In this document: one piece after another, positions 1 to 64,000 of the stretch
How positions within the stretch are numbered: position 1 is the stretch's first letter
Layout of the letters: every line of letters starts with the position of its first letter
Virus record (IMG/VR): IMGVR_UViG_3300021399_000117
Span: 32,001 to 96,000 of that record
Strand: one strand, 5' to 3'
Length of the DNA stretch: 64,000 bases
DNA from: a virus
Lineage: Duplodnaviria > Caudoviricetes
The notes under the pieces: generated by a model
Told to the model about the DNA's origin: nothing
What the model saw: only the letters and a program-made list of their open reading frames with translations
Databases searched by the model: none
Program-made: the position numbers and the translations under genes

Positions 1-1
1 G

Positions 2-673
2 GATGGCAAATATTTCGATGCTGACTCACTTCCTCTTAAAGTAAAAGGATTGGAAATGGTCAAGTCCAGTTATCCAAAGTTTGATCGCGAGGCACTAAAA
101 CGAGTAGTACGGGGCATCCTAGAGACACGTGATCAAAAGGATCTTTGGGCCTATACCAACATGCTTGTTCAGCAAGAGAAGATGAAACATCATCAAGCTG
201 ATATGGATGATATCTGCGCAGCACTAGGTGTCAATGGTTATACCAAGTACATCATTACTGAGGAAGATTGGCAACGTGATCCAAAACATTGTCAACGCAC
301 AGCGATAGATGCATATGGCACCGTATTGTACACCGCTCCAAAATGTCCAGCCAACGTACGAGCACTGGGAGATTACAACAAGATACGTGAAGCGCATGGT
401 CTGCCTGGTGATCCTATATACGGAGGCAAAGTCAAGTTGTATCTGTACAATATACCGGGCAGTGGCAAGAAGGCATCACCCCTTCCATTTGCATTCCAGA
501 GTAAAAATTACCCGAAATGGGCACCACAGTACGCGCCTATCAACAAAAATGCAATGTTTCAAAAGTATTTCCTAGATCCATTGAACAGAATTTGCAAGGA
601 CTCAATGGGATTCAAACCATTCCAGGTAGATGGAAGCCAACAAATGGATCTGTTTGCGGGACTATTTGGATAA
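2..673 (+). CDS. Family B DNA polymerase, C-terminal part (T4 gp43-like), truncated at window start
   Basis: Frame is open from nt 2: ..LKVKGLEMVKSSYP.. is the PolB KGLE..S thumb motif; MFQKYFLDPL resembles the gp43 C-terminal region; ends QQMDLFAGLFG (clamp-binding-like tail). Confidence 0.88.
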   Translation, partial: DGKYFDADSLPLKVKGLEMVKSSYPKFDREALKRVVRGILETRDQKDLWAYTNMLVQQEKMKHHQADMDDICAALGVNGYTKYIITEEDWQRDPKHCQRTAIDAYGTVLYTAPKCPANVRALGDYNKIREAHGLPGDPIYGGKVKLYLYNIPGSGKKASPLPFAFQSKNYPKWAPQYAPINKNAMFQKYFLDPLNRICKDSMGFKPFQVDGSQQMDLFAGLFG

Positions 674-693
674 AAAATTTATTTTGATCCACA

Positions 694-797
694 AAAAACA
701 AGGAGGATATCTCTAACAAGGTCTTGAAAGCCCTTGGAATTTCATCACAAAGTCATGAAAAACTTTGGGCTTTCATTAAAGATTCCTCCTTGTTTTT
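694..797 (+). repeat. Hairpin (AAAAACAAGGAGGA/TCCTCCTTGTTTTT) enclosing two tandem 31-nt modules (717-744, 748-775)
   Basis: Read directly from the sequence; homologous to elements at 27036, 39339, 48722 and 53161. Confidence 0.85.
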
Positions 798-803
798 ATA
801 TAT
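797..803 (+). promoter_or_regulatory. TATATAT promoter-like word (putative early/middle class)
   Basis: Same word lies 10-65 nt upstream of starts at 19264, 20407, 21982, 27088, 29271, 34067, 34909, 39370, 41152, 46093, 48787 and 53195. Confidence 0.55.
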
Positions 804-834
804 TTATACATTAACAATCAAATTTCATAACAAT

Positions 835-1404
835 ATGGTAATGGTATCAAACATTTTCTTATCAATCTGGGGTTTGTTAATGATAGGCTGCTTCTTATCA
901 TTGATAATTCTTGGTGGATCATCAAAAATCACTCTATTTCAGTATTTGTATCTCAGATTCTTCGCCGAGAAAGAAGACTGGCACAACTACGTCGAAATGA
1001 ACAAGTACATCGATTCGGGTCACTCCATTCCGATTATGGAATTGCATGATTTTACTTATATGCAATGTGATCCAAGTCTGAAAGAAAAATATTCCGAGTT
1101 CATATCCAACAATCCTTATTACTTCCTGATATTCAATACAGCTAGTGGACCGGAGCTGTGTGGATATAGTACGAGTAGTAATAAATGTGACAATATCATA
1201 TTCTCCTCATTCTACCAGAAGTTATGTCTGAAGATGGCTCGCAAAATGGGATACACTCACGACAAGTTATGCTCTATGTTGAAAGACGGTTTGGTGCGTG
1301 AAAAATACAGACGCACGGAAAACGCACGCAGGGTAAATGAACTTGAAGGTTCACTGAAAGAGCTTCATGAGCGTCAGGAACGTTTGAATGAAAAAACAGA
1401 ATAA
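835..1404 (+). CDS. Hypothetical protein with N-terminal transmembrane helix and C-terminal coiled coil
   Basis: ATG at 835 follows the TATATAT word; hydrophobic IFLSIWGLLMIGCFLSLIILG; the track's TTG start at 724 lies inside the repeat hairpin. Confidence 0.7.
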   Translation: MVMVSNIFLSIWGLLMIGCFLSLIILGGSSKITLFQYLYLRFFAEKEDWHNYVEMNKYIDSGHSIPIMELHDFTYMQCDPSLKEKYSEFISNNPYYFLIFNTASGPELCGYSTSSNKCDNIIFSSFYQKLCLKMARKMGYTHDKLCSMLKDGLVREKYRRTENARRVNELEGSLKELHERQERLNEKTE

Positions 1405-1413
1405 CACATCAAT

Positions 1414-1704
1414 ATGAAAACAGAAAAAGTATTCATTGTAAATTCCGGTAAAGGACCACGTGTTGTCACACCTGGAGTGATTGAGAAGGAGATTCTCGCG
1501 GCATATCCAAAAGACGCTCCCAAAGTAAAAGCAAAATATGTCGAATCCTATGCGCAAGACCTCGCGTCAGAATTGATCGGTCAGGCAATCGATAACGATC
1601 TGTTCATGCAACTCATTAAGGGAGCCGTTGAGGCATTGAGTGAGTTCGCTGTGTTAACCCCGTTCAAATACGGTGTGATGTTGAATCAACAAAAAGCATT
1701 TTGA
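1414..1704 (+). CDS. Hypothetical protein
   Basis: Tightly packed ORF in a co-directional run. Confidence 0.7.
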   Translation: MKTEKVFIVNSGKGPRVVTPGVIEKEILAAYPKDAPKVKAKYVESYAQDLASELIGQAIDNDLFMQLIKGAVEALSEFAVLTPFKYGVMLNQQKAF

Positions 1705-1707
1705 TCT

Positions 1708-2226
1708 ATGCAGCTAACAGGTAGGCAAATTATTGAACGCGGAATTGTTACCGGCGCAGTTATCGAAGGAATCCAACAACAGGGTGTCGATGTAAGACTT
1801 CGAGAAGTAGTTTCATTCACACCACAAGGTATAGGTGGAGCGCCTGGAATTGTTCCTGCAACAGGCAAGACTACCCTTCGCGAACGCTTCAGCATCCCAA
1901 CTAACCTGGAACGGGGACCTCATGGCGCCTGGTACTTGGAGCCGGGTTACTATGAAGTGATCGTAGAAGAGGGTTGTAAGATGCCGAACAACGCAGCTAT
2001 GGTGTTCATCTCACGAAGCTCGATGGTACGCAACGGTGCAATTATCCATTGCGGGCAATTCGATGCGGGATTTGAGACGGAACATATGGGGTTCTTCATG
2101 CAAGTGCTCTTCCCGATCATTATTGAGAAGGGAGCACGTATTGCACAGACTCGAATCTTTGAGACAGCTCCAGTAGACAATCTCTATCAGGGTCAGTGGC
2201 AAAACGATAAACAACGCACACAATGA
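1708..2226 (+). CDS. dcd: dCTP deaminase / trimeric dUTPase family protein
   Basis: QQQGVDVRL, SRSS, GQFDAGF, GARIAQ and YQGQWQ motifs. Confidence 0.8.
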   Translation: MQLTGRQIIERGIVTGAVIEGIQQQGVDVRLREVVSFTPQGIGGAPGIVPATGKTTLRERFSIPTNLERGPHGAWYLEPGYYEVIVEEGCKMPNNAAMVFISRSSMVRNGAIIHCGQFDAGFETEHMGFFMQVLFPIIIEKGARIAQTRIFETAPVDNLYQGQWQNDKQRTQ

Positions 2227-2390
2227 ACTGGAAACAATTTCGCGAACTAACCAAAGACATCCCTGATGAGGAAGAGGTGTTCTTCAATGTGGACGCCAGT
2301 CAAGGGTATTTCGGTGCAGAAGTCGATGAACAAGAGACTCGAGCAAGCATGACAAACGATAACACAATCATTTTAAAAGAATCTAATTGA
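2223..2390 (+). CDS. Small hypothetical protein (55 aa, MNWKQFRELTKDIPDEEEV..), not in ORF track
   Basis: ATGA overlap with the dcd stop; fills the gap to the next gene exactly. Confidence 0.65.
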   Translation: MNWKQFRELTKDIPDEEEVFFNVDASQGYFGAEVDEQETRASMTNDNTIILKESN

Positions 2391-2392
2391 TT

Positions 2393-2785
2393 ATGGCAAA
2401 GAAAACTAAAAAGGCAGCAACAGATCTGTCCAACACCTTCAAGATCGACGAGGTAAAAGGTCTCGTTAAGTACACTGTAAAATGTCACGGTCGCTACTTC
2501 ACCGGCCGAGCACAAGTGAACCATGATGCTGGTGATGTATTCGACGTTGAGAAGGGTAAGCGCCTAGCAAAACTCCGCGCACTTCTGAAGATGAAACGCG
2601 CACAGCTGACTGAGTTGGTTGAGATTCAGACACTGGTCCGCCAAATCGCTGAGTCCGAACAGAAGGTCACCGAAGAGGTATCAGTATTCACAGACAGCGT
2701 ATGTCGTTTGGAAGCCAAGTTGAACGCCGAACTCGGTGTCGCACCTACGGCAGCGACAGCAGACGTTCCTCATACTACGAAATAA
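2393..2785 (+). CDS. Hypothetical protein with coiled coil
   Basis: D.FD.EKGK.LA..RA pattern seen in small phage proteins; phage-like codon usage. Confidence 0.7.
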   Translation: MAKKTKKAATDLSNTFKIDEVKGLVKYTVKCHGRYFTGRAQVNHDAGDVFDVEKGKRLAKLRALLKMKRAQLTELVEIQTLVRQIAESEQKVTEEVSVFTDSVCRLEAKLNAELGVAPTAATADVPHTTK

Positions 2786-2802
2786 AAAAAAAACAATCTC
2801 GC

Positions 2803-3276
2803 ATGAAAACCCGTGAGCAAGCACATAAGGACATCAGGCAGGCGCATTACCTGCTTGTTTGTCCACATTGCGACACAGAATTAGTAGTTTCCGAAGATGA
2901 GTTGAAGCGCACGCTATACAAGCCTCATATCGGAGAACAGATGGTTTCCTCTGATCCTTCCAAAGACGAATATCGGGGTATCAAGTGTTGCAATTGTGGT
3001 TATGTCTGGGATGAATATGTAGATGAGGTACACAAAAACATATGCAATCCTGATGGTCAACAGACGATAATGCTTGAGTTGCCTGAGGGTGAGACGACAA
3101 AGGCCAAAGCATTCATGCAAAAACATATCCATAAATGTTGCCCTGACAAACCATTTACAGCATTGGGTATGCAATTTACATATAACTACACAGAAGGTGG
3201 GTTAGGGCCTATGGTGAGCATCAAATGTAATGCATGTGGTGAAACTGAAGACATCACATGCACAGAAGATTGGTAA
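2803..3276 (+). CDS. Zinc-ribbon protein
   Basis: CPHC, CCNCG and CNACG cysteine pairs. Confidence 0.65.
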   Translation: MKTREQAHKDIRQAHYLLVCPHCDTELVVSEDELKRTLYKPHIGEQMVSSDPSKDEYRGIKCCNCGYVWDEYVDEVHKNICNPDGQQTIMLELPEGETTKAKAFMQKHIHKCCPDKPFTALGMQFTYNYTEGGLGPMVSIKCNACGETEDITCTEDW

Positions 3277-3277
3277 T

Positions 3278-3838
3278 ATGGCAAAGTTGATTTTTAACTA
3301 TGGATCAATGAACTCAGGCAAGTCTTTGATCCTGTTAGCTTTCGCAGCTAAATTACGAAATAAGGGTATCGACTATTTGACATTGAAACCCTCATCCGAC
3401 ACGAGAGATGGTGCATTTATATCTTCGCGCCCCCTACAAGAGAAACATCCATGTGAGCTATGGCAACCAAACGCTTACTTTCCAGATGCATACCTGAAAC
3501 AATTCAAATACATACTGGTGGATGAAGCTCAGTTCCTGAATGAGGCTCAGGTTGATTATCTGGCGGATATTGTTGACAGACTTGGCATCAATGTTATATG
3601 TTACGGTCTTCGAACAGACTTTCGGACACATCTGTTTCCTGGATCGAAACGACTCTTTGAATTGGCCGACGATCTTGAAGAGATAGAAGACTTTAACGCC
3701 GAAGGCGACAAAGTCATCATCAATGCTCGAGTACGTGGCGACCAGATTGTTCTCGAAGGTCCACAGATTGAAGTGGGCCGGGAAGACAAGTACCAGACGA
3801 TGAGTCGAAAAGATTATTATTCACATCTTTATCACTAA
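3278..3838 (+). CDS. tdk: Thymidine kinase (type II)
   Basis: GSMNSGKS P-loop, VDEAQF, YGLRTDF..LFPGS..L..LAD. Confidence 0.93.
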   Translation: MAKLIFNYGSMNSGKSLILLAFAAKLRNKGIDYLTLKPSSDTRDGAFISSRPLQEKHPCELWQPNAYFPDAYLKQFKYILVDEAQFLNEAQVDYLADIVDRLGINVICYGLRTDFRTHLFPGSKRLFELADDLEEIEDFNAEGDKVIINARVRGDQIVLEGPQIEVGREDKYQTMSRKDYYSHLYH

Positions 3839-3843
3839 ACATT

Positions 3844-3981
3844 ATGGAAGATTCTGATTTTGAATTCTATGGTCGTAGAGATCACTACGAAGGATTCGGC
3901 GCATTCATGTGGTTGTGCATAAGTGTGTCATTTGGTTTATTGGTAACCGTAGGCGCAGTTCTAATTCATGTATTTTGTTGA
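3844..3981 (+). CDS. Small membrane protein (45 aa), not in ORF track
   Basis: MEDSDFEF..FMWLCISVSFGLLVTVGAVLIHVFC; fills the intergenic gap. Confidence 0.55.
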   Translation: MEDSDFEFYGRRDHYEGFGAFMWLCISVSFGLLVTVGAVLIHVFC

Positions 3982-3983
3982 GT

Positions 3984-4196
3984 ATGAAAGTAAAAGTTCC
4001 TCACGCACTGTATAAGGATTATGAAACATACTCGTTGTTCATTGACTACACCCCTCATAAGGAAAAAGGATATCTTTGGCAGATAACCTACGTAGGAGAA
4101 CACGGCATCCTCTTTAAGGAAGCAGACAAAGAATTACGAGTACTGGAAGACAAGGTGTTCGAATTTATCAAAACGAATAATCTTGATTACGAATAA
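3984..4196 (+). CDS. Hypothetical protein
   Basis: ATG at 3984 (MKVKVPH..), followed by a terminator. Confidence 0.6.
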   Translation: MKVKVPHALYKDYETYSLFIDYTPHKEKGYLWQITYVGEHGILFKEADKELRVLEDKVFEFIKTNNLDYE

Positions 4197-4224
4197 AGAG
4201 CAGGATAGATTCCTGCTTTTTATT
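4192..4224 (+). terminator. Intrinsic terminator hairpin
   Basis: AATAAAGAGCAGGA-tagat-TCCTGCTTTTTATT. Confidence 0.75.
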
Positions 4225-4226
4225 AT
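4220..4226 (+). promoter_or_regulatory. TTATTAT promoter-like word (putative late class)
   Basis: Recurs upstream of virion and leader-bearing genes on both strands: + 10776, 13268, 29017, 43496, 49620; - 10728, 19218, 21942, 34050, 36955, 58272, 58887, 60710. Confidence 0.6.
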
Positions 4227-4232
4227 ATATGT

Positions 4233-4466
4233 ATGATCACTACTTTCAAAGAATATATAGCACAACAAATGGTAGGTAAGTCCTTCCATTTTATTTGCGA
4301 TTGTGTCTTTCCCATGGATTTCATAGGTACCATCAAAGGCTACGATGCATCCGGTAGTGAAATCATATTCAAAGTAGAGACTGGCAACAAAATGATTAAC
4401 ATTGGTGAGAACCATCCCAAATTAAAAGTAATACCAGTATGCGAGGCCTGTACGAAAGTATATTAG
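4233..4466 (+). CDS. Small protein with capsid-targeting-like leader (MITTFKEYIAQ)
   Basis: Leader resembles the T4 IPIII CTS MKTYQEFIAE; TTATTAT upstream. Confidence 0.6.
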   Translation: MITTFKEYIAQQMVGKSFHFICDCVFPMDFIGTIKGYDASGSEIIFKVETGNKMINIGENHPKLKVIPVCEACTKVY

Positions 4467-5749
4467 ATGATGAAGATACTATCCTATCTCGTTCGGATAG
4501 AGATGCTAATATGTTGATGTGGTCTGATATTTTGTTCGGTAGTGGGATGCTCAATAAGGGACAGTTTCGTATCAAACCCGGAAGTGACAAGGATAAGTTC
4601 AAATTGGAATACTTTGGTCAAGAATATACAGTTATTCCGATCAAGTTTCTATCAGAAAGATTATACGAACATTTTAGAAAAGGATGTGAAGGTATTTATA
4701 TATATGCTCGAAACATGATAGAGATGATGATAGGGTTTGATTTCGACTTTGACACCCTACCCCATTTTTACGATCTGGAAGGGGATGGATATGATGACCC
4801 ATTCAGAATAGGCACCACTCACATCAATCTTACTAATAACACATATACCTTGCGTAATCTGAACCCAGAAAACCTAGGAATCAATAAGAAAACAACTAAA
4901 AGCACTATATTAAAGATATTTCGCAAAATAGAGCGTGCAGATGTGACTTTCAAAGATTTTCGTTGGGATGCGCCTTATGCTGAGGTGATACTCGAAAATA
5001 TCCGCATAAAAAACACTAAACATATCGAATTGCCTGTTCGCAAAATTACAACATCCAATGTCGATGTGGACAACGCCGCAGATGATGAAACGAAAGAAAT
5101 ATGCATACTTTCGCATGTTCGCGGAGATAGAAGCACAACCGATCAAATATCGTTTAATAATGGTGTATTAAAATTGATTGATACAACTACATCATACACC
5201 GTGCGCGGCAGTTTATCAGGCATTGGAATCAAGTCTATAGTCGGGGACGGAGCAATTATGCGTAATATGCTTACCACTGACGTTCATCTTGTATCCTCAC
5301 TGAAAAAATTATGTGTAATACCATCAACTCAGAAATACATAACATTCGATACCTATAGAAATAAACCAAAAATACTGAACTATAGTCTTCATCGAGAGGT
5401 TGGTAGTGTGCTGCCAAAGATGAAATTCCGCGCCTGGTGTGACACCTCTCATGACAAAGAAAATTGGAAAGACTGGGATGATGTGTCTTGTCTCAATTTT
5501 GTATTCTATGTAGAACGCGGCGCTCTGGATCAAGTACAATCCAATTGTGTACTGATTCGTTTCGCAGATGCCTCTTCACAGATAGTCTCGGATATTCAAA
5601 AATTGTTGAAAAAACATCGTTATATTTCCGACGAAGAACTGGAGACAGTGATACCCCTATCCAATTTCGACAATCTGAAGTTCATCGTTTGGAGCGCTGG
5701 ATCGGGTGAAGGTATAGTAAAGACACCAAAAGGATGGTGCATGAAATAA
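4439..5749 (+). CDS. Hypothetical protein with LYESILDD leader (putative internal head protein)
   Basis: 436 aa ORF; N-terminus MRGLYESILDDEDTIL shared with several other ORFs. Confidence 0.7.
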   Translation: MRGLYESILDDEDTILSRSDRDANMLMWSDILFGSGMLNKGQFRIKPGSDKDKFKLEYFGQEYTVIPIKFLSERLYEHFRKGCEGIYIYARNMIEMMIGFDFDFDTLPHFYDLEGDGYDDPFRIGTTHINLTNNTYTLRNLNPENLGINKKTTKSTILKIFRKIERADVTFKDFRWDAPYAEVILENIRIKNTKHIELPVRKITTSNVDVDNAADDETKEICILSHVRGDRSTTDQISFNNGVLKLIDTTTSYTVRGSLSGIGIKSIVGDGAIMRNMLTTDVHLVSSLKKLCVIPSTQKYITFDTYRNKPKILNYSLHREVGSVLPKMKFRAWCDTSHDKENWKDWDDVSCLNFVFYVERGALDQVQSNCVLIRFADASSQIVSDIQKLLKKHRYISDEELETVIPLSNFDNLKFIVWSAGSGEGIVKTPKGWCMK

Positions 5750-5762
5750 ATATGTATATATA

Positions 5763-5849
5763 AAAATCTTTGATATAAACGAAGATCTCCTTTGGGGTAA
5801 TAAATTATATACCTTGAAGGAGATCTTTTGTTATACTCGAAATAATCGC
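5763..5849. repeat. ~88-bp hairpin-containing element, copy 1 (convergent junction)
   Basis: Flanks match the reverse complement of 54291-54378 at 18/19 and 31/32 nt. Confidence 0.85.
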
Positions 5850-5863
5850 ACAATATGGATCAT

Positions 5864-6106
5864 TTAACGATTAGTGTATGCGTAATCTTTAAAGTGCTGC
5901 ATACGTTGAGTGAACTTCATGAGTACGATGAATGAGTTTTCCACAAACTTAAGCAGGTACTGGAACGTCTTGTTTTTTGCCTGCACAATAGTCTGTGACA
6001 TCACTTTGCTAAAGAAGCCGTGACGTTCATAATCGTAGGGTTGGTTCTTTTTGGACTCCCAACTTTCATAATCGTAGAATCTATGTCCGTTTGGATAGGT
6101 TTCCAT
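5864..6106 (-). CDS. Hypothetical protein (last gene of tail/baseplate operon)
   Basis: Directly follows the gp5-like gene. Confidence 0.65.
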   Translation of the reverse strand: METYPNGHRFYDYESWESKKNQPYDYERHGFFSKVMSQTIVQAKNKTFQYLLKFVENSFIVLMKFTQRMQHFKDYAYTNR

Positions 6107-6109
6107 ATA

Positions 6110-6796
6110 TTAGTCAAGTGTTACCACATCGGAGTTGATGTAGTCTGGATCATTTTCAAATTTTACAAGTTCTTCTTCTAATGCAAATCCTAACGGAGAT
6201 GTGTACGGATTACCTTTGGCTGTTTCTGCGAGGCAGGATAGACATGCTATCAACTTATCGAACAACTCAGCCACCTTGTCTCCATGACAAGCTGGATGAG
6301 CACTTCCACCTTTGGTTCCCAAAGATATGCCGTCGTCTGATATTTCGATAGTCCCATGAGGTTGTCCATTGGTCAGTGTAATATTACCATCGTTGTCTAA
6401 TTGGATGGCTACTTCTTGGTTTCTGATAATCCAACCGGTGCCGTCAGAGAAGTATATAGTGGCTACACCTGTACCTGACTCTCTGTTAGACAGTACCTCC
6501 ACATTTTGTTTTTGCTGTATGTCTCCAGCTAACTTACCGTTGTTCAGTGCGTAGTTGTCTTTGCGGAACCAGAACAGCTGTTGCTTGTTATCTGCAAAGA
6601 ACAGCACCCATACCTCGTCACCCTCATTCGGAGTAGAGTAGGTATTAGACCCGCCTACACAAAACGGATAGATTGGAGGTAGCGCTTCCACATCTTCAGC
6701 AGAGAACAATCCAGGTACACTGGCTTTGATCTTTCCTTCAGATGAAAGTACTTCTAGTACGATACCGGGTCTCAATTCTCCGTTAATCAGTTTCAT
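6110..6796 (-). CDS. Baseplate hub/spike protein, gp5/gpV-like OB-fold
   Basis: GKIKASVPGL..P..GDEVWVLF..P/FW OB-fold pattern followed by beta-helix-like repeats. Confidence 0.7.
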   Translation of the reverse strand: MKLINGELRPGIVLEVLSSEGKIKASVPGLFSAEDVEALPPIYPFCVGGSNTYSTPNEGDEVWVLFFADNKQQLFWFRKDNYALNNGKLAGDIQQKQNVEVLSNRESGTGVATIYFSDGTGWIIRNQEVAIQLDNDGNITLTNGQPHGTIEISDDGISLGTKGGSAHPACHGDKVAELFDKLIACLSCLAETAKGNPYTSPLGFALEEELVKFENDPDYINSDVVTLD

Positions 6797-7559
6797 GGGC
6801 GTTGTTTAGTTCTTCGTGTGATCCTTGTTGTTTTATACCATCTTTACCATGCCCCATCAAATTGAACTGGGTACGTTTGATATAGTTATCAGCAGGAATC
6901 ACTGTTCGGTTATCAAATACAGGTATACATGTTTCAACAGTTAGATCCAGGGTCATCTTACGACGTCTATCATCAGTAGTAGCCTCGTCAAAATCCAACA
7001 TGTGTTCTCCGTCTAATGAGTCTGGTATGTTATACGAACAGCGTATCTGCTGCCCCATATAAGTGATGTTGAACGTGCGAACGAATGCCATATGGGTGAT
7101 GACTTGCTGTACTATTTCCAAAAAATCATTATACGAATCTACCAAATACACTAACTCAAACGTTACATTCATAGGGATACGCCTGAACTCAGATGCAAAA
7201 GTAACTACTCCATCCTCTGACTCGTACTGGAACCGCCCTGCTGCATACGGATTAGACAATTGATCCAGTACCATGTTGATTCCTTTGGGTGTTACCGAGC
7301 AACGAGGTACAATCGTATATATATAGTCCTCATTAACAGTTTCAAGAGGCTCCTTAGAGTGGTCTTGTCCTTTGACTTCCAACACCATGATCTCGTCACC
7401 TGTATTTGGTATATAATGTGGCACAGACACACCTCGAACAGTCACATTGTCTCGTAGTTCGGCTAGTAGTCCTTTGGACAAAATGGAGAGGAAGCGAGAC
7501 TGATTGTTACAATCAATCTCACCTCTTCTTATTTTCTCTGTTATCTCTCGAATTTCCAT
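6783..7559 (-). CDS. Tail sheath stabiliser/terminator, T4 gp15-like
   Basis: RRIPMNVTFELVYLVDSYNDFLEIVQQVI resembles gp15 VPY...FEL.I....DD..QI.EQI. Confidence 0.6.
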   Translation of the reverse strand: MEIREITEKIRRGEIDCNNQSRFLSILSKGLLAELRDNVTVRGVSVPHYIPNTGDEIMVLEVKGQDHSKEPLETVNEDYIYTIVPRCSVTPKGINMVLDQLSNPYAAGRFQYESEDGVVTFASEFRRIPMNVTFELVYLVDSYNDFLEIVQQVITHMAFVRTFNITYMGQQIRCSYNIPDSLDGEHMLDFDEATTDDRRRKMTLDLTVETCIPVFDNRTVIPADNYIKRTQFNLMGHGKDGIKQQGSHEELNNAHETD

Positions 7560-10500
7560 TATTGGTTCTTAATTACAGTTTTGTAACGTGATGCATTGCT
7601 TATTGCGCGTTGCTCTTGTAGTGTGCTCGCTGTGGATGCTGATGTGCTTTCCAACATCGTTCTACTCATCAATCTGTTAAGTGATGAACGAGCACTCTTC
7701 TGTTGTACGGTATCTGTTGAGGTTACATCAAATTCTATCAGGTAATTGACAGGGTCGCTATACAGACTTGGACGCAAATCAAACGAGATGATTTTACTAA
7801 TAGGATTTTTAGGTGCATAATATTGCACTGTTAACGGAACCACGACAGCTTCTGTAGGAGCCAGTATCAGTTTGCTATGAGTGCTATCGCTATCCAATTG
7901 AAGAGAGCCTTCTTCGCTCAGATATGGATAGATTGTCATGGCAGAACCATCAGTTGGGATATCTTGGATATCTTTCAAAACCTGATGCTCCTTGTCATAA
8001 CTCAACACGTTTGATGTGCCTAATTGAGGTCCTTTCATGTAATAATCTGTTCCATCATATGCATCTTTGATACGGAATGTCAACCATTGATTAGCTCGTT
8101 GGAGTGTCCAATCCATACTTTTGCTCTCATCATATGATGCATAGGAGTATGATGCATAGGCTAGCCATACACCGTGTGCGTCCGTTCCTTCACCCTGGCA
8201 GTATCCCTTTTTATCCCATCTAGCGGATTTCAAATCATTGATCTTCTTATCGCGTGAACCTGGGAACACACTGTATAGATAAGATGTGAATGTACTGATG
8301 TTTGCGATCTGTATGGTGGCTACTGTGGTATATATACCTTCATCTTTTCCAGCTTGTGTATCCAGATAAGCAGGTAAGGAGATCTTATTAACTTGATCAG
8401 GTTTGATGATGGTTTCCATACCATCAATGATGATGCTAACCTGTAAGTTTTCAGAGCTTGCACCAGCTACCAGTGCATTCAGGTTTTTGACAGAAGCATC
8501 GAGGTCCTGAAGTTTATCACGCAAAGGAATGATACGACGTTCTGCTGTATAGAAACCTGATGAAATGTTCTCAGGTTTGTGGAAGAATGTTACGTCTTGA
8601 TCGACAACCTTGTCTCCTATATGATCTGTGACGCCCTCCTCTTTGAGGATGTTCTTGAAACGGTTGGTTTCGATGTCATTGTTATTCTCCTTTACAATAT
8701 CCAGCACTTGTACATCTTTAAGGAGTTCTTCCGGGAATGCGACATTGGTTACCTCTGACCACGCTGATGTAGTCTCAATGAACGGATAGCCAAAATCCCA
8801 TACGATCTTCAATCGGATATCCACAGTCTCTCCTTGGGAGATAGGTATATCTATCTGATTGAAGGATGGCTCGTTCATGCCACCGTTGTCTTGAGACTTG
8901 GTACCATCCACAGCATATTGTGGATAGCCGAACTTATAACCATCTTCGTATGAAGGTTCCTTCTGTAATATAAAAGAGGGCATATCATTCCAATCGCTGA
9001 AAATGAATTTGTTGTCTGTACCTATGGTAGCAGCTGTACCAGTCTCTCCATCCACAGTCTTGTAACGATACTGTACTTTGATGCCGTGTATATGATCTTT
9101 GAACCGAGCCAATACTTCATCTACGTCCGAAGTCACATTCCATTTGTAGTATCCACGAATATGATATTTTGCGTTTTCCAATGGGATGACACTGTCGTTT
9201 GCTGAAGTGGCAATCTCCTGCATGATACGAGTGATGCTTGTGTTCAACTCATTACGGCGGGCATTGTACTGACTCAATTGAGATAGGTATGAATCGCGAA
9301 TACCCGTAGTATCCACGAAGGATATCTCTGCTAGTGTCTTATTGATATCAGTGATCTTGCCTTGGAGTTCATTTAACTCAGTGATGTACTCTTGTTTTTG
9401 TGAGTACAATGCACGGATATTTTTAACGGTCTGGGAGTTGTTCAGGTGAGTATTGATCTGAAGAACCTGTAGGTTGTTCGGATCGATATATGGCTTGTAA
9501 TTACGGAAGCGATCAAAATCATCCTTGCTGTATTTCATGATCGTATTGGACATGATCGATGTGATTTCGTATAGCACGTCTCCCACATTACGAACATTCT
9601 CTTCGTAGTATTGTTTGAAGGTTTTTTGACCGTCATTCACATCCAATATTTCATTCGTATTGATGATCACACCACAACCCCAAGGCGCCTGTACATTCAT
9701 GCGGTTATTGAGAGCGGCAATAAATATACAAACATATTGATCTTCTTCCAGTGGTACATTGAGGTATTTGTCTTTGGTAAAGTCTACAGTAGAGAAGAAT
9801 TTCAATTTCGACAAGTCGCTGACATAGCTCTCATCACCAGGGTCTGCAACCAGATTGAGATAGTCACCGTTAAGCACCTTGACCGTTAGCTGGCGTGCGG
9901 CTGGGTTGATAGATACTATTTCCATCTTCGCACTGTCATCGTATGTGACCAACTGATCACCAACAGCTAGGTACTTCTCCATAGTCTCATCAAACAACAT
10001 ATATTTGAGATCTTCAGCAAAAGTCAGTGTGATGTACTCATCTAGGTTATCATCCACGATATCCTTATCGATAGACTTGATGGTGTATGTACCGCTACCT
10101 ATGTTTTTGCGAATAGGCAGACTTCTGGTGGTATCATACATAATATAATCGGTATCCTCTTTGTAAACCGACAATATCTTCCATAGATCTGCCCACTCAC
10201 ATTCGACAGTGGTGGATCCATTTAGTTTCTCACTTATTATCGACTGGAGTGTGTCGCCTTTGATAGCCACTTTGCGAACCAGTACCTGAGTGATGTCGTT
10301 TGGAAGAGATTGCAAATCAAATCTGACGAACGGGTTAGGTGTCAACATGTCCTTGAGGATATCATTCTGCTCGTGATCAAACCCTTCAGGTAAAGCCAAT
10401 TTTAGGCGGCTGGGTGTGCACGTATAACCTCGTACTTCGATAGATCTGCTGTTACCGTCGAAGTTGAATGTAGCCTCACCTGTTTTCGGGGCATTCACCA

Positions 10501-10699
10501 GATTGAGAAAATTCTCTTGTAAGGAGTTAATCTTGTTCTCCAATGATAGGAATGAAGGTATTACGTATTCTGCATCCCCTACCGATACAGTAAGGTGCTC
10601 GTGCTTGGTAAAGAACGAGTCGTTAATCGCTTGGAGGATTTCCAAATTCTTTTGTGTCAACGTCTGTAGTTGAGTTAGATATTCAGCTATATTTGCCAT
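7559..10699 (-). CDS. Large structural protein (baseplate/tail-associated), 1046 aa
   Basis: Long ORF heading the operon with gp15- and gp5-like genes; central coiled coil; TTATTAT upstream. Confidence 0.6.
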   Translation of the reverse strand: MANIAEYLTQLQTLTQKNLEILQAINDSFFTKHEHLTVSVGDAEYVIPSFLSLENKINSLQENFLNLVNAPKTGEATFNFDGNSRSIEVRGYTCTPSRLKLALPEGFDHEQNDILKDMLTPNPFVRFDLQSLPNDITQVLVRKVAIKGDTLQSIISEKLNGSTTVECEWADLWKILSVYKEDTDYIMYDTTRSLPIRKNIGSGTYTIKSIDKDIVDDNLDEYITLTFAEDLKYMLFDETMEKYLAVGDQLVTYDDSAKMEIVSINPAARQLTVKVLNGDYLNLVADPGDESYVSDLSKLKFFSTVDFTKDKYLNVPLEEDQYVCIFIAALNNRMNVQAPWGCGVIINTNEILDVNDGQKTFKQYYEENVRNVGDVLYEITSIMSNTIMKYSKDDFDRFRNYKPYIDPNNLQVLQINTHLNNSQTVKNIRALYSQKQEYITELNELQGKITDINKTLAEISFVDTTGIRDSYLSQLSQYNARRNELNTSITRIMQEIATSANDSVIPLENAKYHIRGYYKWNVTSDVDEVLARFKDHIHGIKVQYRYKTVDGETGTAATIGTDNKFIFSDWNDMPSFILQKEPSYEDGYKFGYPQYAVDGTKSQDNGGMNEPSFNQIDIPISQGETVDIRLKIVWDFGYPFIETTSAWSEVTNVAFPEELLKDVQVLDIVKENNNDIETNRFKNILKEEGVTDHIGDKVVDQDVTFFHKPENISSGFYTAERRIIPLRDKLQDLDASVKNLNALVAGASSENLQVSIIIDGMETIIKPDQVNKISLPAYLDTQAGKDEGIYTTVATIQIANISTFTSYLYSVFPGSRDKKINDLKSARWDKKGYCQGEGTDAHGVWLAYASYSYASYDESKSMDWTLQRANQWLTFRIKDAYDGTDYYMKGPQLGTSNVLSYDKEHQVLKDIQDIPTDGSAMTIYPYLSEEGSLQLDSDSTHSKLILAPTEAVVVPLTVQYYAPKNPISKIISFDLRPSLYSDPVNYLIEFDVTSTDTVQQKSARSSLNRLMSRTMLESTSASTASTLQEQRAISNASRYKTVIKNQ

Positions 10700-10802
10700 T
10701 CGAGCTGTATGTTTTATTGTTACAAATATAATAAGGTATCAAAAAGCGGTTCTTAAAAGAAGAAAAAATATACTGTTATTATAATTGTAATATAAGTAGC
10801 AC

Positions 10803-12821
10803 ATGGCTAAAACAACCAATATATATGGCGCGATGAGTGGACTGGCTGGTAAAAACATTCACTCAAAAGTAAGGATCACACACGAAAACTTGATGTCCGA
10901 CGGCATGTCCGAGGAGTTCAACACTTATCGTATGTGGTCTGCTGTCAATCTGGTTACCGAGGTAGACCCTCTTACGACAGATGATTATGAAAAAGATAAA
11001 GACGGTAACTGGGTGAAGAAGAATCAACGCACCGTTGCTGAGTCTACGGGTATCCGGGCCATATTCAACAAATGGCATGCAGTACCTGCAGAGAACAAAT
11101 CATTCGCCTGGCGTGTGTCTCAAAACATGCCACTGATTGATTCACCAAAAACACGTCAGTTGCAACGTTCTATGAACTCGTGTACTGTGCGAGACCTGGT
11201 AGAAAAATCCGCTGCTGGTTTGTTGGGCGCTTCTGTATATAGCTATTCGGACTTCATGTTCTGTAAGTATCTAGGGCGTGTTCCTAATAACTATCTTATT
11301 ACACTACGTAGATATACTGTCCCAGTACTGGACTATATCAAACCGTACGGTAACCCTTCTGCTGTGATGGGTGGTAAAGAATCTACACAGACTGATGGAG
11401 GTGGTGCTCCGATAGGTACTATGGTCACCTGGATGGGCACACCAGGTAACGAGATGAAGGAGATCATGAAGTACGACATCAGCATGCCTTACAAACAAGT
11501 CAATTCCAGCTTCGAGAGTGATGGTGAAAGATCAAAACCTGGAGTAGACAAGTCATCAGGCGGCGCCATAGGAGGTGCATTCCAGAAGGCTTTCAATAAC
11601 AACATAGTAGGTCAACATCTCGCTAATCACATCATGCCTGGTATGTTCAACAGACGAGCCGGACAATCTAACCCTGAACGTGCCCCGTATTATGACAAGA
11701 ACAAAGCCTATGCTGGTGTAGATATGGTGAAGAGCATATACGTGCGCGATGCCGAAAAAGGTCTTCAGTTCAAACAGTCATTCAAGTTAGTGTTTGACTA
11801 CGAACTTCGTTCATATGATGGTGTCAACGGCAAGCAAGCTATGTTGGACTTACTCGGTAATATCCTTTCTGTTTGTTATACCAACGGCGACTTCTGGGGT
11901 GGTGCCTATCGTCATGAAGCGGGGTCCAGCAGCATGCAACCGATGTCTTCGCTCGAATGTATGCAACATCATGGGACCTTCTCTGGTTATGTCAATGCGT
12001 TCAACAGGGACTTTCAAAAGATACGTGGTCGTGTAGCAAACATGACAAAGAATCCATTGGAGACCCTGAAGACCTTACTCAATGATCTGGGTGGTGCACT
12101 TCTTGGTGGTGATATGAATCTAGCACCTATCCAATACAAAACTGGCGTCAACTCCTTGTTATCAGATACTGCAGTAGGTCTTTGGCACGTGACTGTTGGT
12201 AATCCTTGTGCTCCTATGATGAGTATAGGTAACCTTATCCTCACCAATACAACTATTGAACATTACGGACCACTAGGTATTGATGATTTTCCAACAGGAC
12301 TTCGAGTGACATGTACCTTTGATACTGGCAAGCCTCGTGACAAACGTCTGATCGAACGTATATACAATGGAGGTAATGATCGAATCTATTCACCACTGGA
12401 TCAGTCTATACTGAACTCTCTTAATAACGCACCAGATGTTCATAGTTATGACAAAGCAGATACCGATGTCAACGGTAATGCATCACATATCGTTACTACT
12501 ACTGGTTATAACACATTAGACGATGTCAGAAACGGCACCACTGGTGGGCGTTCTATTCAATCACAGGTAGTCATGTCTGCAGAACTTTCAAAACGAGATG
12601 AAGAAGCCAAGTCAATGGCGGAGAAATTGATCCCGAATAAGGAAATGTCCGTGTCCGGTTACCATAACAAAAACCTTAGTGCGATATCCACACTGCGTAC
12701 CGCGGATCTGGTAAAGAAGTACTTCGGTACAGCTGGTCAATACGCTATTAACGTAACTTCAGGTGAAATGAACGAAGGGTTTGCTGCACCTACCACAGAT
12801 CCTAACACAGGTAAAGTATAA
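10803..12821 (+). CDS. Putative baseplate/tail-tube-initiator-like structural protein
   Basis: 672 aa; C-terminal IGNLILTNTTIEH...DDFPT.L.V tube-fold pattern; TTATTAT upstream. Confidence 0.5.
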   Translation: MAKTTNIYGAMSGLAGKNIHSKVRITHENLMSDGMSEEFNTYRMWSAVNLVTEVDPLTTDDYEKDKDGNWVKKNQRTVAESTGIRAIFNKWHAVPAENKSFAWRVSQNMPLIDSPKTRQLQRSMNSCTVRDLVEKSAAGLLGASVYSYSDFMFCKYLGRVPNNYLITLRRYTVPVLDYIKPYGNPSAVMGGKESTQTDGGGAPIGTMVTWMGTPGNEMKEIMKYDISMPYKQVNSSFESDGERSKPGVDKSSGGAIGGAFQKAFNNNIVGQHLANHIMPGMFNRRAGQSNPERAPYYDKNKAYAGVDMVKSIYVRDAEKGLQFKQSFKLVFDYELRSYDGVNGKQAMLDLLGNILSVCYTNGDFWGGAYRHEAGSSSMQPMSSLECMQHHGTFSGYVNAFNRDFQKIRGRVANMTKNPLETLKTLLNDLGGALLGGDMNLAPIQYKTGVNSLLSDTAVGLWHVTVGNPCAPMMSIGNLILTNTTIEHYGPLGIDDFPTGLRVTCTFDTGKPRDKRLIERIYNGGNDRIYSPLDQSILNSLNNAPDVHSYDKADTDVNGNASHIVTTTGYNTLDDVRNGTTGGRSIQSQVVMSAELSKRDEEAKSMAEKLIPNKEMSVSGYHNKNLSAISTLRTADLVKKYFGTAGQYAINVTSGEMNEGFAAPTTDPNTGKV

Positions 12822-13276
12822 TGCCACATGATATAAAACAGTTAAAGCCTAGTGCCAATTCAAGATACAGGCAAGGCTACATCGATCCGGGAAGCTGCAA
12901 AAAACTCTTCCCGGATCTTGTTAAGGACAGCATCATATACAGAAGTAGCTATGAACGGAAGTTTATCTACTGGTGTGAAAACAATCCTAAGGTCAAACAC
13001 TGGGGATCTGAATGCATGTCCATCAAATATATATCCATGATAGATAAAAAAGAACATACATACTATCCCGATTATGTGGTGGAGATGGTAGATGGAGAGA
13101 AGTGGGTGGTAGAAATCAAACCCTATTCACAAACACAACGTCCTGTTGTTGAAAATGGGTGGTTATGGAACGCTTATACAATGAACATGTCCAAATGGGT
13201 TGCAGCCAAACAATACTGCGATGCCCGCGGACTCAAATTTAAGATACTCACGGAGCGCACCATTGAGTTATTATAA
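12821..13276 (+). CDS. Head completion nuclease, T4 gp4-like (TnsA-like PD-(D/E)xK)
   Basis: QG.Y.P, YRSSYERKF, WGSE, YYPDY, EIKP, KW.AA..YC...G..F.ILTE. Confidence 0.85.
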   Translation: MPHDIKQLKPSANSRYRQGYIDPGSCKKLFPDLVKDSIIYRSSYERKFIYWCENNPKVKHWGSECMSIKYISMIDKKEHTYYPDYVVEMVDGEKWVVEIKPYSQTQRPVVENGWLWNAYTMNMSKWVAAKQYCDARGLKFKILTERTIELL

Positions 13277-13294
13277 TAGAAAAGAGAATACTAT

Positions 13295-13573
13295 ATGGCA
13301 AAAGAAAAAGGATTCATATATCAAGCACACTGTTCTGGCGGCTATCCTAGTTCGAAACGATTCTGGGGCGGTATAGGTTTTGCGATATGTCAGTTATGCA
13401 TCATCGCAGCTACGGTACTGTCGTTCATACATACAGGCGAACTATCCGGTACTGTTTCTAGCCTGATTGATTTCGACCTAGCTACCAGTGCAACACTTCT
13501 TGGATTAGCATCGGTAACACGTATGTTCGGAAACAACAAAACGAGTATAGGGGAAACAGAAGATGATAAATAA
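13295..13573 (+). CDS. Small two-TM membrane protein, possible holin
   Basis: SSKRF followed by two hydrophobic segments and a charged C-terminus. Confidence 0.4.
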   Translation: MAKEKGFIYQAHCSGGYPSSKRFWGGIGFAICQLCIIAATVLSFIHTGELSGTVSSLIDFDLATSATLLGLASVTRMFGNNKTSIGETEDDK

Positions 13574-13587
13574 ACATTCGAACACAT

Positions 13588-14112
13588 ATGCCAACATATA
13601 TAGAAAATATATTAACTGGTATCAAGATCTGGGTAACCAATAAATTAGAAGAGATATCTTTTGTCACATCCAGTCATCTTAACACATTACATGAACGCGT
13701 TGAAAATATCGAATCCGTACTGGCTAATGAATTCGAAGAATCCGCATATTCCGAACGTGCACTGTACACCACCTCAGAAGTAGAAGGAGATATAATGGCT
13801 ACTGGTAAGATGATCAAGCACAGAAGCAAGGTGTCCTTATTTATCAAGAATGCCAACACAGTGGACGGGATTCAAGATGTGTACTATGTTTTACCTTATG
13901 CACCGGATGTCGAGTATGTAAATCTTGTGAACAATAACCAACTACACGAATATCTAGGAATACAATTCAAAATAGAGTTAACTACCCAAACTGTCGATGA
14001 TGTGACATATAATGTCCTCAAACTAAACAGATATGTCAATGGTAGTATAACCAACTGGGAGACAGACCAATCTGTGGCATTCAGTTTGGATTATATCGCT
14101 GAAAGTGTATAA
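13588..14112 (+). CDS. Hypothetical (probably tail-associated) protein
   Basis: 174 aa ORF in a late cluster. Confidence 0.6.
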   Translation: MPTYIENILTGIKIWVTNKLEEISFVTSSHLNTLHERVENIESVLANEFEESAYSERALYTTSEVEGDIMATGKMIKHRSKVSLFIKNANTVDGIQDVYYVLPYAPDVEYVNLVNNNQLHEYLGIQFKIELTTQTVDDVTYNVLKLNRYVNGSITNWETDQSVAFSLDYIAESV

Positions 14113-14139
14113 GTTTATTGTGTAAAATAACCAATATAC

Positions 14140-15753
14140 ATGAAAGAATATTTGAAAAAATTCGAGTCTGTTGAATATGCAGACAACTATATTATATCGG
14201 ATATTCCGTTTGCTACTTCAATTGCAACGGATCCTGTTCAGAATTTAGTTTGTAACCAGACAGGTAAGAGACTTGTTAATGTATCTGGGGTAATGCAAGT
14301 TCAACCAATGCCTCCGACAAATGAAATTTGGTACACCAGTTCAGATGGAAATATTGTGACACCATATCAAACAAGTTCATTACCAGAAATTGATACTAAT
14401 ACATATGTTGATGGTAAAGGTGTAATTAAATTTAAAACAGATGTCACCGGTATTGGAACGTTGGCTTTCAATAAGTGTGCTACGTTGTTATCTATTGACA
14501 TTCCTAATAGTGTCACAAGCATTGAGGATAAGGCTTTCAAAAATTGTAGTATGTTAACGTCTGTGAAGATTTTTAATGGGGTCACAAATATTGGAGAGGA
14601 GGCTTTCTCCGATTGTAAAGGTTTGGCCTCTATATCAATACCAAATAGTGTCACCAGTATTGGAACTAATGCTTTCTTACGATGTAGTAATTTAATTTCA
14701 GTAACAATCGACTCGGATGCAATTATCAACAAAACATATTCTTCATCTTCAACTATTGAGAATATATTTAGGAGCCAAGTAAAAAAATATATTATTGGTA
14801 ATAGTGTTACGGGTATTGGAACTAATGCTTTCTATCGGGCTAATTTGACCTCAGTAAAAATAGGTAATAGAGTTACACGCATTGGGTATTATGCTTTCGA
14901 GAACTGTAGTAACTTGTCATCGGTAACGATTCCTAATACTGTCACAAGCATTGGAAATAGCGCTTTCTTAGGTTGCAAAGGTTTGGCCTCTGTAATAATC
15001 CCAAATAGTGTCACCAGCATTGAATTTGCCGCTTTTTCAGGTTGTAGTAGTTTGACATCTATAACGATTCCTAACAGTGTCACTCACATCGGAGACAATG
15101 CTTTTAATGCCTGTACTAGTTTAGAGTCAATTACAGTGGATGTGAATAATCCGAATTATTGCTCTGAAGATGGGGTGTTATTCAACAAAGACAAAACAAC
15201 CCTTATTCAATGCCCAATAGGCAAACAAGACACATATGCTTATACTATTCCTAATAGTGTCGCGCGCATTGAACATGAATCTTTCGAAGGTTGTACAGGT
15301 TTGACCTCTATAACGATTCCTAACAGCGTCACCAGCATTGGAGGTAGTGCTTTCTCTGGTTGCACCGGTTTGACCTCTTTGACTATTCCTGATAGTGTCA
15401 CAAACATTGAAAGTGATACTATTGATTTAATTTTCAATGGTGCTTTCGGATCAATTTCAGCAAAAATATCATTTAGTAAATTATATTCAACATATACTAA
15501 TAAAATTTTCAATAACTCAGCATTATCAGAATCAGTCTCATGGACATACAATGTTGAATTTAATATTTCGGAAATTCCAACAGGTTATAACATTTCATCC
15601 ATGTTACCACAAGCTTCCGACAACGATGGAAAAGTCACTATAACCTATAACATATATACAGATTATGAACCTTGCAAAGACCAAGCACTTGCACTGGCTA
15701 ATACAAAAACAATAGTAAATGTTTATCATATTGATGGTACTCCATGGGAATAA
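14140..15753 (+). CDS. BspA-type leucine-rich-repeat (TpLRR/LRR_5) protein
   Basis: Many IPNSVTSIG..AF..C..LTSI repeats; NPNYCSEDGVLFNKDKTTLI motif. Confidence 0.92.
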   Translation: MKEYLKKFESVEYADNYIISDIPFATSIATDPVQNLVCNQTGKRLVNVSGVMQVQPMPPTNEIWYTSSDGNIVTPYQTSSLPEIDTNTYVDGKGVIKFKTDVTGIGTLAFNKCATLLSIDIPNSVTSIEDKAFKNCSMLTSVKIFNGVTNIGEEAFSDCKGLASISIPNSVTSIGTNAFLRCSNLISVTIDSDAIINKTYSSSSTIENIFRSQVKKYIIGNSVTGIGTNAFYRANLTSVKIGNRVTRIGYYAFENCSNLSSVTIPNTVTSIGNSAFLGCKGLASVIIPNSVTSIEFAAFSGCSSLTSITIPNSVTHIGDNAFNACTSLESITVDVNNPNYCSEDGVLFNKDKTTLIQCPIGKQDTYAYTIPNSVARIEHESFEGCTGLTSITIPNSVTSIGGSAFSGCTGLTSLTIPDSVTNIESDTIDLIFNGAFGSISAKISFSKLYSTYTNKIFNNSALSESVSWTYNVEFNISEIPTGYNISSMLPQASDNDGKVTITYNIYTDYEPCKDQALALANTKTIVNVYHIDGTPWE

Positions 15754-15764
15754 AAATTTGAACT

Positions 15765-16331
15765 ATGAAAAAGGTAACACTTAAATACTTCAACGAAAAT
15801 CTGCACGATATATTTAATTCAGAAAGTCCTAAAGCCTACTATTGTGTCCACAAACAAACAGAAGTAAATACGGGAACACAAGGCGATTGTGACACACAAT
15901 ATTGCGAAGAACACAGTATTCCGGTTTATTTGATGGAACGTTCTGGTGGAACTATTGTATGTTCTGGAGGTAATATCGGAATTTCCGTGATTACTCCTGT
16001 TAAGCGGGGCTGGCAAACAAGTGCGTTCATGACGACTCTGACGGAGTATTTGCAAAACAAAGGTCTCGATGCAAAATGCGCAGGTAATGATATTCTTATT
16101 GAGGGGTTCAAAGTAGCATCTAGTGCAGAGATTCGTGTAGGAGATGATTTGAAGAATGTTTATAGCACCTATCAAATATCCATCAATCAAGATATTGAAG
16201 CTATCAAACATATCTGCAAAAAGGAAATGGTTAAAATACCAAAAGCTCTTTCAGATTACGGAATAACAACGGAAGAAATTGTTGATTTTTGCAAATCTTA
16301 TTGGGACAATCTTATTAAAACTCAACTCTGA
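15765..16331 (+). CDS. Lipoate-protein ligase (LplA/LipB/BPL)-like protein
   Basis: RSGGTIV..GNI and NDILIEGFKV motifs. Confidence 0.7.
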   Translation: MKKVTLKYFNENLHDIFNSESPKAYYCVHKQTEVNTGTQGDCDTQYCEEHSIPVYLMERSGGTIVCSGGNIGISVITPVKRGWQTSAFMTTLTEYLQNKGLDAKCAGNDILIEGFKVASSAEIRVGDDLKNVYSTYQISINQDIEAIKHICKKEMVKIPKALSDYGITTEEIVDFCKSYWDNLIKTQL

Positions 16332-16402
16332 CAAAAGATCTTTTTTGAATAACATGAGTTTCATTCTCAGCGAGATCTCTCTTTAGAATTGAAATAAACA
16401 AT

Positions 16403-16437
16403 AAAAAAAACCTCTTCGTAATACGAAGGGGTTTTTT
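16403..16437. terminator. Bidirectional intrinsic terminator
   Basis: A-run CCTCTTCGTA-a-TACGAAGGGG T-run between convergent genes. Confidence 0.75.
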
Positions 16438-17557
16438 AATCTTGTTGATTCAAAAATTCAATAACTTCTTTTACAGACACATTCGGATTAGGGCCTTCTG
16501 GACCCTGCTCTCCTTGAGGACCTTGTGGTCCTTGTTCTCCTTGTGGACCTTGTGGACCCTGCTCTCCTTGAGGACCTTGTGGTCCGGTCTCTCCCGGATC
16601 ACCTTTATCTCCTTTCGGACCTTGTGATGAAGATAGTTCAACAGTCTTATCTATGACAGGTACAGTCACACCATCTACCTTGATAGTTTCGATGATGTTT
16701 TTGTTTTCCAAATTAGAAATAACAGTCTGTAATGACCTACTACCTACGGTGCTCAACCCATTATATCCTCCTACTCCGTACAAGTAGATGTCACCATTTG
16801 GAAGGGTGTTCAATAGCGATGTTTTTTCGCTATCATTGATATTACTATTATTTTCAACACCAAATGCAAAAGGATTACCGCCAGCAGTCATTTTTTGCCA
16901 GTTTGTAACACCGCCTGAACTATTTACTTTAGTTTCGAATGCATCTATTCTAAGTGACAATGTATTTCCACGTTCGCGCTCAATTACATCCAGACGGGTG
17001 TTGACGGTAGTTTGACCGGATTTGGTCTCAAACAGTTTGTAAGAATCTGTGTCTTTTATTGTGAATGTGTTCTGCACTTTGGACTCAAACGTCTTGGTGT
17101 TGAATTTAGCTGCTTTATCCGTAGCCGACACAGTCATAGCACCGTTTACTGTGAATGCACTGGTTGGATTTATAATCACTTTTTCAGCACCCAACTCAAT
17201 ATTCTTAGTTGTTTGCTTGTATTCTGTGGAGACTGCACCTATATTACCGTCAGAATCAGTAGTGTAGTTTTGGAATACAATCTTATCTGGAGTAAAAGAG
17301 TAACCGATACCACGATCGAATAGACCAGATGTACTATCTTTATGTAAAGAGTTTCCTGTCAAATCTGCGTGATCGTCTTTCACAGTGACATTGGATATAC
17401 CATCTTTACCAAATAGTTTCAAGCTACTGTCGAGGGTGTTCGAACCTTTATCCAATTTGTTATCATGATTATCTTGGATGTTATCGATGAGTTGATTAAC
17501 ATGAACGTCTTCGAACAACTCACCGTTGGTCATATGTTCCATCGGTATATACGCCAT
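16436..17557 (-). CDS. Collagen-repeat tail fibre-like protein
   Basis: C-terminal (Gly-X-Y)n: GPKGDKGDPGETGPQGPQGEQ.. Confidence 0.7.
   Translation of the reverse strand: MAYIPMEHMTNGELFEDVHVNQLIDNIQDNHDNKLDKGSNTLDSSLKLFGKDGISNVTVKDDHADLTGNSLHKDSTSGLFDRGIGYSFTPDKIVFQNYTTDSDGNIGAVSTEYKQTTKNIELGAEKVIINPTSAFTVNGAMTVSATDKAAKFNTKTFESKVQNTFTIKDTDSYKLFETKSGQTTVNTRLDVIERERGNTLSLRIDAFETKVNSSGGVTNWQKMTAGGNPFAFGVENNSNINDSEKTSLLNTLPNGDIYLYGVGGYNGLSTVGSRSLQTVISNLENKNIIETIKVDGVTVPVIDKTVELSSSQGPKGDKGDPGETGPQGPQGEQGPQGPQGEQGPQGPQGEQGPEGPNPNVSVKEVIEFLNQQD
16490..16622 (-). repeat. Collagen-like coding repeat (27-nt GPQGEQGPQ units)
   Basis: Repeated ggaccctgctctccttgaggaccttgt-type units. Confidence 0.85.
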
Positions 17558-17560
17558 ACA

Positions 17561-19195
17561 TTAGTCGACTATTTTTACTTTCTCCATCTCCTTGGTAAGG
17601 ATGTGTGCTTTGTTTGGATGAACCACATATCCGAGTTTGGACAGTGTATCACAGTTGAGTAAGCAGTTAGTGGATTTTTCTTCGCGGCTTTCTACTATGC
17701 CCATATGTACGTTTTTCAGTTTGCGAAGTCCGAGTGTCAGTTCCGGAATCACTACGACAGGGCGTTTATATTCTTTGTCTCCAGCACGTGCTACCATCTC
17801 ATCAATCTTATCATATTCAAACTGTTTGCCATCCAAGGAGAACTTGATGGTCTTACCAGTGTCTTCGAACTTACCTACTTCCAGATGAGAGGCACTAGTG
17901 GAGTTACCGGTATCTAGTTTAGCGAGGAACTCCTTTTTGAATCCGTCTCCAAAATCGAGTGTCACGGATTCGATATATCCCGCTGTTTTATCTTGGAGCA
18001 TGAACTGGCTTGGATCGTCTAACTCATTGAGTATCAAGTTAATAAAATTCTCTTTCATGACGTCAGATATACCAGCAGTACCAGGAGAGGCGTTGATCTC
18101 AAGAACCACGTTATCCCCAATCTTCGGATTACTGCCTTTGACCAATGGCATGATGTCTACAGCACACCACGGGAGGTGAGATAGCTGTGCTGTCTTGAGT
18201 GCGATCTGTTCTTGTTCGGGTGTCAGATCAACAGGTTCTGCTTCGGCACCCAATGATACGTTCGAACGGAAGTCTCCACCCAGCTTAACACGTTTCATCT
18301 TGGCCAGGATGACCTGTTTGTCGCGTAAGGTAAGTACATGAACACGAATATCACCTCCATCTGCCTCCTCCTTTTTCTGAATGATGAGGCGGCGCTCAGG
18401 ATCAATAGCGAATATCATTTGGAAGATAGCCAGGATCTTTTTACCGTCTACCATAGCTACACCGGTACCACCATGGCCGTCCAATATCTTGACTACGAAC
18501 ATCAGTTTCTCGTTGTTGTCAGGGTTCTTTGGGTCCCATTCCGGATACACTGTCTTCATGGCTTTATTGTACTGTTTCTCATCGTAGAGGATGTCTTTGG
18601 TCATGAGAGTGAAATTCGGTTGAGGAATGTTGCCTTTTTGGAACAACACAGCAGACTCGTATTTATCACAAGCCAGAGCGCTGTACTTGACTGGGTTCAG
18701 TACTAAGAATCCACGATCCTGAAGCAACTGAACGATATGCTCACATTGGTCTTCACCCTGTACACCAAGGCGTGCGAAAATGAGTGTATCCAAGTTAGAC
18801 TCGTCTTTAAGTACGAACTCCTCATCACCATCAGTAATCTTGATCTCCTCTTCGCGTTCATCAGCCTCCATCTCCGCAGCTACGAATATGTGTAGTTCTG
18901 GAATGATAGGGCACTTATCTTTTTTGAGGTTTTCAACAGCCTCATAAATGTTCTTCAAGGTTTTGTTGTTCTTCGGATCACGATCGTTAGTAAAGATGAG
19001 GATGTGTTTGAAGATGTTGGTGTATGTCTTGATCTCTTCCGCATAATGAACATCAAAGTGTTCTGCGTTAGGATTAAGAGTCTTTTTGGTTACACTTTTC
19101 TTATCATCTTTGTTCTCTTTAGCCTCATTGATAGGGCGTTTTAGAATCCCGTTTATGTACAGGTCATTGACCTCGTTGATGTCTCTGTAGTTCAT
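17561..19195 (-). CDS. rimK: RimK-family ATP-grasp ligase fused to a C-terminal retropepsin-like (RimB-like) protease
   Basis: DKY, KILDGHGGTGV, DIRVHV, DFRSNVSLG, AVDI, EINASPG; C-terminal AKLDTGN..R..V..LL domain. Confidence 0.85.
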   Translation of the reverse strand: MNYRDINEVNDLYINGILKRPINEAKENKDDKKSVTKKTLNPNAEHFDVHYAEEIKTYTNIFKHILIFTNDRDPKNNKTLKNIYEAVENLKKDKCPIIPELHIFVAAEMEADEREEEIKITDGDEEFVLKDESNLDTLIFARLGVQGEDQCEHIVQLLQDRGFLVLNPVKYSALACDKYESAVLFQKGNIPQPNFTLMTKDILYDEKQYNKAMKTVYPEWDPKNPDNNEKLMFVVKILDGHGGTGVAMVDGKKILAIFQMIFAIDPERRLIIQKKEEADGGDIRVHVLTLRDKQVILAKMKRVKLGGDFRSNVSLGAEAEPVDLTPEQEQIALKTAQLSHLPWCAVDIMPLVKGSNPKIGDNVVLEINASPGTAGISDVMKENFINLILNELDDPSQFMLQDKTAGYIESVTLDFGDGFKKEFLAKLDTGNSTSASHLEVGKFEDTGKTIKFSLDGKQFEYDKIDEMVARAGDKEYKRPVVVIPELTLGLRKLKNVHMGIVESREEKSTNCLLNCDTLSKLGYVVHPNKAHILTKEMEKVKIVD

Positions 19196-19294
19196 ATGAA
19201 TTCATTTATATAACTATATAATAATAGATGGTTCTGGGCCTTATAAATTTTCGACACAAAACCTATATATTAAATCATATATAATCATAAACTT

Positions 19295-20383
19295 ATGAAG
19301 AGCAAGTGCACATTACTGGTAGATGGTAACTGGTTGCTAATCAGTAGATTCTCTGTGATGACAAAACTGTTTCGCGAGAATCAACCTGAGCCTATCTTGG
19401 AGTCCGCAACGAATAATCTGCATGATAGGATGGCTCGATCTATCCATATGATTCTCAATAGATTCAAGGAGATAGACAACATCATATTTATCACAGACGG
19501 AGGGTCCTGGCGAAAACAATTACCTATACCTTCACAATTACAAAACATCACATACAAAGGCAATCGTGAGGAAGAGGTAGGAATATCCTGGAATCACGTG
19601 TTTAAAGCACTGAACAAACTGTCCAAACGGTGCAAAGAGGTAGGTATCACAACCTGCACCCAATCCAATATTGAAGGAGATGACTGGACTTGGTACTGGT
19701 CACGCCGCCTGAATGCAGAAGGCACCAGTTGTATTATCTGGACTTCGGATCACGACCTCATGCAACTCGTACAAAACAAAGGTGGGATTTTTACCGCTTG
19801 GTATAATGATCTAGCTGGCTTGACCCTGCATGAGAGTCTGGAGATAAAAAATCCAGACCCCGATGACCTAGACTTCTTCATGCAGCCAGTCATCTACAAA
19901 AACCCTATTATAGAAGGTCTGGAAAAGCGCTCCGGCAAGAAAGTCAACTATATCGACCCTAATGCGATTATCAACAGTAAGGTGATCTGTGGAGACTCGG
20001 GTGATAACATCAAGTCTGTGGTGCGTGTAGTCAAATCCGGACGCAACTATGGTGTAGGGCCAAAAGATTGGGAAGGAGTAGCACACACATTACACATACA
20101 TACTATTCAGGAACTGATATCACACAAACAGGATATCGCACGGGAATTATTGAAATTGAATAAATTCCGCGGCTACGGTGTGACGCCTGAGCAAGTCCTG
20201 GAGATGATTGACTACAACATCAAACTGGTGTGGTTGAATGAAGAGGTCATCCCGGAGACGATCCTGTCTGTCATGAACACACACGAATATAACCAGATGG
20301 ATATTGATTATCTGAGAGGATCATGCACCGTGTTGTTAGATGACCATGAAAGACATATTCAGGAAATTTTTGAGGGTATCTAA
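19295..20383 (+). CDS. rnh: 5'-3' exonuclease / T4 RNase H-like (FEN family)
   Basis: LLVDGN, SWRK, YKGNR, EGDD, SDHDLMQL, GDSGDNI. Confidence 0.88.
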   Translation: MKSKCTLLVDGNWLLISRFSVMTKLFRENQPEPILESATNNLHDRMARSIHMILNRFKEIDNIIFITDGGSWRKQLPIPSQLQNITYKGNREEEVGISWNHVFKALNKLSKRCKEVGITTCTQSNIEGDDWTWYWSRRLNAEGTSCIIWTSDHDLMQLVQNKGGIFTAWYNDLAGLTLHESLEIKNPDPDDLDFFMQPVIYKNPIIEGLEKRSGKKVNYIDPNAIINSKVICGDSGDNIKSVVRVVKSGRNYGVGPKDWEGVAHTLHIHTIQELISHKQDIARELLKLNKFRGYGVTPEQVLEMIDYNIKLVWLNEEVIPETILSVMNTHEYNQMDIDYLRGSCTVLLDDHERHIQEIFEGI

Positions 20384-20467
20384 AAAATACTCATTTTCAT
20401 ATATATTATATATGAAAGAGGTATATATACTCTTCGTAACAAATAAACAACAAATAAACTTCAATTT

Positions 20468-21679
20468 ATGCAAAACGCAGTTGACATTGACACACTGATG
20501 GGCTTTGACCCCGAAAACATGACTGTGTTCCAAGAGAACAACAGTTCCAAGGTAAATCCAAACATCTACAAAACCAATCCGAAGGACAGTAAGTCCGAAG
20601 ATGGAAACTATCGTTCCAAACTCCGCGTTATCTACAACCCTTATTCTATCAAGGATTCAATCGTTGATCAGACCACGTACGCAATGCGTGATGGTGCCGG
20701 GTTCTTCATGGCCAAGGCTCTTCCTTACGATCAAGGAGGTCGAGACAAATGCCCGTTGTTCAAGGCCTGGAAGACAGTATTCTTCGCAAACTCCGAGTTC
20801 GCTGGTAAGTTTGCTTCCAAGATGTTCCCCGGTGAAGGCAACGCAGCAAAACGTGAGGCACTCCTCCAAGAGTTCAACGCGGTACAGGGTTACGGCAAAG
20901 AGGCAAACGACAAACGCTTCAAAGGTACCGAGTTAGGCAAGTTGATCCGCGAGTACGCTAGTGAGAACTTCGAGCGTACTGAGACGACTTGGGCATTGGT
21001 ACAAATCCTTGAAGACATCAACAAGCCGGAGCTGGTTGGTCAGATCAAGGTGATGAAGCTGCCTTCAGACGTCCTCACAAAGCTTGAGGGTAAGATGCAC
21101 CCAGCAAAAGAGTCCGGTAAGAAACCGGTTGACCTTATGAGTTGGGTATTGGGTTATCCATTGGAGATGGATGTTCAACCTGGACCAGACGATCCAAAGA
21201 ATCCTGAGCGCCGTCAACGTGAGATCTCCTATGGTCTCTGTGACTTCAGCACTGATTTCGAGCCGATCCGCAAGATCGATGGCACTCCATTGTTCACTGA
21301 CGAACAGATCGCTATCCTGGACGAGTACGCCACCGCCCGCACCGATGCCGAGAAGGCAAAAACGGAGGCGAAGAAAAAGGCAGCAGCGGAGAAGATCGCC
21401 AAAGGCTCAGACCTTTACAACAAGGTACGTGAGTTGGTAGGTATCGCTTACAACTATCTCGTTAACGAAGCCAAGATCATCAACCTGGTTGATGAGTGTG
21501 CTTATAAGGAGTGGGATCCGGAGACAGCGGCACGTATTCAGAAATGGATCGACGATGTGACTCTCGCAAACTTCACAGCAGAAGCATCAGCGAATGATGC
21601 GCAAGTTGTAGAGGAAGCGCCGGCAGAGCAAGCAGTAGATGCTACTACTGAACAGTCTGGTACTGATCTTCCTTTCTAA
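20468..21679 (+). CDS. Single-stranded DNA-binding protein, gp32-like
   Basis: CPL..W, VQILED..KPELVGQIKV.K pattern; acidic tail ending TDLPF; next to RNase H as in T4. Confidence 0.7.
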   Translation: MQNAVDIDTLMGFDPENMTVFQENNSSKVNPNIYKTNPKDSKSEDGNYRSKLRVIYNPYSIKDSIVDQTTYAMRDGAGFFMAKALPYDQGGRDKCPLFKAWKTVFFANSEFAGKFASKMFPGEGNAAKREALLQEFNAVQGYGKEANDKRFKGTELGKLIREYASENFERTETTWALVQILEDINKPELVGQIKVMKLPSDVLTKLEGKMHPAKESGKKPVDLMSWVLGYPLEMDVQPGPDDPKNPERRQREISYGLCDFSTDFEPIRKIDGTPLFTDEQIAILDEYATARTDAEKAKTEAKKKAAAEKIAKGSDLYNKVRELVGIAYNYLVNEAKIINLVDECAYKEWDPETAARIQKWIDDVTLANFTAEASANDAQVVEEAPAEQAVDATTEQSGTDLPF

Positions 21680-21700
21680 TAGAAGAACGGAGCGCAAAAA

Positions 21701-21730
21701 TAAAGGAGACTCGTGATGAGCCTCCTTTTA
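21701..21730. terminator. Bidirectional terminator
   Basis: TAAAGGAGACTC-gtgat-GAGCCTCCTTTTA between convergent genes. Confidence 0.65.
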
Positions 21731-21732
21731 TT

Positions 21733-21921
21733 TTATTCTTCTTCTCCTGCTTTTTTGGATTTCCTCTTACGATGTGGGTGTTCCTTTTTTGTTTTGGCTG
21801 TTAGTGGTTCAGACCCTTTCCCGTCCCCATCATCAGCAGTAGGATTACCCATACCTGGAGTATTACCTGGAGTGGCGTTGTTGCCGCATTCTTCTTCTAT
21901 ATAATCAAACAATCTTTTCAT
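21733..21921 (-). CDS. Small protein with capsid-targeting-like leader (MKRLFDYIEE)
   Basis: Leader motif, TTATTAT upstream, basic C-terminus. Confidence 0.6.
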   Translation of the reverse strand: MKRLFDYIEEECGNNATPGNTPGMGNPTADDGDGKGSEPLTAKTKKEHPHRKRKSKKAGEEE

Positions 21922-22011
21922 ATGACCGTATTTTCACTAAAATAATAACGGGTCAATAACATAAAGTTTAAGTGGGATACCTATATATTATTATGTACTG
22001 AAATCAATGAA

Positions 22012-25000
22012 ATGACTAAAGATATTACACTGGAACAATCATTGCAGGCGTACCGCGTGATGTCCACACCAACCAAACTCTCCTGGAAACAACACTGGGC
22101 TCAGGAGACCTTTTCTGATGTGGATTATTTGAAGTGCGATCCAATGGAACGGAAGCAATTTAACAAGCGTTTACAAGAATGCCAGGTAACGATATGTTCG
22201 AACATCAAACAGACGCAAGGTATCTCGTGTACACTGGAGGATCTGGTGAATACTATCATTTCTCCTGATAATAAGAATTGCGCAAAGATCAATCGTAAAG
22301 TAATATATTCCACGTCGAACGGAGAACGACCTATAGGTAAGAAAGCATTTGAACTCTGGAATGGTTTTCAGGTCATCGATATGGATATCAAAGATGAACA
22401 GTTGGCACAGAAACTGAAGGTGCACATCTTCAATCACCTCAATAAGTGCAACTGGTTCTTGGGTTGCACCTTATCTAGTTCGGGTAAGGGTCTCCATGTC
22501 TATACCAAGATCGCTATTGCTGATGCAGATCAAGAGGACGACAAGCGTAAGAAACTGTTGTTCTTGACGAACTTCAGACATAAGTATTCATTTGTGTACA
22601 TAGCTTGTTTGAGCGCCATGGAAGAACTTCACTTCAGCAAAGATGACTTGTTGAAATGGATGGACTTGGCTATGTTCAAACCCCAACAAGGTGCGTTCAT
22701 CGGATATGATGAGCACCCTTTGATCAACACACACTTCTTCGAAGATTTCATATACGTGAACTTCGATAACATAGAGGATATCGGACATCCGGATATTGAC
22801 TGGGTGACTTATCCTGACTTGAAAGAGATATTCAAACGCTGGGAGTGGTTCGAAGACAATGATGAGGAGGACTTGAAGGTGGAAGTACTTGAAGCCAAAG
22901 ATCTAGAGTTCGATACTCATAACAGAGTTCACTACAAACACAATGAACGTTGGCGTCTGGCGAACACCTTGGTTAAACTGTACGGACTGGAGAAAGGATT
23001 CAAGTATCTCCGTCTGATATGTTCAAACGCTATATCTGATAAAGAGTTGCAGGCAGACTGTATCACAGCAGCTCGCCATGAGAAACCCGTGGATACTTGG
23101 GCGGTTAATCGACTGAACTCCCAACACGGATTCAAGATCAAGTTGAACATCCAGGACGAGGCCTTCGACGAGAGTGCGATATTTAGTAGTGTAGATAAGA
23201 TTGAGAACCCGACACTGATACGTGAGAGCAAGTACGTCAAGACCTTTCATATCACAAAGAACGAGTATCTGGGTAACATCAAATGGGAGTTACTCAATAA
23301 CATCGGACGAATCACGCTGATCGAAGCAGGCGCTGGTGTGGGTAAGACGGAGATGATCAAGTCCCTGGTTCGCGATGGTAAAAAAGTGGTGATGGTCATG
23401 CCGTTCACCTCTACTATCAAGTCTAAGGTAGAAGGAGAGGATGACTGGTACTACAGCTACGGTAACAAGAAACCACGACTAGATCTGACCCGAGGCGTGT
23501 CCATGACTATTGATAAGTTCTCACACATGAACCTGATGGATATCAAGGCTGCAGGGTTTGATTATATAATTATAGATGAGTCCCATCTGATGTTCATGAG
23601 TGAATACAGGCCTGTCATGCCTAAGATCATCGAGATGATTCGTAACACGGAGGTGCCTATTATTCTTATGTCAGGAACACCTAGTGGAGAAACTGTGTTC
23701 TTTCCGGATATCGTTCACCTGAAAGTTATCAAGGAGGATGTCCGCAAAAAAGAGTTCATGGTGAATCTTGTTGAAAACAGCAGCGATCTGATGTATCATA
23801 TGTGTCGATCTATGGCAAACGATATAGCAGAAGGCAAAAGGGTGTTGTTCCCAACAAATAAAGGTACTCTGTTCAGCGAGCAGATCAAGGCAGCGGTTCA
23901 GTACTTCCTTGAAAAGGAACATCTCATCTTTGACGAAGTACGATTGAAGTACTACAAGAAGTCCAATCTAGGCGAGCAGTTCATGGATGATGTCAACTTC
24001 GAAAAGACTATTAAGGACACTCAAATCCTGATGTGCTCCAGTTACCTCTCGGTAGGCGTAGACATCTTGGATAGGTTCAAGTTCAATATATACTTTGATG
24101 ATCTCATGATGCCTCAGGAGGTAGAGCAGTTTGCTAACCGATTGAGATCGAATGACTTGTATATCCGACTGTACATTGCCAAGAATGATGCAGATGGAAA
24201 CTCTCGTTCGATACACAAGTTCAAACCCATGAACTTCAAATTGAATGATGAGGAGATCAAAGATGTTCACTCTATATTGCGTTTGTGTAATGCGATGATT
24301 GAACGTAACCCGGTTGAATACAGATATAACTCCTTGGTAGCGTCTATCATTCATGACAACACATATATTGAATACAACGATGTAGAAAACAAGTACTACC
24401 TGAACGAAATAGCATACAAAGTAGTATATTTCGAACGCAAGTATCGAGAATATGTGCAACAACTTCCTGTGTTGATGAAGGGCATGATGGCGTACGGATA
24501 CGAGATCAGTTCAAAAGACTTAGGAGGATTTGCATTGGAGGATGGCGAGATCTTTACTGACTTGAAGAACATGGTTAAGCTCGCATACGATGATCGCTTG
24601 CAACTCAATACACGTCACGTAGAGGAACTAATGGACATGATCACTGAAGATCGGTTGACTATATATCGGGATGTGCTTCAGGGGGTTTATGACATCAAGA
24701 AGGGAGATGTCTGGAAGGAGGATCTTTTCAAACGCACGATGACAGTTAAGAACGTAGAGGTATTTGAGAAAGTGGTGCCAATCTTCGTCAGCATGTCCAA
24801 GCAGTATAACGTAGAGGACATTAAAAGCATATTCGAGAGCTGTCGCAACAAGAACGGATCATTCAACTTCGCAGCAATCAAACGTATCAAATTGTTAATC
24901 AATCTGGTATACAATAACAAGAAAGAGCGGTTGGATATTCCGATCCAGGACTTTATGAACAAGGTATACGACTTCTGTCAGTACGAGACAGTCAAGAAGA

Positions 25001-25320
25001 CAGAGATAACCAAGTTCTTACACGATTATGCACGGCAGTATGCCACACATGAATCACAGGGTGATGTTAAGATCTACCTAGCACAGATCACTATGGAAAA
25101 GATTCAGAACACCTTTACGGATATATTCAAGTGTCTGGTAAATATGTCGCGACCAAATAAGCAAGGCATCTGCACACTCGAAAAGGTTGAACTTCTTTGG
25201 AAGGAACGCGAAGAATATGAGAAAATTGATAACAATGAACACTCATTCTTGTTGGCAGAGTTCCTTGAAAATCAACATGTTGACTATCAAGAAGTCCATA
25301 TGAATGACCAAGTGATGTAA
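22012..25320 (+). CDS. Primase-polymerase (AEP, VirE-N/BT4734-like) fused to an SF2 helicase
   Basis: N-terminal DMD and SSSGKGLH motifs; Walker A AGAGVGKT, DESH, SGT, SVGVD, QFANRLR. Confidence 0.75.
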   Translation: MTKDITLEQSLQAYRVMSTPTKLSWKQHWAQETFSDVDYLKCDPMERKQFNKRLQECQVTICSNIKQTQGISCTLEDLVNTIISPDNKNCAKINRKVIYSTSNGERPIGKKAFELWNGFQVIDMDIKDEQLAQKLKVHIFNHLNKCNWFLGCTLSSSGKGLHVYTKIAIADADQEDDKRKKLLFLTNFRHKYSFVYIACLSAMEELHFSKDDLLKWMDLAMFKPQQGAFIGYDEHPLINTHFFEDFIYVNFDNIEDIGHPDIDWVTYPDLKEIFKRWEWFEDNDEEDLKVEVLEAKDLEFDTHNRVHYKHNERWRLANTLVKLYGLEKGFKYLRLICSNAISDKELQADCITAARHEKPVDTWAVNRLNSQHGFKIKLNIQDEAFDESAIFSSVDKIENPTLIRESKYVKTFHITKNEYLGNIKWELLNNIGRITLIEAGAGVGKTEMIKSLVRDGKKVVMVMPFTSTIKSKVEGEDDWYYSYGNKKPRLDLTRGVSMTIDKFSHMNLMDIKAAGFDYIIIDESHLMFMSEYRPVMPKIIEMIRNTEVPIILMSGTPSGETVFFPDIVHLKVIKEDVRKKEFMVNLVENSSDLMYHMCRSMANDIAEGKRVLFPTNKGTLFSEQIKAAVQYFLEKEHLIFDEVRLKYYKKSNLGEQFMDDVNFEKTIKDTQILMCSSYLSVGVDILDRFKFNIYFDDLMMPQEVEQFANRLRSNDLYIRLYIAKNDADGNSRSIHKFKPMNFKLNDEEIKDVHSILRLCNAMIERNPVEYRYNSLVASIIHDNTYIEYNDVENKYYLNEIAYKVVYFERKYREYVQQLPVLMKGMMAYGYEISSKDLGGFALEDGEIFTDLKNMVKLAYDDRLQLNTRHVEELMDMITEDRLTIYRDVLQGVYDIKKGDVWKEDLFKRTMTVKNVEVFEKVVPIFVSMSKQYNVEDIKSIFESCRNKNGSFNFAAIKRIKLLINLVYNNKKERLDIPIQDFMNKVYDFCQYETVKKTEITKFLHDYARQYATHESQGDVKIYLAQITMEKIQNTFTDIFKCLVNMSRPNKQGICTLEKVELLWKEREEYEKIDNNEHSFLLAEFLENQHVDYQEVHMNDQVM

Positions 25321-25372
25321 ATTTTTGAACATTTTTTGATATATTTACCTATGAAATATAGTATTACACTAA

Positions 25373-26677
25373 ATGATATCATTAGATTCATTTGAAAAGA
25401 AACTGGATAAGTTCCGTAATAACAATCCTGAATTGATAGAAGCGTACGAAAGCAAACAAGATGATTCTTTCGATGAATATACGCATGACTTATACCAGAT
25501 GTATGTTAATCTCATTAAGTTAAGACCTACTGCAGATCCTATAGCAACGATTCAATCCGCACTTTGTGAAGCTATCCATAACAATACCAACGTGCTGGAT
25601 GCTTTCGATGCCATTATAGCACGAGCTATGATGGGAGGGGATGATCATAGCACACTTCAACAGTACTTCAAAGAACTCGGACGAGTATACGACAAACACG
25701 ACAACAACTACGACATAGTGTACTGTCCTGAAAACCGGGACAAACTCATCGAGATGAACTTGAAGACGGTCATCAGTATCGCAAAAGGTTACCAAGGCTT
25801 AGGGCTCTCATTGGAAGAACTCATCAGCGCTGGTAACCTTGGTTTGGTTACCTCCTTTGATAAATACGATCCGGATCGTGCCAAACTGAAGGACAACATG
25901 CTGGCTAGTCTAGAAGATCTTCCAGATAATGCAGACCAGGTCACCATTCTCGGGCGGGTATACGAATACATGAAGTACGGAGACATCAAGAAAAAGTTCA
26001 TCAAGACATTTGGTATTACGGAAAAGACCAAAGCTGAAAAAACAGAAGAGTCTGAAGAGGACGAACTGGAAGAGATGATAGGTAAGTCCAAAGCGAAATC
26101 CGAACCAAAGTTGATTGGTTGGAAAGAGTTTACCAAGAACGATGTGTCCAAGTGGATCAAGAAGACCGTACAAAACGCTACTTTCAACTCAGTGGCGTTC
26201 ATGTGGATCCGCGCTTTTATACTAATTGAGATTGATACCAACTCTCGATTGGTCAAGAAACCTAAGTCGGAGATATATAATGACAAACTCAAGTACGGCT
26301 CGTACAAGAAAGAGGTGACTCTAGACATCGATGCACCAGTCAACGATGATGGTAACACCAGCTTTGGAGACATCCTTCAGATTGCGGACGACACCCATAC
26401 GACCATGGATGTGAGCGAGGCATACGATACCTTTAAGGATGGTCTCAACAAACTACTGGATGGAGTCAAACCACGTGATCGTAGTGTATTTCTCAAAAAG
26501 TTCGGCATTGGACTACCACGCCCTATGCTTCCAAAAGAGATAGCAGAACAAGAGAACCTTTCTATCGCACGTATATCACAGATATTCCAATCAGTCATAG
26601 AGCAAATGCAATACAACGCTTCCAAGTATAATATCAATCCCGATATACTATTTGAAGCGGCGCGTAACCTGGATTAA
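25373..26677 (+). CDS. Sigma70-family RNA polymerase sigma factor (RpoD-like) with a region-2 insertion
   Basis: LIEMNLKTVISIAKGYQGLGLSLEELISAGNLGL..DKYD; F..VAFMWIR; region 4 EIAEQENLSIARISQI. Confidence 0.88.
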   Translation: MISLDSFEKKLDKFRNNNPELIEAYESKQDDSFDEYTHDLYQMYVNLIKLRPTADPIATIQSALCEAIHNNTNVLDAFDAIIARAMMGGDDHSTLQQYFKELGRVYDKHDNNYDIVYCPENRDKLIEMNLKTVISIAKGYQGLGLSLEELISAGNLGLVTSFDKYDPDRAKLKDNMLASLEDLPDNADQVTILGRVYEYMKYGDIKKKFIKTFGITEKTKAEKTEESEEDELEEMIGKSKAKSEPKLIGWKEFTKNDVSKWIKKTVQNATFNSVAFMWIRAFILIEIDTNSRLVKKPKSEIYNDKLKYGSYKKEVTLDIDAPVNDDGNTSFGDILQIADDTHTTMDVSEAYDTFKDGLNKLLDGVKPRDRSVFLKKFGIGLPRPMLPKEIAEQENLSIARISQIFQSVIEQMQYNASKYNINPDILFEAARNLD

Positions 26678-26691
26678 AAAACAAAACTAAA

Positions 26692-26994
26692 ATGAAAATA
26701 GAAATTTGTATAATTTTAGTAACGCTGATAGTATTAGCATTATTATGTGTATTGTTACAGGATCACAGTAGAAATAAAAGAAGAAGACAACAATTATCTT
26801 GTAATCACGATTTCAAATACAAACAGAATGTTTGGGGTTACGAAGGAGATATATTGATGCATCAATATGAATGCACAAAATGCGGAAGAAAAGACTACCT
26901 TATTGCCCGTGATGATCAGGATAAAGATTGGAATCATGGCAAAGGAGATGGAAAGCTTTGTGATATTGACAGACAAGAATGCCCTCGTAATTAA
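26692..26994 (+). CDS. Hypothetical membrane-anchored protein with CxH..CxxC
   Basis: N-terminal TM, CNHDF, CTKCG. Confidence 0.6.
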   Translation: MKIEICIILVTLIVLALLCVLLQDHSRNKRRRQQLSCNHDFKYKQNVWGYEGDILMHQYECTKCGRKDYLIARDDQDKDWNHGKGDGKLCDIDRQECPRN

Positions 26995-27035
26995 ACTGTT
27001 CAAAAAAAATTGATGTGCCTTTGGTACTTCGTTAA

Positions 27036-27063
27036 CAAGGTCTTGAAAAACTTTGGAATTTCA
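27036..27063 (+). repeat. Single copy of the 31-nt module core (CAAGGTCTTGAAAAACTTTGGAATTTCA)
   Basis: Near-identical to 717-744 and 748-775; followed by a T-run and TATATAT. Confidence 0.85.
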
Positions 27064-27113
27064 TTAAATATTTTCAGCTTTTTTAGATATATATACATAA
27101 AACAAAAAAGCAT

Positions 27114-27290
27114 ATGACTCTTTGGATAGTACTTACAGTGTTTTCTATAGTAATAATGGTAGCCAGTTGGATTCGCAGCAAGACTCACAACGAATCTATA
27201 GATGATGATTCCACTCTGTCCGGCGCGGGATTTGCTATAGGAGCAATGGGGACTCTTTTCTTTGGGATAATAACAATACTTTGTATATAA
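27114..27290 (+). CDS. Small two-TM membrane protein (58 aa), not in ORF track
   Basis: MTLWIVLTVFSIVIMVASW...AGFAIGAMGTLFFGIITILCI. Confidence 0.6.
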   Translation: MTLWIVLTVFSIVIMVASWIRSKTHNESIDDDSTLSGAGFAIGAMGTLFFGIITILCI

Positions 27291-27293
27291 GAT

Positions 27294-27482
27294 ATGTCAA
27301 TCCTTTCAATTCTCGGTATGTGCATGATGGCAATATCGTTTGTCGCACAGGTCAATATCGACGCAAAACAAAAAAGTATGGATCCTAAACCACTAACTGA
27401 GGATGAACACAAGTCTCTGACCGCTCAATGGGCATTCTGTTTCAGCCTGGGTGCTTTAGTATTCTTAATAGGACTGCTATGA
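27294..27482 (+). CDS. Small two-TM membrane protein
   Basis: Two hydrophobic segments; same architecture as the upstream neighbour. Confidence 0.6.
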   Translation: MSILSILGMCMMAISFVAQVNIDAKQKSMDPKPLTEDEHKSLTAQWAFCFSLGALVFLIGLL

Positions 27483-27775
27483 GCGAACCAAAACCAATAG
27501 AACAACAGGGCAAGGAGTTTGCAGATTCACTACTGGAAGTAGTAGAGACGTCTGGCATCCAGTCTGAGTTAGATAATCCGAAAGAAGCATTCATGAGTGG
27601 ATGTTACTTTGGTGCTACTCAGGGATACAAGAGGGGTGTCAACTTCGCGTTAGTAGAAGCTATCAATCATCTGCCTGATATATATAACATGATAGTTGAA
27701 TCAGGGCATGACATGTCTATCAACTGGGTTGAAGAATATAAGAAATTACTAATCAAAAACATATTTGGAGCATGA
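27479..27775 (+). CDS. Hypothetical protein
   Basis: ATGA-coupled start MSEPKPIE. Confidence 0.6.
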   Translation: MSEPKPIEQQGKEFADSLLEVVETSGIQSELDNPKEAFMSGCYFGATQGYKRGVNFALVEAINHLPDIYNMIVESGHDMSINWVEEYKKLLIKNIFGA

Positions 27776-28569
27776 AATATATTGGGATACGTGGTCACAG
27801 AGGTGCTGGTAAGAGTACTGTGGCTTATCTATTAAGTAATACTATTCAATATTTACTGGATCACGGTGATGAACATCCTATTGAGCGATTCACAAAAGAG
27901 TTTAATGGCTGGTGTGAAGAGTTCCGCAACGATGAGACTTGCATATCCAGGTTGGAGTTAGACCGGGTCATCATTGAGGGATTCGGAGATACTCCTCGTA
28001 TGCTGTTGAGCATGTTGACGGGCATCCCTTACAGCGATATGTGGAATGACTACAAGAAAGACCACCAAGTTATCAACCTCAAGAATTTTGAAACAACTGA
28101 AGTAGACGACATCTCGTCCTTCCCAAATAAGTTATGGGAGGCGCGCGAATACTTCATCACCACCACAGCCTCTACCGATCCGGAAGAGCTAAAAGATGAT
28201 GTCTATATGACGCTCCGCGAACTGATTCTGTATTTCGGTATCTACGTTATGCAGAACGCATTTGGATTGAACGTCTGGATCAAGTCTCTAGTGGCTAACA
28301 GCTCGTTCTTCACTGGCCTCTTCCCGGACGACAAGAACGGATACAAGATTTTCCAGGATATCAAAGCACGTTCGGAGATATCCTATATCAAAGATAAAGG
28401 AGGAGTCATCATCAAAGTATCCCGTCCTGGTCACAAAAAGACTGGAGGTATGGATCTGCTCAAAGGCGATTCCCGATATGATTACGAAGTCAATATCACT
28501 GGCGAGCTGGAAGACCTCCGAGATCAGATATTAACCATCGCAAAAAGTATCATCAATGAAAAAGATTGA
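27772..28569 (+). CDS. Deoxynucleoside monophosphate kinase (T4 gp1-like)
   Basis: IGIRGHRGAGKST P-loop, TLRELILYFG, VWI, D....E...I...GG.II.V.R. Confidence 0.75.
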   Translation: MKYIGIRGHRGAGKSTVAYLLSNTIQYLLDHGDEHPIERFTKEFNGWCEEFRNDETCISRLELDRVIIEGFGDTPRMLLSMLTGIPYSDMWNDYKKDHQVINLKNFETTEVDDISSFPNKLWEAREYFITTTASTDPEELKDDVYMTLRELILYFGIYVMQNAFGLNVWIKSLVANSSFFTGLFPDDKNGYKIFQDIKARSEISYIKDKGGVIIKVSRPGHKKTGGMDLLKGDSRYDYEVNITGELEDLRDQILTIAKSIINEKD

Positions 28570-28765
28570 GATTAAAGGTTGGCCCGCTATCATAGCATTC
28601 GGAATCGTCACTTGGCCGTTCTGGTTGGCATACGGAGCATTACGGGGTATTGCTTGGTTGTTCATATGGATACTGTGCTATGGTATAATCAACCCTATCG
28701 AAAAACTATATAACTATATAAAAAGAAAACATCATGAAAGCGTATCGAATCGTAGTCGAAATTAA
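28556..28765 (+). CDS. Small membrane protein
   Basis: Hydrophobic core WPAIIAFGIVTWPFWLAYG.. Confidence 0.55.
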   Translation: MKKIEIKGWPAIIAFGIVTWPFWLAYGALRGIAWLFIWILCYGIINPIEKLYNYIKRKHHESVSNRSRN

Positions 28766-29003
28766 AGACCCCATTCATTCTCCAATCAAGTACATCAGTC
28801 CGAGAGTGTTCCTGTTCCTTCCGTTTAAGTGCGCGTACAAATACGAACAAGAGTTCATTGCTCAATGTAGGGTTCTTTTCAACACAGAAGAGCATGTATA
28901 TCCGGACAATCAAGAACTCAATGTCTATTACAAAGAGTATGAGATTCATCCTCTGCGCGACTTGGTAAACAGGGTGATCTGTGCAGTCAAATACTTTATG
29001 TAA
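28734..29003 (+). CDS. Hypothetical protein
   Basis: Co-directional ORF. Confidence 0.55.
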   Translation: MKAYRIVVEIKDPIHSPIKYISPRVFLFLPFKCAYKYEQEFIAQCRVLFNTEEHVYPDNQELNVYYKEYEIHPLRDLVNRVICAVKYFM

Positions 29004-29042
29004 TAGACGATTCCTTTTATTATTGAAAATAAACTACAGAAT

Positions 29043-29183
29043 ATGGCACTATTAGACGTTGTTGATAATATAAAGGAACATCTCTGTCATACTCATAAAC
29101 AGCAAGACAATCCCGCTGAATGGAATCTTCATAACATTTCGAACAGTGGTTCTTGGGTAGGGGAGACTATACAAAAAGACTGA
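29043..29183 (+). CDS. Small hypothetical protein (46 aa), not in ORF track
   Basis: MALLDVVDNIKEHL..; TTATTAT at 29017; terminator downstream. Confidence 0.45.
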   Translation: MALLDVVDNIKEHLCHTHKQQDNPAEWNLHNISNSGSWVGETIQKD

Positions 29184-29236
29184 TCTGTCATTCTGGGGAG
29201 TAAAACATCTTGCAAATAACCTCCATCATATATTTC

Positions 29237-29271
29237 AAAAGACTCAATGGTAAAACATTGAGTCTTTTTTT
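29237..29271 (+). terminator. Intrinsic terminator
   Basis: AAAAGACTCAATG-gtaaaa-CATTGAGTCTTTTTTT. Confidence 0.8.
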
Positions 29272-29283
29272 ATATATTTATAC

Positions 29284-29430
29284 ATGCAGATGCAGACCAA
29301 TGAAATAAAAATATTACATCCGGACAATCCAATGATTTGTCCATCCTGTGGGTCCAAACATGTACGCTGCTATGCGGGTATGATGACCAACAGATATGAG
29401 TGTCAGGATTGTCACAAGGAGTGGAGATGA
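29284..29430 (+). CDS. Small zinc-ribbon protein (48 aa), not in ORF track
   Basis: CPSCGS...YECQDCHKEW. Confidence 0.65.
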   Translation: MQMQTNEIKILHPDNPMICPSCGSKHVRCYAGMMTNRYECQDCHKEWR

Positions 29431-29434
29431 CAAT

Positions 29435-29725
29435 ATGTTACTAAAAGACAAACTAATTATGGTCTTCTACGTAGGTGTAAAAGACTGTGACATGATTCGT
29501 GCAGCCGAAAGATTAGCCGCGACGCGCAACCACTTTGAATCATTGAACGATGAGAGTGTTGAATTTATTTTCGTACCAAATTTCGAAACCCATTCCTGTA
29601 GAGTAGATGCCATTAACCCTCAACGTATTTCAGATGAGGAATACGAAAAGGTATCGGAGATGGTTGAGAACTACAAGAATCATCTAAAAAAATTCTACGA
29701 GAAACATGGCGAGGTTCAGGGATGA
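29435..29725 (+). CDS. Hypothetical protein
   Basis: Start MLLKDKLI follows the zinc-ribbon gene. Confidence 0.6.
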   Translation: MLLKDKLIMVFYVGVKDCDMIRAAERLAATRNHFESLNDESVEFIFVPNFETHSCRVDAINPQRISDEEYEKVSEMVENYKNHLKKFYEKHGEVQG

Positions 29726-30155
29726 TTTCATAGCGGCGCACCCAGCATGGCATTCTGGCCACATATTCGCAGATATGGACCAAGATACGAAAGACGGGTA
29801 TACTGATCTGTACATAGCTGCTGTTTATTGGATGAAAGGATATTTGAATGGTAGAACCATGCCTGAAGATGAGGCATTGAAATATGTGAGCATGCTCTCT
29901 AAACATATCTTGCCTATCATCATCAGATTGCGCCATAACTTCGATATTGATTATACTGACTTCAACAGACTGGTAAAAGAAGTGCTTGCGACTAAGGTAG
30001 AAGGAGTAGACGAGAGCAAAAGGAAGTATTTGGCTGATTTAGGTATTGATGCGGATGTCGAAATAATCCGGGTTATCAATGAGCAACAGGTTCGCAGAAT
30101 TGCCAGACTACATGGTTTTAGTGATCTCGAAATAGAACAACGCATATACTTATGA
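29706..30155 (+). CDS. Hypothetical protein
   Basis: Coupled to uvsW by an ATGA overlap. Confidence 0.65.
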   Translation: MARFRDDFIAAHPAWHSGHIFADMDQDTKDGYTDLYIAAVYWMKGYLNGRTMPEDEALKYVSMLSKHILPIIIRLRHNFDIDYTDFNRLVKEVLATKVEGVDESKRKYLADLGIDADVEIIRVINEQQVRRIARLHGFSDLEIEQRIYL

Positions 30156-31891
30156 TCAACGCGCTGTATAATCCTGCTGACTTAAGGTACATGTTCTTTA
30201 CAGGAGATATGACTGAGTTGGCTTCTTGTCGGGGAAAAGATAAAAAACATCGGCACCCCAATCTGGAAGACTATCTCAATCCGATTCCATCATACATGTT
30301 CTTGCCTTCCTTTAGAGGGGTACCAAAACCCGAGGTATTTCTCCATAAGTTCAAGAATACCAAAGGACAGATTGTGTACTACTGTCATAGCGGATTATGG
30401 AAGACCGTGTTTGATTGGTGTAAGAAAAAGAACATCGTTGTCGAGGTACAGAACCTGGATCAGTTCAAGTACACTGATTTTGATATGACTCTGGAAGAGT
30501 TCACTGAGTACGTTAACAACTGGGAGATCACACTCAACCCGTACCCATATCAGTTGAAAGCTGCCTGGTTGATACTTCACTACAGACAATCCCTGAGTCA
30601 ACTAGCTACTCGTGCTGGTAAGACACTCATTGCATACATCGTGTTCAGATATATGATTGAACACGGTGCTAACAAGATCCTTATGGTGGTACCCAACACC
30701 ACTCTTATCAAGCAGGCTGTTAAGGATTTCGATGATTATAAAGAATATTTCCTATCCGAGACCGTGTGGGCTGATGGGGAGACTGTCGAAGGAAGTAACC
30801 TGACCATTGGCACGTTCCAGTCTTTAGTCAAGAGAGCGGACAAACGTTCAGTCAAGTACGATCCACACTTTTTCGACCAGTACGATGTGGTATTAGTGGA
30901 CGAAGCCCACACCCTAGCATGTGACTCTATCAACACCATTCTCAATCAGCCGTTCGCCAAGAACCTAAAACTGAAATTTGGTTTCTCAGGATCCTTGCCT
31001 GATGAGAACACCATTGAGTCATTCTGCTGTCATGCTCTGATGGGTCCTACCATACAAGACATACGCAGTAAGGAGCTGATGGACGGAGGTTTTATCACCC
31101 CTATCGACATCACACAGATTCGCATTAAGCACGAGATGACCGAAGAACTCAGACAGACATACGTTCGTTGTGCAGAATATCTGAATAGCAACCCGGTTCA
31201 AGAAACATATATCAACAAGCGAGGTAAGTTGGAAAAACGAAATAAACTCCTGCCTGTCGATCAACGTGAGTTCACTATCCAGGAGGAGCGCCACTTGCCG
31301 TTAGTGCTTCGAGAGATGCAGAATGGGGACCCAGATGAGTACTTCGATTACCTGATCGATCTCTGTAAGGCACGAGGCAGCAATATCCTCATGCTAGAGC
31401 AGATGTTGGTGCATCGGGACAAAAAACGCCTAGATGTGATTGAAGAGTTATTAAACAGGATGCACAAGAATTGCATCGTGTTTGCACATCATACCGAATA
31501 TCTGAAGTTTTTACAAAAGTATTTCACAGAGAAGTTTCCGAATCGCCCCATATATCTCATTACTGGCAACACCGCAGAAAAAGCACGTGAAAAAATCATC
31601 CGTGCCCTACTTACTGACATGGGTGCCATTCTCTTTGCATCATATGGTTGTGTGGGTACTGGTCTGACTCTCAAGAACATCGATTACGGTATCTTTGCGC
31701 AGTCCTTCAAATCTCATATCATCAACAAACAAGCACTCGGTCGTGGTCTGTGTCTGGCTAACGATAAAGAAAAGTACTATTTGTTTGATCTGGTGGATGA
31801 GTACCCTACAGAACGACTAAAAGTACAAGGTATCGAGAAGATGAAACTATACAAGTCCGAGAAGTTCGATACACGTATTATCAAACGATAA
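30152..31891 (+). CDS. uvsW: UvsW-like SF2 DNA helicase
   Basis: PYPYQ, ATRAGKT, VPNTTL, DEAH, GFSGS, GTGL, QALGRGL, DLVD. Confidence 0.85.
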   Translation: MINALYNPADLRYMFFTGDMTELASCRGKDKKHRHPNLEDYLNPIPSYMFLPSFRGVPKPEVFLHKFKNTKGQIVYYCHSGLWKTVFDWCKKKNIVVEVQNLDQFKYTDFDMTLEEFTEYVNNWEITLNPYPYQLKAAWLILHYRQSLSQLATRAGKTLIAYIVFRYMIEHGANKILMVVPNTTLIKQAVKDFDDYKEYFLSETVWADGETVEGSNLTIGTFQSLVKRADKRSVKYDPHFFDQYDVVLVDEAHTLACDSINTILNQPFAKNLKLKFGFSGSLPDENTIESFCCHALMGPTIQDIRSKELMDGGFITPIDITQIRIKHEMTEELRQTYVRCAEYLNSNPVQETYINKRGKLEKRNKLLPVDQREFTIQEERHLPLVLREMQNGDPDEYFDYLIDLCKARGSNILMLEQMLVHRDKKRLDVIEELLNRMHKNCIVFAHHTEYLKFLQKYFTEKFPNRPIYLITGNTAEKAREKIIRALLTDMGAILFASYGCVGTGLTLKNIDYGIFAQSFKSHIINKQALGRGLCLANDKEKYYLFDLVDEYPTERLKVQGIEKMKLYKSEKFDTRIIKR

Positions 31892-31894
31892 AAG

Positions 31895-31941
31895 AAAAAT
31901 CGCATTATTGCTCGTTTATTTGAGTTCTAATGCGATTTTTT
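31895..31941. terminator. Hairpin/terminator at convergent junction
   Basis: AAAAATCGCATTA...TAATGCGATTTTT. Confidence 0.65.
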
Positions 31942-31987
31942 ATTTGGCTTAATAAAGTACTCAGCTCAAAAAAGATCTTTTGTTAAA

Positions 31988-32434
31988 TCAAGCTTTTTTC
32001 TTGTACCAGATAATCATTTCCATGGTGTCTTCAGGATCACCAGTAGGCTTGGTTATGTTGTATATTGTATAAATTTTATCAGTCTTCCATTCATCTTTAC
32101 TTATAGCAATAGTGAATCGGGCTTTGAGGAATCCGCGAAGTAGTACCATGATGTTTTGTGCAAAACCTATATATGGTACATTTAGTATGATAGCTGGTAG
32201 TTCACCTATATCAGTACCATGTACAGAATACCCTTTCTCAGGTTTGATGCCATTTTTCTTACAGTAGTTTTTGATATCATTCCATTTGAAGTATCGCGCA
32301 ATCTGAACATCGGTATAAGCATCATTACTCATGGTTATGTTCGAGATATCATAGACATCCTTCAGACGTTTCATGGACTGGCTGGCAATAACCTGTTCAT
32401 CGTCTAATATGGATTCGTACAGTGATTTCATCAT
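31988..32434 (-). CDS. Hypothetical protein with MKSLYESILDD leader
   Basis: Shared leader motif. Confidence 0.7.
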   Translation of the reverse strand: MMKSLYESILDDEQVIASQSMKRLKDVYDISNITMSNDAYTDVQIARYFKWNDIKNYCKKNGIKPEKGYSVHGTDIGELPAIILNVPYIGFAQNIMVLLRGFLKARFTIAISKDEWKTDKIYTIYNITKPTGDPEDTMEMIIWYKKKA

Positions 32435-33483
32435 GCATCGTATTTTTTGAATACCGCGTCTAACTTCTTACACAGCCCAAGAATGATTTCTTTGTAGTCG
32501 TCACGGTTCTTTAACAAACGCGACGAATCCTTGAAGTGACTATCTTTGTCCCTCAAATCAATAACAGCACCACAATACCTATTGTACCATATAAGTAAGC
32601 CATCTTTACCAATATAATCAGATGTTGTGTAAGAACGACCACCATTATGACGGCGCTGATCATATATCATCTCCATAATGCTCTTGAATGAATAACTACC
32701 TGATATTTCATACTTTTGTGGATCTTTCATGATGTTGGATGCCACTTTAGTCAGACGCGTCATAATATTCTGAACTGCATCGTCCACCTCTTTAGTGTCT
32801 TGAGATTGTGCAAACCTACGATCAGCTATTATAGTCTTCCACTTTTTGACAGCTGCATCAGCTAGTGCCTTGCAACGTCCGTAGTACGAGTCCCATCTAA
32901 CCCAGTCAGAGCGACCACCTGCATCTTTTCCAAGCACACCTTTAGTAAGATGCTGTGACTCGTGATCGGCGTCTGTTAGTTCCCAAGCCCCACTCCTAGC
33001 TCTCATACGTTCGTCTCTCAATTTGTCCACAAGATGTGCATCGATATATACCTTCACCAGATAGTCACAGCTAGCCAATATATCAAACTGTTCCTTCTGG
33101 GACTTATAATCACGGCCTCCTCCGATATCCATTCTAAACTTATCAGTATGGTTGGTATATACAATAGTTATGGAGGTGTCCCACGGATGGAAGATACATA
33201 CCAGTTCCTCATTCTTGAACCCGAATACTACGTACTGTTTAGTGTCCTTGCCTGCTTTGAGTCGACGGATTTTAACGAACTCGTCTTCGATGTCATCTAC
33301 ATCTACTATCTCCACATCATTCTTATCTATCTCAGACCATCGAAAAGCATTACCATCAGCAAAGATATCAGACCATTTCATACCTCTGTCTCGAAGGGTT
33401 TTCCAGGCTTGATATATATGTTTTTCCTTGAAGGCTTCACAAACCATCTCGGATTCATTGATAATTTCAATCAGATCTCTCAT
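32431..33483 (-). CDS. Hypothetical protein with MRDLIEIINE leader
   Basis: Likely start at 33483, immediately after the upstream gene's stop; leader motif. Confidence 0.7.
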   Translation of the reverse strand: MRDLIEIINESEMVCEAFKEKHIYQAWKTLRDRGMKWSDIFADGNAFRWSEIDKNDVEIVDVDDIEDEFVKIRRLKAGKDTKQYVVFGFKNEELVCIFHPWDTSITIVYTNHTDKFRMDIGGGRDYKSQKEQFDILASCDYLVKVYIDAHLVDKLRDERMRARSGAWELTDADHESQHLTKGVLGKDAGGRSDWVRWDSYYGRCKALADAAVKKWKTIIADRRFAQSQDTKEVDDAVQNIMTRLTKVASNIMKDPQKYEISGSYSFKSIMEMIYDQRRHNGGRSYTTSDYIGKDGLLIWYNRYCGAVIDLRDKDSHFKDSSRLLKNRDDYKEIILGLCKKLDAVFKKYDA

Positions 33484-33484
33484 A

Positions 33485-34030
33485 TTAGTAGATTGCATTT
33501 TGTTTTTTGACATCAGGGCAAGCCTTGTGTATATCTTTCCATTCGAACTCTTTACCACAGTTAACCGCTTTGAATAACTTGTTCGCCTTTTTTGGACACC
33601 CATCTAGTGATTTAAGTTTTGGGCAGTTGGTTATTGAGAATGTATCCACTTCTTCGGGTAGTTTAGGCAACTCTTCTAAGTTAGGGCAACCAGATATCAT
33701 CACTATCGGTGTGTGAGATGGAATGATCCGTTGTGGAATGATTTTACCGTCATATCCTTTGATAAACAAGCGGTTGCATCTCATGATGGTGGGAATCAAT
33801 TCTGGAATACTGCGTTCGGTGTCTTTCTTGGTCAAAATTATCTCACCAAGATCATCTATGAGACCATGCTGACCTTCAGGACCATCTTCAGTGCCGACAT
33901 ATCTACGACTCTTGAAACCGTGATTCTGCAGCCAACCGTAACCAGCCTCCTTCTTGATTTCATCGCTTTGTTCAACTTTGCCGAGGATATCGTCTTCGTT
34001 GTCTAATATGCTTTCAAATAGGTCTTTCAT
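33485..34030 (-). CDS. Leader-bearing protein with short Cys-LRR repeats
   Basis: MKDLFESILDNE leader; CPNLEELPKLP and CPKLKSLDGCPK repeats. Confidence 0.7.
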   Translation of the reverse strand: MKDLFESILDNEDDILGKVEQSDEIKKEAGYGWLQNHGFKSRRYVGTEDGPEGQHGLIDDLGEIILTKKDTERSIPELIPTIMRCNRLFIKGYDGKIIPQRIIPSHTPIVMISGCPNLEELPKLPEEVDTFSITNCPKLKSLDGCPKKANKLFKAVNCGKEFEWKDIHKACPDVKKQNAIY

Positions 34031-34104
34031 AAAATTTGTCTATTGCTAAATAATAATTGAGGTTCTTATATATTTTTATGTATAACTTCAACACCATAAC
34101 ACAT

Positions 34105-34893
34105 ATGAACAAGAACATTGTAGCGTTCGACGTAGAAACAACTGGGCTCAGTCCCCAAGAGGATTACATCATCTGGTTGGCTATGATTAAGATCGCAGCT
34201 GACACATTCCAAGTAATCGATACCCGTAATTGGTACATCAAGCCTATTCATGCCTATACTATTACACCAGGTGCGTTTGCGACACACGGGCTCACCAAAG
34301 AGTTTATTGAAGCTCATGGAGTCAATCTCAAGGACATAGCGCCAGAGATTATTGAGTTCGTCAAGGACTGCGATTATCTCACATACAACGGCAACTCATT
34401 TGATGTCAAGTTCATTCATAAAGACTTGGCGATAGTAGGGTTCGAGTTCCCAATGGAGGATAAGGTCTTCTATGATGCCTTCTCTATCTATAAGATCTAT
34501 CATCCGAGCACGCTTTCTGCGGTCTACAAGAACATGACCGGTAAAGACTTGGAAGACGCTCATGATGCGTTCGCCGATGTGAAGGCAACGATCGCCGTGT
34601 TTGAAGCACTTCAAAAAGAACAAAACGCTTCGCTTCAGGAATGGGCTGAGATGAAAGAGAACCAGATGTTATCTCCAGAAGGCTCTATCAAGCGAGCAAC
34701 CAATATGGGAGAGGCTGGAGACTATATAGTATTTGCAGTAGGCAAGTACAAAGACGCTGAGTTCTGTGAGGTGCTTCAAAAAGATTATGGTTACGTCAAA
34801 TGGTTCCTCACCAACGTAGCATCCGACTACACGAAAAACATGCTTCGAGAGTATTGTCGAAGAAAAAATGCCAGATATGCCCTTCCATCCTAA
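34105..34893 (+). CDS. DEDDh 3'-5' exonuclease (DnaQ/Pol III epsilon-like)
   Basis: FDVETTG, YNGNSFD, HDAFAD; C-terminal F..GKYK...Y..W domain. Confidence 0.9.
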   Translation: MNKNIVAFDVETTGLSPQEDYIIWLAMIKIAADTFQVIDTRNWYIKPIHAYTITPGAFATHGLTKEFIEAHGVNLKDIAPEIIEFVKDCDYLTYNGNSFDVKFIHKDLAIVGFEFPMEDKVFYDAFSIYKIYHPSTLSAVYKNMTGKDLEDAHDAFADVKATIAVFEALQKEQNASLQEWAEMKENQMLSPEGSIKRATNMGEAGDYIVFAVGKYKDAEFCEVLQKDYGYVKWFLTNVASDYTKNMLREYCRRKNARYALPS

Positions 34894-34974
34894 AAAGATG
34901 GATGAGTGTATATATATTATATTAGGGTTCAATATTGAACCATATATTGTTTCACCTTTTAATTTCATTTCTGA

Positions 34975-36255
34975 ATGAGCAAAATCATTTTTGCGAATCG
35001 AGTTCGAGTTGATCGCGCGTTCCTCGAACCGAAACCTCGCACTACCCAGAAGCCTCAAAAAGGCATGAATGGTAAAAAGAACTCTAAACGAGTCGAAGAG
35101 CCGGAAGAGCAAGAATACTGTAAAGTAATCTATCCTATTTGGGCATTACCTGAATCACGTGCACCGAAGTCCACAAAGGATTTCGAGTGGCCTAAGTACA
35201 ATACCAGCAAAGGCCACATCAAAGATTTCACCGAACTCTCAAAAGGCCTTACGATCATCGAGGCTTTCGAAGCAGGTCACGGCGTTACGATTCATGTTGA
35301 TCCAAAGATCGAAAATCAGGTGAATAATGCGCCAGCAGAGCTCCATGTTGGAGATGTGCTCGAAATGAACATTCGAAACATCAACAAGCACGGTGTAGAA
35401 TTTGACTGCCTGAACCTCAAACAGCAGATCACTTCCTGTGTGAATCTCAACAGGTACGAAATCTTCAAACACTTCATTCCCAAAGATCCAATCAAAGTTC
35501 GCGTAGTATCATCCACACGCGAAAAGGCTGTTGTCGATCCACTGTCTCCGATGTTGGATGAGTGGTTGAAACCGATTCTCGAGAACCCGGATTCCCAACG
35601 TGTAATCGACGCACCACAGACGGTCGAGGTAAAAGACCTCAGACTTACTAAAGGTGGTTTTGTAGGTCGCGCAGTGATCCCCAACATCAGTCGTTATTTG
35701 TCAGAAGATTACACCATCGAAGCATTCATCCCTGGATCACAGATTGTTCTCAACATTGAGGACGATTTCAACAAGTGGGTAGGCAAGACCGTGCGGGCGT
35801 TTGTCACAAACTATATCCCGAAACCAGGAAACATCAATCAGATGTCACTTATCTGTTCCGTCAAGGAATACCTCAAGTTCATCGGTGAGCGCAATATGGT
35901 GGATCTGTATAGTAAGTGGTGTGATGATGGCAAAGAATGGGATGCACTATCTCATGAAGTTCTTTCCGGACGCGTAACAGGCATCATCAACTCCTCAAAG
36001 AAATGTGGGGTATTCGTTGAAGTTCCTGCATTGAACATCACAGGCATGGTCAGTGTCAAAGCGGAAGAGCTTGTCAACTACAAACCGGGGGATCGAGTAG
36101 GGGTACGCCTTGCGAACTTCGAAGAGAACGTGTACTACGATGACACCTGGAAACAGCTTCGTCACGAGGAACCTTATCACATCGAGAACGGTATTCTTGC
36201 CAGGTGTAACTTGAAGCCGGTGCTGGAGTTCGTCACAGATGCCGGAGGCGTATAA
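34975..36255 (+). CDS. Ribosomal protein S1-like protein (multiple S1 OB domains)
   Basis: LHVGDVLE, GGFVG...EAFIPGSQI, GRVTGI...GVFVE...TGMV...YKPGDRV.V. Confidence 0.75.
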   Translation: MSKIIFANRVRVDRAFLEPKPRTTQKPQKGMNGKKNSKRVEEPEEQEYCKVIYPIWALPESRAPKSTKDFEWPKYNTSKGHIKDFTELSKGLTIIEAFEAGHGVTIHVDPKIENQVNNAPAELHVGDVLEMNIRNINKHGVEFDCLNLKQQITSCVNLNRYEIFKHFIPKDPIKVRVVSSTREKAVVDPLSPMLDEWLKPILENPDSQRVIDAPQTVEVKDLRLTKGGFVGRAVIPNISRYLSEDYTIEAFIPGSQIVLNIEDDFNKWVGKTVRAFVTNYIPKPGNINQMSLICSVKEYLKFIGERNMVDLYSKWCDDGKEWDALSHEVLSGRVTGIINSSKKCGVFVEVPALNITGMVSVKAEELVNYKPGDRVGVRLANFEENVYYDDTWKQLRHEEPYHIENGILARCNLKPVLEFVTDAGGV

Positions 36256-36274
36256 CCAAAATCTAAACAAAAAG

Positions 36275-36304
36275 AAAAGGAGACTCAAATGTCTCCTTTT
36301 TTAT
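36275..36304. terminator. Bidirectional terminator
   Basis: AAAAGGAGAC-tcaaat-GTCTCCTTTT. Confidence 0.8.
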
Positions 36305-36927
36305 TGCTCTTCTTCGAATGGTAGGAATTCGAAATCTATCTTGTTGTATTTGAAAGTCACGTCAAAATCACCTGATTCACGACTGGTTTTGTCGTATGAG
36401 AAATCCAGACCATCTATACCCTCAATATGACAGTTTATGAATTTAATACGGCCAGTCACTTCTCCGGTCTCATCGATTATTTCCATATACAGTATATCAT
36501 CATTCGACGAATCTATATGTTTGACAAACCTACGAAGCACTGTTTCATATAACATATAGTAGTTATATAGACCTTGATTCATTCTGAAGGTTACTTTGAA
36601 CTCACGCTCAATCTTCTCCAGCGGGTTAGTAGCAGACTTGTAAGTCACGGTATGCTGTGGTTCTACATTGATACGACCTAGACCAGCAGGTTTCTCACTC
36701 TCTCGTTTTACGGAATTGGACTCCCTTTGGGTCTGCTCCATAGTCAAACCAGATATACCTGGTATATGTATACTCTTGATAGACTCGTTGAGATAGTCGA
36801 TAGGAGTAGTGATAACACCAGCATTTTTGGACAATACTTTGAAATATTTTTCATGTATCTCGGGATCCAAAAAATCTTTAGGCAGATTGAATCGGAATAG
36901 ATCAAATCTTGGATTTAGCGATAACAT
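36301..36927 (-). CDS. Tail completion / tube-fold protein (T4 gp3-like)
   Basis: SIHIPGIS, F.VTF.M...L.NY, F.....GLDFSY, FDVTFKY; TTATTAT upstream. Confidence 0.6.
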   Translation of the reverse strand: MLSLNPRFDLFRFNLPKDFLDPEIHEKYFKVLSKNAGVITTPIDYLNESIKSIHIPGISGLTMEQTQRESNSVKRESEKPAGLGRINVEPQHTVTYKSATNPLEKIEREFKVTFRMNQGLYNYYMLYETVLRRFVKHIDSSNDDILYMEIIDETGEVTGRIKFINCHIEGIDGLDFSYDKTSRESGDFDVTFKYNKIDFEFLPFEEEQ

Positions 36928-36979
36928 ATAGATTGATGTATTTTCTTATATATTATAATAAATCAGTATACAATGATTT

Positions 36980-37702
36980 ATGGAAATTTCAGTATATGAT
37001 TACAATCTTCTAAAAGACAAGAAATACAATCTTGTACAAAACATTAAGTACTCAGAAGCAAAACCTGAAAAAATCAACGAATACAAGTCCCAGTTGAGTA
37101 AGATAGAAAAGGACATTCAAGAGGCAGAAAAACAAGATAACATCACCCATTATCTAGACTTATGTAAACGAAGGATTCGATTGCAGCAAACGATAGGCAG
37201 TTGGAAGTACTACAAAAAAGACGTCAGCAAGTTAGAGGAGACCCTGAAGTCTGTTCAACAAGAGATAGAGACACTGGAGTCTGTGACATATCATAATGTG
37301 TCGCCTATATCTTCTGAGTCTCCTCAAACGCAGCAATCCAATACTGACATCGAGAAAAAACTGGATGAAATCCTAAATAAGATACAAGCACCACAGTTAA
37401 CTCAGGTATCAGAACCGACTTATTATATTATAAATCTTGCCTGGTCCAAGGGTCAGGGTAACGAGATTATCAATGCTGTACGTGATTACCTGAATATGAC
37501 CAACTATATCGAGTCATATAGTGAGATGTCAGATGAACGGGACGAACATGTCTTCTCATGGAAGTACTCATATGATTCTTTCGAGGAGCAGGCAACGGCC
37601 AAAGCTATCCGGATGTGTGCAGGACATCTCTTGGATACTCTCAAGACTTGGAGATCAGGCATAACTGATGCGGAGATTTTTCACAAAGTACAAAAATATT
37701 AG
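36980..37702 (+). CDS. Hypothetical coiled-coil protein
   Basis: Heptad-rich N-terminal half. Confidence 0.65.
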   Translation: MEISVYDYNLLKDKKYNLVQNIKYSEAKPEKINEYKSQLSKIEKDIQEAEKQDNITHYLDLCKRRIRLQQTIGSWKYYKKDVSKLEETLKSVQQEIETLESVTYHNVSPISSESPQTQQSNTDIEKKLDEILNKIQAPQLTQVSEPTYYIINLAWSKGQGNEIINAVRDYLNMTNYIESYSEMSDERDEHVFSWKYSYDSFEEQATAKAIRMCAGHLLDTLKTWRSGITDAEIFHKVQKY

Positions 37703-37712
37703 TATACTATAA

Positions 37713-39233
37713 ATGAACCTAAGTAAGTACTTACAAAAGAACTGCTTCCAACCTATATCACGTGGTCCTATATACGAGAGTATTCGCAATAGAGACATTG
37801 AAAAAGCGCTGAACTCAGTGTCAGCTTTTTTGCGTAAGCGTGGTGTGTTCTTGATCCCGGCTGTCGAAGCTGTGGATATCGACGGCGCTACCAGTTTTGT
37901 CGTATACGGCTACAACAAAGATGGTATGGGGTGTGCATTCACATGGAAGCGTGGAGAGACGACCAGTCTATATTCTATTTGCTTCACTAAAGAGTTCGAC
38001 CGCGCATACCTTGCACATACCTATGATGAGGCCTTCAAGTGGGATGTCGAACTCAAGCTCAAAGGAGCAAGCATCGTTCGTGCTATTCAGTTGGTCGCTG
38101 ATGTGATGAATGGTCGCGTGAACATGGACAAGGCAGGTCTCAACCAAGCCGTTCGAGATGCTCAGATCTGGGAATCTTTAGATGATGCTTGTGAAAACAT
38201 CATCAAAGAGGATACATCCGATGCGGTCATCAAAAACCTGGAGCGTAAGAAAAATAATCTCTACCAACGAATCCACGACTGGAAATCCAAAGGTAAGGAT
38301 ACTTCCGATTTGGATAAAGAATACGAACTCGTCAAACAAGAACTGGCTGATGCTCGAGTATCTGTCCGCCAAGGAGTGGTGGTTGTGCCCATCAGTGATC
38401 CTGCAGTAGTAAAGATGGAACAAAGATTTGAGGAAGAAGAGAGGGCTACACCGGATGAGCGTTTCAGTGATATGGAGTCATACATCCTCAACGTGATTCT
38501 CGGTATTGACGTGTCAGCACTCATCTGTGGTGCACCAGGTGTTGGTAAGACATATCGTATCATGCAGATGATCAAGAAAGAAGGTAAAGTCCGTGGACGT
38601 GATTATGAAGTCATCAAAGGTAAGTGCACACCTATGGTGCTCTTCCAGATGCTTCATGACTACCAAAAGAAAGGTCAGTTGCTCGTTATCGATGACGCAG
38701 ACGATATCATTACCGATGACGTATCTATCAACCTTATCAAAGCCGCCACAGACTCCAGTGACGAACGTATCGTGTCCTACGGATCTAATGTCAAGATCTT
38801 CGTACCAGAAGAGAAGCAAGGTCTGTACACTGACTTCGAACAAGACTCACAAGGACGTTGGGTATATCCAAAGAACTTCGTTTATGAGGGAGGTATCATT
38901 ATCATCACCAATATGAACGCGGGGCAGATTGATACAGCTATCCGTTCACGCGCAATGATTTGTGATTTGAACTTCACTACTGGCGAGGTATTGGATTTGG
39001 TGGCACAACTATCTCCACACATAGCTCCGGAACTGTTGACACCAGCATCCAAAGAACGTGCACTCGACTATCTACGCAGATTAGCAGAGAGTGGGGCTCC
39101 GATGGAAATCTCTATCCGCTCCTTTATCTTGGTTTCCAAGTTGTATCTGAGTGATGCTCCTGCTGAAGCGATAGAGCGTCGTATTCGTGAGCAAATGAAA
39201 TTGAAATTTTTGCGAGGGGGTAAGCGCTACTAA
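37713..39233 (+). CDS. AAA+ ATPase with N-terminal extension
   Basis: GAPGVGKT, LLVIDDAD, IIIITN, AIRSR arginine finger. Confidence 0.85.
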   Translation: MNLSKYLQKNCFQPISRGPIYESIRNRDIEKALNSVSAFLRKRGVFLIPAVEAVDIDGATSFVVYGYNKDGMGCAFTWKRGETTSLYSICFTKEFDRAYLAHTYDEAFKWDVELKLKGASIVRAIQLVADVMNGRVNMDKAGLNQAVRDAQIWESLDDACENIIKEDTSDAVIKNLERKKNNLYQRIHDWKSKGKDTSDLDKEYELVKQELADARVSVRQGVVVVPISDPAVVKMEQRFEEEERATPDERFSDMESYILNVILGIDVSALICGAPGVGKTYRIMQMIKKEGKVRGRDYEVIKGKCTPMVLFQMLHDYQKKGQLLVIDDADDIITDDVSINLIKAATDSSDERIVSYGSNVKIFVPEEKQGLYTDFEQDSQGRWVYPKNFVYEGGIIIITNMNAGQIDTAIRSRAMICDLNFTTGEVLDLVAQLSPHIAPELLTPASKERALDYLRRLAESGAPMEISIRSFILVSKLYLSDAPAEAIERRIREQMKLKFLRGGKRY

Positions 39234-39254
39234 ATCAACTAGTTACAAATTTTT

Positions 39255-39282
39255 AAGAGGGTCTCAAAAAGATCCTCTTTTT
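39255..39282 (+). terminator. Intrinsic terminator
   Basis: AAGAGGGTCT-caaaa-AGATCCTCTTTTT. Confidence 0.7.
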
Positions 39283-39338
39283 ATTTATAACTTCATTTGT
39301 TCTTTTTGTCATTTAATATATAAATCAAAATAAAATTT

Positions 39339-39370
39339 AGAGGAAATCACTAAAGATTTCCTCTTTTTTT
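39339..39370 (+). repeat. Empty form of the AGAGGAAATC/GATTTCCTCT hairpin (no module)
   Basis: Loop ACTAAA; followed by T-run and TATATAT; same stem at 53161, near-identical at 48722. Confidence 0.85.
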
Positions 39371-39409
39371 ATATATATCTATATGTAGAACATTATTTTG
39401 ATCCTGCAT

Positions 39410-40045
39410 ATGGCAAATTATACTGACAAACAGAAAAACGAACTAACCAAGCAGTACGAACCACTAATCAACAAACTTACCGGCCAGTTTTATACAACCG
39501 TTCAGATGGATTGGGATAGCATCAAGTCCATGGCATACGAAGGATTTGCACTAGCACTCAACAAATACGATGAGTCCAAGAGTAGCATGTCTTTTATGTC
39601 GTTCGCAGCGTTCGAGATGCGTAACAACATCATGACCAGACTCACGGAAGAGGCTCGCACAGTAAAACTACCTTTTGAGGAGCAGAAAAGGCGAAAGGAA
39701 TCAGGAGAACCCTTATTCAACACCGTATCGATCGATCAGAGTGTTCGTGATGACGATGATATCAAACCACGAGAGATCGTGATGGGTATGTACGAGACAG
39801 CCCGATTCGCTGACGGGGATGTCTTCAACTATCTTTACGAACGTCTAGAAGAAAAGTTTCCTCAACGTGAATGCGACATGTTCTATATGTCATTCGGACT
39901 CAAAGGATTCGAAGAGACGCCGAATCAAGACATAGCAAAGAAATTCTGCGTCAGTGAAGGGTTGGTATCCCAAAAGAAACGTAAGATCCTCGATTGGATC
40001 AAAACCGATCAGGATCTGTGTGAGATGTTGTCTAACCTATCATAA
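39410..40045 (+). CDS. Second sigma70-family factor (short, group 3/4-like)
   Basis: YEPLINKL, EGFALALNKYDESK..F.SFA, C-terminal HTH QDIAKKFCVSEGLVSQ. Confidence 0.85.
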   Translation: MANYTDKQKNELTKQYEPLINKLTGQFYTTVQMDWDSIKSMAYEGFALALNKYDESKSSMSFMSFAAFEMRNNIMTRLTEEARTVKLPFEEQKRRKESGEPLFNTVSIDQSVRDDDDIKPREIVMGMYETARFADGDVFNYLYERLEEKFPQRECDMFYMSFGLKGFEETPNQDIAKKFCVSEGLVSQKKRKILDWIKTDQDLCEMLSNLS

Positions 40046-40056
40046 ATCAATAAGTT

Positions 40057-40395
40057 ATGAAGTCAAATAAGAAACAAATCGAAAACGAACTTCGGGGCAA
40101 GATCGCTAAACAGTACACTGGAAAAATCCAATATCTGGAGGACAAGATCAAGCATCTACAAACCGAGAAGAACGACGCCTATCTGCGTGTTCAAAAGGCA
40201 GAGCATACTATGCTTGACATGAAGGACAAACTCCAACAATACGAGGACTGGAACAATCGCCTGATGGAGTTTATGAATATGAGTGATCAGGATCGTCAGA
40301 CATATCTCGAAAACATGAGACAGGAAGCCCAAATCAACTCTCGGATGAATGGACTTCTGGATTCACCAATATTCCGAGTACTATCTATGTTATGA
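40057..40395 (+). CDS. Hypothetical coiled-coil protein
   Basis: Operonic ORF. Confidence 0.65.
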   Translation: MKSNKKQIENELRGKIAKQYTGKIQYLEDKIKHLQTEKNDAYLRVQKAEHTMLDMKDKLQQYEDWNNRLMEFMNMSDQDRQTYLENMRQEAQINSRMNGLLDSPIFRVLSML

Positions 40396-40577
40396 GCAGA
40401 AAACCACGGCACAATCCAAACAAGCCTGCCAACCGTAGGAGTCCTCACTGTCCCTGCTACGAAATAATCAACGGCAAATGTTATTGCACAAGTAACGGCC
40501 CGACAAATCCTAAGTGCGAAGGCAACATTCATAACTGTGTCAAAGTTCAGTATCAACAATTAGCAACAATAAAATGA
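40392..40577 (+). CDS. Small Cys-rich basic protein
   Basis: ATGA overlaps at both ends; six cysteines. Confidence 0.55.
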   Translation: MSRKPRHNPNKPANRRSPHCPCYEIINGKCYCTSNGPTNPKCEGNIHNCVKVQYQQLATIK

Positions 40578-41134
40578 GTATAACAGATTTGAAAAACTTC
40601 CCTTTCGAACACGACGGACAAGAGTTCTGGTATAGTCGTTCGATTGTATCCTGCGGATATGTGTTCTGTTACTGGTACAACACCTGGCATGTCCTAGCTG
40701 TCAAACGGGGCGCTACACAAACCCTACCCAAACAATGGAACGTGCCCGGAGGATTCCTGGATCACAACGAGACGACACAGCATGCTGCCAAACGAGAGGT
40801 AGCTGAAGAAACAGGCCTCCCATTAGCTACGCGCGATTTTCATTTGTTCAGTGTCAATTCAACCCCAACAGGTAAGAAACAGCATGTGCTCTTCAACTAC
40901 TACTGTAATATAGGTAAGGTAAAAGAGTTGCCGTATTTGGATCCATCCAATTGTGAACCTGGTGAAGTAGAACACGCTATGTGGATACCTGTAGAAGCCG
41001 TCAAAAAGTTCAAATGGATCAATGCACAGTGGGTGAATATTGAATATGTATTCAACACGTACATTCATCCTAGTCTTTGGCAACGCATTCGTAATCGCCT
41101 AAGTAATCAAATAGATATCGTGTGGGGTATATAA
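40574..41134 (+). CDS. Nudix hydrolase
   Basis: GGFLDHNETTQHAAKREVAEETGL Nudix box. Confidence 0.92.
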   Translation: MSITDLKNFPFEHDGQEFWYSRSIVSCGYVFCYWYNTWHVLAVKRGATQTLPKQWNVPGGFLDHNETTQHAAKREVAEETGLPLATRDFHLFSVNSTPTGKKQHVLFNYYCNIGKVKELPYLDPSNCEPGEVEHAMWIPVEAVKKFKWINAQWVNIEYVFNTYIHPSLWQRIRNRLSNQIDIVWGI

Positions 41135-41181
41135 AACTCTGTACGATTTTTTATATATTTATATGATAATCCATTATATAT

Positions 41182-41775
41182 ATGCAAATCAGAAAAGAGT
41201 TTAGAGTAGAAAGCGCACACATAGTGCGAAACTGCACCTCCGAACGTTGTTCTCATTCGATTCACGGACACAGTGCTGTGATTGAAGTCATCTTCGAAGG
41301 TCGTCAATTGGACAACGCTCAAATGCTCGTAGACTTCGGTTTGATGAAAGGCAGCATCAAGCAGTTTATCGATTCTATGGATCACTGCTATCTGCTCTGT
41401 TCACATGACAAACCTGAGTTCCGTGAGTTTATCAAAAAGAATTGCGATCGATACATTGAGTTGCCGTTCAATCCGAGCGCAGAGATGTTGTCTATGTTCA
41501 TCATGATCGGTGTACAACGTATCTTGGACATGACCGAGTTCAATAACGGTGAAGAAACACCTGTACGAGTAGCAAGTGTTCGTTATCATGAGACCACCAC
41601 GGGTTATGCACAGTGTGATCTAACAGATTGTGTGAACTACGAAAACACCATCGATTTCGATTTCGTTGAGTTCTCTGACGGTGTCAAGAAAGACTGGTCA
41701 CCGGAACTTCGTGAGGCTCTGGAACTAGGTCATCCTATTGTCAATCCAATCGTTGAACGTCAAATTGATCTGTAA
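41182..41775 (+). CDS. queD: 6-carboxy-5,6,7,8-tetrahydropterin synthase QueD
   Basis: ESAH..C..HGH, VDFG, DH, NPSAE, HET. Confidence 0.92.
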   Translation: MQIRKEFRVESAHIVRNCTSERCSHSIHGHSAVIEVIFEGRQLDNAQMLVDFGLMKGSIKQFIDSMDHCYLLCSHDKPEFREFIKKNCDRYIELPFNPSAEMLSMFIMIGVQRILDMTEFNNGEETPVRVASVRYHETTTGYAQCDLTDCVNYENTIDFDFVEFSDGVKKDWSPELREALELGHPIVNPIVERQIDL

Positions 41776-41776
41776 T

Positions 41777-42595
41777 ATGCTGCCAGTAGTAGAAATGTTC
41801 ACTAGTATTCAGGGGGAAGGAAAGTACGCCGGAATACCGAGTCACTTCGTAAGAGTGAGTGGTTGTAATCTTCGCTGTGTCTTTAAGGACAGCGTGTGTG
41901 ACACACCATATTCCTCATTCAAGCCAGAAAAGCCTATCGCCAAAGACCTAGAGGAACTGGTGCGTCTATTCAAAGAACTCCAAGAGAAGTCTCCAAAGGT
42001 TAAACACCTGGTCATTACCGGGGGAGAACCCCTGATGTACGCGAAAGACCTGGATATGTTCCTCCGCCATATCTATGATGACGAGATGGTCATTACCATC
42101 GAAACCAACGGAACCTATCCGGTCCTGAATCCGCTGAGCCCGTACTTCAAGATCGCGCTCTATAGTGTATCTCCGAAACTCGCCACCAGCGTTGGTAAAC
42201 CGGGTATGTACGGCAAGAACGGCAATATCGAAGTCACCCAGCAAATGGTAGACCGTCACAATCAATTGAGGATCGATCCGCAGAACCTGGTAGACATTGT
42301 GATGAACGCCAATGACTATCAGTTCAAGTTCGTGTATAGCGGGCCTGAGTGTGTTGATGAGATTATGGACATCTATTCACGAATGGGTGCTATTGCTGAG
42401 AAGTACGACCCGTTTATGGTCAGCTTCTATTTGAAGAACCACCCCAACAAACACACTATGTTGATGCCAGAGGGTATTACCAATGAGCAACTCGCAGCCA
42501 AACGTCAAGAGATTGCAAATATTTGTATTCAACGGGGATGGACATACACCGATCGTATCCACATCATTATCTGGGGAGATAAGAGAGGGGTGTAA
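41777..42595 (+). CDS. queE: 7-carboxy-7-deazaguanine synthase QueE (radical SAM)
   Basis: EMFTSIQGEG, GCNLRC....CDT, ITGGEP, IETNG, SPKL, KFV, R.H...WG. Confidence 0.93.
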   Translation: MLPVVEMFTSIQGEGKYAGIPSHFVRVSGCNLRCVFKDSVCDTPYSSFKPEKPIAKDLEELVRLFKELQEKSPKVKHLVITGGEPLMYAKDLDMFLRHIYDDEMVITIETNGTYPVLNPLSPYFKIALYSVSPKLATSVGKPGMYGKNGNIEVTQQMVDRHNQLRIDPQNLVDIVMNANDYQFKFVYSGPECVDEIMDIYSRMGAIAEKYDPFMVSFYLKNHPNKHTMLMPEGITNEQLAAKRQEIANICIQRGWTYTDRIHIIIWGDKRGV

Positions 42596-42667
42596 TGAAT
42601 AAGAAGTATATGGACAATAGATTTAACTGTCCAAAGTGCGGCCATCAAGAAGAAATCACTGACTAAC

Positions 42668-43495
42668 ATGAAAACAAACTGTGAATTACCATTATGCATG
42701 ATGGACAAGAATTTGGAATTGAATGATTTCGATTTCGTTTTGTTCCATCTATATCAGTCTAACAAGACCTATCGCGAGTACTATCAGAAGATGAGAGTAG
42801 AACATCCGGAACGACTCATGATCCTGGACAACTCTGCGTACGAGTTCTTCGTCAAAGGAGAAAAACTGGATATGCTCCAATTCAAAAATACCATCAAGGA
42901 ACTCAAGCCGGATTACTACATCTTGCCAGATGTACTCCAAGACAAAGAGAAGACACTGCATGGTGTTCGGGAGTTCTTGACGTGTTATGCGGATAAAGAC
43001 ATGGTGTCCAAACCACTAGCTGTAGCACAAGGTAACACCAGTATAGAATTGGTAGAGTGTTTCCAAGAGTATCTCGGACTGGGTATCGAATATGTAGGAG
43101 TGCCATTTCACTTGGAGTTCTACAAGCACATGCATATAGAAGATGACATCCTGTTCGAGTTTGGAACGTCTTATGGAGAGACAAAATTCACAGACGGTGA
43201 AGACTATAAGTACGCGATAGGTCGTGTTCAGTGGGTGCGTGGACATGAGGAACTGTTGAAACGGTTCGACAAAGTGCATATGCTCGGATCACATTGTCCG
43301 TTGGAGAAAGTATTTTACCACGACTTCTATTCTATGGACACTGGGTATCCAGTCAAATTAGGATACGAGAAGACATTATTAGGATTCGAAGATCACAAAC
43401 CCGCATCTATCATAGATGATTTCATTGATGCGGAGTTGTCTCGCACTAAGAAACACTGCATTGAGTCCAATGTCAAAACATTCCGAGATCTCTGA
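42668..43495 (+). CDS. dpdA: DpdA/TGT-like 7-deazaguanine DNA transglycosylase (putative)
   Basis: ILDNSAYE, LPDV, VAQG, HMLG and SMDT motifs of the TGT barrel; adjacent to queD and queE. Confidence 0.65.
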   Translation: MKTNCELPLCMMDKNLELNDFDFVLFHLYQSNKTYREYYQKMRVEHPERLMILDNSAYEFFVKGEKLDMLQFKNTIKELKPDYYILPDVLQDKEKTLHGVREFLTCYADKDMVSKPLAVAQGNTSIELVECFQEYLGLGIEYVGVPFHLEFYKHMHIEDDILFEFGTSYGETKFTDGEDYKYAIGRVQWVRGHEELLKRFDKVHMLGSHCPLEKVFYHDFYSMDTGYPVKLGYEKTLLGFEDHKPASIIDDFIDAELSRTKKHCIESNVKTFRDL

Positions 43496-43525
43496 TTATT
43501 ATTGTAAAAAAAATATACATATAAT

Positions 43526-45004
43526 ATGAAGTCATTAAAGGATACGATATTGGAACAATTTGATTCGAAACCGACCCTAACCCATACAGGATTTCAAATT
43601 TTGCACCCATTGACTGAATATCTGCTTAATGAAGACAAATATGTCGGCTCTTCTGATCAAGCTATATATGCTCGGTTGGGAATGCACAAATATAATCACT
43701 TGCCCAAAAATAAACAAGAAGAGGTTAAACGGCATTTTCCTGGAGCTCCAGGTAATAAATCTGCTTTGGCCCGATGGTTCAAATCTGTCAATGGCAAATT
43801 AGTACCTAACCAATACGAGTTTATTGGGAGATCTGATTGGAACATGTTAGACCAGATCGGAGAAATCGAAAATTCTTTAATGGCTCCCCACAAATGGTCA
43901 TATTTTGAACTGATTCGGAAAAATCCTAGACCGAAGAAGAACAAGATACTTACTGTTTTGGAATGTTCCAATTCTAAACCATATTGTCAGGATTCTGCAA
44001 AAAAGTGGTACTTTAAACGGTTCAGATCGTTTACCGATTTTGCTTGCGGCGCGTATGGTATAGTACCGGAAGAATATTCACAATTGTATCCGGTACGTGA
44101 GGATGAATGGGCACATAGCGATGAGTCGGAATCTGTAGCATTCAAATACAATTTGATTTCCTGTAACCGTGGGTATCAATATATCAAAGATATGGGTTAC
44201 GAGAAGGTGATTGTATTCTTCCAAAATCCTGCGCCAGAGGAGTTCATGCGATGGATGAAAAATATGCCCGGCATGGAGGATAAACTGATCTTCGTCATTA
44301 CTCCGCAATTAGTGGACAAACTTAAAAAACATTACCCTCAATTAGGTAACGGTCTAATCATCACACGAATGATGATGCTCTCAGAGGTTCATGAGGCATA
44401 TATGAATGCTTTAAGCAAGTGTTTGTCCGGTGAGGATCGAGAAAGGTTTAACGAGATCAAAAAACTGGTCAATGACGAGGATAAAACTGGTCAAAAGAAG
44501 TGGATTGAGGATACCAACCAAAAATTCGGAATCGAGGAATACCGGGTAGACAGACCAGGCTGGGAGGTAAAACTTGCTAAAGGTGATATAAATATACACA
44601 GTCGTACATCAGATGTAACACAGAAAAAAGTCGATGAGATTTCTAATTGGATTTCGTCCTGGGTTGAAAAACAAAACGAAAAAGACATCAAAAAAGACAA
44701 GATAGACTGGTACAAAGAACGTCTGATATTTACCCCGCTAGATCTTATCATCGATCATTACGAACTGGGAGAGAAGAATCCAAAAAAATTGGATATCGAC
44801 GAGGAGTATTGGAACGTGATGGCTGCGCTAGAAAAACACGCTCAAGAATGGGGTATAAAAAGGGTCAACCCTGATAAGTATCACAGATATGATTATTTGT
44901 GGTGTTTCGAAAGGGTGTGCAAAGAGGTTAAAAAAGATGATATGATCGAATATTGCGACAAAACTGGCTTGTCCCAATTTTATCAAAATGTATTAGACAG
45001 ATAA
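43526..45004 (+). CDS. ArcS-like (DUF5591-type domain) protein with capsid-targeting-like leader
   Basis: VLECSNSKPY and YGIVPEEYSQLYP resemble ArcS LPCS..KPY and LGIVPRELE..YP; leader MKSLKDTILE. Confidence 0.6.
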   Translation: MKSLKDTILEQFDSKPTLTHTGFQILHPLTEYLLNEDKYVGSSDQAIYARLGMHKYNHLPKNKQEEVKRHFPGAPGNKSALARWFKSVNGKLVPNQYEFIGRSDWNMLDQIGEIENSLMAPHKWSYFELIRKNPRPKKNKILTVLECSNSKPYCQDSAKKWYFKRFRSFTDFACGAYGIVPEEYSQLYPVREDEWAHSDESESVAFKYNLISCNRGYQYIKDMGYEKVIVFFQNPAPEEFMRWMKNMPGMEDKLIFVITPQLVDKLKKHYPQLGNGLIITRMMMLSEVHEAYMNALSKCLSGEDRERFNEIKKLVNDEDKTGQKKWIEDTNQKFGIEEYRVDRPGWEVKLAKGDINIHSRTSDVTQKKVDEISNWISSWVEKQNEKDIKKDKIDWYKERLIFTPLDLIIDHYELGEKNPKKLDIDEEYWNVMAALEKHAQEWGIKRVNPDKYHRYDYLWCFERVCKEVKKDDMIEYCDKTGLSQFYQNVLDR

Positions 45005-45558
45005 TGAGAAACCTTTACGAAAGCATATTAGATGACGAATTGGATGTCATGGCTAAAGGTGATAAGGGTGGAGAGCGTTTGCTTCATGCATATGACATGA
45101 TGAAGATGTTGGTAGATCATCTGGATATCGTTCGCAAGGAGGGTGCTGATGACCCAACACAAACATCATACAAGTGCCCACTGTACTTCAAATTCAGAAA
45201 TGGATTGAATGATCCGTTCGGAACGGTTCGTAAGCGCCTCGCGGACTTCAAGAACGATATGAAGAAGTATCCTGAGTTCAAGATAAACATTCATACTACC
45301 AGCAAGAAGGAATCCATGACTACACCAGGTCAGAGACGGGAGTATGGCGTGGGTCTGATGTATAATCTCATTAAGAGATACAATATCGCGATCGAAGAAG
45401 GCAAAAAGATGTTCGGTACTATCGATATCACAATCGAACAGTACGACTTCAACAAAGAACTACACGCCTCTAAGATGAACATATATGTTATGGCAAGTGG
45501 GTTCGATTACAGAGACCTATACCGGGTTATACTAGACCAAATGGATAGCAAAAAATGA
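45004..45558 (+). CDS. Hypothetical protein with MRNLYESILDD leader
   Basis: Start at 45004 overlaps the previous TAA; leader motif. Confidence 0.7.
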   Translation: MRNLYESILDDELDVMAKGDKGGERLLHAYDMMKMLVDHLDIVRKEGADDPTQTSYKCPLYFKFRNGLNDPFGTVRKRLADFKNDMKKYPEFKINIHTTSKKESMTTPGQRREYGVGLMYNLIKRYNIAIEEGKKMFGTIDITIEQYDFNKELHASKMNIYVMASGFDYRDLYRVILDQMDSKK

Positions 45559-45567
45559 TATATCAAT

Positions 45568-45888
45568 ATGAAAGGACTTTCAGAGACACTTAAGGAATCA
45601 CTCGAAGTGAATGAAGCCAAGCAGGTGCTTGCAAATACGATTCAGTGGGAGGCAGATAAGGATGCAGCATACACCACTCTCGACGCAGCTGACGGCATCA
45701 AGAAGTTCAAGCATGCATTCCTTTCTTATAACCAATACGAAGGTGCCATCTTCGTAGTTGCGTTCAATTCAATCGAGGCTTACCAAGAGCTACTCGACAC
45801 GGATGATGATGAGTACTCAGAACTCCTCAGTATGAAACCACAGGATACTAAGGTAATCAATAACGTATCCTATATCTGTCTAAAATAA
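45568..45888 (+). CDS. Hypothetical protein with MKGLSETLKESLEVNE leader
   Basis: Leader motif. Confidence 0.7.
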   Translation: MKGLSETLKESLEVNEAKQVLANTIQWEADKDAAYTTLDAADGIKKFKHAFLSYNQYEGAIFVVAFNSIEAYQELLDTDDDEYSELLSMKPQDTKVINNVSYICLK

Positions 45889-45896
45889 GGAAGAAC

Positions 45897-46064
45897 ATGG
45901 CATACAAGATTACTGACAATTGCGTAGCCTGTGGAACCTGCGCAGAGAATTGCCCGATGGGTGCTATCGAAGAGAAGGAAGCTGGCAAGTACGTCATCGA
46001 CCCTGAGATGTGCACCGAGTGCAGAACCTGCCTAGACGGTTGCCCTGCAAACGCAATCAAATAA
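45897..46064 (+). CDS. fdx: 2[4Fe-4S] clostridial-type ferredoxin (55 aa), not in ORF track
   Basis: MAYKITDNCVACGTCAENCPMGAI...CTECRTCLDGCPANAIK: two CxxCxxCxxxCP motifs. Confidence 0.93.
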   Translation: MAYKITDNCVACGTCAENCPMGAIEEKEAGKYVIDPEMCTECRTCLDGCPANAIK

Positions 46065-46090
46065 GGAGTCAATAAAGATTGGCTCCTTTT
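46063..46090 (+). terminator. Intrinsic terminator
   Basis: AAGGAGTCAAT-aaag-ATTGGCTCCTTTT. Confidence 0.65.
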
Positions 46091-46125
46091 CTTATATATT
46101 ATGATATACACAAAACTAATTAGAC

Positions 46126-47082
46126 ATGAACAAAGACGTAAAAGTATTAGACCTTACAAGAGGTTACGACGAGAACTTCGTACCTTCTCAACAGTACCTC
46201 GACTCTATGCCGGACCTGCAGAACGGTGAGTATAGTGATATTCCGATTGATTTCGTGGGTATTCAAAACTTCCATTTGCCACTCAAGGTAATCCAAAAGG
46301 ATGGTAACATTCAAGAGGTCAAAGCAAGCATCACTGGTACGGTATCTCTCGAGGCCGAGAAACGAGGAATCAACATGTCTCGTATCATTCGCACGTTCTA
46401 TAAGTCCAAAGACGATGTATTCAGCTGTGATCATCTGGAGAATGTCCTTCGCGCGTACAAGAAAGACTTAGATACTTTCGATGCACACATCCTTATGAAC
46501 TTTAGCTATTATCTCTGGCAAGACGCACTTCGTTCAGTCAAGGAGGACGGTACGCCTGAGGGAGGCTACCAGTACTACAACATCACGTTCGATGTCAATC
46601 TCGATAAGTCCGGTGAGTTCAAGAAGATCATGTGGGTGGATTTTGTTTACAGTTCAGCATGTCCTTGCTCTACAGAACTTTCTCAACATGCAGCACTGGA
46701 GCGCGGTGTCTATGGTATTCCTCACAGTCAGCGTTCGATAGCTCGTATCGGAATGGAGTACACCGGGGATCTATGGATCGAAGATGTCATTGATGCATGT
46801 CGAGCCGCACTTACCACAGAGACATTGGTATTCTGCAAGCGCCAGGACGAACAAGCATTCGCGGAGAAGAATGGTGCGCAGACTAAGTTCGTTGAGGACG
46901 CTATTCGTTATTTGAAACACGAACTGGATAAAAACCCAGTTATTCGAGATTACAAAATCATATGTTCTCATCAAGAAAGCTTACATAGTCACAACGCCGT
47001 CGCTGTTACCACCAAGGGGTTGAAAAATTCAATCTTCAACCATCACGTAACATTAGGTGAATGGAACAGTATGATGGTATGA
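46126..47082 (+). CDS. folE2: GTP cyclohydrolase IB
   Basis: PDLQN, VGI, RGINMSR, SACPCS, PHSQRS, KRQDEQ, FVED, ESLHSHNA. Confidence 0.93.
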   Translation: MNKDVKVLDLTRGYDENFVPSQQYLDSMPDLQNGEYSDIPIDFVGIQNFHLPLKVIQKDGNIQEVKASITGTVSLEAEKRGINMSRIIRTFYKSKDDVFSCDHLENVLRAYKKDLDTFDAHILMNFSYYLWQDALRSVKEDGTPEGGYQYYNITFDVNLDKSGEFKKIMWVDFVYSSACPCSTELSQHAALERGVYGIPHSQRSIARIGMEYTGDLWIEDVIDACRAALTTETLVFCKRQDEQAFAEKNGAQTKFVEDAIRYLKHELDKNPVIRDYKIICSHQESLHSHNAVAVTTKGLKNSIFNHHVTLGEWNSMMV

Positions 47083-47106
47083 TTATTGTATAAAAAAACA
47101 CAATCT

Positions 47107-47715
47107 ATGAAAAATTTAAGCGACTGCATTAAAGAATCGATCAACGAAAGTTCTAATAAAATGACAGCCATTTGGTCCCACGAAGATCCGGATACTATAT
47201 ATTTTATCAAAAATATGTCCAGAGACCAATACAAGCGCCTTCGGAATACAGATTGGAACTGGGACGACATTGATGTAAAAGAGCCTATCGCATTCTGCGG
47301 ACACAATGACGAATCAATTCGAATAACTGGCGTTGCTGCATCTAATTTGGTTGGTCTCAAAAAATTGATCTCCAAAGACATCGCACAAAACATTCAGGAG
47401 ATGATCGATGCTGGAGAAGTGTACGATGAAGTTATATTCTATTCACTGGACGAGGACGAATGGAGCCTCAAAGATTTTCGCGATGCTAAAGAGGTTGAAG
47501 ATCTTAAGAAGATCAACCCAGATCGTGCTGCTGAAAAATGGTTGAAAGGCCTAGAAGACACCGAGGTGGACGGAGATAGTTCACGCGCATACTATTTTGT
47601 AGATCTCAGAAAAGGTGAACAGATCGCTGGTAGCGAACATATAAGTGTTGTGTTTGCTGACCTTGAAGAAGATGAAGATATACGTCATAGCATCCTTGGG
47701 TATGACGAAGACTAA
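47107..47715 (+). CDS. Acidic hypothetical protein with MKNLSDCIKESINE leader
   Basis: Leader motif; TTATTGT variant upstream. Confidence 0.7.
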   Translation: MKNLSDCIKESINESSNKMTAIWSHEDPDTIYFIKNMSRDQYKRLRNTDWNWDDIDVKEPIAFCGHNDESIRITGVAASNLVGLKKLISKDIAQNIQEMIDAGEVYDEVIFYSLDEDEWSLKDFRDAKEVEDLKKINPDRAAEKWLKGLEDTEVDGDSSRAYYFVDLRKGEQIAGSEHISVVFADLEEDEDIRHSILGYDED

Positions 47716-47770
47716 TAAAAGTGAAACAGCATGATGATGTAAAATTCTTTCATAACTTTTTTCCTTTCGC

Positions 47771-47808
47771 AAAGACATCGGTTCGTGAGAATAGGTGTCT
47801 TTTTTTTT
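47771..47808 (+). terminator. Intrinsic terminator
   Basis: AAAGACATCGGTTC-gtga-GAATAGGTGTCTTTTTTTT. Confidence 0.65.
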
Positions 47809-47862
47809 ATGTCGGTCCTAAAATTCAAGAGTCTACTATTATATTATATACACAACAGTTCA

Positions 47863-47927
47863 TCCTGCGATATCGGGGTACGGCCGGACCCCTTGAGTGT
47901 TATAACAGACACGAAGATACGCCAGGA
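47863..47927 (+). ncRNA. Candidate structured 5'-leader RNA (three-way junction)
   Basis: GC-rich island: P1 TCCTGCG.TATC/GATACG.CAGGA, P2 GGGGT/ACCCC, P3 GTGTT/GACAC. Confidence 0.5.
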
Positions 47928-47952
47928 AAGTTAAAAATAAACAAATTGACTT

Positions 47953-48714
47953 ATGACAAATGAAAACATGACGGCTATCGCTGTCAACAAATCACTCTTG
48001 AAAGAGTATTTTTCTAATGGTGTTCGTACTGTATTCATGGACGATTGCACCGAGTTTCAAATCAAGCTTTTCAATCCCCTTACTACCAGAGTATCAGCCC
48101 GAATCGAAATTGATGGTGAGTCTTTAGGCAACGAACTTATCCTGCGTCCTGGTGAGACTGTATGGTTGGAGCGTTATTTCGACAAACCCAACAAGTTTAG
48201 ATTCGAGACGTACACTGTCGAATCAGGCTCGGTCGCAGTAGAACGTGCTATTCGTAATAATGGCGTGATCACCATATCCTTCCACAAGGAAAGACCGGGT
48301 CAACAGCCGATTCAGATCCCGACGTACAAAGGCATAGAGCCTATGTACAGTAAGTGTTTCAAAAGTGTTCCGATTGAGCTCAATACCTTGTCTAGTAGTT
48401 ACAACGTCAGCCCAATAGAGGCAGACTATAGTGTCGCAACTATGGATAGTTGTACGATGAGTACTTCCACAAACACTCAGCCTATCACGAAAGAAACAGG
48501 ACGGGTATCAGAGGGCTCGTATTCTTCACAACAGTTCCAAACGGTTAATATGGATACCGAGATTGTTCCATTCAACATAGAAACAATCAAGATCCTACCT
48601 CGTTCACAAAAACCTTATACCAAAAACGACCTGGAGAAGGTTTACTGTACCAACTGTGGACGTAAGATTAAGCCTAAATTCAAGTACTGTCCGTTCTGTG
48701 GTGCAAAGCAATAA
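47953..48714 (+). CDS. Hypothetical protein with C-terminal zinc ribbon
   Basis: YCTNCG...YCPFCG; beta-rich N-terminal domain. Confidence 0.75.
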   Translation: MTNENMTAIAVNKSLLKEYFSNGVRTVFMDDCTEFQIKLFNPLTTRVSARIEIDGESLGNELILRPGETVWLERYFDKPNKFRFETYTVESGSVAVERAIRNNGVITISFHKERPGQQPIQIPTYKGIEPMYSKCFKSVPIELNTLSSSYNVSPIEADYSVATMDSCTMSTSTNTQPITKETGRVSEGSYSSQQFQTVNMDTEIVPFNIETIKILPRSQKPYTKNDLEKVYCTNCGRKIKPKFKYCPFCGAKQ

Positions 48715-48721
48715 AAAAATC

Positions 48722-48785
48722 AGAGGAGATCACTAACGAAGTCTTGAAAAACATCGGGATTTCATTAAAGATTTCCTCTTTTTTC
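48722..48785 (+). repeat. AGAGGAGATC/GATTTCCTCT hairpin carrying one 31-nt module (core 48737-48764)
   Basis: Direct comparison with the empty forms at 39339 and 53161. Confidence 0.85.
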
Positions 48786-48817
48786 TTATATATATCTATA
48801 CAAACACATTTACAACT

Positions 48818-49009
48818 ATGACAAAATTAAGACCAATGACTGTAACAGAGCTCTATGAGTTCGCAAAAGAGCACGGTTTCGAAGATGCGCAGATCTGGTT
48901 CCCATCAGGTACCAACGTGTTTTCCAGTACGAGCGATGCACGATTTGAAGTTCGGGCACGTATGGATGAGGATGACGAAACACCGAAACGAATCTACCTC
49001 TTGGGGTGA
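48818..49009 (+). CDS. Small hypothetical protein
   Basis: First ATG after the hairpin/TATATAT element. Confidence 0.6.
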   Translation: MTKLRPMTVTELYEFAKEHGFEDAQIWFPSGTNVFSSTSDARFEVRARMDEDDETPKRIYLLG

Positions 49010-49148
49010 CGAAGAACAGAAACAGATGGAGGACTTAAACTTCATCAAGAAGCTGATTTATGAAATCACTTCTATAAAAAAACACGACATGGATAAGGTC
49101 GGTCAGAGTTCCCGCGGATTGGGCCTGTTTCAAGTCTGACGTGCATAT

Positions 49149-49601
49149 ATGAAAGTTGTAAAACCACCTATCAAAAAAGTGTCTAAGGACCCTCTATATG
49201 AAGTAGAGTGTCCTGTCACCGTAGTCCCAGTACTCCAAGGATGCGGCGCCGTGCTGCAGTTCCATAAAAGTGAAATTCAACACATAAATGATCAGCGGGA
49301 CGGAGATGCTGATTATATCGTTTGCCCATGCTGTGGTCGTACTATATGGGATTCACCTGCTAGTCGATTTCGTAAAGTAGAAGAATCGGAAGAAGCCCAC
49401 GAAGAACCTGAAGTAGAACATCCGAACTTCTATAAAGGAGATCTAGTAAAGATAATCGGCTCCTTCATGTCTCAAGGTAAGATTGGTTACATCACCCATA
49501 TCAGTATGTGTGAAAATACATACTTTTTCGAAATCGCAGACAAAGATGATACGTCTGTGGTATATCGAGTCTGGGGAGATGATGCTATCACCAAAATATA
49601 A
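49149..49601 (+). CDS. Hypothetical protein (zinc ribbon plus KOW-like motif)
   Basis: CP..GCGA, CPCCG, FYKGDLVKIIG...GKIGYI. Confidence 0.6.
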   Translation: MKVVKPPIKKVSKDPLYEVECPVTVVPVLQGCGAVLQFHKSEIQHINDQRDGDADYIVCPCCGRTIWDSPASRFRKVEESEEAHEEPEVEHPNFYKGDLVKIIGSFMSQGKIGYITHISMCENTYFFEIADKDDTSVVYRVWGDDAITKI

Positions 49602-49633
49602 ATCATAGCCACTTCCTGTTTATTATTTATATC

Positions 49634-50701
49634 ATGAAACAATTATCCACATATCTAATGGAGCACGTCGCACCTATCTTTGAGGGTGGTGCCGGAGGTC
49701 ATATGCTCCATCCATATCTCCTCAACTGGGTGAAGTCTGGTAAGGACCTCATCAAGTTCTATGAGTCGGTTGCCAAGAATATGGAGAACTTGAACGCCAG
49801 CATGAAGATTGATGGTGTCAATGTATCTATCCGTATGGTAGACGGTGAGTTCGTTTTCGACCGCATGTCTCCAAAGGACATCGAAGGTATTAAGAAAGAC
49901 CAACTCGCTGATCGATTTGGTGCAGGACATGGTCTTGTTAAGATGGGTGGTCTCGTACTCGATATATTCAACTCATGTATTGATTCATGTAAGTCCGAAC
50001 TCAAACAGTTAGGTCTGTTAGATGACGAGACTATATTATTCAATATAGAGTATGTCGACAAAAACACCAACCTCATCTCCTACAGTAACAGCTTCCTAGC
50101 CATTCATGGCTTGCTCAAGTTCGAAGTGAACGGCAAAAACCGCACCACTCACGAAGTAAACTATGACCAGAAGACATTGGATAATCTCATCGAAAAGCTC
50201 AACAAAGCATCAGCTAAATACGGCTTCGATGTAGTAGGCTCAGTTGGTATCGAAATCAAGCGTAAACCTGATCTCAATAAGGTGCTCAAGGAGTCACTCA
50301 CTATCAACGCATTTGGTGAGCCTGGTAGCAAAACAATCGAAGAGTGGTTGAATGACATCAACGAGTTCGATGTGACCAAATATGCTACTACGTTCAGCCT
50401 CGGTCGCATCAGTGTCATCTCACATAAAGCATACGTTGCTTGCACCAACGTTGATGTACCTCTCAACAGTGTATTCAAGAAGGAACAAGACATACCTAAC
50501 ATCATCAACAGCTTCATCATCTACGAAGCCAACAGACGTTTCGGTGACGAGATACTTAGTTGTATAGACAGCAAGATTGGTGCAGGTAATGATAATGAAG
50601 GTATCGTTGTTCGTAACAAGTCAATCACCAAGACAGATGCTCCAGTCAAGATTACCGGTAGCTTCTCTATCAATATAGCAAATTCACGTTTCGCAAAATG
50701 A
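49634..50701 (+). CDS. Leader-bearing protein with ligase-like KxDG motif
   Basis: MKQLSTYLME..IFEGGAGGHMLHP; SMKIDGVN, NIEY, NEGIVV and PVKITG resemble covalent nucleotidyltransferase motifs I, III, IV and V. Confidence 0.55.
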   Translation: MKQLSTYLMEHVAPIFEGGAGGHMLHPYLLNWVKSGKDLIKFYESVAKNMENLNASMKIDGVNVSIRMVDGEFVFDRMSPKDIEGIKKDQLADRFGAGHGLVKMGGLVLDIFNSCIDSCKSELKQLGLLDDETILFNIEYVDKNTNLISYSNSFLAIHGLLKFEVNGKNRTTHEVNYDQKTLDNLIEKLNKASAKYGFDVVGSVGIEIKRKPDLNKVLKESLTINAFGEPGSKTIEEWLNDINEFDVTKYATTFSLGRISVISHKAYVACTNVDVPLNSVFKKEQDIPNIINSFIIYEANRRFGDEILSCIDSKIGAGNDNEGIVVRNKSITKTDAPVKITGSFSINIANSRFAK

Positions 50702-51543
50702 AAAGTCTATATCAATTCATACTCGAAGGGGGTCATGCAGTAACAGCATCACCAATCCCAGCAGAGATGTCCATGCCTATCTATAAGGAGATCGAGGCAA
50801 AGCTCTTGGAGACAGCACATACACTCCAAGGTCACATTGCTGTTCTAGGTTCAGTAGGCAAAAAGAAGAAAGGTGATTACAATGGGGATATCGATGTTGC
50901 TATCGAGTTCAACCGTCACCAATTCGAGGAGATACTTAAGAAGACCTTCCCGGATGCTGAATACGCGAAGGCTTCTATGCCGAATATCGTTTCTATCAAC
51001 TACCCATACGATTACAAAGGTCGCACATCATATGCTCAGGTAGACTTTATGATAGTGGATGACTTGGAGTGGGCACTATTCGTATATAACTCTCCAGACT
51101 TCACAATCGATGAGTCACACTACAAGGCCGCTATCCGCAACCATCTGTTGAGTATAATGATATCCGAGGTGCCTACAGGTGAGGCAGATCAGGTCAACGA
51201 TAAGGGCGAGGTAGAGACCCGTTGGAAACACTCACTGAACTTCGCATTCGGTGTGACCAAGCAGTTCCTCGATTACAGAGGACGTAATGGTTTGCTCAAG
51301 AACCCGAAGAAAGTCAAGGAGTTCGAGCAGGTAGTAACCAAGAACAAAAAGGAGTTCATCGAACTGCTATTTGATGGTGGTAAGGATGAGGACTTCAAGA
51401 GTCTCGAGACCCTTTGGAAGGCACTTCATACCAAATACAAATACCAGGATCGTATAGGTACTATCGAAGACCGCTTCTACGTTGAAGTACTCGAACGTAA
51501 CGGTCTCGATCGCGATGAGTTCCTAAAATATATCAATCAGTAA
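50698..51543 (+). CDS. Leader-bearing Pol-beta-superfamily nucleotidyltransferase
   Basis: MKSLYQFILEGG; LGSVG....GDIDVAI and QVDFM catalytic pattern. Confidence 0.7.
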   Translation: MKSLYQFILEGGHAVTASPIPAEMSMPIYKEIEAKLLETAHTLQGHIAVLGSVGKKKKGDYNGDIDVAIEFNRHQFEEILKKTFPDAEYAKASMPNIVSINYPYDYKGRTSYAQVDFMIVDDLEWALFVYNSPDFTIDESHYKAAIRNHLLSIMISEVPTGEADQVNDKGEVETRWKHSLNFAFGVTKQFLDYRGRNGLLKNPKKVKEFEQVVTKNKKEFIELLFDGGKDEDFKSLETLWKALHTKYKYQDRIGTIEDRFYVEVLERNGLDRDEFLKYINQ

Positions 51544-53090
51544 TGCAAAGTCTATCAAACTACTTAATAGAAAATCTGCATCCTATATTCGAGCGCGGAC
51601 GTAGCAATGCTTCCAAAGAGACCATGATTCAGGAGCTGATGACCTGCGTGTTCTTCGATGCATACTTCAATCAGAATGAGAACTTCTCGAAGGTTGAGGA
51701 TATCATCGAATACTACAACAAGGTCAAGGATTCTGTGATAACCAAACTCTGTGTGAGTGGTCTCAAGATTAAGGACTTCGATGAGTTCTTATTGGAGACA
51801 GAGCTAAAGGGTCGTGGTAATAATAAGGAAGAGCGCTATACCAAGAAGGCGTTGGATTGGCAAAAGTCATTCCTATATCAATGCGAATCCTTTGATAACT
51901 GGTTGAAGGACCACAAATCATTCCCAGCAAAGAACCTGGTATTCCTCCATCACGACACTTCACTAGGTGTACGTAATGGTCAAGTATCTTCGGGATGGTC
52001 ACTAGCGGATCGTGTTGATAAGGGTGTGTCAAAGGCAGGTTATTCACGCAAAGACGATTACCAAAAGGCTGACATTTATGCACTCACTCAAAATGTTGCA
52101 GATAAACCTATGGATGATCTTGCTCAGGAATTGTTATACTGGCAACAGGCTATCGATGGTTCAACAACTCCGTTTGTAGGCATATCACTAAAACAATTGA
52201 TAAAGCCATTATCACATATCCACACCTATAATATGGATAAACTATCCATTTCGATAGACGAAAAAACTATCAAATTATACCTTCCTGTATTTGATGGTGT
52301 GCAGTTTACGAAGATCGATCAACCACTCAAGACGGGTGGCACATCTGCCAAATTTTCATTTGACGCTACCCTGGGTGACGATACTATGAATTTTATATTG
52401 GATATTCGAACAGCATCATCCAGTGCAAGAAGTCGATTGTTCAATAGTGAAAAGAAAGATAACAAAAACGCTTACGACTGCTTCAATGTCACTGTTGGAA
52501 CTCAGTTGAATTCAGCCAAAGTCGGTGGTCAATTAGGTCGAGCACAAGACTTGCTGCAAAAATGGGCGAAAGAAACACACACCGAATATACTGGGGCCGT
52601 CAAATACAATCGTACAGCCAAAGAAAGTGTGTGGGCTGACGCAATGACATTCAATAAGCGCTTGCAAGACATTACCGCGCCTATGATGAAGTACCACATC
52701 AATGGTGATGTACCTAAAATATCTGGTGGTGCAGCTGCGTTGATTGATTGGGTGGCAGTCAATGCTGATGTGATTTTCGATATGTTCACTGATTACAACA
52801 ATGCTGAAGGTAAAACAAGTGCACGAGGTTGGAATGAGGTATTGATTCCATATGGGGAGAAATTAGGGTTTGATATAAACGAATCCAATTACGAAGAGAT
52901 ACTCATTAACATATTTGAAGCGGTCAAATGGAAATCTGCATCATGGAATATATTGTCCATATTGCGAGTGCTGTTTGCCAAGATGAAAAATGCTGATGCA
53001 TCAACCGTATTAAGTCAGATAGCTATGTTTGCCAAAGGCATCAGTTTCGATTCTGACAAAGTCCATCTACCTTATGTGATGATAGGATAA
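51543..53090 (+). CDS. Leader-bearing PD-(D/E)xK-like nuclease (putative)
   Basis: MQSLSNYLIE; QELMT...KADIY...GISLKQ restriction-endonuclease-like pattern. Confidence 0.5.
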   Translation: MQSLSNYLIENLHPIFERGRSNASKETMIQELMTCVFFDAYFNQNENFSKVEDIIEYYNKVKDSVITKLCVSGLKIKDFDEFLLETELKGRGNNKEERYTKKALDWQKSFLYQCESFDNWLKDHKSFPAKNLVFLHHDTSLGVRNGQVSSGWSLADRVDKGVSKAGYSRKDDYQKADIYALTQNVADKPMDDLAQELLYWQQAIDGSTTPFVGISLKQLIKPLSHIHTYNMDKLSISIDEKTIKLYLPVFDGVQFTKIDQPLKTGGTSAKFSFDATLGDDTMNFILDIRTASSSARSRLFNSEKKDNKNAYDCFNVTVGTQLNSAKVGGQLGRAQDLLQKWAKETHTEYTGAVKYNRTAKESVWADAMTFNKRLQDITAPMMKYHINGDVPKISGGAAALIDWVAVNADVIFDMFTDYNNAEGKTSARGWNEVLIPYGEKLGFDINESNYEEILINIFEAVKWKSASWNILSILRVLFAKMKNADASTVLSQIAMFAKGISFDSDKVHLPYVMIG

Positions 53091-53160
53091 CATAGGTAAA
53101 GATAGAAACGGAAAAGTGGTGTGTTTCGATTGGTTCAATCCATATTACTTCTAAAAAATC

Positions 53161-53193
53161 AGAGGAAATCACTAAAAGATTTCCTCTTTTTTC
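53161..53193 (+). repeat. Empty form of the AGAGGAAATC/GATTTCCTCT hairpin
   Basis: Loop ACTAAAA; T-run and TATATAT follow. Confidence 0.85.
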
Positions 53194-53224
53194 TTATATA
53201 TATACAACACAGAAATTAAAGTAT

Positions 53225-54277
53225 ATGTCAATACTGGATTTAGACAACGAGCAAACATTAGACATCAGTACACAACGATTAGGAATCAATGCTGATTCGA
53301 ATGCACGCCAAGGTGAACTGTTTGACACATATACATGTACAGCACTCCGTAATAGTCCTGTGTCTTATCATCGCGAACATATTTCCGATTATTTATTGAC
53401 AATAGATGAGAACGGGACTTTAACAACCATCGACACAATCCATATCAAAGATGACAAGCCTAGTTTGTATCCATTATTTGAAAACGGCGTCATCAATCGT
53501 ATCCAAGCGCCATATTTTGAGGTTGAACATGTTACACACCTATCTAATAAACATGTAGGCAGTGGAGTTATCTGTGGGGAATTTTTAGGAATGGGCCTGG
53601 ATACCGTATCTGGTGTACACATCGATATATATCACACGTTTGATGGCACGATGGTATATCATAATGACCCAGTCAATAGGAAGAAAATATACAATGGTGT
53701 CACATTCCAATACGCGGATCGTTTGGGTGATAGCATAAAGTTCGAAGACACGGAAATAAATTTCGATCCTATGGTGGAGTACGACAAACGATTCATTAGA
53801 TTTTCGTGTCACAGTCAACAACCCAGTAGTCTGAAGGGTCTTCGTTCCAATTGCAAAAAGATTATAATATATACACTGGATGATTTTCCTAGTGAACTCT
53901 GGAGTCTCTTTGAACCACATGATTGTCTGATATTGGATCAGGATAAAGGTCATTCAGTATCTATCCCTATCAAGACTATGAAGAAGGCTATCGCGATTGC
54001 TAATAATCCTAAACGATATTGCTTGCGCGAACATATTCTTAAATTGAAACCGGGTGCATGCCTGGCAGATATTCTACCCGTTGAGAACTTTCCCGAACTG
54101 GAATGGTTCATTGTCGAAAACAACAACGTGCGACTTACATTTGTGAACTCGGCATTCAAAGAAAACTTCGAAGTCAACTGCGCACGTGTTCCTCCTGAGA
54201 AGTCAATGGGTCCCGCACGTTGGTGCTATCCTAAAACTGCAGATGGTTGGTACGTGGTTATGTCAAATAAATTATAA
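53225..54277 (+). CDS. Hypothetical protein starting MSILDLD
   Basis: 350 aa ORF; C-terminus KTADGW resembles KTPKGW of 4439-5749. Confidence 0.7.
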   Translation: MSILDLDNEQTLDISTQRLGINADSNARQGELFDTYTCTALRNSPVSYHREHISDYLLTIDENGTLTTIDTIHIKDDKPSLYPLFENGVINRIQAPYFEVEHVTHLSNKHVGSGVICGEFLGMGLDTVSGVHIDIYHTFDGTMVYHNDPVNRKKIYNGVTFQYADRLGDSIKFEDTEINFDPMVEYDKRFIRFSCHSQQPSSLKGLRSNCKKIIIYTLDDFPSELWSLFEPHDCLILDQDKGHSVSIPIKTMKKAIAIANNPKRYCLREHILKLKPGACLADILPVENFPELEWFIVENNNVRLTFVNSAFKENFEVNCARVPPEKSMGPARWCYPKTADGWYVVMSNKL

Positions 54278-54290
54278 ATCGATATAAAGC

Positions 54291-54378
54291 GCGATTATTT
54301 CGAGTATAATAAAAGATCTCCTGGATACCTTATAAAGTATTCAGGAGATGTTTTTGATGCGTTTAAATCAAAGATTTT
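54291..54378. repeat. ~88-bp hairpin-containing element, copy 2 (inverted)
   Basis: Reverse complement matches 5763-5849. Confidence 0.85.
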
Positions 54379-54790
54379 AGGATACGTAGTGTTCGTATGC
54401 ATCCACACATAGTTGCTCTGCTTCGGCATCTTTGCGATCCTCGCGGTAGAATCCTATGCGTAATTCGGGGTTGGCACCTACATCCTCGGATACTTCTATA
54501 TACATACCCAGATTATTGAACATGAGTGTGAAGTATTCTTCAGAAGACAGATCCATGGTAACCTGCGAACGATTCTTTCGATGTATCGATTCAAATTCAT
54601 TTTCGATATCGTAAAACAAGTCTTCAGAATAAACGTAGTTGACACAAACACCATCGTTACGACTTACCTCTTTGACACGACTCTTCTTGACATACTCTTT
54701 GATGGTGTCAATAACCTTATAGAGCAAGTCTTTGTCGTTCATAGAAGCCTCGTTCAAGGATTCGTTTATGCATTCTGTAAGTGATTTCAT
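54377..54790 (-). CDS. Hypothetical protein with MKSLTECINESLNE leader
   Basis: Leader motif. Confidence 0.7.
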   Translation of the reverse strand: MKSLTECINESLNEASMNDKDLLYKVIDTIKEYVKKSRVKEVSRNDGVCVNYVYSEDLFYDIENEFESIHRKNRSQVTMDLSSEEYFTLMFNNLGMYIEVSEDVGANPELRIGFYREDRKDAEAEQLCVDAYEHYVS

Positions 54791-54808
54791 GTTATGATAT
54801 TTATTTAG

Positions 54809-55411
54809 TTATTTAGTAGGAACAGGCTTGAACTCAATTGGGTTAGCCATACGGCAGTAGTACGATCCTAGCACATCAGGGAGGGCTCGAGTCTCAAATC
54901 CTACGAACAAGCAGTTCCAGATTTTGGCTACTCGGATCTTCCAAGCATCGGCATCAGCCTTACGTTGGTCAGAAACGAAATCTGTTCCTTTGCGACGACA
55001 GAAACAATTGTACACCGAACTCAAATAGAAATCCGGTTCAGGATTGTCTTCCAACGAAAGAGTGATCTTGTGAACGTATGTATTGAAACCTGAATAATCA
55101 ATGGTCTCTGTGTACGTACCCCAGCCAGATATAGTATAGGTGATGGTAGAGGTAATGCCACCAGCACCGTTTTGTTTTTCAGTACGGACTTTGTTGCCCC
55201 AGATTAGCTTGAGTGATTCAGGGAAATTACCTGACCAGAATGCCTTGACAGCATCGCGTGCTTTTTCTTTGGTGATGCCTAGTTCGGCTTGACGTGCATC
55301 CAGGCGCTTGAGGAACTTCTTGGTCTCTTCGGTGCGCCAGTCATTACCTTGCACCTCAAAATCAGAGGATAGTTTTTCGGTTATTCGTTTTGCTTCGTTT
55401 ATACTTTGCAT
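54809..55411 (-). CDS. Hypothetical protein with MQSINEA leader
   Basis: INE|A and ITE|K putative cleavage sites. Confidence 0.65.
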   Translation of the reverse strand: MQSINEAKRITEKLSSDFEVQGNDWRTEETKKFLKRLDARQAELGITKEKARDAVKAFWSGNFPESLKLIWGNKVRTEKQNGAGGITSTITYTISGWGTYTETIDYSGFNTYVHKITLSLEDNPEPDFYLSSVYNCFCRRKGTDFVSDQRKADADAWKIRVAKIWNCLFVGFETRALPDVLGSYYCRMANPIEFKPVPTK

Positions 55412-55429
55412 ACACGGAGTTGGTTTTTT

Positions 55430-55969
55430 TTAGAGTAGGTCTTCGAAAGAAGCCATCAGCGCGCGGACATATGTCTTGTATGGACTCTTCAGATTACGGA
55501 TTGCGTCCACAATCTTATCGTACTGTGGTGAATTCATGAGAGCGCGGAACTTCCTTTCCATCTCATCATCCCACATATCTTGTGCTTCTGTCTCGGCGTT
55601 ATCTGCTAGATCATCAGGATCGTCTCCGTTTTCTACTGCAATCTGGAATACCTTCCAAGGGTTCCAAGCATCATCAGGTAGTTTATCACAGAGCTTGCGA
55701 AGAACGTCCTCATCGTGTCCTTCGACAACCAGGCTTTCGTTCAAACATTCTTGTAATGATTTCATAGTATGTCTTTCTATGTTTATTGATTCTTCAAAAT
55801 GTTCCTTGAGACCTTTGGTTTTCGCAAAGTCCTCTAGTTGTTTGTCAGTCATATCGGAATTGACGATTTTCATCACTTCATCATCTACCTCTGACTTGTT
55901 CATATCGCCTTTGCGTACGGCGAGTGCCATAGCGAACAAGGCGCGTTGTGCTTTTGATTTTGCTGGCAT
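55430..55969 (-). CDS. DUF3008-like N-terminal domain fused to a second leader-bearing domain
   Basis: MPAKSKAQ..A.A..KG...MTDKQLEDFAKT; internal MKSLQECLNESLVVEG. Confidence 0.6.
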   Translation of the reverse strand: MPAKSKAQRALFAMALAVRKGDMNKSEVDDEVMKIVNSDMTDKQLEDFAKTKGLKEHFEESINIERHTMKSLQECLNESLVVEGHDEDVLRKLCDKLPDDAWNPWKVFQIAVENGDDPDDLADNAETEAQDMWDDEMERKFRALMNSPQYDKIVDAIRNLKSPYKTYVRALMASFEDLL

Positions 55970-55985
55970 GATATAACTAATTGAT

Positions 55986-56783
55986 TTACAAGGTGTTCGG
56001 CTGGAAGAAGTAGTCACATGCACGATTCCGTTCCGCCCATTCTTTTATTTCATCAAAATCTTTATCTGCTTGGTCCGATAGGTTGCTATAGTTAATAGTT
56101 ACCCCACCTGGCAGTTTGAACTCGAACATACCGTAAATGGTGTTCAGTGCTCGTTTGACAAACACCACTACTAATCTGAAGAAGTAGTAGTTGTTATACA
56201 AGTCCTGAATGCGACAGCGTACCATACAATCAATCAAGATATCTGACCAACCGAGGTCACCCATGATGTTGAGTTTGCTGGAGTACATGTTAAAGCTGTA
56301 CGTCAGTGGTGGGTTGAGCATCTGGTTGAAAGTATCCACTTCGTACATGCTGGCCATAACGTCCGTAAGGGTGTATCCCGCCATACCGGTAGTACCGTTG
56401 AATCCGCCTCCGACTGTACCGGTGCCTCCGAACATACTGTACGTAGAGAGCATCATACGTTCGAGAGAGAAGTCGCCCATGGCACCGTATTTCATGTGTT
56501 CTTGGATTTTGAAACAGCCATGCACCCCCATAATCTGGGGCGGGAGCTGGACCATCTTATTGAGTTTGTTACCGACACAGATATCAGAGTTCTTGATCAC
56601 GTACATACGCTCTTCACAAGCCATGTCTACGTTCTCCCAGAACCACTGAGCCGCCTGAAGAATGTACTCCGGTATGCGCTCTGCAGGCACAGCAAACGGG
56701 AGGGCACAGCTCTGTGTGACCTCTTTCTGTACTCTCAAGATGAACTGATGGTCTATATTATCTTCAAATTCTGGTGTCCACAT
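55986..56783 (-). CDS. Neck protein, T4 gp13-like
   Basis: LPPQIMGV, FKLPGGVTINY motif typical of T4-like neck proteins. Confidence 0.7.
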   Translation of the reverse strand: MWTPEFEDNIDHQFILRVQKEVTQSCALPFAVPAERIPEYILQAAQWFWENVDMACEERMYVIKNSDICVGNKLNKMVQLPPQIMGVHGCFKIQEHMKYGAMGDFSLERMMLSTYSMFGGTGTVGGGFNGTTGMAGYTLTDVMASMYEVDTFNQMLNPPLTYSFNMYSSKLNIMGDLGWSDILIDCMVRCRIQDLYNNYYFFRLVVVFVKRALNTIYGMFEFKLPGGVTINYSNLSDQADKDFDEIKEWAERNRACDYFFQPNTL

Positions 56784-56799
56784 ATACCTTGTCAACAGG

Positions 56800-57552
56800 T
56801 TAATTTTGTGTGATGAAAGAATATATATGATTATTTAGCTTGTTCCAATAATATTTAGCAAGTTTCTTCTGCTTGTTTGTCATTTTTGGATTATCATTTA
56901 ACGCAGACATATATATGCTCTTATAAATTTTGTAATCATCGTAGTAACCTAATTTCTTATAGATATCTTTTACATCATACCTACCTTTAAGGTTTCTAAC
57001 ATATCTTTGAATGTTGTTCAAAAAACCTTCAACTTCGTCCTTGTCCAAATAATAACTGTAAAATTCGTCCGAGTCTGATTGCTTATCTAGATTTTTTTTG
57101 AACTTTTGTAAATATGCATTTACTCCATTATTTTTGTACTTTTGCCAATCTTGATATGCATGCTGCAATTCGTGTTGCAATGTTTCGGCTATTTCATATT
57201 CGTCAAAAAAACCAGGCTCAATATAATCATAATTCAACACTATATCAATCCAGTTAAATGTTTTATCTTCATCATTCCATTTACTGATTATATAATCATC
57301 ATCATCTTTTGATCCAACATAATACATCCCTTTGTAATTAACCTTATCAGATACTATTATCGTTATCTGTTTGAAAAATAATTGGGGAATACTATTAAAC
57401 GGACTTTCATCTAAGTCGAGGTAATAGTCACCATCACTTACATCTATTTCATCTATATGTTTTTTTATTTCATCTACTAAAATATCGACTACTTTTTCAG
57501 CCTGCTTAAACATACCAGTAGATTCAATCAAAACTTCATATAATGTTTTCAT
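56800..57552 (-). CDS. Leader-bearing HExxH zincin-like protein
   Basis: MKTLYEVLIE; TLQHELQHAYQD and downstream YY...EVE; AT-rich. Confidence 0.6.
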   Translation of the reverse strand: MKTLYEVLIESTGMFKQAEKVVDILVDEIKKHIDEIDVSDGDYYLDLDESPFNSIPQLFFKQITIIVSDKVNYKGMYYVGSKDDDDYIISKWNDEDKTFNWIDIVLNYDYIEPGFFDEYEIAETLQHELQHAYQDWQKYKNNGVNAYLQKFKKNLDKQSDSDEFYSYYLDKDEVEGFLNNIQRYVRNLKGRYDVKDIYKKLGYYDDYKIYKSIYMSALNDNPKMTNKQKKLAKYYWNKLNNHIYSFITQN

Positions 57553-57566
57553 ATATTATATATTAC

Positions 57567-57932
57567 TTATATTTTGATGGGCCATTTAATTTTACCATAT
57601 ATGCCGTCAACGTACACTTCTTCACCGCTCTCGATAACTTGACCCTTCTCGTATATAAATTGTTTGGCAATCAATCTTTTGCGTTTGATTCCGTATATAT
57701 AATAGCCTACTACAGGATATACTACATTACCGAAATTGAGAAAGATGTCACCAACATCCAATTTATTACCAAATGCATCTACATCGCGTTTTGTGGTGCG
57801 TTCTTCCGCAGACTTTGGAGCAATTTGTTTCATAGTTCGGACCAGTTCAGCTATTGTTTTTATGGCGTCCGTTTCAGCACCATTCATGATGTCTTCTGGA
57901 TTACCTAATATCGATTCCGTCAAGCTCTTCAT
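57567..57932 (-). CDS. Hypothetical protein with MKSLTESIL leader
   Basis: Leader; DAFGNKLDVGD (YorX-like) motif. Confidence 0.65.
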   Translation of the reverse strand: MKSLTESILGNPEDIMNGAETDAIKTIAELVRTMKQIAPKSAEERTTKRDVDAFGNKLDVGDIFLNFGNVVYPVVGYYIYGIKRKRLIAKQFIYEKGQVIESGEEVYVDGIYGKIKWPIKI

Positions 57933-57938
57933 AACTTA

Positions 57939-58250
57939 TTACCATTTATATCCAAGGTATGCTCCGACAGCAGTCAGTACCATGCGTGAAGTGAGTAATG
58001 AACCCAGTGTAGAACGGGTATCTATGCCTAAAGCCTTGCAAACAGCCTCCATGATAGACTTACCAGCAGTACCACCTATGACTCCGCCAACGATGCTAGA
58101 CAACAGTCCCTCATCTATGAGTTCAGCAACTGGCTTGCCTTCTGCCTGAGCTTTTTGTGATACTTCAATAATATAGTCTTTAAGAGTATTGGTATGCTCT
58201 TTAATCATGTTCTGATATTGAACGTCTTGGATTTCTTGAATAGAGTTCAT
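57939..58250 (-). CDS. Small glycine-zipper membrane protein
   Basis: LIDE|GLLSSIVGGVIGGTAG...LTAVGAYLG; TTATTAT upstream. Confidence 0.6.
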   Translation of the reverse strand: MNSIQEIQDVQYQNMIKEHTNTLKDYIIEVSQKAQAEGKPVAELIDEGLLSSIVGGVIGGTAGKSIMEAVCKALGIDTRSTLGSLLTSRMVLTAVGAYLGYKW

Positions 58251-58313
58251 ATATATATTCTATTTTTATATATAATAATATGTCTGAACTATATCATAGA
58301 ACAAAAAGTCTGA

Positions 58314-58880
58314 TCAACGGAACACAAAAACAGCATTCCCTTTATCGTCGAACTCCGGCTTTCTGTTGAACTTGTTAGCCAAGCGCTTTGCCCATTGTGT
58401 GTCACTGGTGGCGCCTACTTGAATAATCCGTGGTTTAGTATCCAAAGGATCATATTTGAACTTCATTATGGATGGAATTACAGCCGCGTTTTTAAGATCA
58501 TCAGGTTTGGCGATCTCGCCATTCTTTTTGTAATATGTTCTCCAATAACCATAGACCTCCACAGAATAGAATAGTCTATTTGCATGACGGTCAGACAAGG
58601 AACTGGTCACATACAGCTCGTATTTGATAGGAGCCTCTTCAACACATTTCTTACCAAGATATGTATTGAACCATTTGACTATTTCTATCCACTCATCATC
58701 ATGTGGTAACAAGTCGTGCTTTTTGATAGCGTCTTTTATATTACGTTTGACTCGAGGTGCGCTATATTCTTCACGCAGACCTTTTTTCAAAGGTCCCCAT
58801 ATCGATAAAAACATTTCTGCAGATTTATCGGCTTTGTCCATGATGTCACTATCTAATATGGATTCGTATAAGGTTTTCAT
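58314..58880 (-). CDS. Hypothetical protein with MKTLYESILD leader
   Basis: Leader; TTATTAT upstream. Confidence 0.7.
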   Translation of the reverse strand: MKTLYESILDSDIMDKADKSAEMFLSIWGPLKKGLREEYSAPRVKRNIKDAIKKHDLLPHDDEWIEIVKWFNTYLGKKCVEEAPIKYELYVTSSLSDRHANRLFYSVEVYGYWRTYYKKNGEIAKPDDLKNAAVIPSIMKFKYDPLDTKPRIIQVGATSDTQWAKRLANKFNRKPEFDDKGNAVFVFR

Positions 58881-58975
58881 GTATATATAATAATGTGATC
58901 AAACTCCGACATTAAAAAAGACCCAATCAAACGATCGAGTCTTTCGTATGGTATTTTGCTAGGTTACTTATCGGG

Positions 58976-59410
58976 TTAATCTAATTGATAAGGATTTACA
59001 TAGTAATAAATATAATTCTTAGTCGTTTTTCCTGGTTTTAATGATAGGGCATCTTCCAATTTCTTTATCCATTTTTCGTCGATATAATCTGATATAGGCA
59101 CCGCCAATACATTTCCAGTCCGGTTTGTTTGAAAAATATAAACATCTGTGGTCCCTCCATTATCGACACCTCCATCAACATCTTTTACATATTCATATCT
59201 CGCTTTATAACGCGAGTTAGCTAGTCTCCAATATGCGCCATTTATTGCAATACCCAATATATCCATATATCGGTCCAACTTCTCTAAATTTTTCTCAGAA
59301 CCACCTGCGAATAATATGTCAGATAGCTCCATTTTTATTCCAGCCTTGTCCTTTACTGAAATAGCTTCATTTGTCAGACTTTCTATAAGTACTTCACTTA
59401 AATTTTTCAT
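58976..59410 (-). CDS. Hypothetical protein with MKNLSEVLIESLTNE leader
   Basis: Likely start at 59410; leader motif. Confidence 0.7.
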   Translation of the reverse strand: MKNLSEVLIESLTNEAISVKDKAGIKMELSDILFAGGSEKNLEKLDRYMDILGIAINGAYWRLANSRYKARYEYVKDVDGGVDNGGTTDVYIFQTNRTGNVLAVPISDYIDEKWIKKLEDALSLKPGKTTKNYIYYYVNPYQLD

Positions 59411-59426
59411 ATTTTGTTTTTTTTTT

Positions 59427-60683
59427 TCAATCTTCTGCTGTCTGCAAGTCTTGTGCCATTTGTGAAAGGATGGCAAGTTTGGTTGGGTCGTTTTTGAACT
59501 TCTCTGTCAAGTTTGCGATACGATCTCTGATACCTTGGAGTTTTGCCTCTTTGAGTTCGTTTGCGATACGTTGTTTGTCTTCTTCAGATACTTGTTCGAT
59601 AACTGCTTTCACTTGTTCGTTGAAGTTTTCTGATAGGCTTACTCGAGTGCTCTTCTTGATAGATTCCAAGACCTCTACTACGTTTGAACTGTATGTCCAT
59701 AGACCTGAATGATTACTCTTGAGTAGGGTTGCAAACATGTTGGTACCTTCGTTTACTACGAGGAACTTGTCACCGCGTGTTTCGTAGATACCAGTATTAT
59801 CCATTTTGGCGATACGATCGAAGTTTTCGCAAGTCAATGCGATGGCCTCGAGTACCTGTGCCATCTGATTACGGAAACGTGGATTGGCAGTCATGAGCAT
59901 GAGACGGTTATGATCGCGGAACTGCTCTACTGTCATCTCTTTCTCTTCCTGACCTGTTAGCTTAACCAGTTTACCAGCTTCGTTGATCTGATATTCAGTC
60001 CCGTTATAGTGGATAGTGAGAGACTCACTGGTTGCGTCGAATGCACAGATGTCTGATTCGAGCAATGATGATACAGTACGGAACGTGTTGGATACTTCGT
60101 TCCAGTTTCCTTCTGCGATAGTCTTGTCTGCTGTGATCTTGATAACACGACCAGCTGCTTCGAAGAGGTAGCCATCACCACAACTCTCTACCAATGAGAT
60201 AGGACGTACTACTGTGTAATCAGCTGCAGCCTCTACCATAGGCATGTCATGGTATACTTGTTTTGCTACATTACGGAACTCAGTCACGTACATGACGTTC
60301 TTGAGCGCGCCGGCTTTGATATACTTGTTAACAGTCTCTTCATCATTCTCCAAAAGCTTCTCTACCTGAGCGATAGCTGACTGACTGAGATAGTTGTAAG
60401 AAGTCTGTCCGTGTCGGAGATTCTCACATACGGATGCTAGAGCCCAGGATGTCTTGTTGCTCTGGATGTAATCAGCTACTTTCTCGAGTACTGCATTGAC
60501 GCCATTGTCGTAACGATACTGTTGACCTTCTGTTATGAATCGGTTCACCAAACCACAAGTCGACTCATTAGCCATGAGGTATGACTTGAACTTATTTAGG
60601 AACTCTGATCCGGTTTGTGTTTGAGCCATAGACTCACTAACGATGGAGTTGAACTCCAAATCTGCTAATAGTTTATTGACCAT
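59427..60683 (-). CDS. Putative head/core structural protein
   Basis: 418 aa helical protein with many (I/L/V)xE sites; TTATTAT upstream. Confidence 0.5.
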   Translation of the reverse strand: MVNKLLADLEFNSIVSESMAQTQTGSEFLNKFKSYLMANESTCGLVNRFITEGQQYRYDNGVNAVLEKVADYIQSNKTSWALASVCENLRHGQTSYNYLSQSAIAQVEKLLENDEETVNKYIKAGALKNVMYVTEFRNVAKQVYHDMPMVEAAADYTVVRPISLVESCGDGYLFEAAGRVIKITADKTIAEGNWNEVSNTFRTVSSLLESDICAFDATSESLTIHYNGTEYQINEAGKLVKLTGQEEKEMTVEQFRDHNRLMLMTANPRFRNQMAQVLEAIALTCENFDRIAKMDNTGIYETRGDKFLVVNEGTNMFATLLKSNHSGLWTYSSNVVEVLESIKKSTRVSLSENFNEQVKAVIEQVSEEDKQRIANELKEAKLQGIRDRIANLTEKFKNDPTKLAILSQMAQDLQTAED

Positions 60684-60714
60684 ATAGTATTTTTGGTATA
60701 TTTAACTATATAAT

Positions 60715-60755
60715 AAAAAACAGCCCCATTCGAATTGAATGAGGCTAGATTTTTT
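60715..60755 (-). terminator. Intrinsic terminator after the tail fibre gene
   Basis: AGCCCCATTC-gaatt-GAATGAGGCT hairpin flanked by A/T runs. Confidence 0.55.
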
Positions 60756-60756
60756 G

Positions 60757-63231
60757 TTATTTGTACTTGATGATGAAGTTGATCGCGAGATACGGTGGCA
60801 TGTTTGAGTGTGCTTTGTCTCCACCGGTAACAGTTTCAGTATCTGTTTCAGAACCATTATTGTATGATGTTCTCCACGCTCTATCGCCCGATGAATCTGA
60901 TCCTGCGCGCACTCCACCAACCCAAGGACCATCTGAGTTGGTATTTGAAAAAAGCATCTTATGTTTGTGTTTAGGCATAGTTTGCTCATTCAATTTAACC
61001 TCAGGATCACCACCTTGAGCACCCAATGTGGTATCTGCTAGGATTTGTTTACTAGGATCAGATGAATCCCATCCATTTTTCAGTGATCCTGCTGCCGCAC
61101 CCAATGGGAATTTTTGTCGAAGGTCCGGTAATTTCCAGTAATCGATCGAGAAAGCACCAGACCCCTCATTACCAAATCCCCATTTGCCTCTGATTACTTG
61201 TAAAAGTGGTAATAACTTATCATATTCGTCTTTAGTGAAATCTTTTCCGCCGATACGTATTGGATCTGGGAATAGAGTTTCAATTAGTTCTTTAATTGCA
61301 GACGACGTATCTGGAGTTATTAACGAACGTAGCCATATTGGATTACAATTGGACGGATCTACATATATCCGCGATCCATCACACAACAACCACCCATCCG
61401 GTATATTTGCTTCATCAGTCTCCATACTTCCTGCCCACATAACAACAGTTCCAATAGGACAACCTAAATAGACATTAGGAACACCATTCACTGTTGCAGT
61501 GGCTGTATTACCAACCTTCAAAGAATCTGTTACAGTAGCTATACCATTGATGGTTGCTGCACCATTGATGGTTGTTGTACCTAATGATGTATCTCTCGTC
61601 ACAGTTAACGTTCCTGCTATAGACACGGCTGAATCTGATCCTGCATTCTTACCAAATATATTCAGATTTCTGCAAGATATGTCGATATCCTGATTTCGTG
61701 CAACAATATGATCAGTATTTATTTTGCCTACCTCGAGATATGACGTTCCAGGCATGTATACCATGGAGTTCGCACTGAAGCGAACCAATGAATTGGATCC
61801 AACTGAATCATTAAAAATATTGTTCGTACCAATACCTATTCTGACGCCATTTGCATGGTTATGGTGACCAGCAAAAATGACACTATCATAATCGAATACT
61901 AATGGTACCGGATTGTTTTGATCGGTGTATATATAGTCGTCATATACACTGAGTCTGCTTCCGTCTCTGACACCTATCTCTATCTCCTCCAACTTATTAG
62001 CAGCACCATCAATCCCGGCATACATGAGCATCGGCGACATATGAAGTTCTGAAAATATTGATTCAGAACCCCGTGCAGACGCGTGCCAGATGGCATGAAC
62101 CGGAGCTTTGTTGTACGAACTGCCAGGTCTTGGAGGTACGATAGGTATGAAAAGACCTTTTAACGCTTTATTCGTACGGATACTAGCAAAAGTAGCTGCC
62201 AACCAATTAAGATTCAAATTGGTCTGGATTCTATTTTCATTTGTGCAAGATACCGAGAACGACCCATCATCTCCCTTCACTATCTTTCCGAAATATGAGG
62301 TAGGAGTTTCGTCGTCGTTGATTTCAGTTGGTTCAAACGCAATACATTTAGCATCAGCGAAATCTGCAGGCGCTGGGTGCTCAGGCCCGAGCTCAGCCCA
62401 GCCACCATTAGAGTCCATGTATCTTGTCACCATTTTTCTCTCCGCTGTAGATGGTGCATCTGAAATCGCATCACCCAGTTCGACAATATAGAATGTTGCG
62501 TTTTGGCCAGGATCACCTTTTGGGCCTTGTGCTATGAGACCTGTGTTCTGTCCACCTATTCTCCAACAGAACGCCTGAAGATCCGTGTCAAAATACAAGG
62601 TAGGCGCATTCTGAATGACTACGAATTTTTTGGTTGGTGTTTTGACCCCGGTATCCGGATCCACTTTCTCATATGCCTGGAGATGTACCATACACGAACA
62701 ATCATATAACGAGCTATAAATCTCATCATAATTGTCCATTTCGATCACAAATCTACGATCCTTGAACACATAGTCATTGGTAGCCCCAATAGTATACTGA
62801 TTGCTAGGATTTATAGGGTCGTACACATATATTTCGTTGAACAGGTCGCTAGGTACGATACTGTCGATCAGACTGATGTTGTTGACGGATTTTAGTGCGT
62901 CAATCGTATCTAACCAGGCCTTTACAGTCTCTATATTCTGGTGCTCATCGTCATCAGCATCGTATACATACTGTTGGTCGGTTATCTCTTTGATGATAAC
63001 ATTCAATACATCGATACCTTCTTTGGTGAAGTATGTTCTATTGTCATTGGAGTATGTGATATGTACTTCGTTGTGTCCGATGCTCCAACCCTGATCACCT
63101 TTGACAAAGTCTTGATTACCAAGTATTTTGAAATTGGCATCGATCTGTTCAAACACGTTTTTGATACCTGCGCCATAACCGGTCTGACTTAACTCCGGTG
63201 CTTTTATGTCGTTAATCAAACTGTTTCCCAT
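60757..63231 (-). CDS. Tail fibre protein with tail-collar domain
   Basis: PIGTVVMWAG..PDGWLLCDG, LPDLR..FPLG, MPKHKH, HSNMPPYLAINFIIKY; short collagen GPKGDPG. Confidence 0.85.
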   Translation of the reverse strand: MGNSLINDIKAPELSQTGYGAGIKNVFEQIDANFKILGNQDFVKGDQGWSIGHNEVHITYSNDNRTYFTKEGIDVLNVIIKEITDQQYVYDADDDEHQNIETVKAWLDTIDALKSVNNISLIDSIVPSDLFNEIYVYDPINPSNQYTIGATNDYVFKDRRFVIEMDNYDEIYSSLYDCSCMVHLQAYEKVDPDTGVKTPTKKFVVIQNAPTLYFDTDLQAFCWRIGGQNTGLIAQGPKGDPGQNATFYIVELGDAISDAPSTAERKMVTRYMDSNGGWAELGPEHPAPADFADAKCIAFEPTEINDDETPTSYFGKIVKGDDGSFSVSCTNENRIQTNLNLNWLAATFASIRTNKALKGLFIPIVPPRPGSSYNKAPVHAIWHASARGSESIFSELHMSPMLMYAGIDGAANKLEEIEIGVRDGSRLSVYDDYIYTDQNNPVPLVFDYDSVIFAGHHNHANGVRIGIGTNNIFNDSVGSNSLVRFSANSMVYMPGTSYLEVGKINTDHIVARNQDIDISCRNLNIFGKNAGSDSAVSIAGTLTVTRDTSLGTTTINGAATINGIATVTDSLKVGNTATATVNGVPNVYLGCPIGTVVMWAGSMETDEANIPDGWLLCDGSRIYVDPSNCNPIWLRSLITPDTSSAIKELIETLFPDPIRIGGKDFTKDEYDKLLPLLQVIRGKWGFGNEGSGAFSIDYWKLPDLRQKFPLGAAAGSLKNGWDSSDPSKQILADTTLGAQGGDPEVKLNEQTMPKHKHKMLFSNTNSDGPWVGGVRAGSDSSGDRAWRTSYNNGSETDTETVTGGDKAHSNMPPYLAINFIIKYK

Positions 63232-63233
63232 AA

Positions 63234-64000
63234 TTATTTGAGTTTCATTTTTATCGTATATACGTACGTGTGTATATCTTGTGGTTTTGCATACTCCCAA
63301 TTGGATTTCCAATCGTACAGTTTATATATATAATTTGCCTGTGACTCATCTGTTCCGTACAGGCCCCGGATATATCCCAATATATTCTCTTCAACGCTTT
63401 CAGTGTCGGAAAGAGTCAGTGTGAAATTGAGTTCTGGTACGAGCATGTACAAATTACTAGTTGTGTACCAGTGATACTCGTACGGCAACTGATCTTCATT
63501 CAAGACAGGCATCACATCTCTGGTATTTTCAGTCTGTGGATGTTGTAAATTATGAACCTCCCAAGGATAGTATCCTAAACTTGGATATTTCGGAGGATAT
63601 CCAGTCTTGTGGTATTTCGGAAAGTCTGAAGTGTTGTATCCTACTTTAGTGTGTTTTATTTTGGTATACACATTATTGTCTTCTATATCTACAAAAGAAG
63701 GACGTATGTATCCACCCATTCGAATTATCTTAGTGCTTTCAGAGGTGCCGTAGTGCTCCAACTCACCGCCACTCGGGCCTTGTGCAACCCCACTCGGACC
63801 TTGTGCAAACATGAAGCCTAGTTTCTTATCCAGAGTTATCATAGTAGGGGGTACTACTGACGTCATCCACTTGTACATTGGCCCTACCCAATCCGGTTTG
63901 TCACCTGATTTATTATTAAGAATTTTAATGAGTTTGGTCAATCCGCCAAATGATAGGATATCTCTTGTTTCACTCGGGTTTTCACTACAGAAAAGACATA
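63234..64000 (-). CDS. C-terminal part of a large (probably structural) protein, truncated at window end
   Basis: Frame stays open to the window edge; directly upstream of the tail fibre gene. Confidence 0.65.
   Translation of the reverse strand, partial: CLFCSENPSETRDILSFGGLTKLIKILNNKSGDKPDWVGPMYKWMTSVVPPTMITLDKKLGFMFAQGPSGVAQGPSGGELEHYGTSESTKIIRMGGYIRPSFVDIEDNNVYTKIKHTKVGYNTSDFPKYHKTGYPPKYPSLGYYPWEVHNLQHPQTENTRDVMPVLNEDQLPYEYHWYTTSNLYMLVPELNFTLTLSDTESVEENILGYIRGLYGTDESQANYIYKLYDWKSNWEYAKPQDIHTYVYTIKMKLK

What the first reader, a model, noticed from the sequence alone, without database searches (positions are those of the whole stretch)
694..797. 31-nt covarying pseudoknot-like module inserted in 0, 1 or 2 copies into a conserved hairpin upstream of putative early genes
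Seen: a hairpin AGAGGAAATC-actaaa-GATTTCCTCT, followed by a T-run and TATATAT, occurs empty at 39339 and 53161. At 48722 the same stem holds one extra 31-32 nt module in its loop, flanked by TAA on both sides. At 694-797 a related stem holds two tandem modules with a period of 31 nt. A free module sits at 27036. Each module reads S1a-S2a-S1b-S2b, the H-type pseudoknot order. S2 is invariant (TGAAA/TTTCA, spaced N10). S1 covaries: CAAGG/CCTTG (717), CAAAGT/ACTTTG (748), CAAGGT/ACTTTG with G-U (27036), CGAAGT/ACATCG with a compensatory G-C and one mismatch (48737). Known: type III toxin-antitoxin antitoxins are tandem ~35-nt pseudoknots, and phages can carry mimics of them. Inference: this could be a small-RNA decoy/antitoxin mimic, a switch controlling terminator read-through, or a copy-number-tunable TGAAA-N10-TTTCA operator. 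I do not recognise it as a described family.
Basis: partly seen in the sequence, partly recalled or inferred. Interest (0 to 1): 0.82.

Follow-up and report, generated by a model that had tools for sequence, protein, structure and literature searches.

The report
Self-folding mini-repeat in phage promoter cassettes
A 29-33-base repeat that can fold on itself has spread, singly or in tandem arrays, into the combined terminator/promoter cassettes of a small group of large uncultured phages; it behaves like a tiny mobile repeat, and nothing found here supports an antitoxin mimic or an operator.

Summary
The window holds four intact modules (717-745, 748-776, 27036-27064, 48737-48765), one remnant (about 27001-27032) and two empty hairpins (39339, 53161).

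The S1a-S2a-S1b-S2b order holds. On 43 modules from three phages, both pairings are kept by compensating changes, including S2, which is invariant only inside this window.

The context changes the reading.
- The "conserved hairpin" is a composite terminator plus promoter, like the PeSL cassettes of T4-type phages.
- Its loop (TCACTAAA) is a promoter box at a fixed distance from TATATAT, with or without a hairpin.
- Each module ends in TCATTAA, so insertion in the sense direction rebuilds that box.
- At orthologous cassettes in about nine related phages, module number varies: 0/1/2, 0/scar/1/7, or 0/3 in the loop against 1 in the 5'UTR.
- One relative holds about 40 copies; others hold almost none.
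- Copies occur in both orientations away from the box.
- G-U does not outnumber A-C mismatches. Single modules fold weakly.

No ToxN, Y1 transposase, RegB, Rfam family or host counterpart was found.

Best reading: a clade-specific, REP/MITE-like, self-folding mini-repeat. Its effect on transcripts is untested. Expression data could not be obtained.

The parts
694..797 (+). Composite hairpin (terminator-like) holding two modules, after the stop of the DNA polymerase gene (673) and before the promoter-like TATATAT
   Evidence: Sequence. RNA fold -41.4 kcal/mol, z -6.35. The orthologous hairpin is empty in G001 and four other relatives.
699..712 (+). 5' arm of the outer stem (CAAGGAGGATATCT)
   Evidence: Pairs with 780-792 in the fold. 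Conserved in relatives.
717..745 (+). Module 1 (S1 CAAGG/CCTTG, S2 TGAAA/TTTCA), preceded by TAA at 714-716
748..776 (+). Module 2 (S1 CAAAG/CTTTG, S2 TGAAA/TTTCA), followed by TAA at 777-779. Its GGGCTTTCA also matches TGAAAGCCC of module 1.
773..780 (+). TCATTAAA: the end of module 2 plus TAA rebuilds the promoter box (TCACTAAA in empty cassettes) at the usual distance from TATATAT
   Evidence: The box lies 19-27 nt upstream of TATATAT in 39 of 98 sites, against about 0.75 expected from its genome-wide density. See also the alignment.
780..792 (+). 3' arm of the outer stem (AGATTCCTCCTTG)
793..809 (+). T-run and TATATATTTATAC promoter-like element. The next gene starts at 835.
27001..27032 (+). 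Degenerate module. Its 3' part matches the ACGA/TCGT-type module of the relatives.
27036..27064 (+). Module with no enclosing hairpin (S1 CAAGG/CTTTG with a G-U pair), TAA on both sides, 11 nt before the T-run and TATATAT
48722..48779 (+). Cassette hairpin AGAGGAGATC...GATTTCCTCT with one module at 48737-48765
   Evidence: Fold -26 kcal/mol, z -5.0.
39339..39364 (+). Empty cassette hairpin, loop ACTAAA, followed by T-run and TATATAT
53161..53187 (+). Empty cassette hairpin, loop ACTAAAA, followed by T-run and TATATAT

Best explanation
The module is a clade-specific miniature repeat. It is 29-33 nt long, followed by a TAA linker, and can fold on itself. It lives in the phage's composite terminator/promoter cassettes, which are PeSL-like. 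It behaves like a non-autonomous mobile or expanding element, in the manner of REP or MITE repeats.

Shown:
1. Modules sit at a TAA: in the promoter box CA(C/T)TAA, in the CATAA just after the promoter, or at a stop codon.
2. The module's own 3' end, TCATTAA, copies the box TCACTAA. Insertion in the sense direction therefore rebuilds the box at the right distance from TATATAT. The same short direct repeat flanks every unit.
3. Copy number differs freely between close relatives at the same site, with scars and a burst in one lineage.
4. A hairpin (S1) and a pairing between its loop and the 3' tail (S2) are kept by compensating changes.
5. With modules inside, the outer terminator stem can still close and the predicted structure becomes longer and more stable.

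Inferred:
- Arrays grow and shrink by slipped pairing or unequal exchange between the TCAYTAA repeats.
- They move between cassettes by recombination of the kind proposed for PeSLs.
- The self-fold is kept either because propagation needs it or because only compact inserts leave the terminator and promoter working.
- In transcripts the modules are passengers at 3' ends or 5' leaders. They add structure and may shift termination or RNA stability, without a dedicated trans-acting role.
For: Presence/absence at orthologous cassettes:
- After the DNA polymerase gene: 2 modules here, 1 in L065/L066, 0 in G001, L060, L061, L062 and L063.
- Before the glucosaminidase gene: 7 in G001, 1 in the own genome, a 7-nt scar in L067, and no module in L068 or L069/L070.
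- Before the ProQ-C-like gene: 3 in the loop in G001, 1 in the 5'UTR in L068, 0 in the own genome and L067.
- G000 120.7 kb has 1 where G001 has 0.
- The SSB gene leader has 2 in G001 and 0 here.

Burst: 18 loci with about 40 modules in G001, 8 loci in the own genome, and 0-1 in 11-21 kb stretches of the other relatives.

Box and orientation:
- The promoter box sits at a fixed spacing with or without a hairpin.
- All 26 loci are intergenic.
- 18 box-site loci are all in the sense direction. Away from the box there are 5 sense loci against 3 independent antisense events.

Structure: S1 plus S2 is 86.7% paired, and 0 of 500 shuffles reach the observed covariation. One S1 pair shows AU, CG, UA and GC. 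S2 pairs show UA/CG and AU/GC/CG/UA.

Strand: G-U does not outnumber A-C (13 against 17-27), so there is no signature of one RNA strand.

Recombination context: gene indels lie next to the cassettes, as described for PeSLs (PMC2839356, PMC4122927).
Against: - No enzyme that could move the element was found. A Y1 transposase (PF01797) is absent.
- Independent insertions at different TAA sites of one cassette are not easily explained by slippage alone.
- Module sequence is well conserved even in the most distant carrier: 27 of 29 positions in L065, where a neighbouring protein is only 57% identical. This suggests constraint beyond passive drift.
- Several unpaired positions (GTC, GGGA, CAT) are nearly invariant, as expected if a factor recognises them.
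- Whether the modules are transcribed, and what they do to termination, was not measured.
- Only three phages contributed the 43 aligned modules, and many copies are recent duplicates, so the covariation counts overstate the number of independent events.
Confidence: 0.5

Rival explanations
1. Cis-acting RNA element. Folded modules in the terminator loop or the 5' leader tune termination, read-through or transcript stability of early genes, and copy number acts as the dial.
For: - 18 of 26 loci lie inside or directly before the terminator/promoter junction, in the sense direction.
- Modules lengthen and stabilise the predicted terminator hairpin while the outer stem stays next to the U-run: -41.4 and -26 kcal/mol against -13.7 kcal/mol when empty. 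In the 7-module array the outer stem still closes.
- Three loci carry modules right after the promoter, at the 5' end of the mRNA.
- S1 and S2 covary.
Against: - The same gene has 0, 1, 2, 3 or 7 modules in close relatives, so no setting is conserved.
- Antisense copies exist.
- G-U pairs are not in excess.
- Single modules fold no better than shuffles (z -0.4 to -1.4), and RNAalifold predicts no consensus structure.
Confidence: 0.17
2. Trans-acting decoy RNA. Arrays of mini-pseudoknots would sponge a host or phage protein, for example as a mimic of a type III antitoxin, and would expand under selection as pseudo-ToxI does in phage TE.
For: - Tandem direct repeats of about 32 nt with pseudoknot topology lie next to a terminator, as in toxI loci (PMC5086642).
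- Copy number changes quickly, as in pseudo-ToxI escape mutants (PMC3475682).
- The unpaired nucleotides are conserved.
Against: - Neither phage has ToxN.
- The proteins next to the three module loci in the window have no PADLOC match, and their only Pfam/PHROG matches are a zinc ribbon and a family of unknown function.
- Arrays mix module types with different S1 and S2, unlike the near-identical repeats of toxI.
- There is no dedicated promoter.
- Many loci hold a single copy.
- A pattern scan of one genome for each of 185,579 species gave only 5 single, chance-level hits and no multi-copy locus. The best-scoring hit, which was inspected, lies in a coding region.
Confidence: 0.1
3. DNA-level element. 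Each module would add an extra copy of the promoter box, spaced about three helical turns (32 bp) apart, forming an array of sites for the phage sigma factor or an activator and so tuning promoter strength.
For: - The module's 3' end copies the box, and the last copy always occupies the box position.
- The 31-32 bp period is close to three turns of the helix.
- The phage encodes sigma-like proteins.
Against: - This does not explain compensating changes in S1 and S2.
- Modules also lie downstream of promoters and in antisense orientation, far from any promoter.
- The five bases 5' of CAT/CGT in the tail vary freely as long as S2a follows them.
Confidence: 0.1
4. Neutral minisatellite. The complementarity would be inherited from nested duplication of the cassette hairpin, or restored by templated correction of quasi-palindromes, with no selection on folding.
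For: - Only 10 of 28 distinct type-A modules have all ten pairs intact.
- A·C mismatches are as common as G·U.
- An imperfect unit was amplified as adjacent identical copies.
- The module tail resembles the hairpin's own arm plus loop.
Against: - All four Watson-Crick pairs occur at one S1 position, and there are several distinct S2 pairings, each matched within its own module.
- A module's own 5' and 3' halves pair better than halves taken from different modules: 0.85 against 0.73 for S1, and 0.88 against 0.82 for S2.
- The alternative helix favoured by energy shows no covariation, so the signal is specific to S1 and S2.
Confidence: 0.1

Closest known systems
PeSL cassettes of T4-type phages (promoter-early stem-loop; PMC2839356, PMC4122927)
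   Same: - Multi-copy intergenic unit made of a stem-loop terminator fused to a promoter, in a T4-like phage (T4-type DNA polymerase, baseplate and terminase genes).
- Gene insertions and deletions between close relatives lie right at the cassettes.
   Different: - PeSLs are not described as carrying tandem inserts in the stem-loop.
- Here the loop is itself a promoter box and is the landing site of a second, smaller repeat.
- The timing (early) of these promoters was not tested.
REP/BIME and MITE-like small intergenic repeats of bacteria (from general knowledge)
   Same: - Short, imperfectly palindromic, multi-copy, strictly intergenic.
- Both orientations occur.
- Variable between close relatives and often clustered.
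- Tolerated at 3' ends of transcripts.
   Different: - Tandem head-to-tail arrays with a fixed 32-nt period.
- A second pairing in pseudoknot order.
- Flanked by TAA.
- Carried by a phage.
- No RAYT/Y1 transposase.
- At 29-33 nt it is at the lower end of the sizes described for such elements.
ToxI-type antitoxin RNA of type III toxin-antitoxin systems and the pseudo-ToxI of phage TE (PMC5086642, PMC3475682)
   Same: - Tandem direct repeats of about 32-36 nt with pseudoknot-type pairing, placed at a terminator.
- Repeat number changes fast.
   Different: - No toxin gene follows.
- Repeats within one array are of different types.
- More than 20 dispersed loci instead of one.
- No similar repeat found in bacterial genomes.
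T4 gene 32 leader pseudoknot (from general knowledge)
   Same: In G001 two modules lie in the 5' leader of the single-strand DNA-binding protein gene, directly after its promoter.
   Different: The orthologous gene in this genome has no module, so an autoregulatory role is not conserved.

Membership tests
Type III antitoxin RNA (ToxI/CptI/TenpI-like) or phage mimic of one | Tandem array of short direct nucleotide repeats | tested here: met
   Period 31-32 nt; 1-2 copies in the window and up to 7 in G001.
Type III antitoxin RNA (ToxI/CptI/TenpI-like) or phage mimic of one | Repeats, then a terminator, then an endoribonuclease toxin gene in one operon (PMC5086642) | tested here: not met
   PF13958 (ToxN) is absent from both phage genomes. 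Of the proteins next to the three module loci in the window, none matches PADLOC, and the only Pfam/PHROG matches are a zinc ribbon and a family of unknown function. A promoter separates the repeats from the next gene.
Type III antitoxin RNA (ToxI/CptI/TenpI-like) or phage mimic of one | For a mimic: sequence likeness to a host antitoxin array | tested here: not met
   The pattern scan of 185,579 species genomes gave 5 single hits and no array. The best-scoring hit, which was inspected, lies inside a coding region. A diverged host repeat could have been missed.
Type III antitoxin RNA (ToxI/CptI/TenpI-like) or phage mimic of one | Processing into unit-length RNAs that bind the toxin | not testable with these tools
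PeSL-type composite terminator/promoter cassette | Conserved stem-loop plus T-run fused to a promoter, repeated in intergenic regions of a T4-like phage | tested here: met
   About 35 such units on the + strand of the genome. The box lies at a fixed distance from TATATAT. The empty hairpin folds at -13.7 kcal/mol, z -4.7.
PeSL-type composite terminator/promoter cassette | Gene indels between close relatives located at the cassettes | tested here: met
   An extra gene after the polymerase cassette in G001 and L061-L063. An extra gene before the SSB gene in this genome.
PeSL-type composite terminator/promoter cassette | Early timing of the promoter | not testable with these tools
   No expression data.
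REP/RAYT or IS200/IS605-derived repeat | Short imperfect palindrome, multi-copy, intergenic, in both orientations | tested here: met
   26 loci, all intergenic; 4 loci (3 independent events) antisense to their neighbours.
REP/RAYT or IS200/IS605-derived repeat | Cognate Y1 (HUH) transposase in the genome | tested here: not met
   PF01797 is absent from G000 and from the complete G001. The positive controls responded.
H-type RNA pseudoknot | Order S1a-S2a-S1b-S2b with both helices supported by covariation | tested here: met
   0 of 500 shuffles reach the covariation score, and slid controls drop from 87% to 51% or less paired. Variant S2 sequences pair within their own module.
H-type RNA pseudoknot | Both helices form at once in the RNA (loop lengths allow it; physical evidence) | not testable with these tools
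   The 3-nt loop that must cross a 5-7 bp S1 is short. Some subtypes have a competing hairpin (AAATTCC/GGAATTT). No probing data exist.
Any Rfam family (including preQ1 riboswitches and CRISPR repeats) | Match to a curated covariance model | tested here: not met
   No match at gathering score in the window. Only chance-level matches (E 0.7 or more) in the 7-module array.
Protein-bound palindromic operator | Half-sites fixed by the protein's specificity | tested here: not met
   Both inverted-repeat pairs change on both sides together. Binding itself was not tested.

The most novel reading that the evidence does not exclude
The module is an actively inserting structured element of only about 32 nt, at the lower end of the sizes described for REP or MITE elements. 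An unidentified phage enzyme would recognise its hairpin-plus-tail fold, move it in trans and place it at TAA. Its design rebuilds the promoter box it lands in, so it spreads through regulatory cassettes without silencing them.
Probability: 0.2. Interest if true: 0.75.

Novelty: new variant of a known kind. Interest (0 to 1): 0.45.

Why it matters
If this holds, it adds a second layer to the PeSL picture of T4-like phage genome plasticity. The regulatory cassettes are exchange points for genes, and they are also the habitat of a smaller repeat that copies part of the promoter and folds compactly enough to be tolerated.

It would be one of the smallest structured repeats with insertion polymorphism.

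It also gives a natural series of 0 to 7 units in one terminator loop, which could be used to measure how loop content affects intrinsic termination.

It is a caution as well. Tandem "pseudoknot" arrays in phages are not automatically antitoxin mimics.

Tried and rejected
- Rfam: nothing at gathering score in the window, and only chance-level matches at E up to 10 in the 7-module array.
- tRNA scan of the window: none.
- Nucleotide search of the phage collection: no match. A protein search found only distant relatives at about 28% identity: Tenacibaculum phages PTm1/PTm5 and Flavobacterium phage MaF61. These, and a 462-kb uncultured phage, have no module.
- IMG/VR pattern scans found only one module-bearing relative, G001.
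- The metagenome scan added one more phage, L048; the other hits are copies of G001.
- The scan of bacterial and archaeal genomes gave 5 chance-level hits.
- ToxN, Y1 transposase and RegB are absent.
- PADLOC found nothing for the flanking proteins; Pfam and PHROGs gave only a zinc ribbon and a family of unknown function for them.
- A thermodynamically favoured alternative helix (AAGUCUUGA/UUUGGGAUUU, seen in the fold of 48737-48765) was tested and shows no covariation.
- RNAalifold predicts no consensus structure for the 43 modules.
- A purely structural scan (5+5 pairs at fixed geometry) is not specific: 27 hits against 11-24 in shuffles.
- An SSB autoregulation idea (modules in the SSB leader of G001) was dropped, because the orthologous gene here has no modules.
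- Earlier notes of this scan held no look-alike sequence.

Full report
**Observation.** The sequences are as described.
- Two hairpins AGAGGAAATC-ACTAAA(A)-GATTTCCTCT followed by a T-run and TATATAT are empty (39339, 53161).
- The same stem at 48722-48779 holds one 29-nt module flanked by TAA.
- A related stem at 694-797 holds two modules, 717-745 and 748-776, with a 31-nt period.
- A module with no enclosing hairpin lies at 27036-27064, preceded by a degenerate one.
- TGAAA-N10-TTTCA occurs 4 times against 0.24 expected.
- The window is bases 32001-96000 of a 131.6-kb IMG/VR phage record estimated 62% complete. The record holds five further module-bearing loci outside the window.

**Relatives.**
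- A pattern scan of IMG/VR found one module-rich relative, G001: 197.5 kb, terminal repeats, complete, 78-90% nucleotide identity.
- A metagenome scan added a third phage, L048.
- Protein look-ups added about six more related contigs, L060-L070.
- The nearest cultured phages infect Tenacibaculum and Flavobacterium, at about 28% identity in the polymerase C-terminus. They lack the module.
- Leaders appear to lack Shine-Dalgarno sequences, which would fit a Bacteroidota host (reading of the sequence; inference).

**Structure.**
- On 21 and then 43 modules, the proposed S1 (positions 1-5 with 16-20) and S2 (9-13 with 24-28) are 93% and 87% paired.
- No shuffle in 500 reaches the covariation score, and sliding the partner by one column drops pairing to about 50%.
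- One S1 pair shows AU, CG, UA and GC.
- S2 shows TGAAA/TTTCA, TGTAA/TTACA, TGTAA/TTGCA, CGGAG/CTCCG, ACGA/TCGT and UGCG/UGCA. Each is matched within its own module even when the neighbours in the array differ.
- The pseudoknot order is therefore supported, and S2 is not invariant.

Limits on that conclusion:
- Single modules fold no better than shuffles (z -0.4 to -1.4).
- RNAalifold predicts nothing.
- Only 10 of 28 distinct canonical modules have all ten pairs intact.
- A·C mismatches are as common as G·U, so there is no sign that one RNA strand is the selected form.
- A subtype (..GTCATAAATTCC-NNN-GGAATTTCAT) has a hairpin that competes with S1.
- In the two-module locus of the finding, TGAAAGCCC of module 1 pairs with GGGCTTTCA of module 2, giving one long hairpin.
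- The helix preferred by energy in 48737-48765 has no covariation support.

**What the hairpin is.**
- The motif CA(C/T)TAA(A) lies 19-27 nt (mode 22-24) upstream of T-run plus TATATAT at 39 of 98 such sites in the two genomes, with or without a hairpin. About 0.75 would be expected from its genome-wide density.
- The "conserved loop" is therefore a promoter box. The 3' arm and T-run are the promoter spacer.
- The whole unit is a composite terminator/promoter like the PeSLs of T4-type phages (PMC2839356, PMC4122927).
- As with PeSLs, gene indels between relatives lie at the cassettes.
- The phage encodes sigma-like proteins.

**How modules sit in the cassette.**
- Every module ends in TCATTAA, a one-base variant of the box TCACTAA.
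- The alignment of filled and empty orthologous cassettes shows a clean 63-nt and a clean 31-nt difference, bounded by these 7-nt direct repeats.
- After a sense insertion the last module supplies the box at the normal distance.
- Modules also occur at the CATAA just after the promoter, that is, in the 5' leader (G001 SSB gene, a cREC_REC gene, and the L068 ProQ-C-like gene).
- One sits at a stop codon TAA.

**Turnover.**
- Post-polymerase cassette: 2 modules here, 1 in L065/L066, 0 in five other phages.
- Glucosaminidase cassette: 7 in G001, 1 here, a 7-nt scar in L067, and no module in L068 or L069/L070.
- ProQ-C-like cassette: 3 in the loop in G001, 1 in the leader in L068, 0 here and in L067.
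- G001 has 18 loci with about 40 modules. Syntenic 18-21 kb stretches of L067 and L068 have 0 and 1.
- All 26 loci in the two genomes are intergenic. The 18 at box sites are all in the sense direction. Away from the box there are 5 sense loci against 3 independent antisense events.
- The orientation bias is thus explained by the need to rebuild the box, and does not require an RNA function.

**Partners and known families.**
- There is no ToxN, Y1 transposase or RegB.
- Flanking proteins have no PADLOC match, and their only Pfam/PHROG matches are a zinc ribbon and a family of unknown function.
- No Rfam family matches.
- No multi-copy counterpart exists in one genome for each of 185,579 prokaryotic species.
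- Expression data could not be obtained.

**Verdict.**
- The finding is real and undescribed.
- The best-supported reading is a clade-specific, self-folding mini-repeat that colonises TAA sites of PeSL-like cassettes and expands in tandem.
- Its fold is under some constraint and its effect on transcripts is untested.
- The antitoxin-mimic and operator readings fail the tests that could be run.
- A role in tuning termination remains open.
- Interest is moderate. It is a neat case of a repeat that copies part of the promoter it lands in, and it offers a natural 0-to-7 series in a terminator loop. It is confined to a small uncultured lineage and no function has been shown.

Noticed in passing
window 39339-39400, 53161-53220 and about 35 other sites of the genome: The promoter-like units share a box TCACTAAA 22-24 nt upstream of T-run plus TATATAT, whether or not a hairpin is present. 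This points to a phage-specific two-part promoter.
   Followed up: partly
window 25373-26677 and 39410-40045: Two sigma-factor-like genes (Sigma70 region 2, E 3.6e-7; a weak region 4 match, E 0.003). The second sits directly behind an empty cassette.
   Followed up: no
L041:11551-11989 (G001 191551-191989): The single-strand DNA-binding protein gene (DUF3127, PHROG 4932) of the relative has two modules in its 5' leader, recalling the T4 gene 32 leader pseudoknot. The orthologue in this genome (genome 110716-111075, outside the window) has none.
   Followed up: partly
L036:1336-1668 (G001); orthologue at genome 1117-1446, outside the window: A small protein with a phage ProQ C-terminal-like domain, a possible RNA binder, lies behind a cassette that carries 0, 1 or 3 modules in different relatives.
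   Followed up: no
L034:19096 to L035:8685 (G001 59.1-68.7 kb): The relative carries a cluster of 29 tRNA genes. Modules lie between them on both strands, and one overlaps the 5' end of tRNA-Arg(TCT) on the opposite strand. The window itself has no tRNA gene.
   Followed up: partly
L043:40-130 (genome 108240-108330) and L041:9300-9400: The antisense module arrays are followed by a roughly 100-nt stretch that is well conserved between the two phages and contains an AGATCT-type palindrome. Its role is unknown.
   Followed up: no
L031:3740-4150 (G001 113948-114374); L061:6936-7310: Several relatives have an extra gene of about 124 aa between the polymerase cassette and the homologue of window 835-1404. 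This is a gene indel exactly at the cassette.
   Followed up: partly
L067:9935-9965: The cassette loop reads TCATTAA-CGACCGT-TAAAG. This looks like the first bases and the last four bases of the 33-nt module type, that is, a deletion scar.
   Followed up: partly
L066, L070: Two related contigs come from a sample whose record name says gut metagenome. This may hint at the habitat of the lineage.
   Followed up: no

Follow-up and report, generated by a model that had tools for sequence, protein, structure and literature searches.

Work that reportedly dates to Mullaney and Black in 1996 concerns the capsid-targeting sequence (CTS) of the phage T4 internal proteins. The CTS is carried by IPI, IPII, IPIII, and Alt, and it is removed by the prohead protease gp21 (PMC3012670, PMC9026906). 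Specifically, CTS residues 4 and 7 function in targeting, residues 8 and 10 function in processing, and Asp at position 10 stops processing, not targeting (PMC9026906). In T4, fusion to the CTS leads to packaging of any protein (PMC8442874).

Here, we analyze a window of 64,000 nucleotides (positions 32,001 to 96,000 of IMG/VR record IMGVR_UViG_3300021399_000117) from an uncultured T4-like phage whose host is probably a member of the Bacteroidota. An original prediction held that about 20 unrelated proteins encoded in this window share a CTS-type leader. We judge it likely that the leader is a T4-type capsid-targeting propeptide borne by a diverse, swappable set of proteins. The tagged proteins are probably packed into the capsid because their leader matches the T4 signal for loading followed by clipping.

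A shared N-terminal decapeptide

Scanning of the genome (131.5 kb, ~62% complete) reveals 29 ORFs that open with the decapeptide M-K-x-L-x-E-x-[IL]-x-[ED], and the distribution of leader PSSM scores over gene starts is bimodal. At 170 called gene starts, there are 21 strict matches versus 0.14 expected from residue shuffles, the maximum being 2 strict matches in 2000 shuffles. Tagged proteins make up 11-17% of genes, or ~30 per genome. All 19 N-termini named in the original prediction are present where it placed them. Seventeen are strong matches to M-[KRQ]-x-L-x-x-x-[ILVM]-x-[ED]; those at 4233 and 55411 are weak and off register. The prediction was also incomplete: MKSLQECLNE at 55765 (minus strand) had been overlooked in the window, and 11 further leaders lie outside it. 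The features are as follows, in window coordinates unless genome coordinates are specified.

4233..4466, plus strand: weak candidate, 77 aa, MITTFKEYIA, off register
4439..5749, plus strand: leader ORF, 436 aa, MRGLYESILD, Asp-10 subclass; its counterpart in the complete relative G001 consists of the leader plus a C-terminal remnant only
21733..21921, minus strand: leader ORF, 62 aa, MKRLFDYIEE; TTATTAT 27 nt upstream; G001 orthologue at 87%
31988..32431, minus strand: leader ORF, 147 aa, MKSLYESILD; alternative start MMKS at 32434
32431..33483, minus strand: leader ORF, 350 aa, MRDLIEIINE; start overlaps the upstream stop (TAATG junction) and is an internal Met of a longer ORF; G001 orthologue supports the 33483 start
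33485..34030, minus strand: leader ORF, 181 aa, MKDLFESILD; first in a TTATTAT unit (34056)
43496..43502, plus strand: TTATTAT late-type promoter element, an example of the element common to the MCP, sheath, protease, and fibre genes
43526..45004, plus strand: leader ORF, 492 aa, MKSLKDTILE, ArcS-like (DUF5591); TTATTAT at 43496; a second junction, YLLNE|D, precedes the conserved core
45004..45558, plus strand: leader ORF, 184 aa, MRNLYESILD
45568..45888 (genome g77568), plus strand: leader ORF, 106 aa, MKGLSETLKE; paralogue of genome 100271
47107..47715, plus strand: leader ORF, 202 aa, MKNLSDCIKE
49634..50701, plus strand: leader ORF, 355 aa, MKQLSTYLME...PIFE|GGAGGHM, predicted RNA-ligase-like nucleotidyltransferase; TTATTAT at 49620
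50698..51543, plus strand: leader ORF, 281 aa, MKSLYQFILE|GG, possible Pol-beta-type NTase (lead only)
51543..53090, plus strand: leader ORF, 515 aa, MQSLSNYLIE...PIFE|R, D...SxK signature, nuclease-like lead
54377..54790, minus strand: leader ORF, 137 aa, MKSLTECINE
54809..55411, minus strand: weak candidate, 200 aa, MQSINEAKRI, only an I-N-E|A hexapeptide
55430..55765, minus strand: leader ORF, 111 aa, MKSLQECLNE; in frame behind a DUF3008 segment, ORF reaching 55969
56800..57552, minus strand: leader ORF, 250 aa, MKTLYEVLIE
57567..57932, minus strand: leader ORF, 121 aa, MKSLTESILG, Gly at position 10
58314..58880, minus strand: leader ORF, 188 aa, MKTLYESILD; TTATTAT 13 nt upstream
58976..59410, minus strand: leader ORF, 144 aa, MKNLSEVLIE; downstream of baseplate/fibre genes, TTATTAT unit at 60716
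Outside the window, genome coordinates: leaders at 18894, 26086, 98522, 99094, 99316, 99877, 100271, 100656, 107839, 129114, and 130494

The leader-bearing proteins are, as first described, otherwise unrelated: all-versus-all BLASTP with the first 20 residues removed returns one pair only, the paralogues g100271 and g77568. The motif might, as the original prediction recognized, have been equally frequent on early replication proteins; it occurs on no identified replication, transcription, shell, or tail protein of the genome. Information content is concentrated at residues 1-10 (L4, K2, [ED]10, [IL]8) and is at background level beyond residue 12. The Leu and Ser codons of the leader differ synonymously and the DNA upstream is not conserved; thus, selection acts on the peptide.

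The N-termini of T4 proteins (NC_000866) provide the natural comparison: MKTYQEFIAE|A in IPII/IPIII, MAKINELLRE|S in gp24, and MEGLIEAIKS, in the same register as the leader, in gp67. The T4 CTS and the present leader both occupy ten residues at the extreme N-terminus, and both display a hydrophobic residue at position 4, E6, [IL]8, and E10. Both terminate with the gp21 motif [LI]-x-E, after which comes a small residue, and both stand on otherwise unrelated proteins. The leader's invariant positions, 4, 8, and 10, fall among the functional positions of the T4 CTS, and a T4-register regex matches 23/29 leader proteins versus 0/129 other genes. With the PSSM built from this phage, T4 IPII/IPIII score only 0.4, owing to the Tyr at position 4 in T4, so the similarity is one of register, not of score. 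Regarding the processing positions, 20/29 leaders combine [LIVM]8 with E10, 6/29 have Asp-10, and 3/29 have neither Asp nor Glu at position 10. We considered whether residues 11-30 generally contain a second cleavage site and rejected this idea: leader proteins show no significant enrichment of a downstream [LIVMF]xE site in that interval (p=0.39).

Head genes, promoters, and relatives

The likeness to T4 extends to genome content: an S77 protease, a T4-type major capsid protein (Gp23-type MCP), and a T4-family portal (Portal_T4), the latter found in G001 and absent from this fragment. The prohead protease matches Peptidase_S77 (PF03420) at 35.9 bits (cut-off 27 bits) and the phrog_207 head maturation protease at 2.5e-37, and its LGELEHP and ISSR motifs align to the T4 gp21 catalytic residues H85 and S140. 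No separate gp22 scaffold homologue was found, the 536-aa gene upstream of the protease has no match in the searches run, and MCP N-termini were not aligned by BLAST. The protease protein itself contains 6.1 [LIV]xE sites per 100 aa versus 1.7 in the background, and it carries conserved tandem repeats ending aromatic-[IV]-x-E. Its repeat-rich C-terminal extension appears to be a candidate scaffold, fused to the protease.

The TTATTAT element lies 7-65 nt upstream of 28 genes versus 2.3 expected. It precedes the MCP, sheath, protease, and fibre genes, and it also heads units of leader genes. The earlier observation that leader genes fall within TTATTAT-headed units holds (19/25 versus 64/146 other genes, p=0.004); because those 64 other genes also reside in such units, the promoter link is not exclusive. 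Leader genes cluster by the protease, with six leader ORFs in a row here and nine in G001, and many others are dispersed far from the head module.

Comparison of this genome with G001 shows that leader-ORF cassettes have been gained, lost, or replaced between flanks that are ~88% identical. Orthologues in G001 are retained for 14/29 cargo genes versus 88/124 other genes (p=0.028), which bears out the description of the cargo set as hot-swappable. In three unrelated cargo families, homologues of 27-70% identity retain a leader that varies in sequence and terminates in [ILF]-x-E immediately ahead of the conserved core; these conserved [ILF]-x-E sites could partly belong to the folded domains, a point counting against the CTS reading. 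In all 47 cytidylyltransferase-ligase fusions, the site is preserved where the modules join, and an embedded Met-leader is present in many of them. In an independent T4-like lineage, the ligase-like gene and adjacent genes, located within a sheath-terminase-portal-protease-MCP module, bear a leader variant particular to that lineage. Five relatives contain 19, 6, 7, 13, and 17 occurrences of the leader pattern versus 0, 2, 0, 2, and 1 for a reversed-pattern control. Tenacibaculum phage PTm1, the nearest named and cultured relative, displays weak enrichment. A megablast search of cultured phages with 20 kb from the window returned no match.

Tagged, putative cargo proteins

Pfam and PHROGs searches on all leader proteins give almost no matches. 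Nearly all cargo proteins are ORFans, and many are small. Basic cargo, as in the T4 internal proteins, was considered and rejected: the median pI is 6.2. The cargo includes folded proteins of about 280-515 aa with confident AF2 models and conserved catalytic-type motifs. AF2 models the leader, with low confidence, as a helix and linker external to the fold; residue 19-20 is where structural alignments begin.

The product of 49634-50701 is a predicted RNA-ligase-like nucleotidyltransferase. KIDG, EGIVVR, and K339 are invariant in 26 homologues, and the top 17 VIA matches to its model are all ligases, RNA ligases first (Z 8.2-5.8, ~180 aligned residues). Foldseek E-values are weak (3.5e-3), there is no Pfam match, and tblastn of this protein against 50,697 cultured phage records found no match. 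The label "ligase-like" given by the original prediction is supported by the fold and the KxDG motif, and the label "ArcS-like" by the DUF5591 domain of the 492-aa protein, whose gene adjoins deazaguanine genes. "NTase" and "nuclease" stand as leads. In particular, the fold of the 515-aa protein has no Foldseek match and a VIA Z of 3.6 or less, so "nuclease" stays a lead.

Proposed role, alternatives, and known systems

Most likely, these genes constitute a much enlarged version of the known T4 CTS system, with a cargo that includes enzymes. The notion is that tagged proteins would be made late, alongside structural proteins, and that the leader would bind them to the prohead scaffolding core, the scaffold being the protease extension rich in W-[IV]-[VT]-E repeats. 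Peptidase_S77 would clip the leader after Glu-10 (P3 = Ile/Leu, P1 = Glu) or, alternatively, could cut at a second [ILF]-x-E site directly ahead of the folded core. Mature cargo would remain alongside the DNA inside the head. On the T4 precedent, proteins of the Asp-10 subclass (ESILD) would be loaded and left unclipped at that site. Part of the cargo would presumably be ejected into the host with the DNA, and the smallest proteins, beside the protease, may be core components like gp67 and gp68, degraded rather than delivered. We infer leader binding, cleavage, packaging, ejection, and any host role; anti-defence roles of the cargo are conjecture.

The original reading is partly supported: its core, a CTS-type leader on a diverse and swappable cargo, gains from the S77 and T4-type head genes, the CTS register and residue map, promoter sharing, clustering, turnover, and leaders that end just before conserved cores in three families. 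Several observations count against it. The set comprises 29-30 tagged proteins, far above T4's handful. Enzymes of 492 and 515 aa are included, and their use inside a capsid is not obvious, for example, that of the DUF5591 ArcS-like protein. To these are added the 6/29 leaders with Asp-10, the 3/29 with neither residue, the weak enrichment in PTm1, the non-basic cargo, the non-significant result for a second [LIVMF]xE site, and the non-exclusive promoter link.

A more specific idea, which we regard as unlikely, is that the cargo is a capsid-loaded, multi-enzyme nucleic-acid toolkit, injected before gene expression to pre-empt RNA-/tRNA-cutting or DNA-targeting defences. Its members would be the RNA-ligase-like enzyme, the nucleotidyltransferase, a PD-(D/E)xK-like protein, a HAD/PNK-like phosphatase, and the ArcS-like DUF5591 protein. 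The leader would mimic the W-[IV]-x-E repeats of the protease-scaffold and co-assemble with them, and the junction motif would let modules fuse into, and be cut from, polyproteins in related phages.

It is quite unlikely that the leader serves head assembly rather than host delivery, as would be the case if it labelled prohead-core components or scaffold accessories and protease substrates destined, like T4 gp67, gp68, and gp22, for degradation and expulsion at maturation. Six to nine small leader ORFs do lie directly upstream of the protease, the place of T4 genes 67 and 68, the register is that of gp67, and many cargo proteins are small ORFans. However, folded enzymes of 281-515 aa with confident models and catalytic-type motifs would make improbable scaffold filler, fast turnover among close relatives is unexpected of assembly parts, and leader genes are in many cases located well away from the head module.

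We consider very unlikely a role unrelated to the capsid, in which the leader would be a tag recognized by a different phage or host machine, for example, a chaperone, a modifying enzyme, a system for degradation or timing, or a separate sorting route. No hydrophobic, secretion-type stretch is present in the leader, its length, register, and functionally mapped residues agree with those of the T4 CTS, and it co-occurs with S77 proteases in independent lineages, within head modules. A tag for a dedicated radical-SAM/SPASM maturase was rejected because there is no candidate enzyme; across this fragment and the complete G001, the sole radical-SAM gene is a QueE orthologue in the deazaguanine cluster. 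Finally, no Shine-Dalgarno sequences precede the genes, whose starts are in A/T-rich surroundings, and cassette breakpoints relative to G001 fall at ORF boundaries near leaders, as would suit a translation start context (in a host that does not use Shine-Dalgarno sequences) or a recombination scar of cassette swapping with no function as a peptide, but this we hold to be highly improbable: residues are kept while Leu and Ser codons vary freely, in other lineages, homologues of 27-50% identity retain the pattern though the residues differ, the 129 other genes of the genome have no leader, and the pattern persists inside fused proteins.

If the capsid-targeting reading is correct, the injected and internal virion proteome of an uncultured T4-like clade, probably infecting Bacteroidota, becomes readable from sequence. 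The ~30 tag-flagged proteins per genome would form a list of candidate anti-defence and host-takeover proteins, nearly all without known relatives and including at least one RNA-ligase-like enzyme. The T4 CTS principle would be old, widespread, and scalable. The approach suggests general mining of metagenomic phages for delivered proteins, and the leaders could supply alternative packaging tags for phage engineering.

Compared with T4, ~30 proteins are tagged here rather than a handful, Leu replaces Tyr or Phe at position 4, and the cargo is not basic, includes enzymes of about 280-515 aa, and has a sizeable Asp-10 subclass. The scaffold here is seemingly fused to the protease, and the present system is known from sequence alone. 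T-even internal-protein loci are described as polymorphic (Repoila et al. 1994, as cited in PMC3012670); so far as that citation conveys, they resemble this phage in that diverse proteins with the CTS alone in common are swapped among close relatives. Here, by contrast, the arrays are much bigger and occupy several loci genome-wide, and the host is probably from the Bacteroidota, not the Enterobacteria. The giant phages phiKZ, 201phi2-1, and SPN3US contain many internal head proteins cut after Glu by a gp21-related protease, with propeptides inferred to target proteins into the prohead (PMC5694885). Those propeptides mostly exceed 100 residues, end in the motif [AGS]-x-E, and lack a single common decapeptide (PMC5694885), whereas the tag of this phage is short, uniform, and T4-like. 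Phage P1 Dar anti-restriction proteins likewise enter the capsid during assembly and are delivered with the DNA (PMC9024508, PMC12810830), but P1 incorporation needs ordered partner proteins and involves no common cleavable decapeptide, and both lineage and protease differ.

The leader and its carriers

The N-terminal decapeptide shared by many proteins of this phage, M-K-x-L-x-E-x-[IL]-x-[ED] (the leader), is best explained as the tag of a T4-type capsid-targeting propeptide system comprising ~30 proteins per genome. Likewise, the best explanation for its distribution is that the system is common to a clade of uncultured T4-like phages. For the tagged proteins, this reading predicts that they are packaged, cleaved, and injected, and that they may counter host defences. 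The original prediction listed 19 such N-termini, and 19/19 are present in the window. Seventeen match M-[KRQ]-x-L-x-x-x-[ILVM]-x-[ED], whereas those at 4233 (MITTFKEYIA) and 55411 (MQSINE) fit weakly. A further leader, MKSLQECLNE at 55765 on the minus strand, was absent from that list, and the whole genome holds 29 leader ORFs.

A strict regular expression matches 21 of 170 called gene starts, compared to a mean of 0.14 and a maximum of 2 in residue shuffles, and the position-matrix scores of gene starts are bimodally distributed. Information content, computed on the 52 distinct leaders of this genome and its close relative G001 (IMGVR_UViG_3300021255_002784), is high at M1, L4, K2, [ED]10, [IL]8, and E6, and is at background beyond residue 12. 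Thus, the unit is about ten residues long. The proteins behind it are, as first proposed, otherwise unrelated: with the first 20 residues removed, one detectably related pair exists among the 29. The replication proteins that could be identified (exonuclease, SSB, primase-like, helicase, and SbcC) do not carry the leader, and it is also absent from the identified sigma-like, capsid, sheath, fibre, and baseplate proteins.

The leader at 55765 lies inside a longer frame:

55430-55969, minus strand: one open frame, DUF3008 domain first (28.8 bits), in which an internal Met at 55765 opens a leader-tagged 111-aa part

Either this is a fusion, or the frame yields two products. A DUF3008-like gene adjoins the head module in an unrelated contig, too.

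Head machinery, promoters, and cassette turnover

The phage is a distant T4-like phage. The window spans bases 32001-96000 of its record, which is linear, 131,565 bp in length, and 62% complete (CheckV estimate). GC content is 41%. No Shine-Dalgarno sequences precede the genes, and no tRNA genes were found in the window. Among named phages, the closest relatives by protease sequence are Bacteroidota jumbo phages, specifically the Tenacibaculum phages PTm1, PTm5, and pT24 (32-36% identity), followed by PAU, Lak phages, and PA5oct. IMG/VR contains closer relatives: G001, which is complete at 197.5 kb with terminal repeats, shows 95% protease identity, and the remaining relatives range from 53% down to 42%. 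Two head genes lie at these positions:

Genome 102922-104349 (outside the window; 8922-10349 of stretch L003): Peptidase_S77 (T4 gp21) prohead protease, 35.9 bits against a cut-off of 27 bits
Genome 124121-125842: Gp23-family major capsid protein (MCP)

The protease gene product also matches phrog_207 (2.5e-37), and its LGELEHP and ISSR motifs align to the T4 gp21 catalytic His85 and Ser140. A tail sheath gene is present. A T4-type portal was not found in the 131,565-bp fragment and is found in G001 (7.9e-81).

The protease is 475 aa long, versus 212 aa in T4. Its C-terminal extension of ~245 aa contains about eight tandem units, PEVQKWVVEQYS, which every IMG/VR relative conserves and of which PTm1 has a looser form; the annotation of the PTm1 gene reads scaffold-protease fusion. 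The protease protein contains 6.1 [LIV]xE sites per 100 residues compared to 1.7 in other proteins, and each PEVQKWVVEQYS unit closes with aromatic-[IV]-x-E, resembling many leader ends. The extension is probably a fused gp22-like scaffold that the protease would dismantle, and it may also be the partner of the leader. Consecutive leader ORFs lie directly upstream of the protease gene, six here and nine in G001. Among the small proteins next to the protease, some may serve as core components and undergo degradation instead of being delivered as cargo.

The sequence TTATTAT occurs 7-65 nt upstream of 28 genes, versus 2.3 expected. Because these genes include those for the MCP, sheath, protease, and fibres, TTATTAT behaves as a late/structural promoter element. 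The suggestion that leader genes belong to TTATTAT-headed units is upheld: 19/25 do so, versus 64/146 other genes (p=0.004), and the seeming exceptions arise mostly from crude gene calling. One protein is a candidate reader of these promoters:

25373-26677, plus strand: 434-aa protein with a hit (1.5e-20) to phrog_351, a family of phage RNA polymerase sigma factors

Relative to G001, whole leader cassettes have been gained, lost, or swapped, while flanking genes are ~88% identical at the DNA level. Genome-wide, G001 has orthologues of 14/29 leader proteins versus 88/124 other proteins (p=0.028), and itself carries 30 leader genes among ~277. In five relatives, a degenerate leader DNA pattern yields 19, 6, 7, 13, and 17 matches, compared to 0, 2, 0, 2, and 1 for the reversed control. 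One cargo gene differs in length between the two genomes:

4439-5749: 436-aa leader protein
G001 117490-117741: 83-aa ORF retaining the leader and the last ~67 residues, and thus an internal deletion of the cargo gene

The leader as an add-on, and the cargo behind it

In three unrelated cargo families, those of the proteins starting at window positions 49634, 43526, and 51543, the leader stands ahead of a folded core. Protein 49634 has 239 homologues. Standalone forms begin with peptides of 9-19 residues that differ in sequence and close with [ILF]-x-E directly ahead of an invariant GGAGGHM; examples are MKSLYQVILE, MIKLNNILNEVIQE, and MKTFKEYILNE, each followed by GG. In forms fused to a cytidylyltransferase domain, [LIVMF]-x-E occurs at the junction in 47/47, many with an embedded Met-leader. 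Fused homologues from other metagenomic phages (among P0008-P0078) place the ligase-like module behind the cytidylyltransferase (NMNAT-like) domain, and here a separate cytidylyltransferase gene (genome 97971-98525) heads the leader array. Homologues of the ArcS-like protein 43526 carry PF17884; in the close ones, the leader closes just ahead of a conserved DxxVGSSD, and the two most distant have no leader. Homologues of 51543 (515 aa; 27-52% identity) have a leader-pattern N-terminus ahead of a conserved QELLTCVFFD. The AlphaFold models of 49634 and 51543 are confident (pLDDT 87.9 and 87.6, respectively), and both place the leader outside the fold, as a short helix and linker of low confidence. 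Finally, an independent T4-like contig has a leader particular to its lineage: MILLTRIVED, MISLTDLLLE, and MIKLNNILNE occur on the ligase-like gene and the two genes neighbouring it upstream, a group located between the sheath gene and the terminase-portal-protease-MCP genes.

Retention of the pattern in distant homologues argues against a leader of purely nucleotide-level or recombinational origin, as does synonymous variation. Specifically, Leu and Ser codons vary freely between leaders, and the DNA upstream of them is dissimilar. Thus, the conservation resides in the peptide.

By Pfam and PHROGs, nearly all cargo proteins are ORFans, and their median pI, 6.2, is not basic. Protein 49634 finds support as ligase-like: KIDG, EGIVVR, and K339 are invariant, the best Foldseek matches are RNA ligases (E 3.5e-3), and the top 17 VIA matches are all ligases (Z 8.2-5.8). 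Motifs and model together support a predicted RNA-ligase-like protein. For 50698, one atlas neighbour cluster with NTP_transf_2 in 33% of members offers a lead to a putative NTP_transf_2-type protein. Protein 51543 has a D...SxK signature and weak fold matches (Z <= 3.6), several of them to PD-(D/E)xK nuclease domains, a lead to a putative nuclease of that type. Genome 98522 has a family hit to polynucleotide kinase / HAD-like proteins (PHROGs 4.7e-11; Pfam weakly).

A 7-deazaguanine DNA-modification gene set occupies window 40574-43495 and genome 111107-112093, and a leader-tagged DUF5591 protein directly follows it:

Window 40574: NUDIX
Window 41182: QueD/PTPS
Window 41738-42595: radical-SAM QueE
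Window 42668: 275-aa protein originally labelled a DpdA-like candidate, no Pfam match
Genome 111107-112093: probable QueC, farther on from the rest of the set

The notion that the leader is a recognition tag for a radical-SAM maturase finds no candidate enzyme, as QueE is the sole radical-SAM gene in the fragment and in G001.

Comparison with the T4 capsid targeting sequence

The T4 capsid targeting sequence (CTS) provides the closest parallel to the leader. T4 N-termini, taken from NC_000866, are:

Internal proteins IPII and IPIII: MKTYQEFIAE, then A
gp24: MAKINELLRE, then S
gp22: MLKEQLIAE, then A
gp67: MEGLIEAIKS
IPI: MKTFKEF...ITE, then A

Leader and CTS have a common register: position 4 is hydrophobic, position 6 is Glu, position 8 is Ile/Leu, position 10 is Glu, and a small residue comes next. 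A T4-register regular expression matches 23/29 leader proteins versus 0/129 other genes, and among relatives' leaders, for example, MKSLVEFITE of the IMG/VR relative G005 equals the T4 decapeptide at 7/10 positions. T4 gp61.1 (NC_000866 18966-19130; 54 aa, hypothetical, beside the primase gene) also starts with a CTS-like decapeptide, MKTFKEFIKE, and is not named among T4 head proteins in the literature searched.

In T4, the ten residues MKTYQEFIAE are removed by cleavage, and fused proteins of any kind are packaged (PMC8442874). Targeting of IPIII depends on residues 4 and 7 and processing on residues 8 and 10; Asp at position 10 prevents processing and leaves targeting intact (PMC9026906). 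The invariant leader positions 4, 8, and 10 agree with this functional map. By analogy, the ESILD subclass (6/29) would be loaded and left unclipped at position 10. The principle is already known from T4 and from the polymorphic internal protein loci of T-even phages, whose diverse internal proteins have the CTS as their sole common part (PMC3012670). Novel in the present case are the size of the system, the enzymes among its cargo, the subclass with Asp at position 10, and the finding that fused homologues from other metagenomic phages still have the motif where their modules join.

Follow-up and report, generated by a model that had tools for sequence, protein, structure and literature searches.

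The gene at the centre of this locus raises the question of which enzyme a phage encodes as a 492-aa protein headed by a capsid-type leader peptide, and of whether that enzyme acts in the infected cell only or travels with the virion. The window, i.e. the whole stretch of 64,000 nt to which the coordinates below refer, belongs to a phage fragment of 131.5 kb with 161 ORFs, whose source sample was an animal gut metagenome. Judged by its genes, the source is probably an uncultured T4-like phage that replaces G in its DNA with 7-deazaguanine. Modification of DNA with 7-deazaguanine is a major anti-restriction strategy of phages and, to our knowledge, the enzymes of the pathway have so far all been treated as cytoplasmic and as acting before packaging.

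The gene was found to be encoded together with a DpdA-type gene and with preQ0 synthesis genes, with queD, queE and dpdA directly 5′ and folE2 3′ (Table 1); queC lies at a distance from the que cluster, at genome position 111107. The DpdA-like protein shares 26–28 % identity with a 'DNA guanine transglycosylase' of Flavobacterium phage immuto_2-6A and with a protein of Campylobacter phage CP220. In the relatives L006/L007 and L012 the gene order queD–queE–dpdA–arcS-like…folE2 is conserved, the ArcS-like gene is found outside the que cluster in L010, L011 and L013, and a distant homologue of it adjoins a PTPS (queD) gene. The ArcS-like gene was also matched at 100 % identity by contigs from metatranscriptome libraries of two studies, data that consist of contigs only and hence carry no transcript start, strand or level, and in which uncovered parts (e.g. 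40734–41195) are uninformative.

Table 1. Features of the que region and of the ArcS-like gene (window coordinates)
Feature	Position	Strand	Basis or remark
Start of the que transcription unit: terminator-like hairpin, then TATATAT	41117..41158	+	Hairpin and motif
queD	41182-41775	+	Pfam PTPS
queE	41777-42595	+	Pfam Radical_SAM
DpdA-type DNA transglycosylase gene	42668-43495	+	Likeness to annotated phage proteins
TTATTAT, upstream motif of structural genes (late-type)	43496..43502	+	Right after the dpdA TGA stop, 30 nt before the ATG
Tagged long-form ArcS2-like (DUF5591) enzyme, 492 aa, ATG start	43526..45004	+	ORF calling, Pfam, alignment, structure model
Tag 1, MKSLKDTILE, aa 1-10, ending I-L-E	43526..43555	+	Pattern counts; fits the (I/L)-x-E cleavage pattern
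Tag 2, putative ancestral N-terminus, aa 26-36, L-HPLTEYLLNE, ending L-N-E, then DKYVGSSD	43601..43633	+	Family alignment
N-terminal helical region, aa 37-125	43634..43900	+	Structure model; common to ~270-aa stand-alone DUF5591 proteins
DUF5591/ArcS C1 core, aa ~126-300, C147-x3-K151-P-Y153 and G178-x-x-P-E-E	43901..44425	+	Pfam, match to 2q07_A
Extra C-terminal domain, aa ~300-492	44423-45001	+	Structure model
Possible winged-helix-like part of the C-terminal domain, aa ~365-465	44618..44920	+	Domain model, pLDDT 87
Tagged ORF, N-terminus MRNLYESILDDE	45004-45558	+	3′ of the ArcS-like gene, que unit
Tagged ORF, N-terminus MKGLSETLKE	45568-45888	+	que unit
4Fe-4S ferredoxin gene	45897-46064	+	que unit
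Terminator-like hairpin closing the que unit	46063-46088	+	Hairpin search
folE2 (GTP cyclohydrolase I type 2), own TATATAT at 46093	46126..47082	+	Pfam and motif

The preliminary description of this DNA had pointed to ArcS/DUF5591-like motifs in the product. Both motifs were located as described, ECSNSKPY at aa 146–153 (43961–43984) and GIVPEE..LYP at aa 178–189 (44057–44092), and in an alignment of the family C147, S150, K151, P152, Y153, G178, P181, E183, Y184, S185, Y188 and P189 formed invariant columns. Pfam DUF5591 (PF17884) matched aa 126–196 of the 492-aa protein alone with 24.8 bits (E-value 2.2 × 10−5) at a curated cut-off of 26, and matched all 18 of the 18 aligned family members, with a best E-value of 3.4 × 10−7. 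Searches with the family profile retrieved stand-alone DUF5591 proteins of ~270 aa above the Pfam cut-off (32–71 bits, including fusions), as well as radical-SAM–DUF5591 fusions bearing the full PC-x3-KPY-x2-S-x2-H motif. An AF2 model of the protein (pLDDT 81) aligned with 2q07_A (AF0587) at a Z-score of 9.5 (rmsd 2.7, 141 aligned residues, model range 124–351), the next match reaching 4.8, and Foldseek returned the same chain with a probability of 1.00 and an E-value of 7.6 × 10−3, in support of an ArcS C1/DUF5591 fold and core motif. We take AF0587 to be an ArcS-type protein; the title of its PDB entry reads 'unknown function'. Close relatives of the 492-aa protein came from metagenome assemblies only: tblastn against 50,697 phage records (1 × 10−5) gave no match, the family alignment retrieved no relative from the viral contigs of IMG/VR, PHROGs holds no family for it and a sequence-profile search of PDB chains returned nothing at E-values up to 1.

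The catalytic motif was found to be partly altered. Canonically, the C1 motif of ArcS reads PC-X3-KPY-X2-S-X2-H (PMC10516641); in the 492-aa protein it reads E-C-SNS-KPY-CQ-D-SA-K, the Cys and KPY being kept and the P, S and H replaced, as they also are in most stand-alone phage-type DUF5591 proteins. C-x3-KPY was present in 119 of the 139 sequences compared, including all full-length family members. These three changed positions would suit a DUF5591 scaffold that had been recruited elsewhere, either to RNA, tRNA or a free base, or as a non-catalytic binder of modified DNA that is delivered with it, and the same could be said of the relatives in which the gene lies outside the que cluster, of the large extra domains of unassigned function, of the role of phage ArcS homologues having been called unclear in 2019 and of STSV-2, which has ArcS yet carries dCDG and not dG+. 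We nevertheless regard such a recruitment as very improbable, as Cys147, KPY and G-x-x-P-E-E are invariant over wide divergence, which is what is expected of an active site, and the neighbour of the gene is dpdA here and in two relatives, and queD in a third, distant one. Moreover, ArcS of Thermococcus kodakarensis takes the bare preQ0 nucleoside 5′-phosphate, its minimal accepted substrate (PMC11298593), which makes a DNA-borne substrate chemically plausible. We are thus largely confident that the product of 43526–45004 is an ArcS2-type deazaguanine enzyme. Phage ArcS2 as such has already been described; the family of the 492-aa protein appears to define a long form of it.

This length stems from regions on both sides of the core. 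Short DUF5591 homologues cover positions 17–290 of the family profile, and the remaining C-terminal domain gave structure matches of which almost all top ones were winged-helix nucleic-acid-binding proteins, at Z-scores of 4–6.1 only. The model thus weakly suggests a winged-helix-like domain; a protein atlas search with the C-terminal part gave no usable match.

The leader MKSLKDTILE, which the preliminary description had singled out at the start of the protein, turned out to be one copy of a genome-wide tag. In the 131.5 kb fragment, the pattern M[KRQ][STNGQ][LI] heads 23 of the 161 ORFs vs 6 of 998 internal Met positions, and the tag consensus M-K-S-L-[SY]-E-[YS]-[IL]-L-E matches the T4 peptide MKTYQEFIAE at positions 1, 2, 6, 8 and 10. 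By BLASTP, the tagged proteins are mutually unrelated, with only two similar pairs, one of them similar over the tag alone. As the Ser and Leu codons differ between copies, the tag is conserved at the peptide level. The ArcS-like enzyme is the only enzyme of the deazaguanine pathway that carries it; also tagged are, among others, an NDK, an amidohydrolase and a weak HAD-like match, and six tagged genes lie directly 5′ of the gene that precedes the prohead protease gene. Relatives bear the same tag on other proteins, and it is found on most ArcS-like orthologues down to low identity, the others being untagged and starting at a conserved SDxxLY core; on these sequence comparisons, the tag is modular. 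The contigs of the untagged homologues measure only 1.6–4 kb, and the tag system of their phages is not readable from them. One of these, L019, has a tag-like ORF start in another frame with TTATTAT 55 nt upstream, so that the untagged class is in part an artefact of calling or assembly. In L010 and L011 the tagged orthologue neighbours the genes for gp2 and terminase, and on the P0048 contig the gene for gp2. A literature search on the tag sequences found no relevant paper. A clamp-binding (PIP-box) reading of Q-L-S-x-Y-L variants of the tag was dropped, given that the spacing did not fit and that the motif is strictly N-terminal.

Alignment with the orthologues further revealed that the protein is longer at its N-terminus than the rest of the family. 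The orthologues, of 440–484 aa, start at the position of codon 26 with a tag of their own, and a start Met occupies this position in at least 90 % of those aligned; codon 26 of the 492-aa ORF is TTG. The 492-aa protein thus has two tags in tandem, the second of which contains LTEYLLNE (aa 29–36). It would appear that the old start Met turned into TTG and that a fresh tag stands at the new N-terminus, an extension of 25 aa that the preliminary description had missed. The AF2 model has a pLDDT of < 50 for aa 1–25, and blastn-short with the first 120 nt against the genome gave no sign that the new tag had been copied from another gene at the DNA level. The lengths and starts of the orthologues could also mean that the extension is untranslated, the real start being the TTG at 43601, a usable start codon, the product having 467 aa and MKSLKDTILE being a chance or vestigial leader stretch. 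One RNA-library contig begins at 43557, between both candidate starts, and a comparable stretch precedes the gene in frame in L008 and L009, where its first codon is GTG in one case and ATG in the second and where it is probably untranslated. Contig ends at low depth are arbitrary, however, and another contig covers part of 43308–43541. The ATG at 43526 follows TTATTAT by 30 nt, inside the 13–57 nt range seen for other genes (see below), whilst the TTG is 105 nt off; the first residues of the extension match in full a pattern that is seldom found other than at N-termini; and in the old tag the initial M-K-S has eroded to L-H-P, which would be expected once it had been superseded. An untranslated extension is therefore, in our view, quite improbable, and a tag-like N-terminus ending L-N-E results whichever start is used.

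Within 66 nt upstream of gene starts, TTATTAT ranks second in frequency among 7-mers (sense orientation at 25 genes vs antisense at 6) and is 2–6 times commoner than other 7-mers of the same composition. It precedes the genes for the MCP, prohead protease, tail sheath, fibre-like and head-closure proteins by 13–57 nt. Tagged genes stand behind TTATTAT far more frequently than the remaining genes do (16:4 vs 32:76; Fisher P = 6 × 10−5). Before the ArcS-like orthologue the motif occurs in L006/L007, L008/L009 and L010, and it is absent in L011, L012 and L013 (three of six distinct relatives). TATATAT was found 5′ of queD at 41152, 41175 and 41177, and 5′ of folE2 at 46093. The contrast drawn in the preliminary description, of TTATTAT at 43496 with TATATAT before the que and folE2 genes, was therefore accurate as to placement. 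The suggestion that it had attached to this, i.e. a temporally separated last step of base modification, was not supported in that form: the 30 nt gap between dpdA and the ArcS-like gene contains no terminator, and the gene lies with the que genes inside the terminator-bounded unit that begins at the TATATAT of queD. Read-through with the que genes is thus to be expected, and TTATTAT is an additional putative promoter, not the sole one.

The explanation that we favour, with no more than moderate confidence in it as a whole, is that of an enzyme that forms amidines on dPreQ0-containing DNA and that is probably prohead cargo. FolE2, QueD, QueE and QueC would make preQ0, which the DpdA-type transglycosylase would insert into phage DNA instead of G. 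The DUF5591 core would add an amine to the nitrile of DNA-bound dPreQ0, probably via the invariant Cys147 beside K151-P-Y153, giving dG+ or a substituted amidine, and the C-terminal winged-helix-like domain would probably hold the DNA where archaeal ArcS has an RNA-binding PUA domain. The internal TTATTAT may provide a burst of expression alongside the head genes, on top of read-through from the que promoter. Among the observations counted against this explanation were the partly kept ArcS motif, the protein's own Pfam score below cut-off, the weak likeness to the ArcS2 of Vibrio phage nt-1 and the lack of a tag on the latter, as well as the absence of TTATTAT in three of six relatives, the lack of a terminator before the gene and winged-helix Z-scores of ≤ 6.1.

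As to the tag, the phage encodes a T4-type prohead protease (genome 102922–104349; Peptidase_S77, 35.9 bits and over cut-off; PHROG 'head maturation protease', E-value 2.5 × 10−37), and in the family of this protease an L-N-E directly C-terminal to the protease domain is invariant. The two tags of the ArcS-like enzyme end I-L-E10 and L-N-E36, which fits (I/L)-x-E, the specificity that we infer for the phage's own protease. The tag, M-K-S-L-x-E-x-(I/L)-x-E, is an amphipathic peptide of 10 residues that heads about one in seven of the phage's proteins. It would most likely work like the T4 capsid-targeting sequence (CTS) and draw the protein into the assembling prohead, where the T4-type protease would remove it after (I/L)-x-E, at E10 and/or E36, to leave DKYVGSSD as the mature N-terminus. 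By analogy with T4, we consider a capsid-targeting and processing signal, and an enzyme that is prohead cargo, to be about evenly balanced in probability with its negation. Complex prediction between the protease domain (aa 1–175) and residues 1–60 of the enzyme scored 0.00, which is uninformative either way. The presence of housekeeping-type enzymes, an unusual cargo, in the tagged set was counted against the cargo reading.

The tagged NDK, amidohydrolase and weak HAD-like match resemble metabolic or repair enzymes rather than classical internal proteins, the validated ArcS2 of the T4-like phage nt-1 has no tag and the ArcS-like gene runs in the same direction as the que genes, with no insulation between them. 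All of this could be accommodated if the same ArcS2-type enzyme acted in the cytoplasm only, the N-terminal peptide being a tag for docking, assembly or turnover and not a capsid signal; it might, for example, gather enzymes at a replication or nucleotide-supply complex or mark them for regulated proteolysis, and TTATTAT would merely keep the enzyme abundant whilst DNA is still made and packaged. We consider this possible but somewhat unlikely, given that targeting to the capsid better accounts for a tag that is strictly N-terminal, ends in (I/L)-x-E, resembles the T4 CTS, is enriched on genes behind the structural-gene motif and clusters near head genes, as well as for the presence of a T4-type protease, and that no alternative receptor has been identified. 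As queE is the only radical-SAM gene in the fragment, a maturase-type explanation is without a candidate enzyme. Beyond capsid targeting itself, the enzyme, once loaded, may work in the capsid or right after injection, either finishing the conversion of dPreQ0 to the amidine or shielding deazaguanine bases from host defences; this we put forward as a speculative and, on balance, unlikely extension. Some ArcS enzymes are reported to take NH4+ as nitrogen donor, and the conversion of dPreQ0 to an amidine on packaged or just-ejected DNA is thus conceivable. Modification within the head, and injection of the enzyme for action on host tRNA or DNA, as raised in the preliminary description, are likewise speculative.

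If this speculative reading were true, the protein would be the first packaged base-hypermodification enzyme, and the final chemistry of the DNA would be a property of the virion and not of the infected cell only. A tag on a tailoring enzyme that is kept over wide divergence, and renewed after the old start was lost, would have one of two meanings. Either part of the modification machinery may arrive with the genome, which bears on the survival of modified phages during the opening minutes of an infection, or the M-K-x-L-x-E-x-I-x-E tags, which are widespread in T4-like jumbo phages of the Bacteroidota type, may have a role other than capsid targeting. The family would also define a long form of ArcS2 in which a possible winged-helix domain, for DNA binding, stands where the archaeal enzyme has its PUA domain, and it would supply a second, very different phage ArcS2 for comparison with the weakly active nt-1 enzyme.

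Among known systems, archaeal ArcS (TgtA2, e.g. of T. kodakarensis) shares the C1 catalytic fold and the Cys…KPY core, and its chemistry on the nitrile of polymer-bound preQ0 is by analogy that proposed here. It differs in acting on tRNA, in having Nt, C2 and PUA domains and the full PC-x3-KPY-x2-S-x2-H motif, in transferring lysine and in requiring the radical-SAM enzyme RaSEA in order to finish G+ (PMC11298593); in the 131.5 kb fragment we found no RaSEA-like gene, only queE. Closer in context is the ArcS2 of Vibrio phage nt-1 (VPFG_00169), which with DpdA2 gives dG+ in DNA in Escherichia coli (PMC10516641). It likewise has a DUF5591 core without the archaeal TGT-like and PUA domains (PMC6884629, PMC10516641), C-x3-[KR]PY and G-[IV]-[IV]-P motifs, the former itself degenerate (C-TTT-RPY), and a genomic setting of preQ0 synthesis genes, its T4-like phage also having a DpdA. 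With 226 aa as opposed to 492, however, it lacks the N-terminal tag, the helical N-region of ~85 aa and the C-terminal domain of ~190 aa, and the likeness of the two is marginal (hhalign E-value 0.077; no tblastn match at 1 × 10−5).

For the tag, the nearest counterpart is the T4 CTS, MKTYQEFIAE, which is carried by IPI–III and Alt and removed by the prohead protease gp21 (PMC8442874, PMC5694885). Both are N-terminal peptides of ~10 residues on unrelated proteins, with M-K-(T/S), E6, I8 and E10 and an (I/L)-x-E end; the proteases are of the same family (Peptidase_S77) and one T4 cargo, Alt, is an enzyme. The T4 tag is confined to a handful of proteins, whereas here it is found on ~23 of 161 ORFs of a partial genome, many of them enzymes, and the function of the CTS is experimental whilst that of the present tag is a proposal. 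In the searchable literature no report of a DNA base-tailoring enzyme as CTS cargo was found. An anti-restriction enzyme that is packaged by means of an N-terminal signal is nonetheless known, a precedent that the preliminary description had overlooked: DarB of phage P1, a 250 kDa Dar protein, is packaged into the head via such a signal of < 30 residues (PMC9024508). Protein, tag and phage are unrelated to those described here, and DarB counters type I restriction and has no link to 7-deazaguanine; it is, all the same, a DNA-protection enzyme that is built into the head by an N-terminal capsid-targeting signal and that, it is believed, passes into the cell along with the DNA.

The arcS-like protein carries the ArcS/DUF5591 motifs claimed for it in the preliminary description (ECSNSKPY, aa 146–153; GIVPEE..LYP, aa 178–189), and by itself it scored 24.8 bits over aa 126–196 against Pfam DUF5591 (cut-off 26). 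We identified 22 homologues (46–67 % identity, 306–484 aa), every one from metagenome assemblies, and DUF5591 was matched by all 18 of the 18 aligned family members. When the family profile was run against 1.84 billion representatives only 119 clusters were retrieved, including stand-alone DUF5591 proteins of ∼270 aa above the Pfam cut-off, as well as radical-SAM–DUF5591 fusions with the complete ArcS C1 motif PC-x3-KPY-x2-S-x2-H. Natural fusions of this kind are known in both domain orders (metagenome proteins P0113, P0114 and P0136), and may be single-chain counterparts of the ArcS–RaSEA pair. All full-length members of the query family keep C-x3-KPY; as the family reads E-C-SNS-KPY-CQ-D-SA-K, the P, S and H positions of the ArcS motif are altered.

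The AlphaFold2 model (pLDDT 81, pTM 0.83) had a sole clear match among solved structures, AF0587 (2q07; Z 9.5, rmsd 2.7 over 141 residues, runner-up Z 4.8; Foldseek probability 1.0). The helical N-region (aa 37–125) is common to short DUF5591 forms, and the long form has ∼190 extra C-terminal residues; folded alone (pLDDT 87), this C-terminal domain matched almost only winged-helix nucleic-acid-binding domains, at a weak Z of 4–6.1. Core-only phage DUF5591 proteins are already called ArcS2, and that of Vibrio phage nt-1, together with DpdA2, yielded dG+ in Escherichia coli DNA (PMC10516641). The nt-1 protein is untagged, has 226 aa and reads C-TTT-RPY and G-V-I-P-Q-Q, whereas the query family is long (492 aa in the query) and has KPY. 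Given the weak alignment between them (hhalign E 0.077) and the extra regions, we regard the query family as an extended and divergent version of ArcS2.

The gene lies amongst deazaguanine genes (see table). The 275-aa DpdA-type protein is 26–28 % identical to proteins of two phages that are both reported as fully modified: Flavobacterium phage immuto_2-6A, in which the match is annotated as a DNA guanine transglycosylase, and Campylobacter phage CP220. As queD, queE, folE2, queC and the transglycosylase are all encoded, the preQ0 pathway plus DNA transglycosylase is complete. The order queD–queE–dpdA–arcS-like is retained in the related contigs L006/L007 and L012; in L010 (8009–11413) and L011 (8990–13380) the gene has relocated outside the que cluster, near gp2 (a Phage_T4_gp2 homologue) and terminase genes. 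Likewise, in the contig of homologue P0048 it adjoins gp2, away from the que cluster, and in L013 a RuvC-like gene. An ArcS2-type role, adding an amine to DNA-bound dPreQ0, is in our judgement the probable function; recruitment of the DUF5591 scaffold to a non-deazaguanine role appears very improbable. Only queE matched the radical-SAM family in the 131.5-kb fragment, so no RaSEA candidate is present there. The arcS-like sub-operon ends with the ferredoxin gene, whose product could supply electrons to QueE or to some unknown radical step.

Features of the phage discussed in the text (window coordinates unless marked genome; L004 and L005 are other stretches of the phage genome)
Feature	Position	Strand	Details
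Sigma-factor-like gene 1	39398–40045		paralogue of gene 2
queD, queE, dpdA-type gene	directly upstream of arcS-like gene		PTPS; radical SAM; 275 aa
arcS-like ORF	43526–45004	+	492 aa
Ferredoxin	45897–46064		55 aa, 2x[4Fe-4S]-type
folE2	from 46126		downstream of arcS-like gene
Tagged ORF	47107–47715		after folE2
Prohead protease	genome 102922–104349 (L004:6922–8349)		T4 gp21 family; Peptidase_S77 35.9 bits, above cut-off; PHROG 'head maturation protease' E 2.5e-37
Tagged NDK	genome 107836–108264 (L004:11836–12264)		Pfam NDK
queC	genome 111107
Major capsid protein	genome 124121–125842
Sigma-factor-like gene 2	genome 130512–131537 (L005:14512–15537)		26.6 % identity to gene 1 over 203 aa

The leader, likewise, was found where it had been described (MKSLKDTILE, aa 1–10; LTEYLLNE, aa 29–36). 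Orthologues start at the equivalent of residue 26, with tags of their own (MKTLVEYIFED, MISLYNFIFED, MKDLYTYLCED and MQHLYDYICED, among others), each directly followed by a conserved xVGSSD. In the query, residue 26 is L26, codon TTG, followed by HPLTEYLLNE-DKYVGSSD, and the 25 extra codons upstream open with a second, better tag, MKSLKDTILE; the query thus carries two tandem tags. The older tag (aa 26 on) has decayed at its first three residues, and the newer one occupies the new N-terminus, 30 nt downstream of TTATTAT. Weighing the orthologues' starts against this second tag, we hold a mis-called start to be very unlikely, if slightly less so than a non-deazaguanine role. Residues 1–25 have a pLDDT below 50, as expected of a detachable peptide. 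Many more-distant homologues are tagged (MKTLQDFILE, MKSLYTFITE, MKSLSEYICE, MKNLSSLISE and others) and others begin, untagged, right at the conserved SDxxLYYRLG core; thus, the tag is a modular addition to the enzyme. In L019, which encodes the apparently untagged homologue P0037 (called from a TTG start), TTATTAT and an ORF start, MKTTLKDYIIES, occur 55 nt upstream in another frame (685–760), the change of frame being either genuine or introduced by assembly.

Across the genome, using a simple ORF call, M[KRQ][STNGQ][LI] opened 23 of 161 proteins compared with 6 of 998 internal Met, giving the consensus M-K-S-L-[SY]-E-[YS]-[IL]-L-E. Except for one paralogous pair, tagged proteins are mutually unrelated outside the tag; as both AGY and TCN codons are used for Ser, and four different codons for Leu, selection acts on the peptide. 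Relatives bear the same tag on other proteins, e.g. MKTLYESLLDDE. A run of six tagged genes ends just short of genome position 101200, with a single gene between it and the protease gene downstream, and five more surround a gp13-like neck gene. The T4 capsid-targeting sequence (CTS; MKTYQEFIAE) is removed once by gp21 and is enough to load foreign proteins (PMC8442874; PMC5694885), and the phage tag is close to it in pattern (positions 1, 2, 6, 8 and 10), location and ending. Directly after the protease domain, the prohead protease family has an invariant L164-N165-E166; this is likely to be where it cuts itself, and many tags, among them the second one of the arcS-like protein, end in the same way. 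Carriers include NDK (E 8e-21), an amidohydrolase and a weak HAD-like match; none of the phage's other deazaguanine enzymes is tagged. A capsid-targeting and protease-processing signal is, on this evidence, about an even bet, and its main rival, a cytoplasmic docking or turnover tag, is distinctly less probable. The tagged NDK has an 18-residue N-terminal extension opening with the tag (MMKQLSAYLLEN). The protease itself, at 475 aa, fuses Peptidase_S77 to PF20034, and belongs to a family with >2400 metagenome members on contigs of up to ∼237 kb.

As had been claimed, TTATTAT precedes the arcS-like gene (43496–43502) and TATATAT precedes queD and folE2. Of 59 TTATTAT sites genome-wide, 31 were in intergenic DNA (7.6 % of the genome) and 26 lay no more than 60 nt ahead of a gene start on the same strand; 25 genes had the motif upstream in sense and 6 in antisense. 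TTATTAT heads genes for the MCP, protease, tail sheath, fibre-like and head-closure proteins, and TATATAT replication-type genes, a sigma-like gene, queD and folE2. Tagged genes split 16 : 4 between TTATTAT and TATATAT, with two overlapping sites reassigned by hand, and untagged genes 32 : 76 (p 6e-5); before reassignment the tagged split was 14 : 6 (p 9e-4). Among relatives, the orthologue is preceded by TTATTAT in L006/L007, L008/L009 and L010 but lacks it in L011, L012 and L013. Only two + strand terminator-like hairpins were found in the arcS-like region (41117–41147 and 46063–88); with none between 41147 and 46063, the gene lies inside a unit begun at the queD promoter. Hence, read-through from queD is expected, and TTATTAT, the putative late-type promoter, would be an additional internal start. 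The gene is covered at 100 % identity by metatranscriptome-library contigs from two studies; in the source-sample RNA library, contigs start at 41196, 43557 and 46131, each shortly after one of the three promoter-like sites; as contigs, they show only that the sequence is present in an RNA library.

Terminator-like hairpin, T-run and TATATAT are combined as a cassette at transcription-unit borders (39255–39279, 39339–39364, 41117–41158 and 46063–46099), closing one unit and opening the next. Before the tagged ORF after folE2, TGA-TTATTGT-ataaaaaaa (TTATTGT at 47083–47089) has one mismatch to the TGA-TTATTAT-tgtaaaaaaaa (43493–43512) of the arcS-like gene, and in both cases the cassette shares bases with the stop codon that closes the pathway gene before it. 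The two paralogous sigma-factor-like genes are candidate readers of the two motifs.

The window is bases 32001–96000 of a single IMG/VR virus contig of 131,565 bp (41.5 % G+C, CheckV completeness 62 %). Jumbo phages that infect Bacteroidota and other hosts have MCPs 30–38 % identical to its own, examples being Tenacibaculum pT24 and PTm1, Prevotella Lak phages and Sphingomonas PAU. An animal gut metagenome contig is near-identical to the phage DNA, which may originate there.

DNA modification inside the head, or enzyme action after injection, as first proposed, we consider rather doubtful, at a likelihood somewhat below that of the docking or turnover tag. Phage ArcS2 and the T4 CTS are each already known, as is an anti-restriction enzyme that is packaged and bears an N-terminal signal, P1 DarB (PMC9024508); what is new is that an ArcS2 family is both long and tagged, that the tag on it has been conserved and renewed, and that it is coupled to a structural-gene motif.
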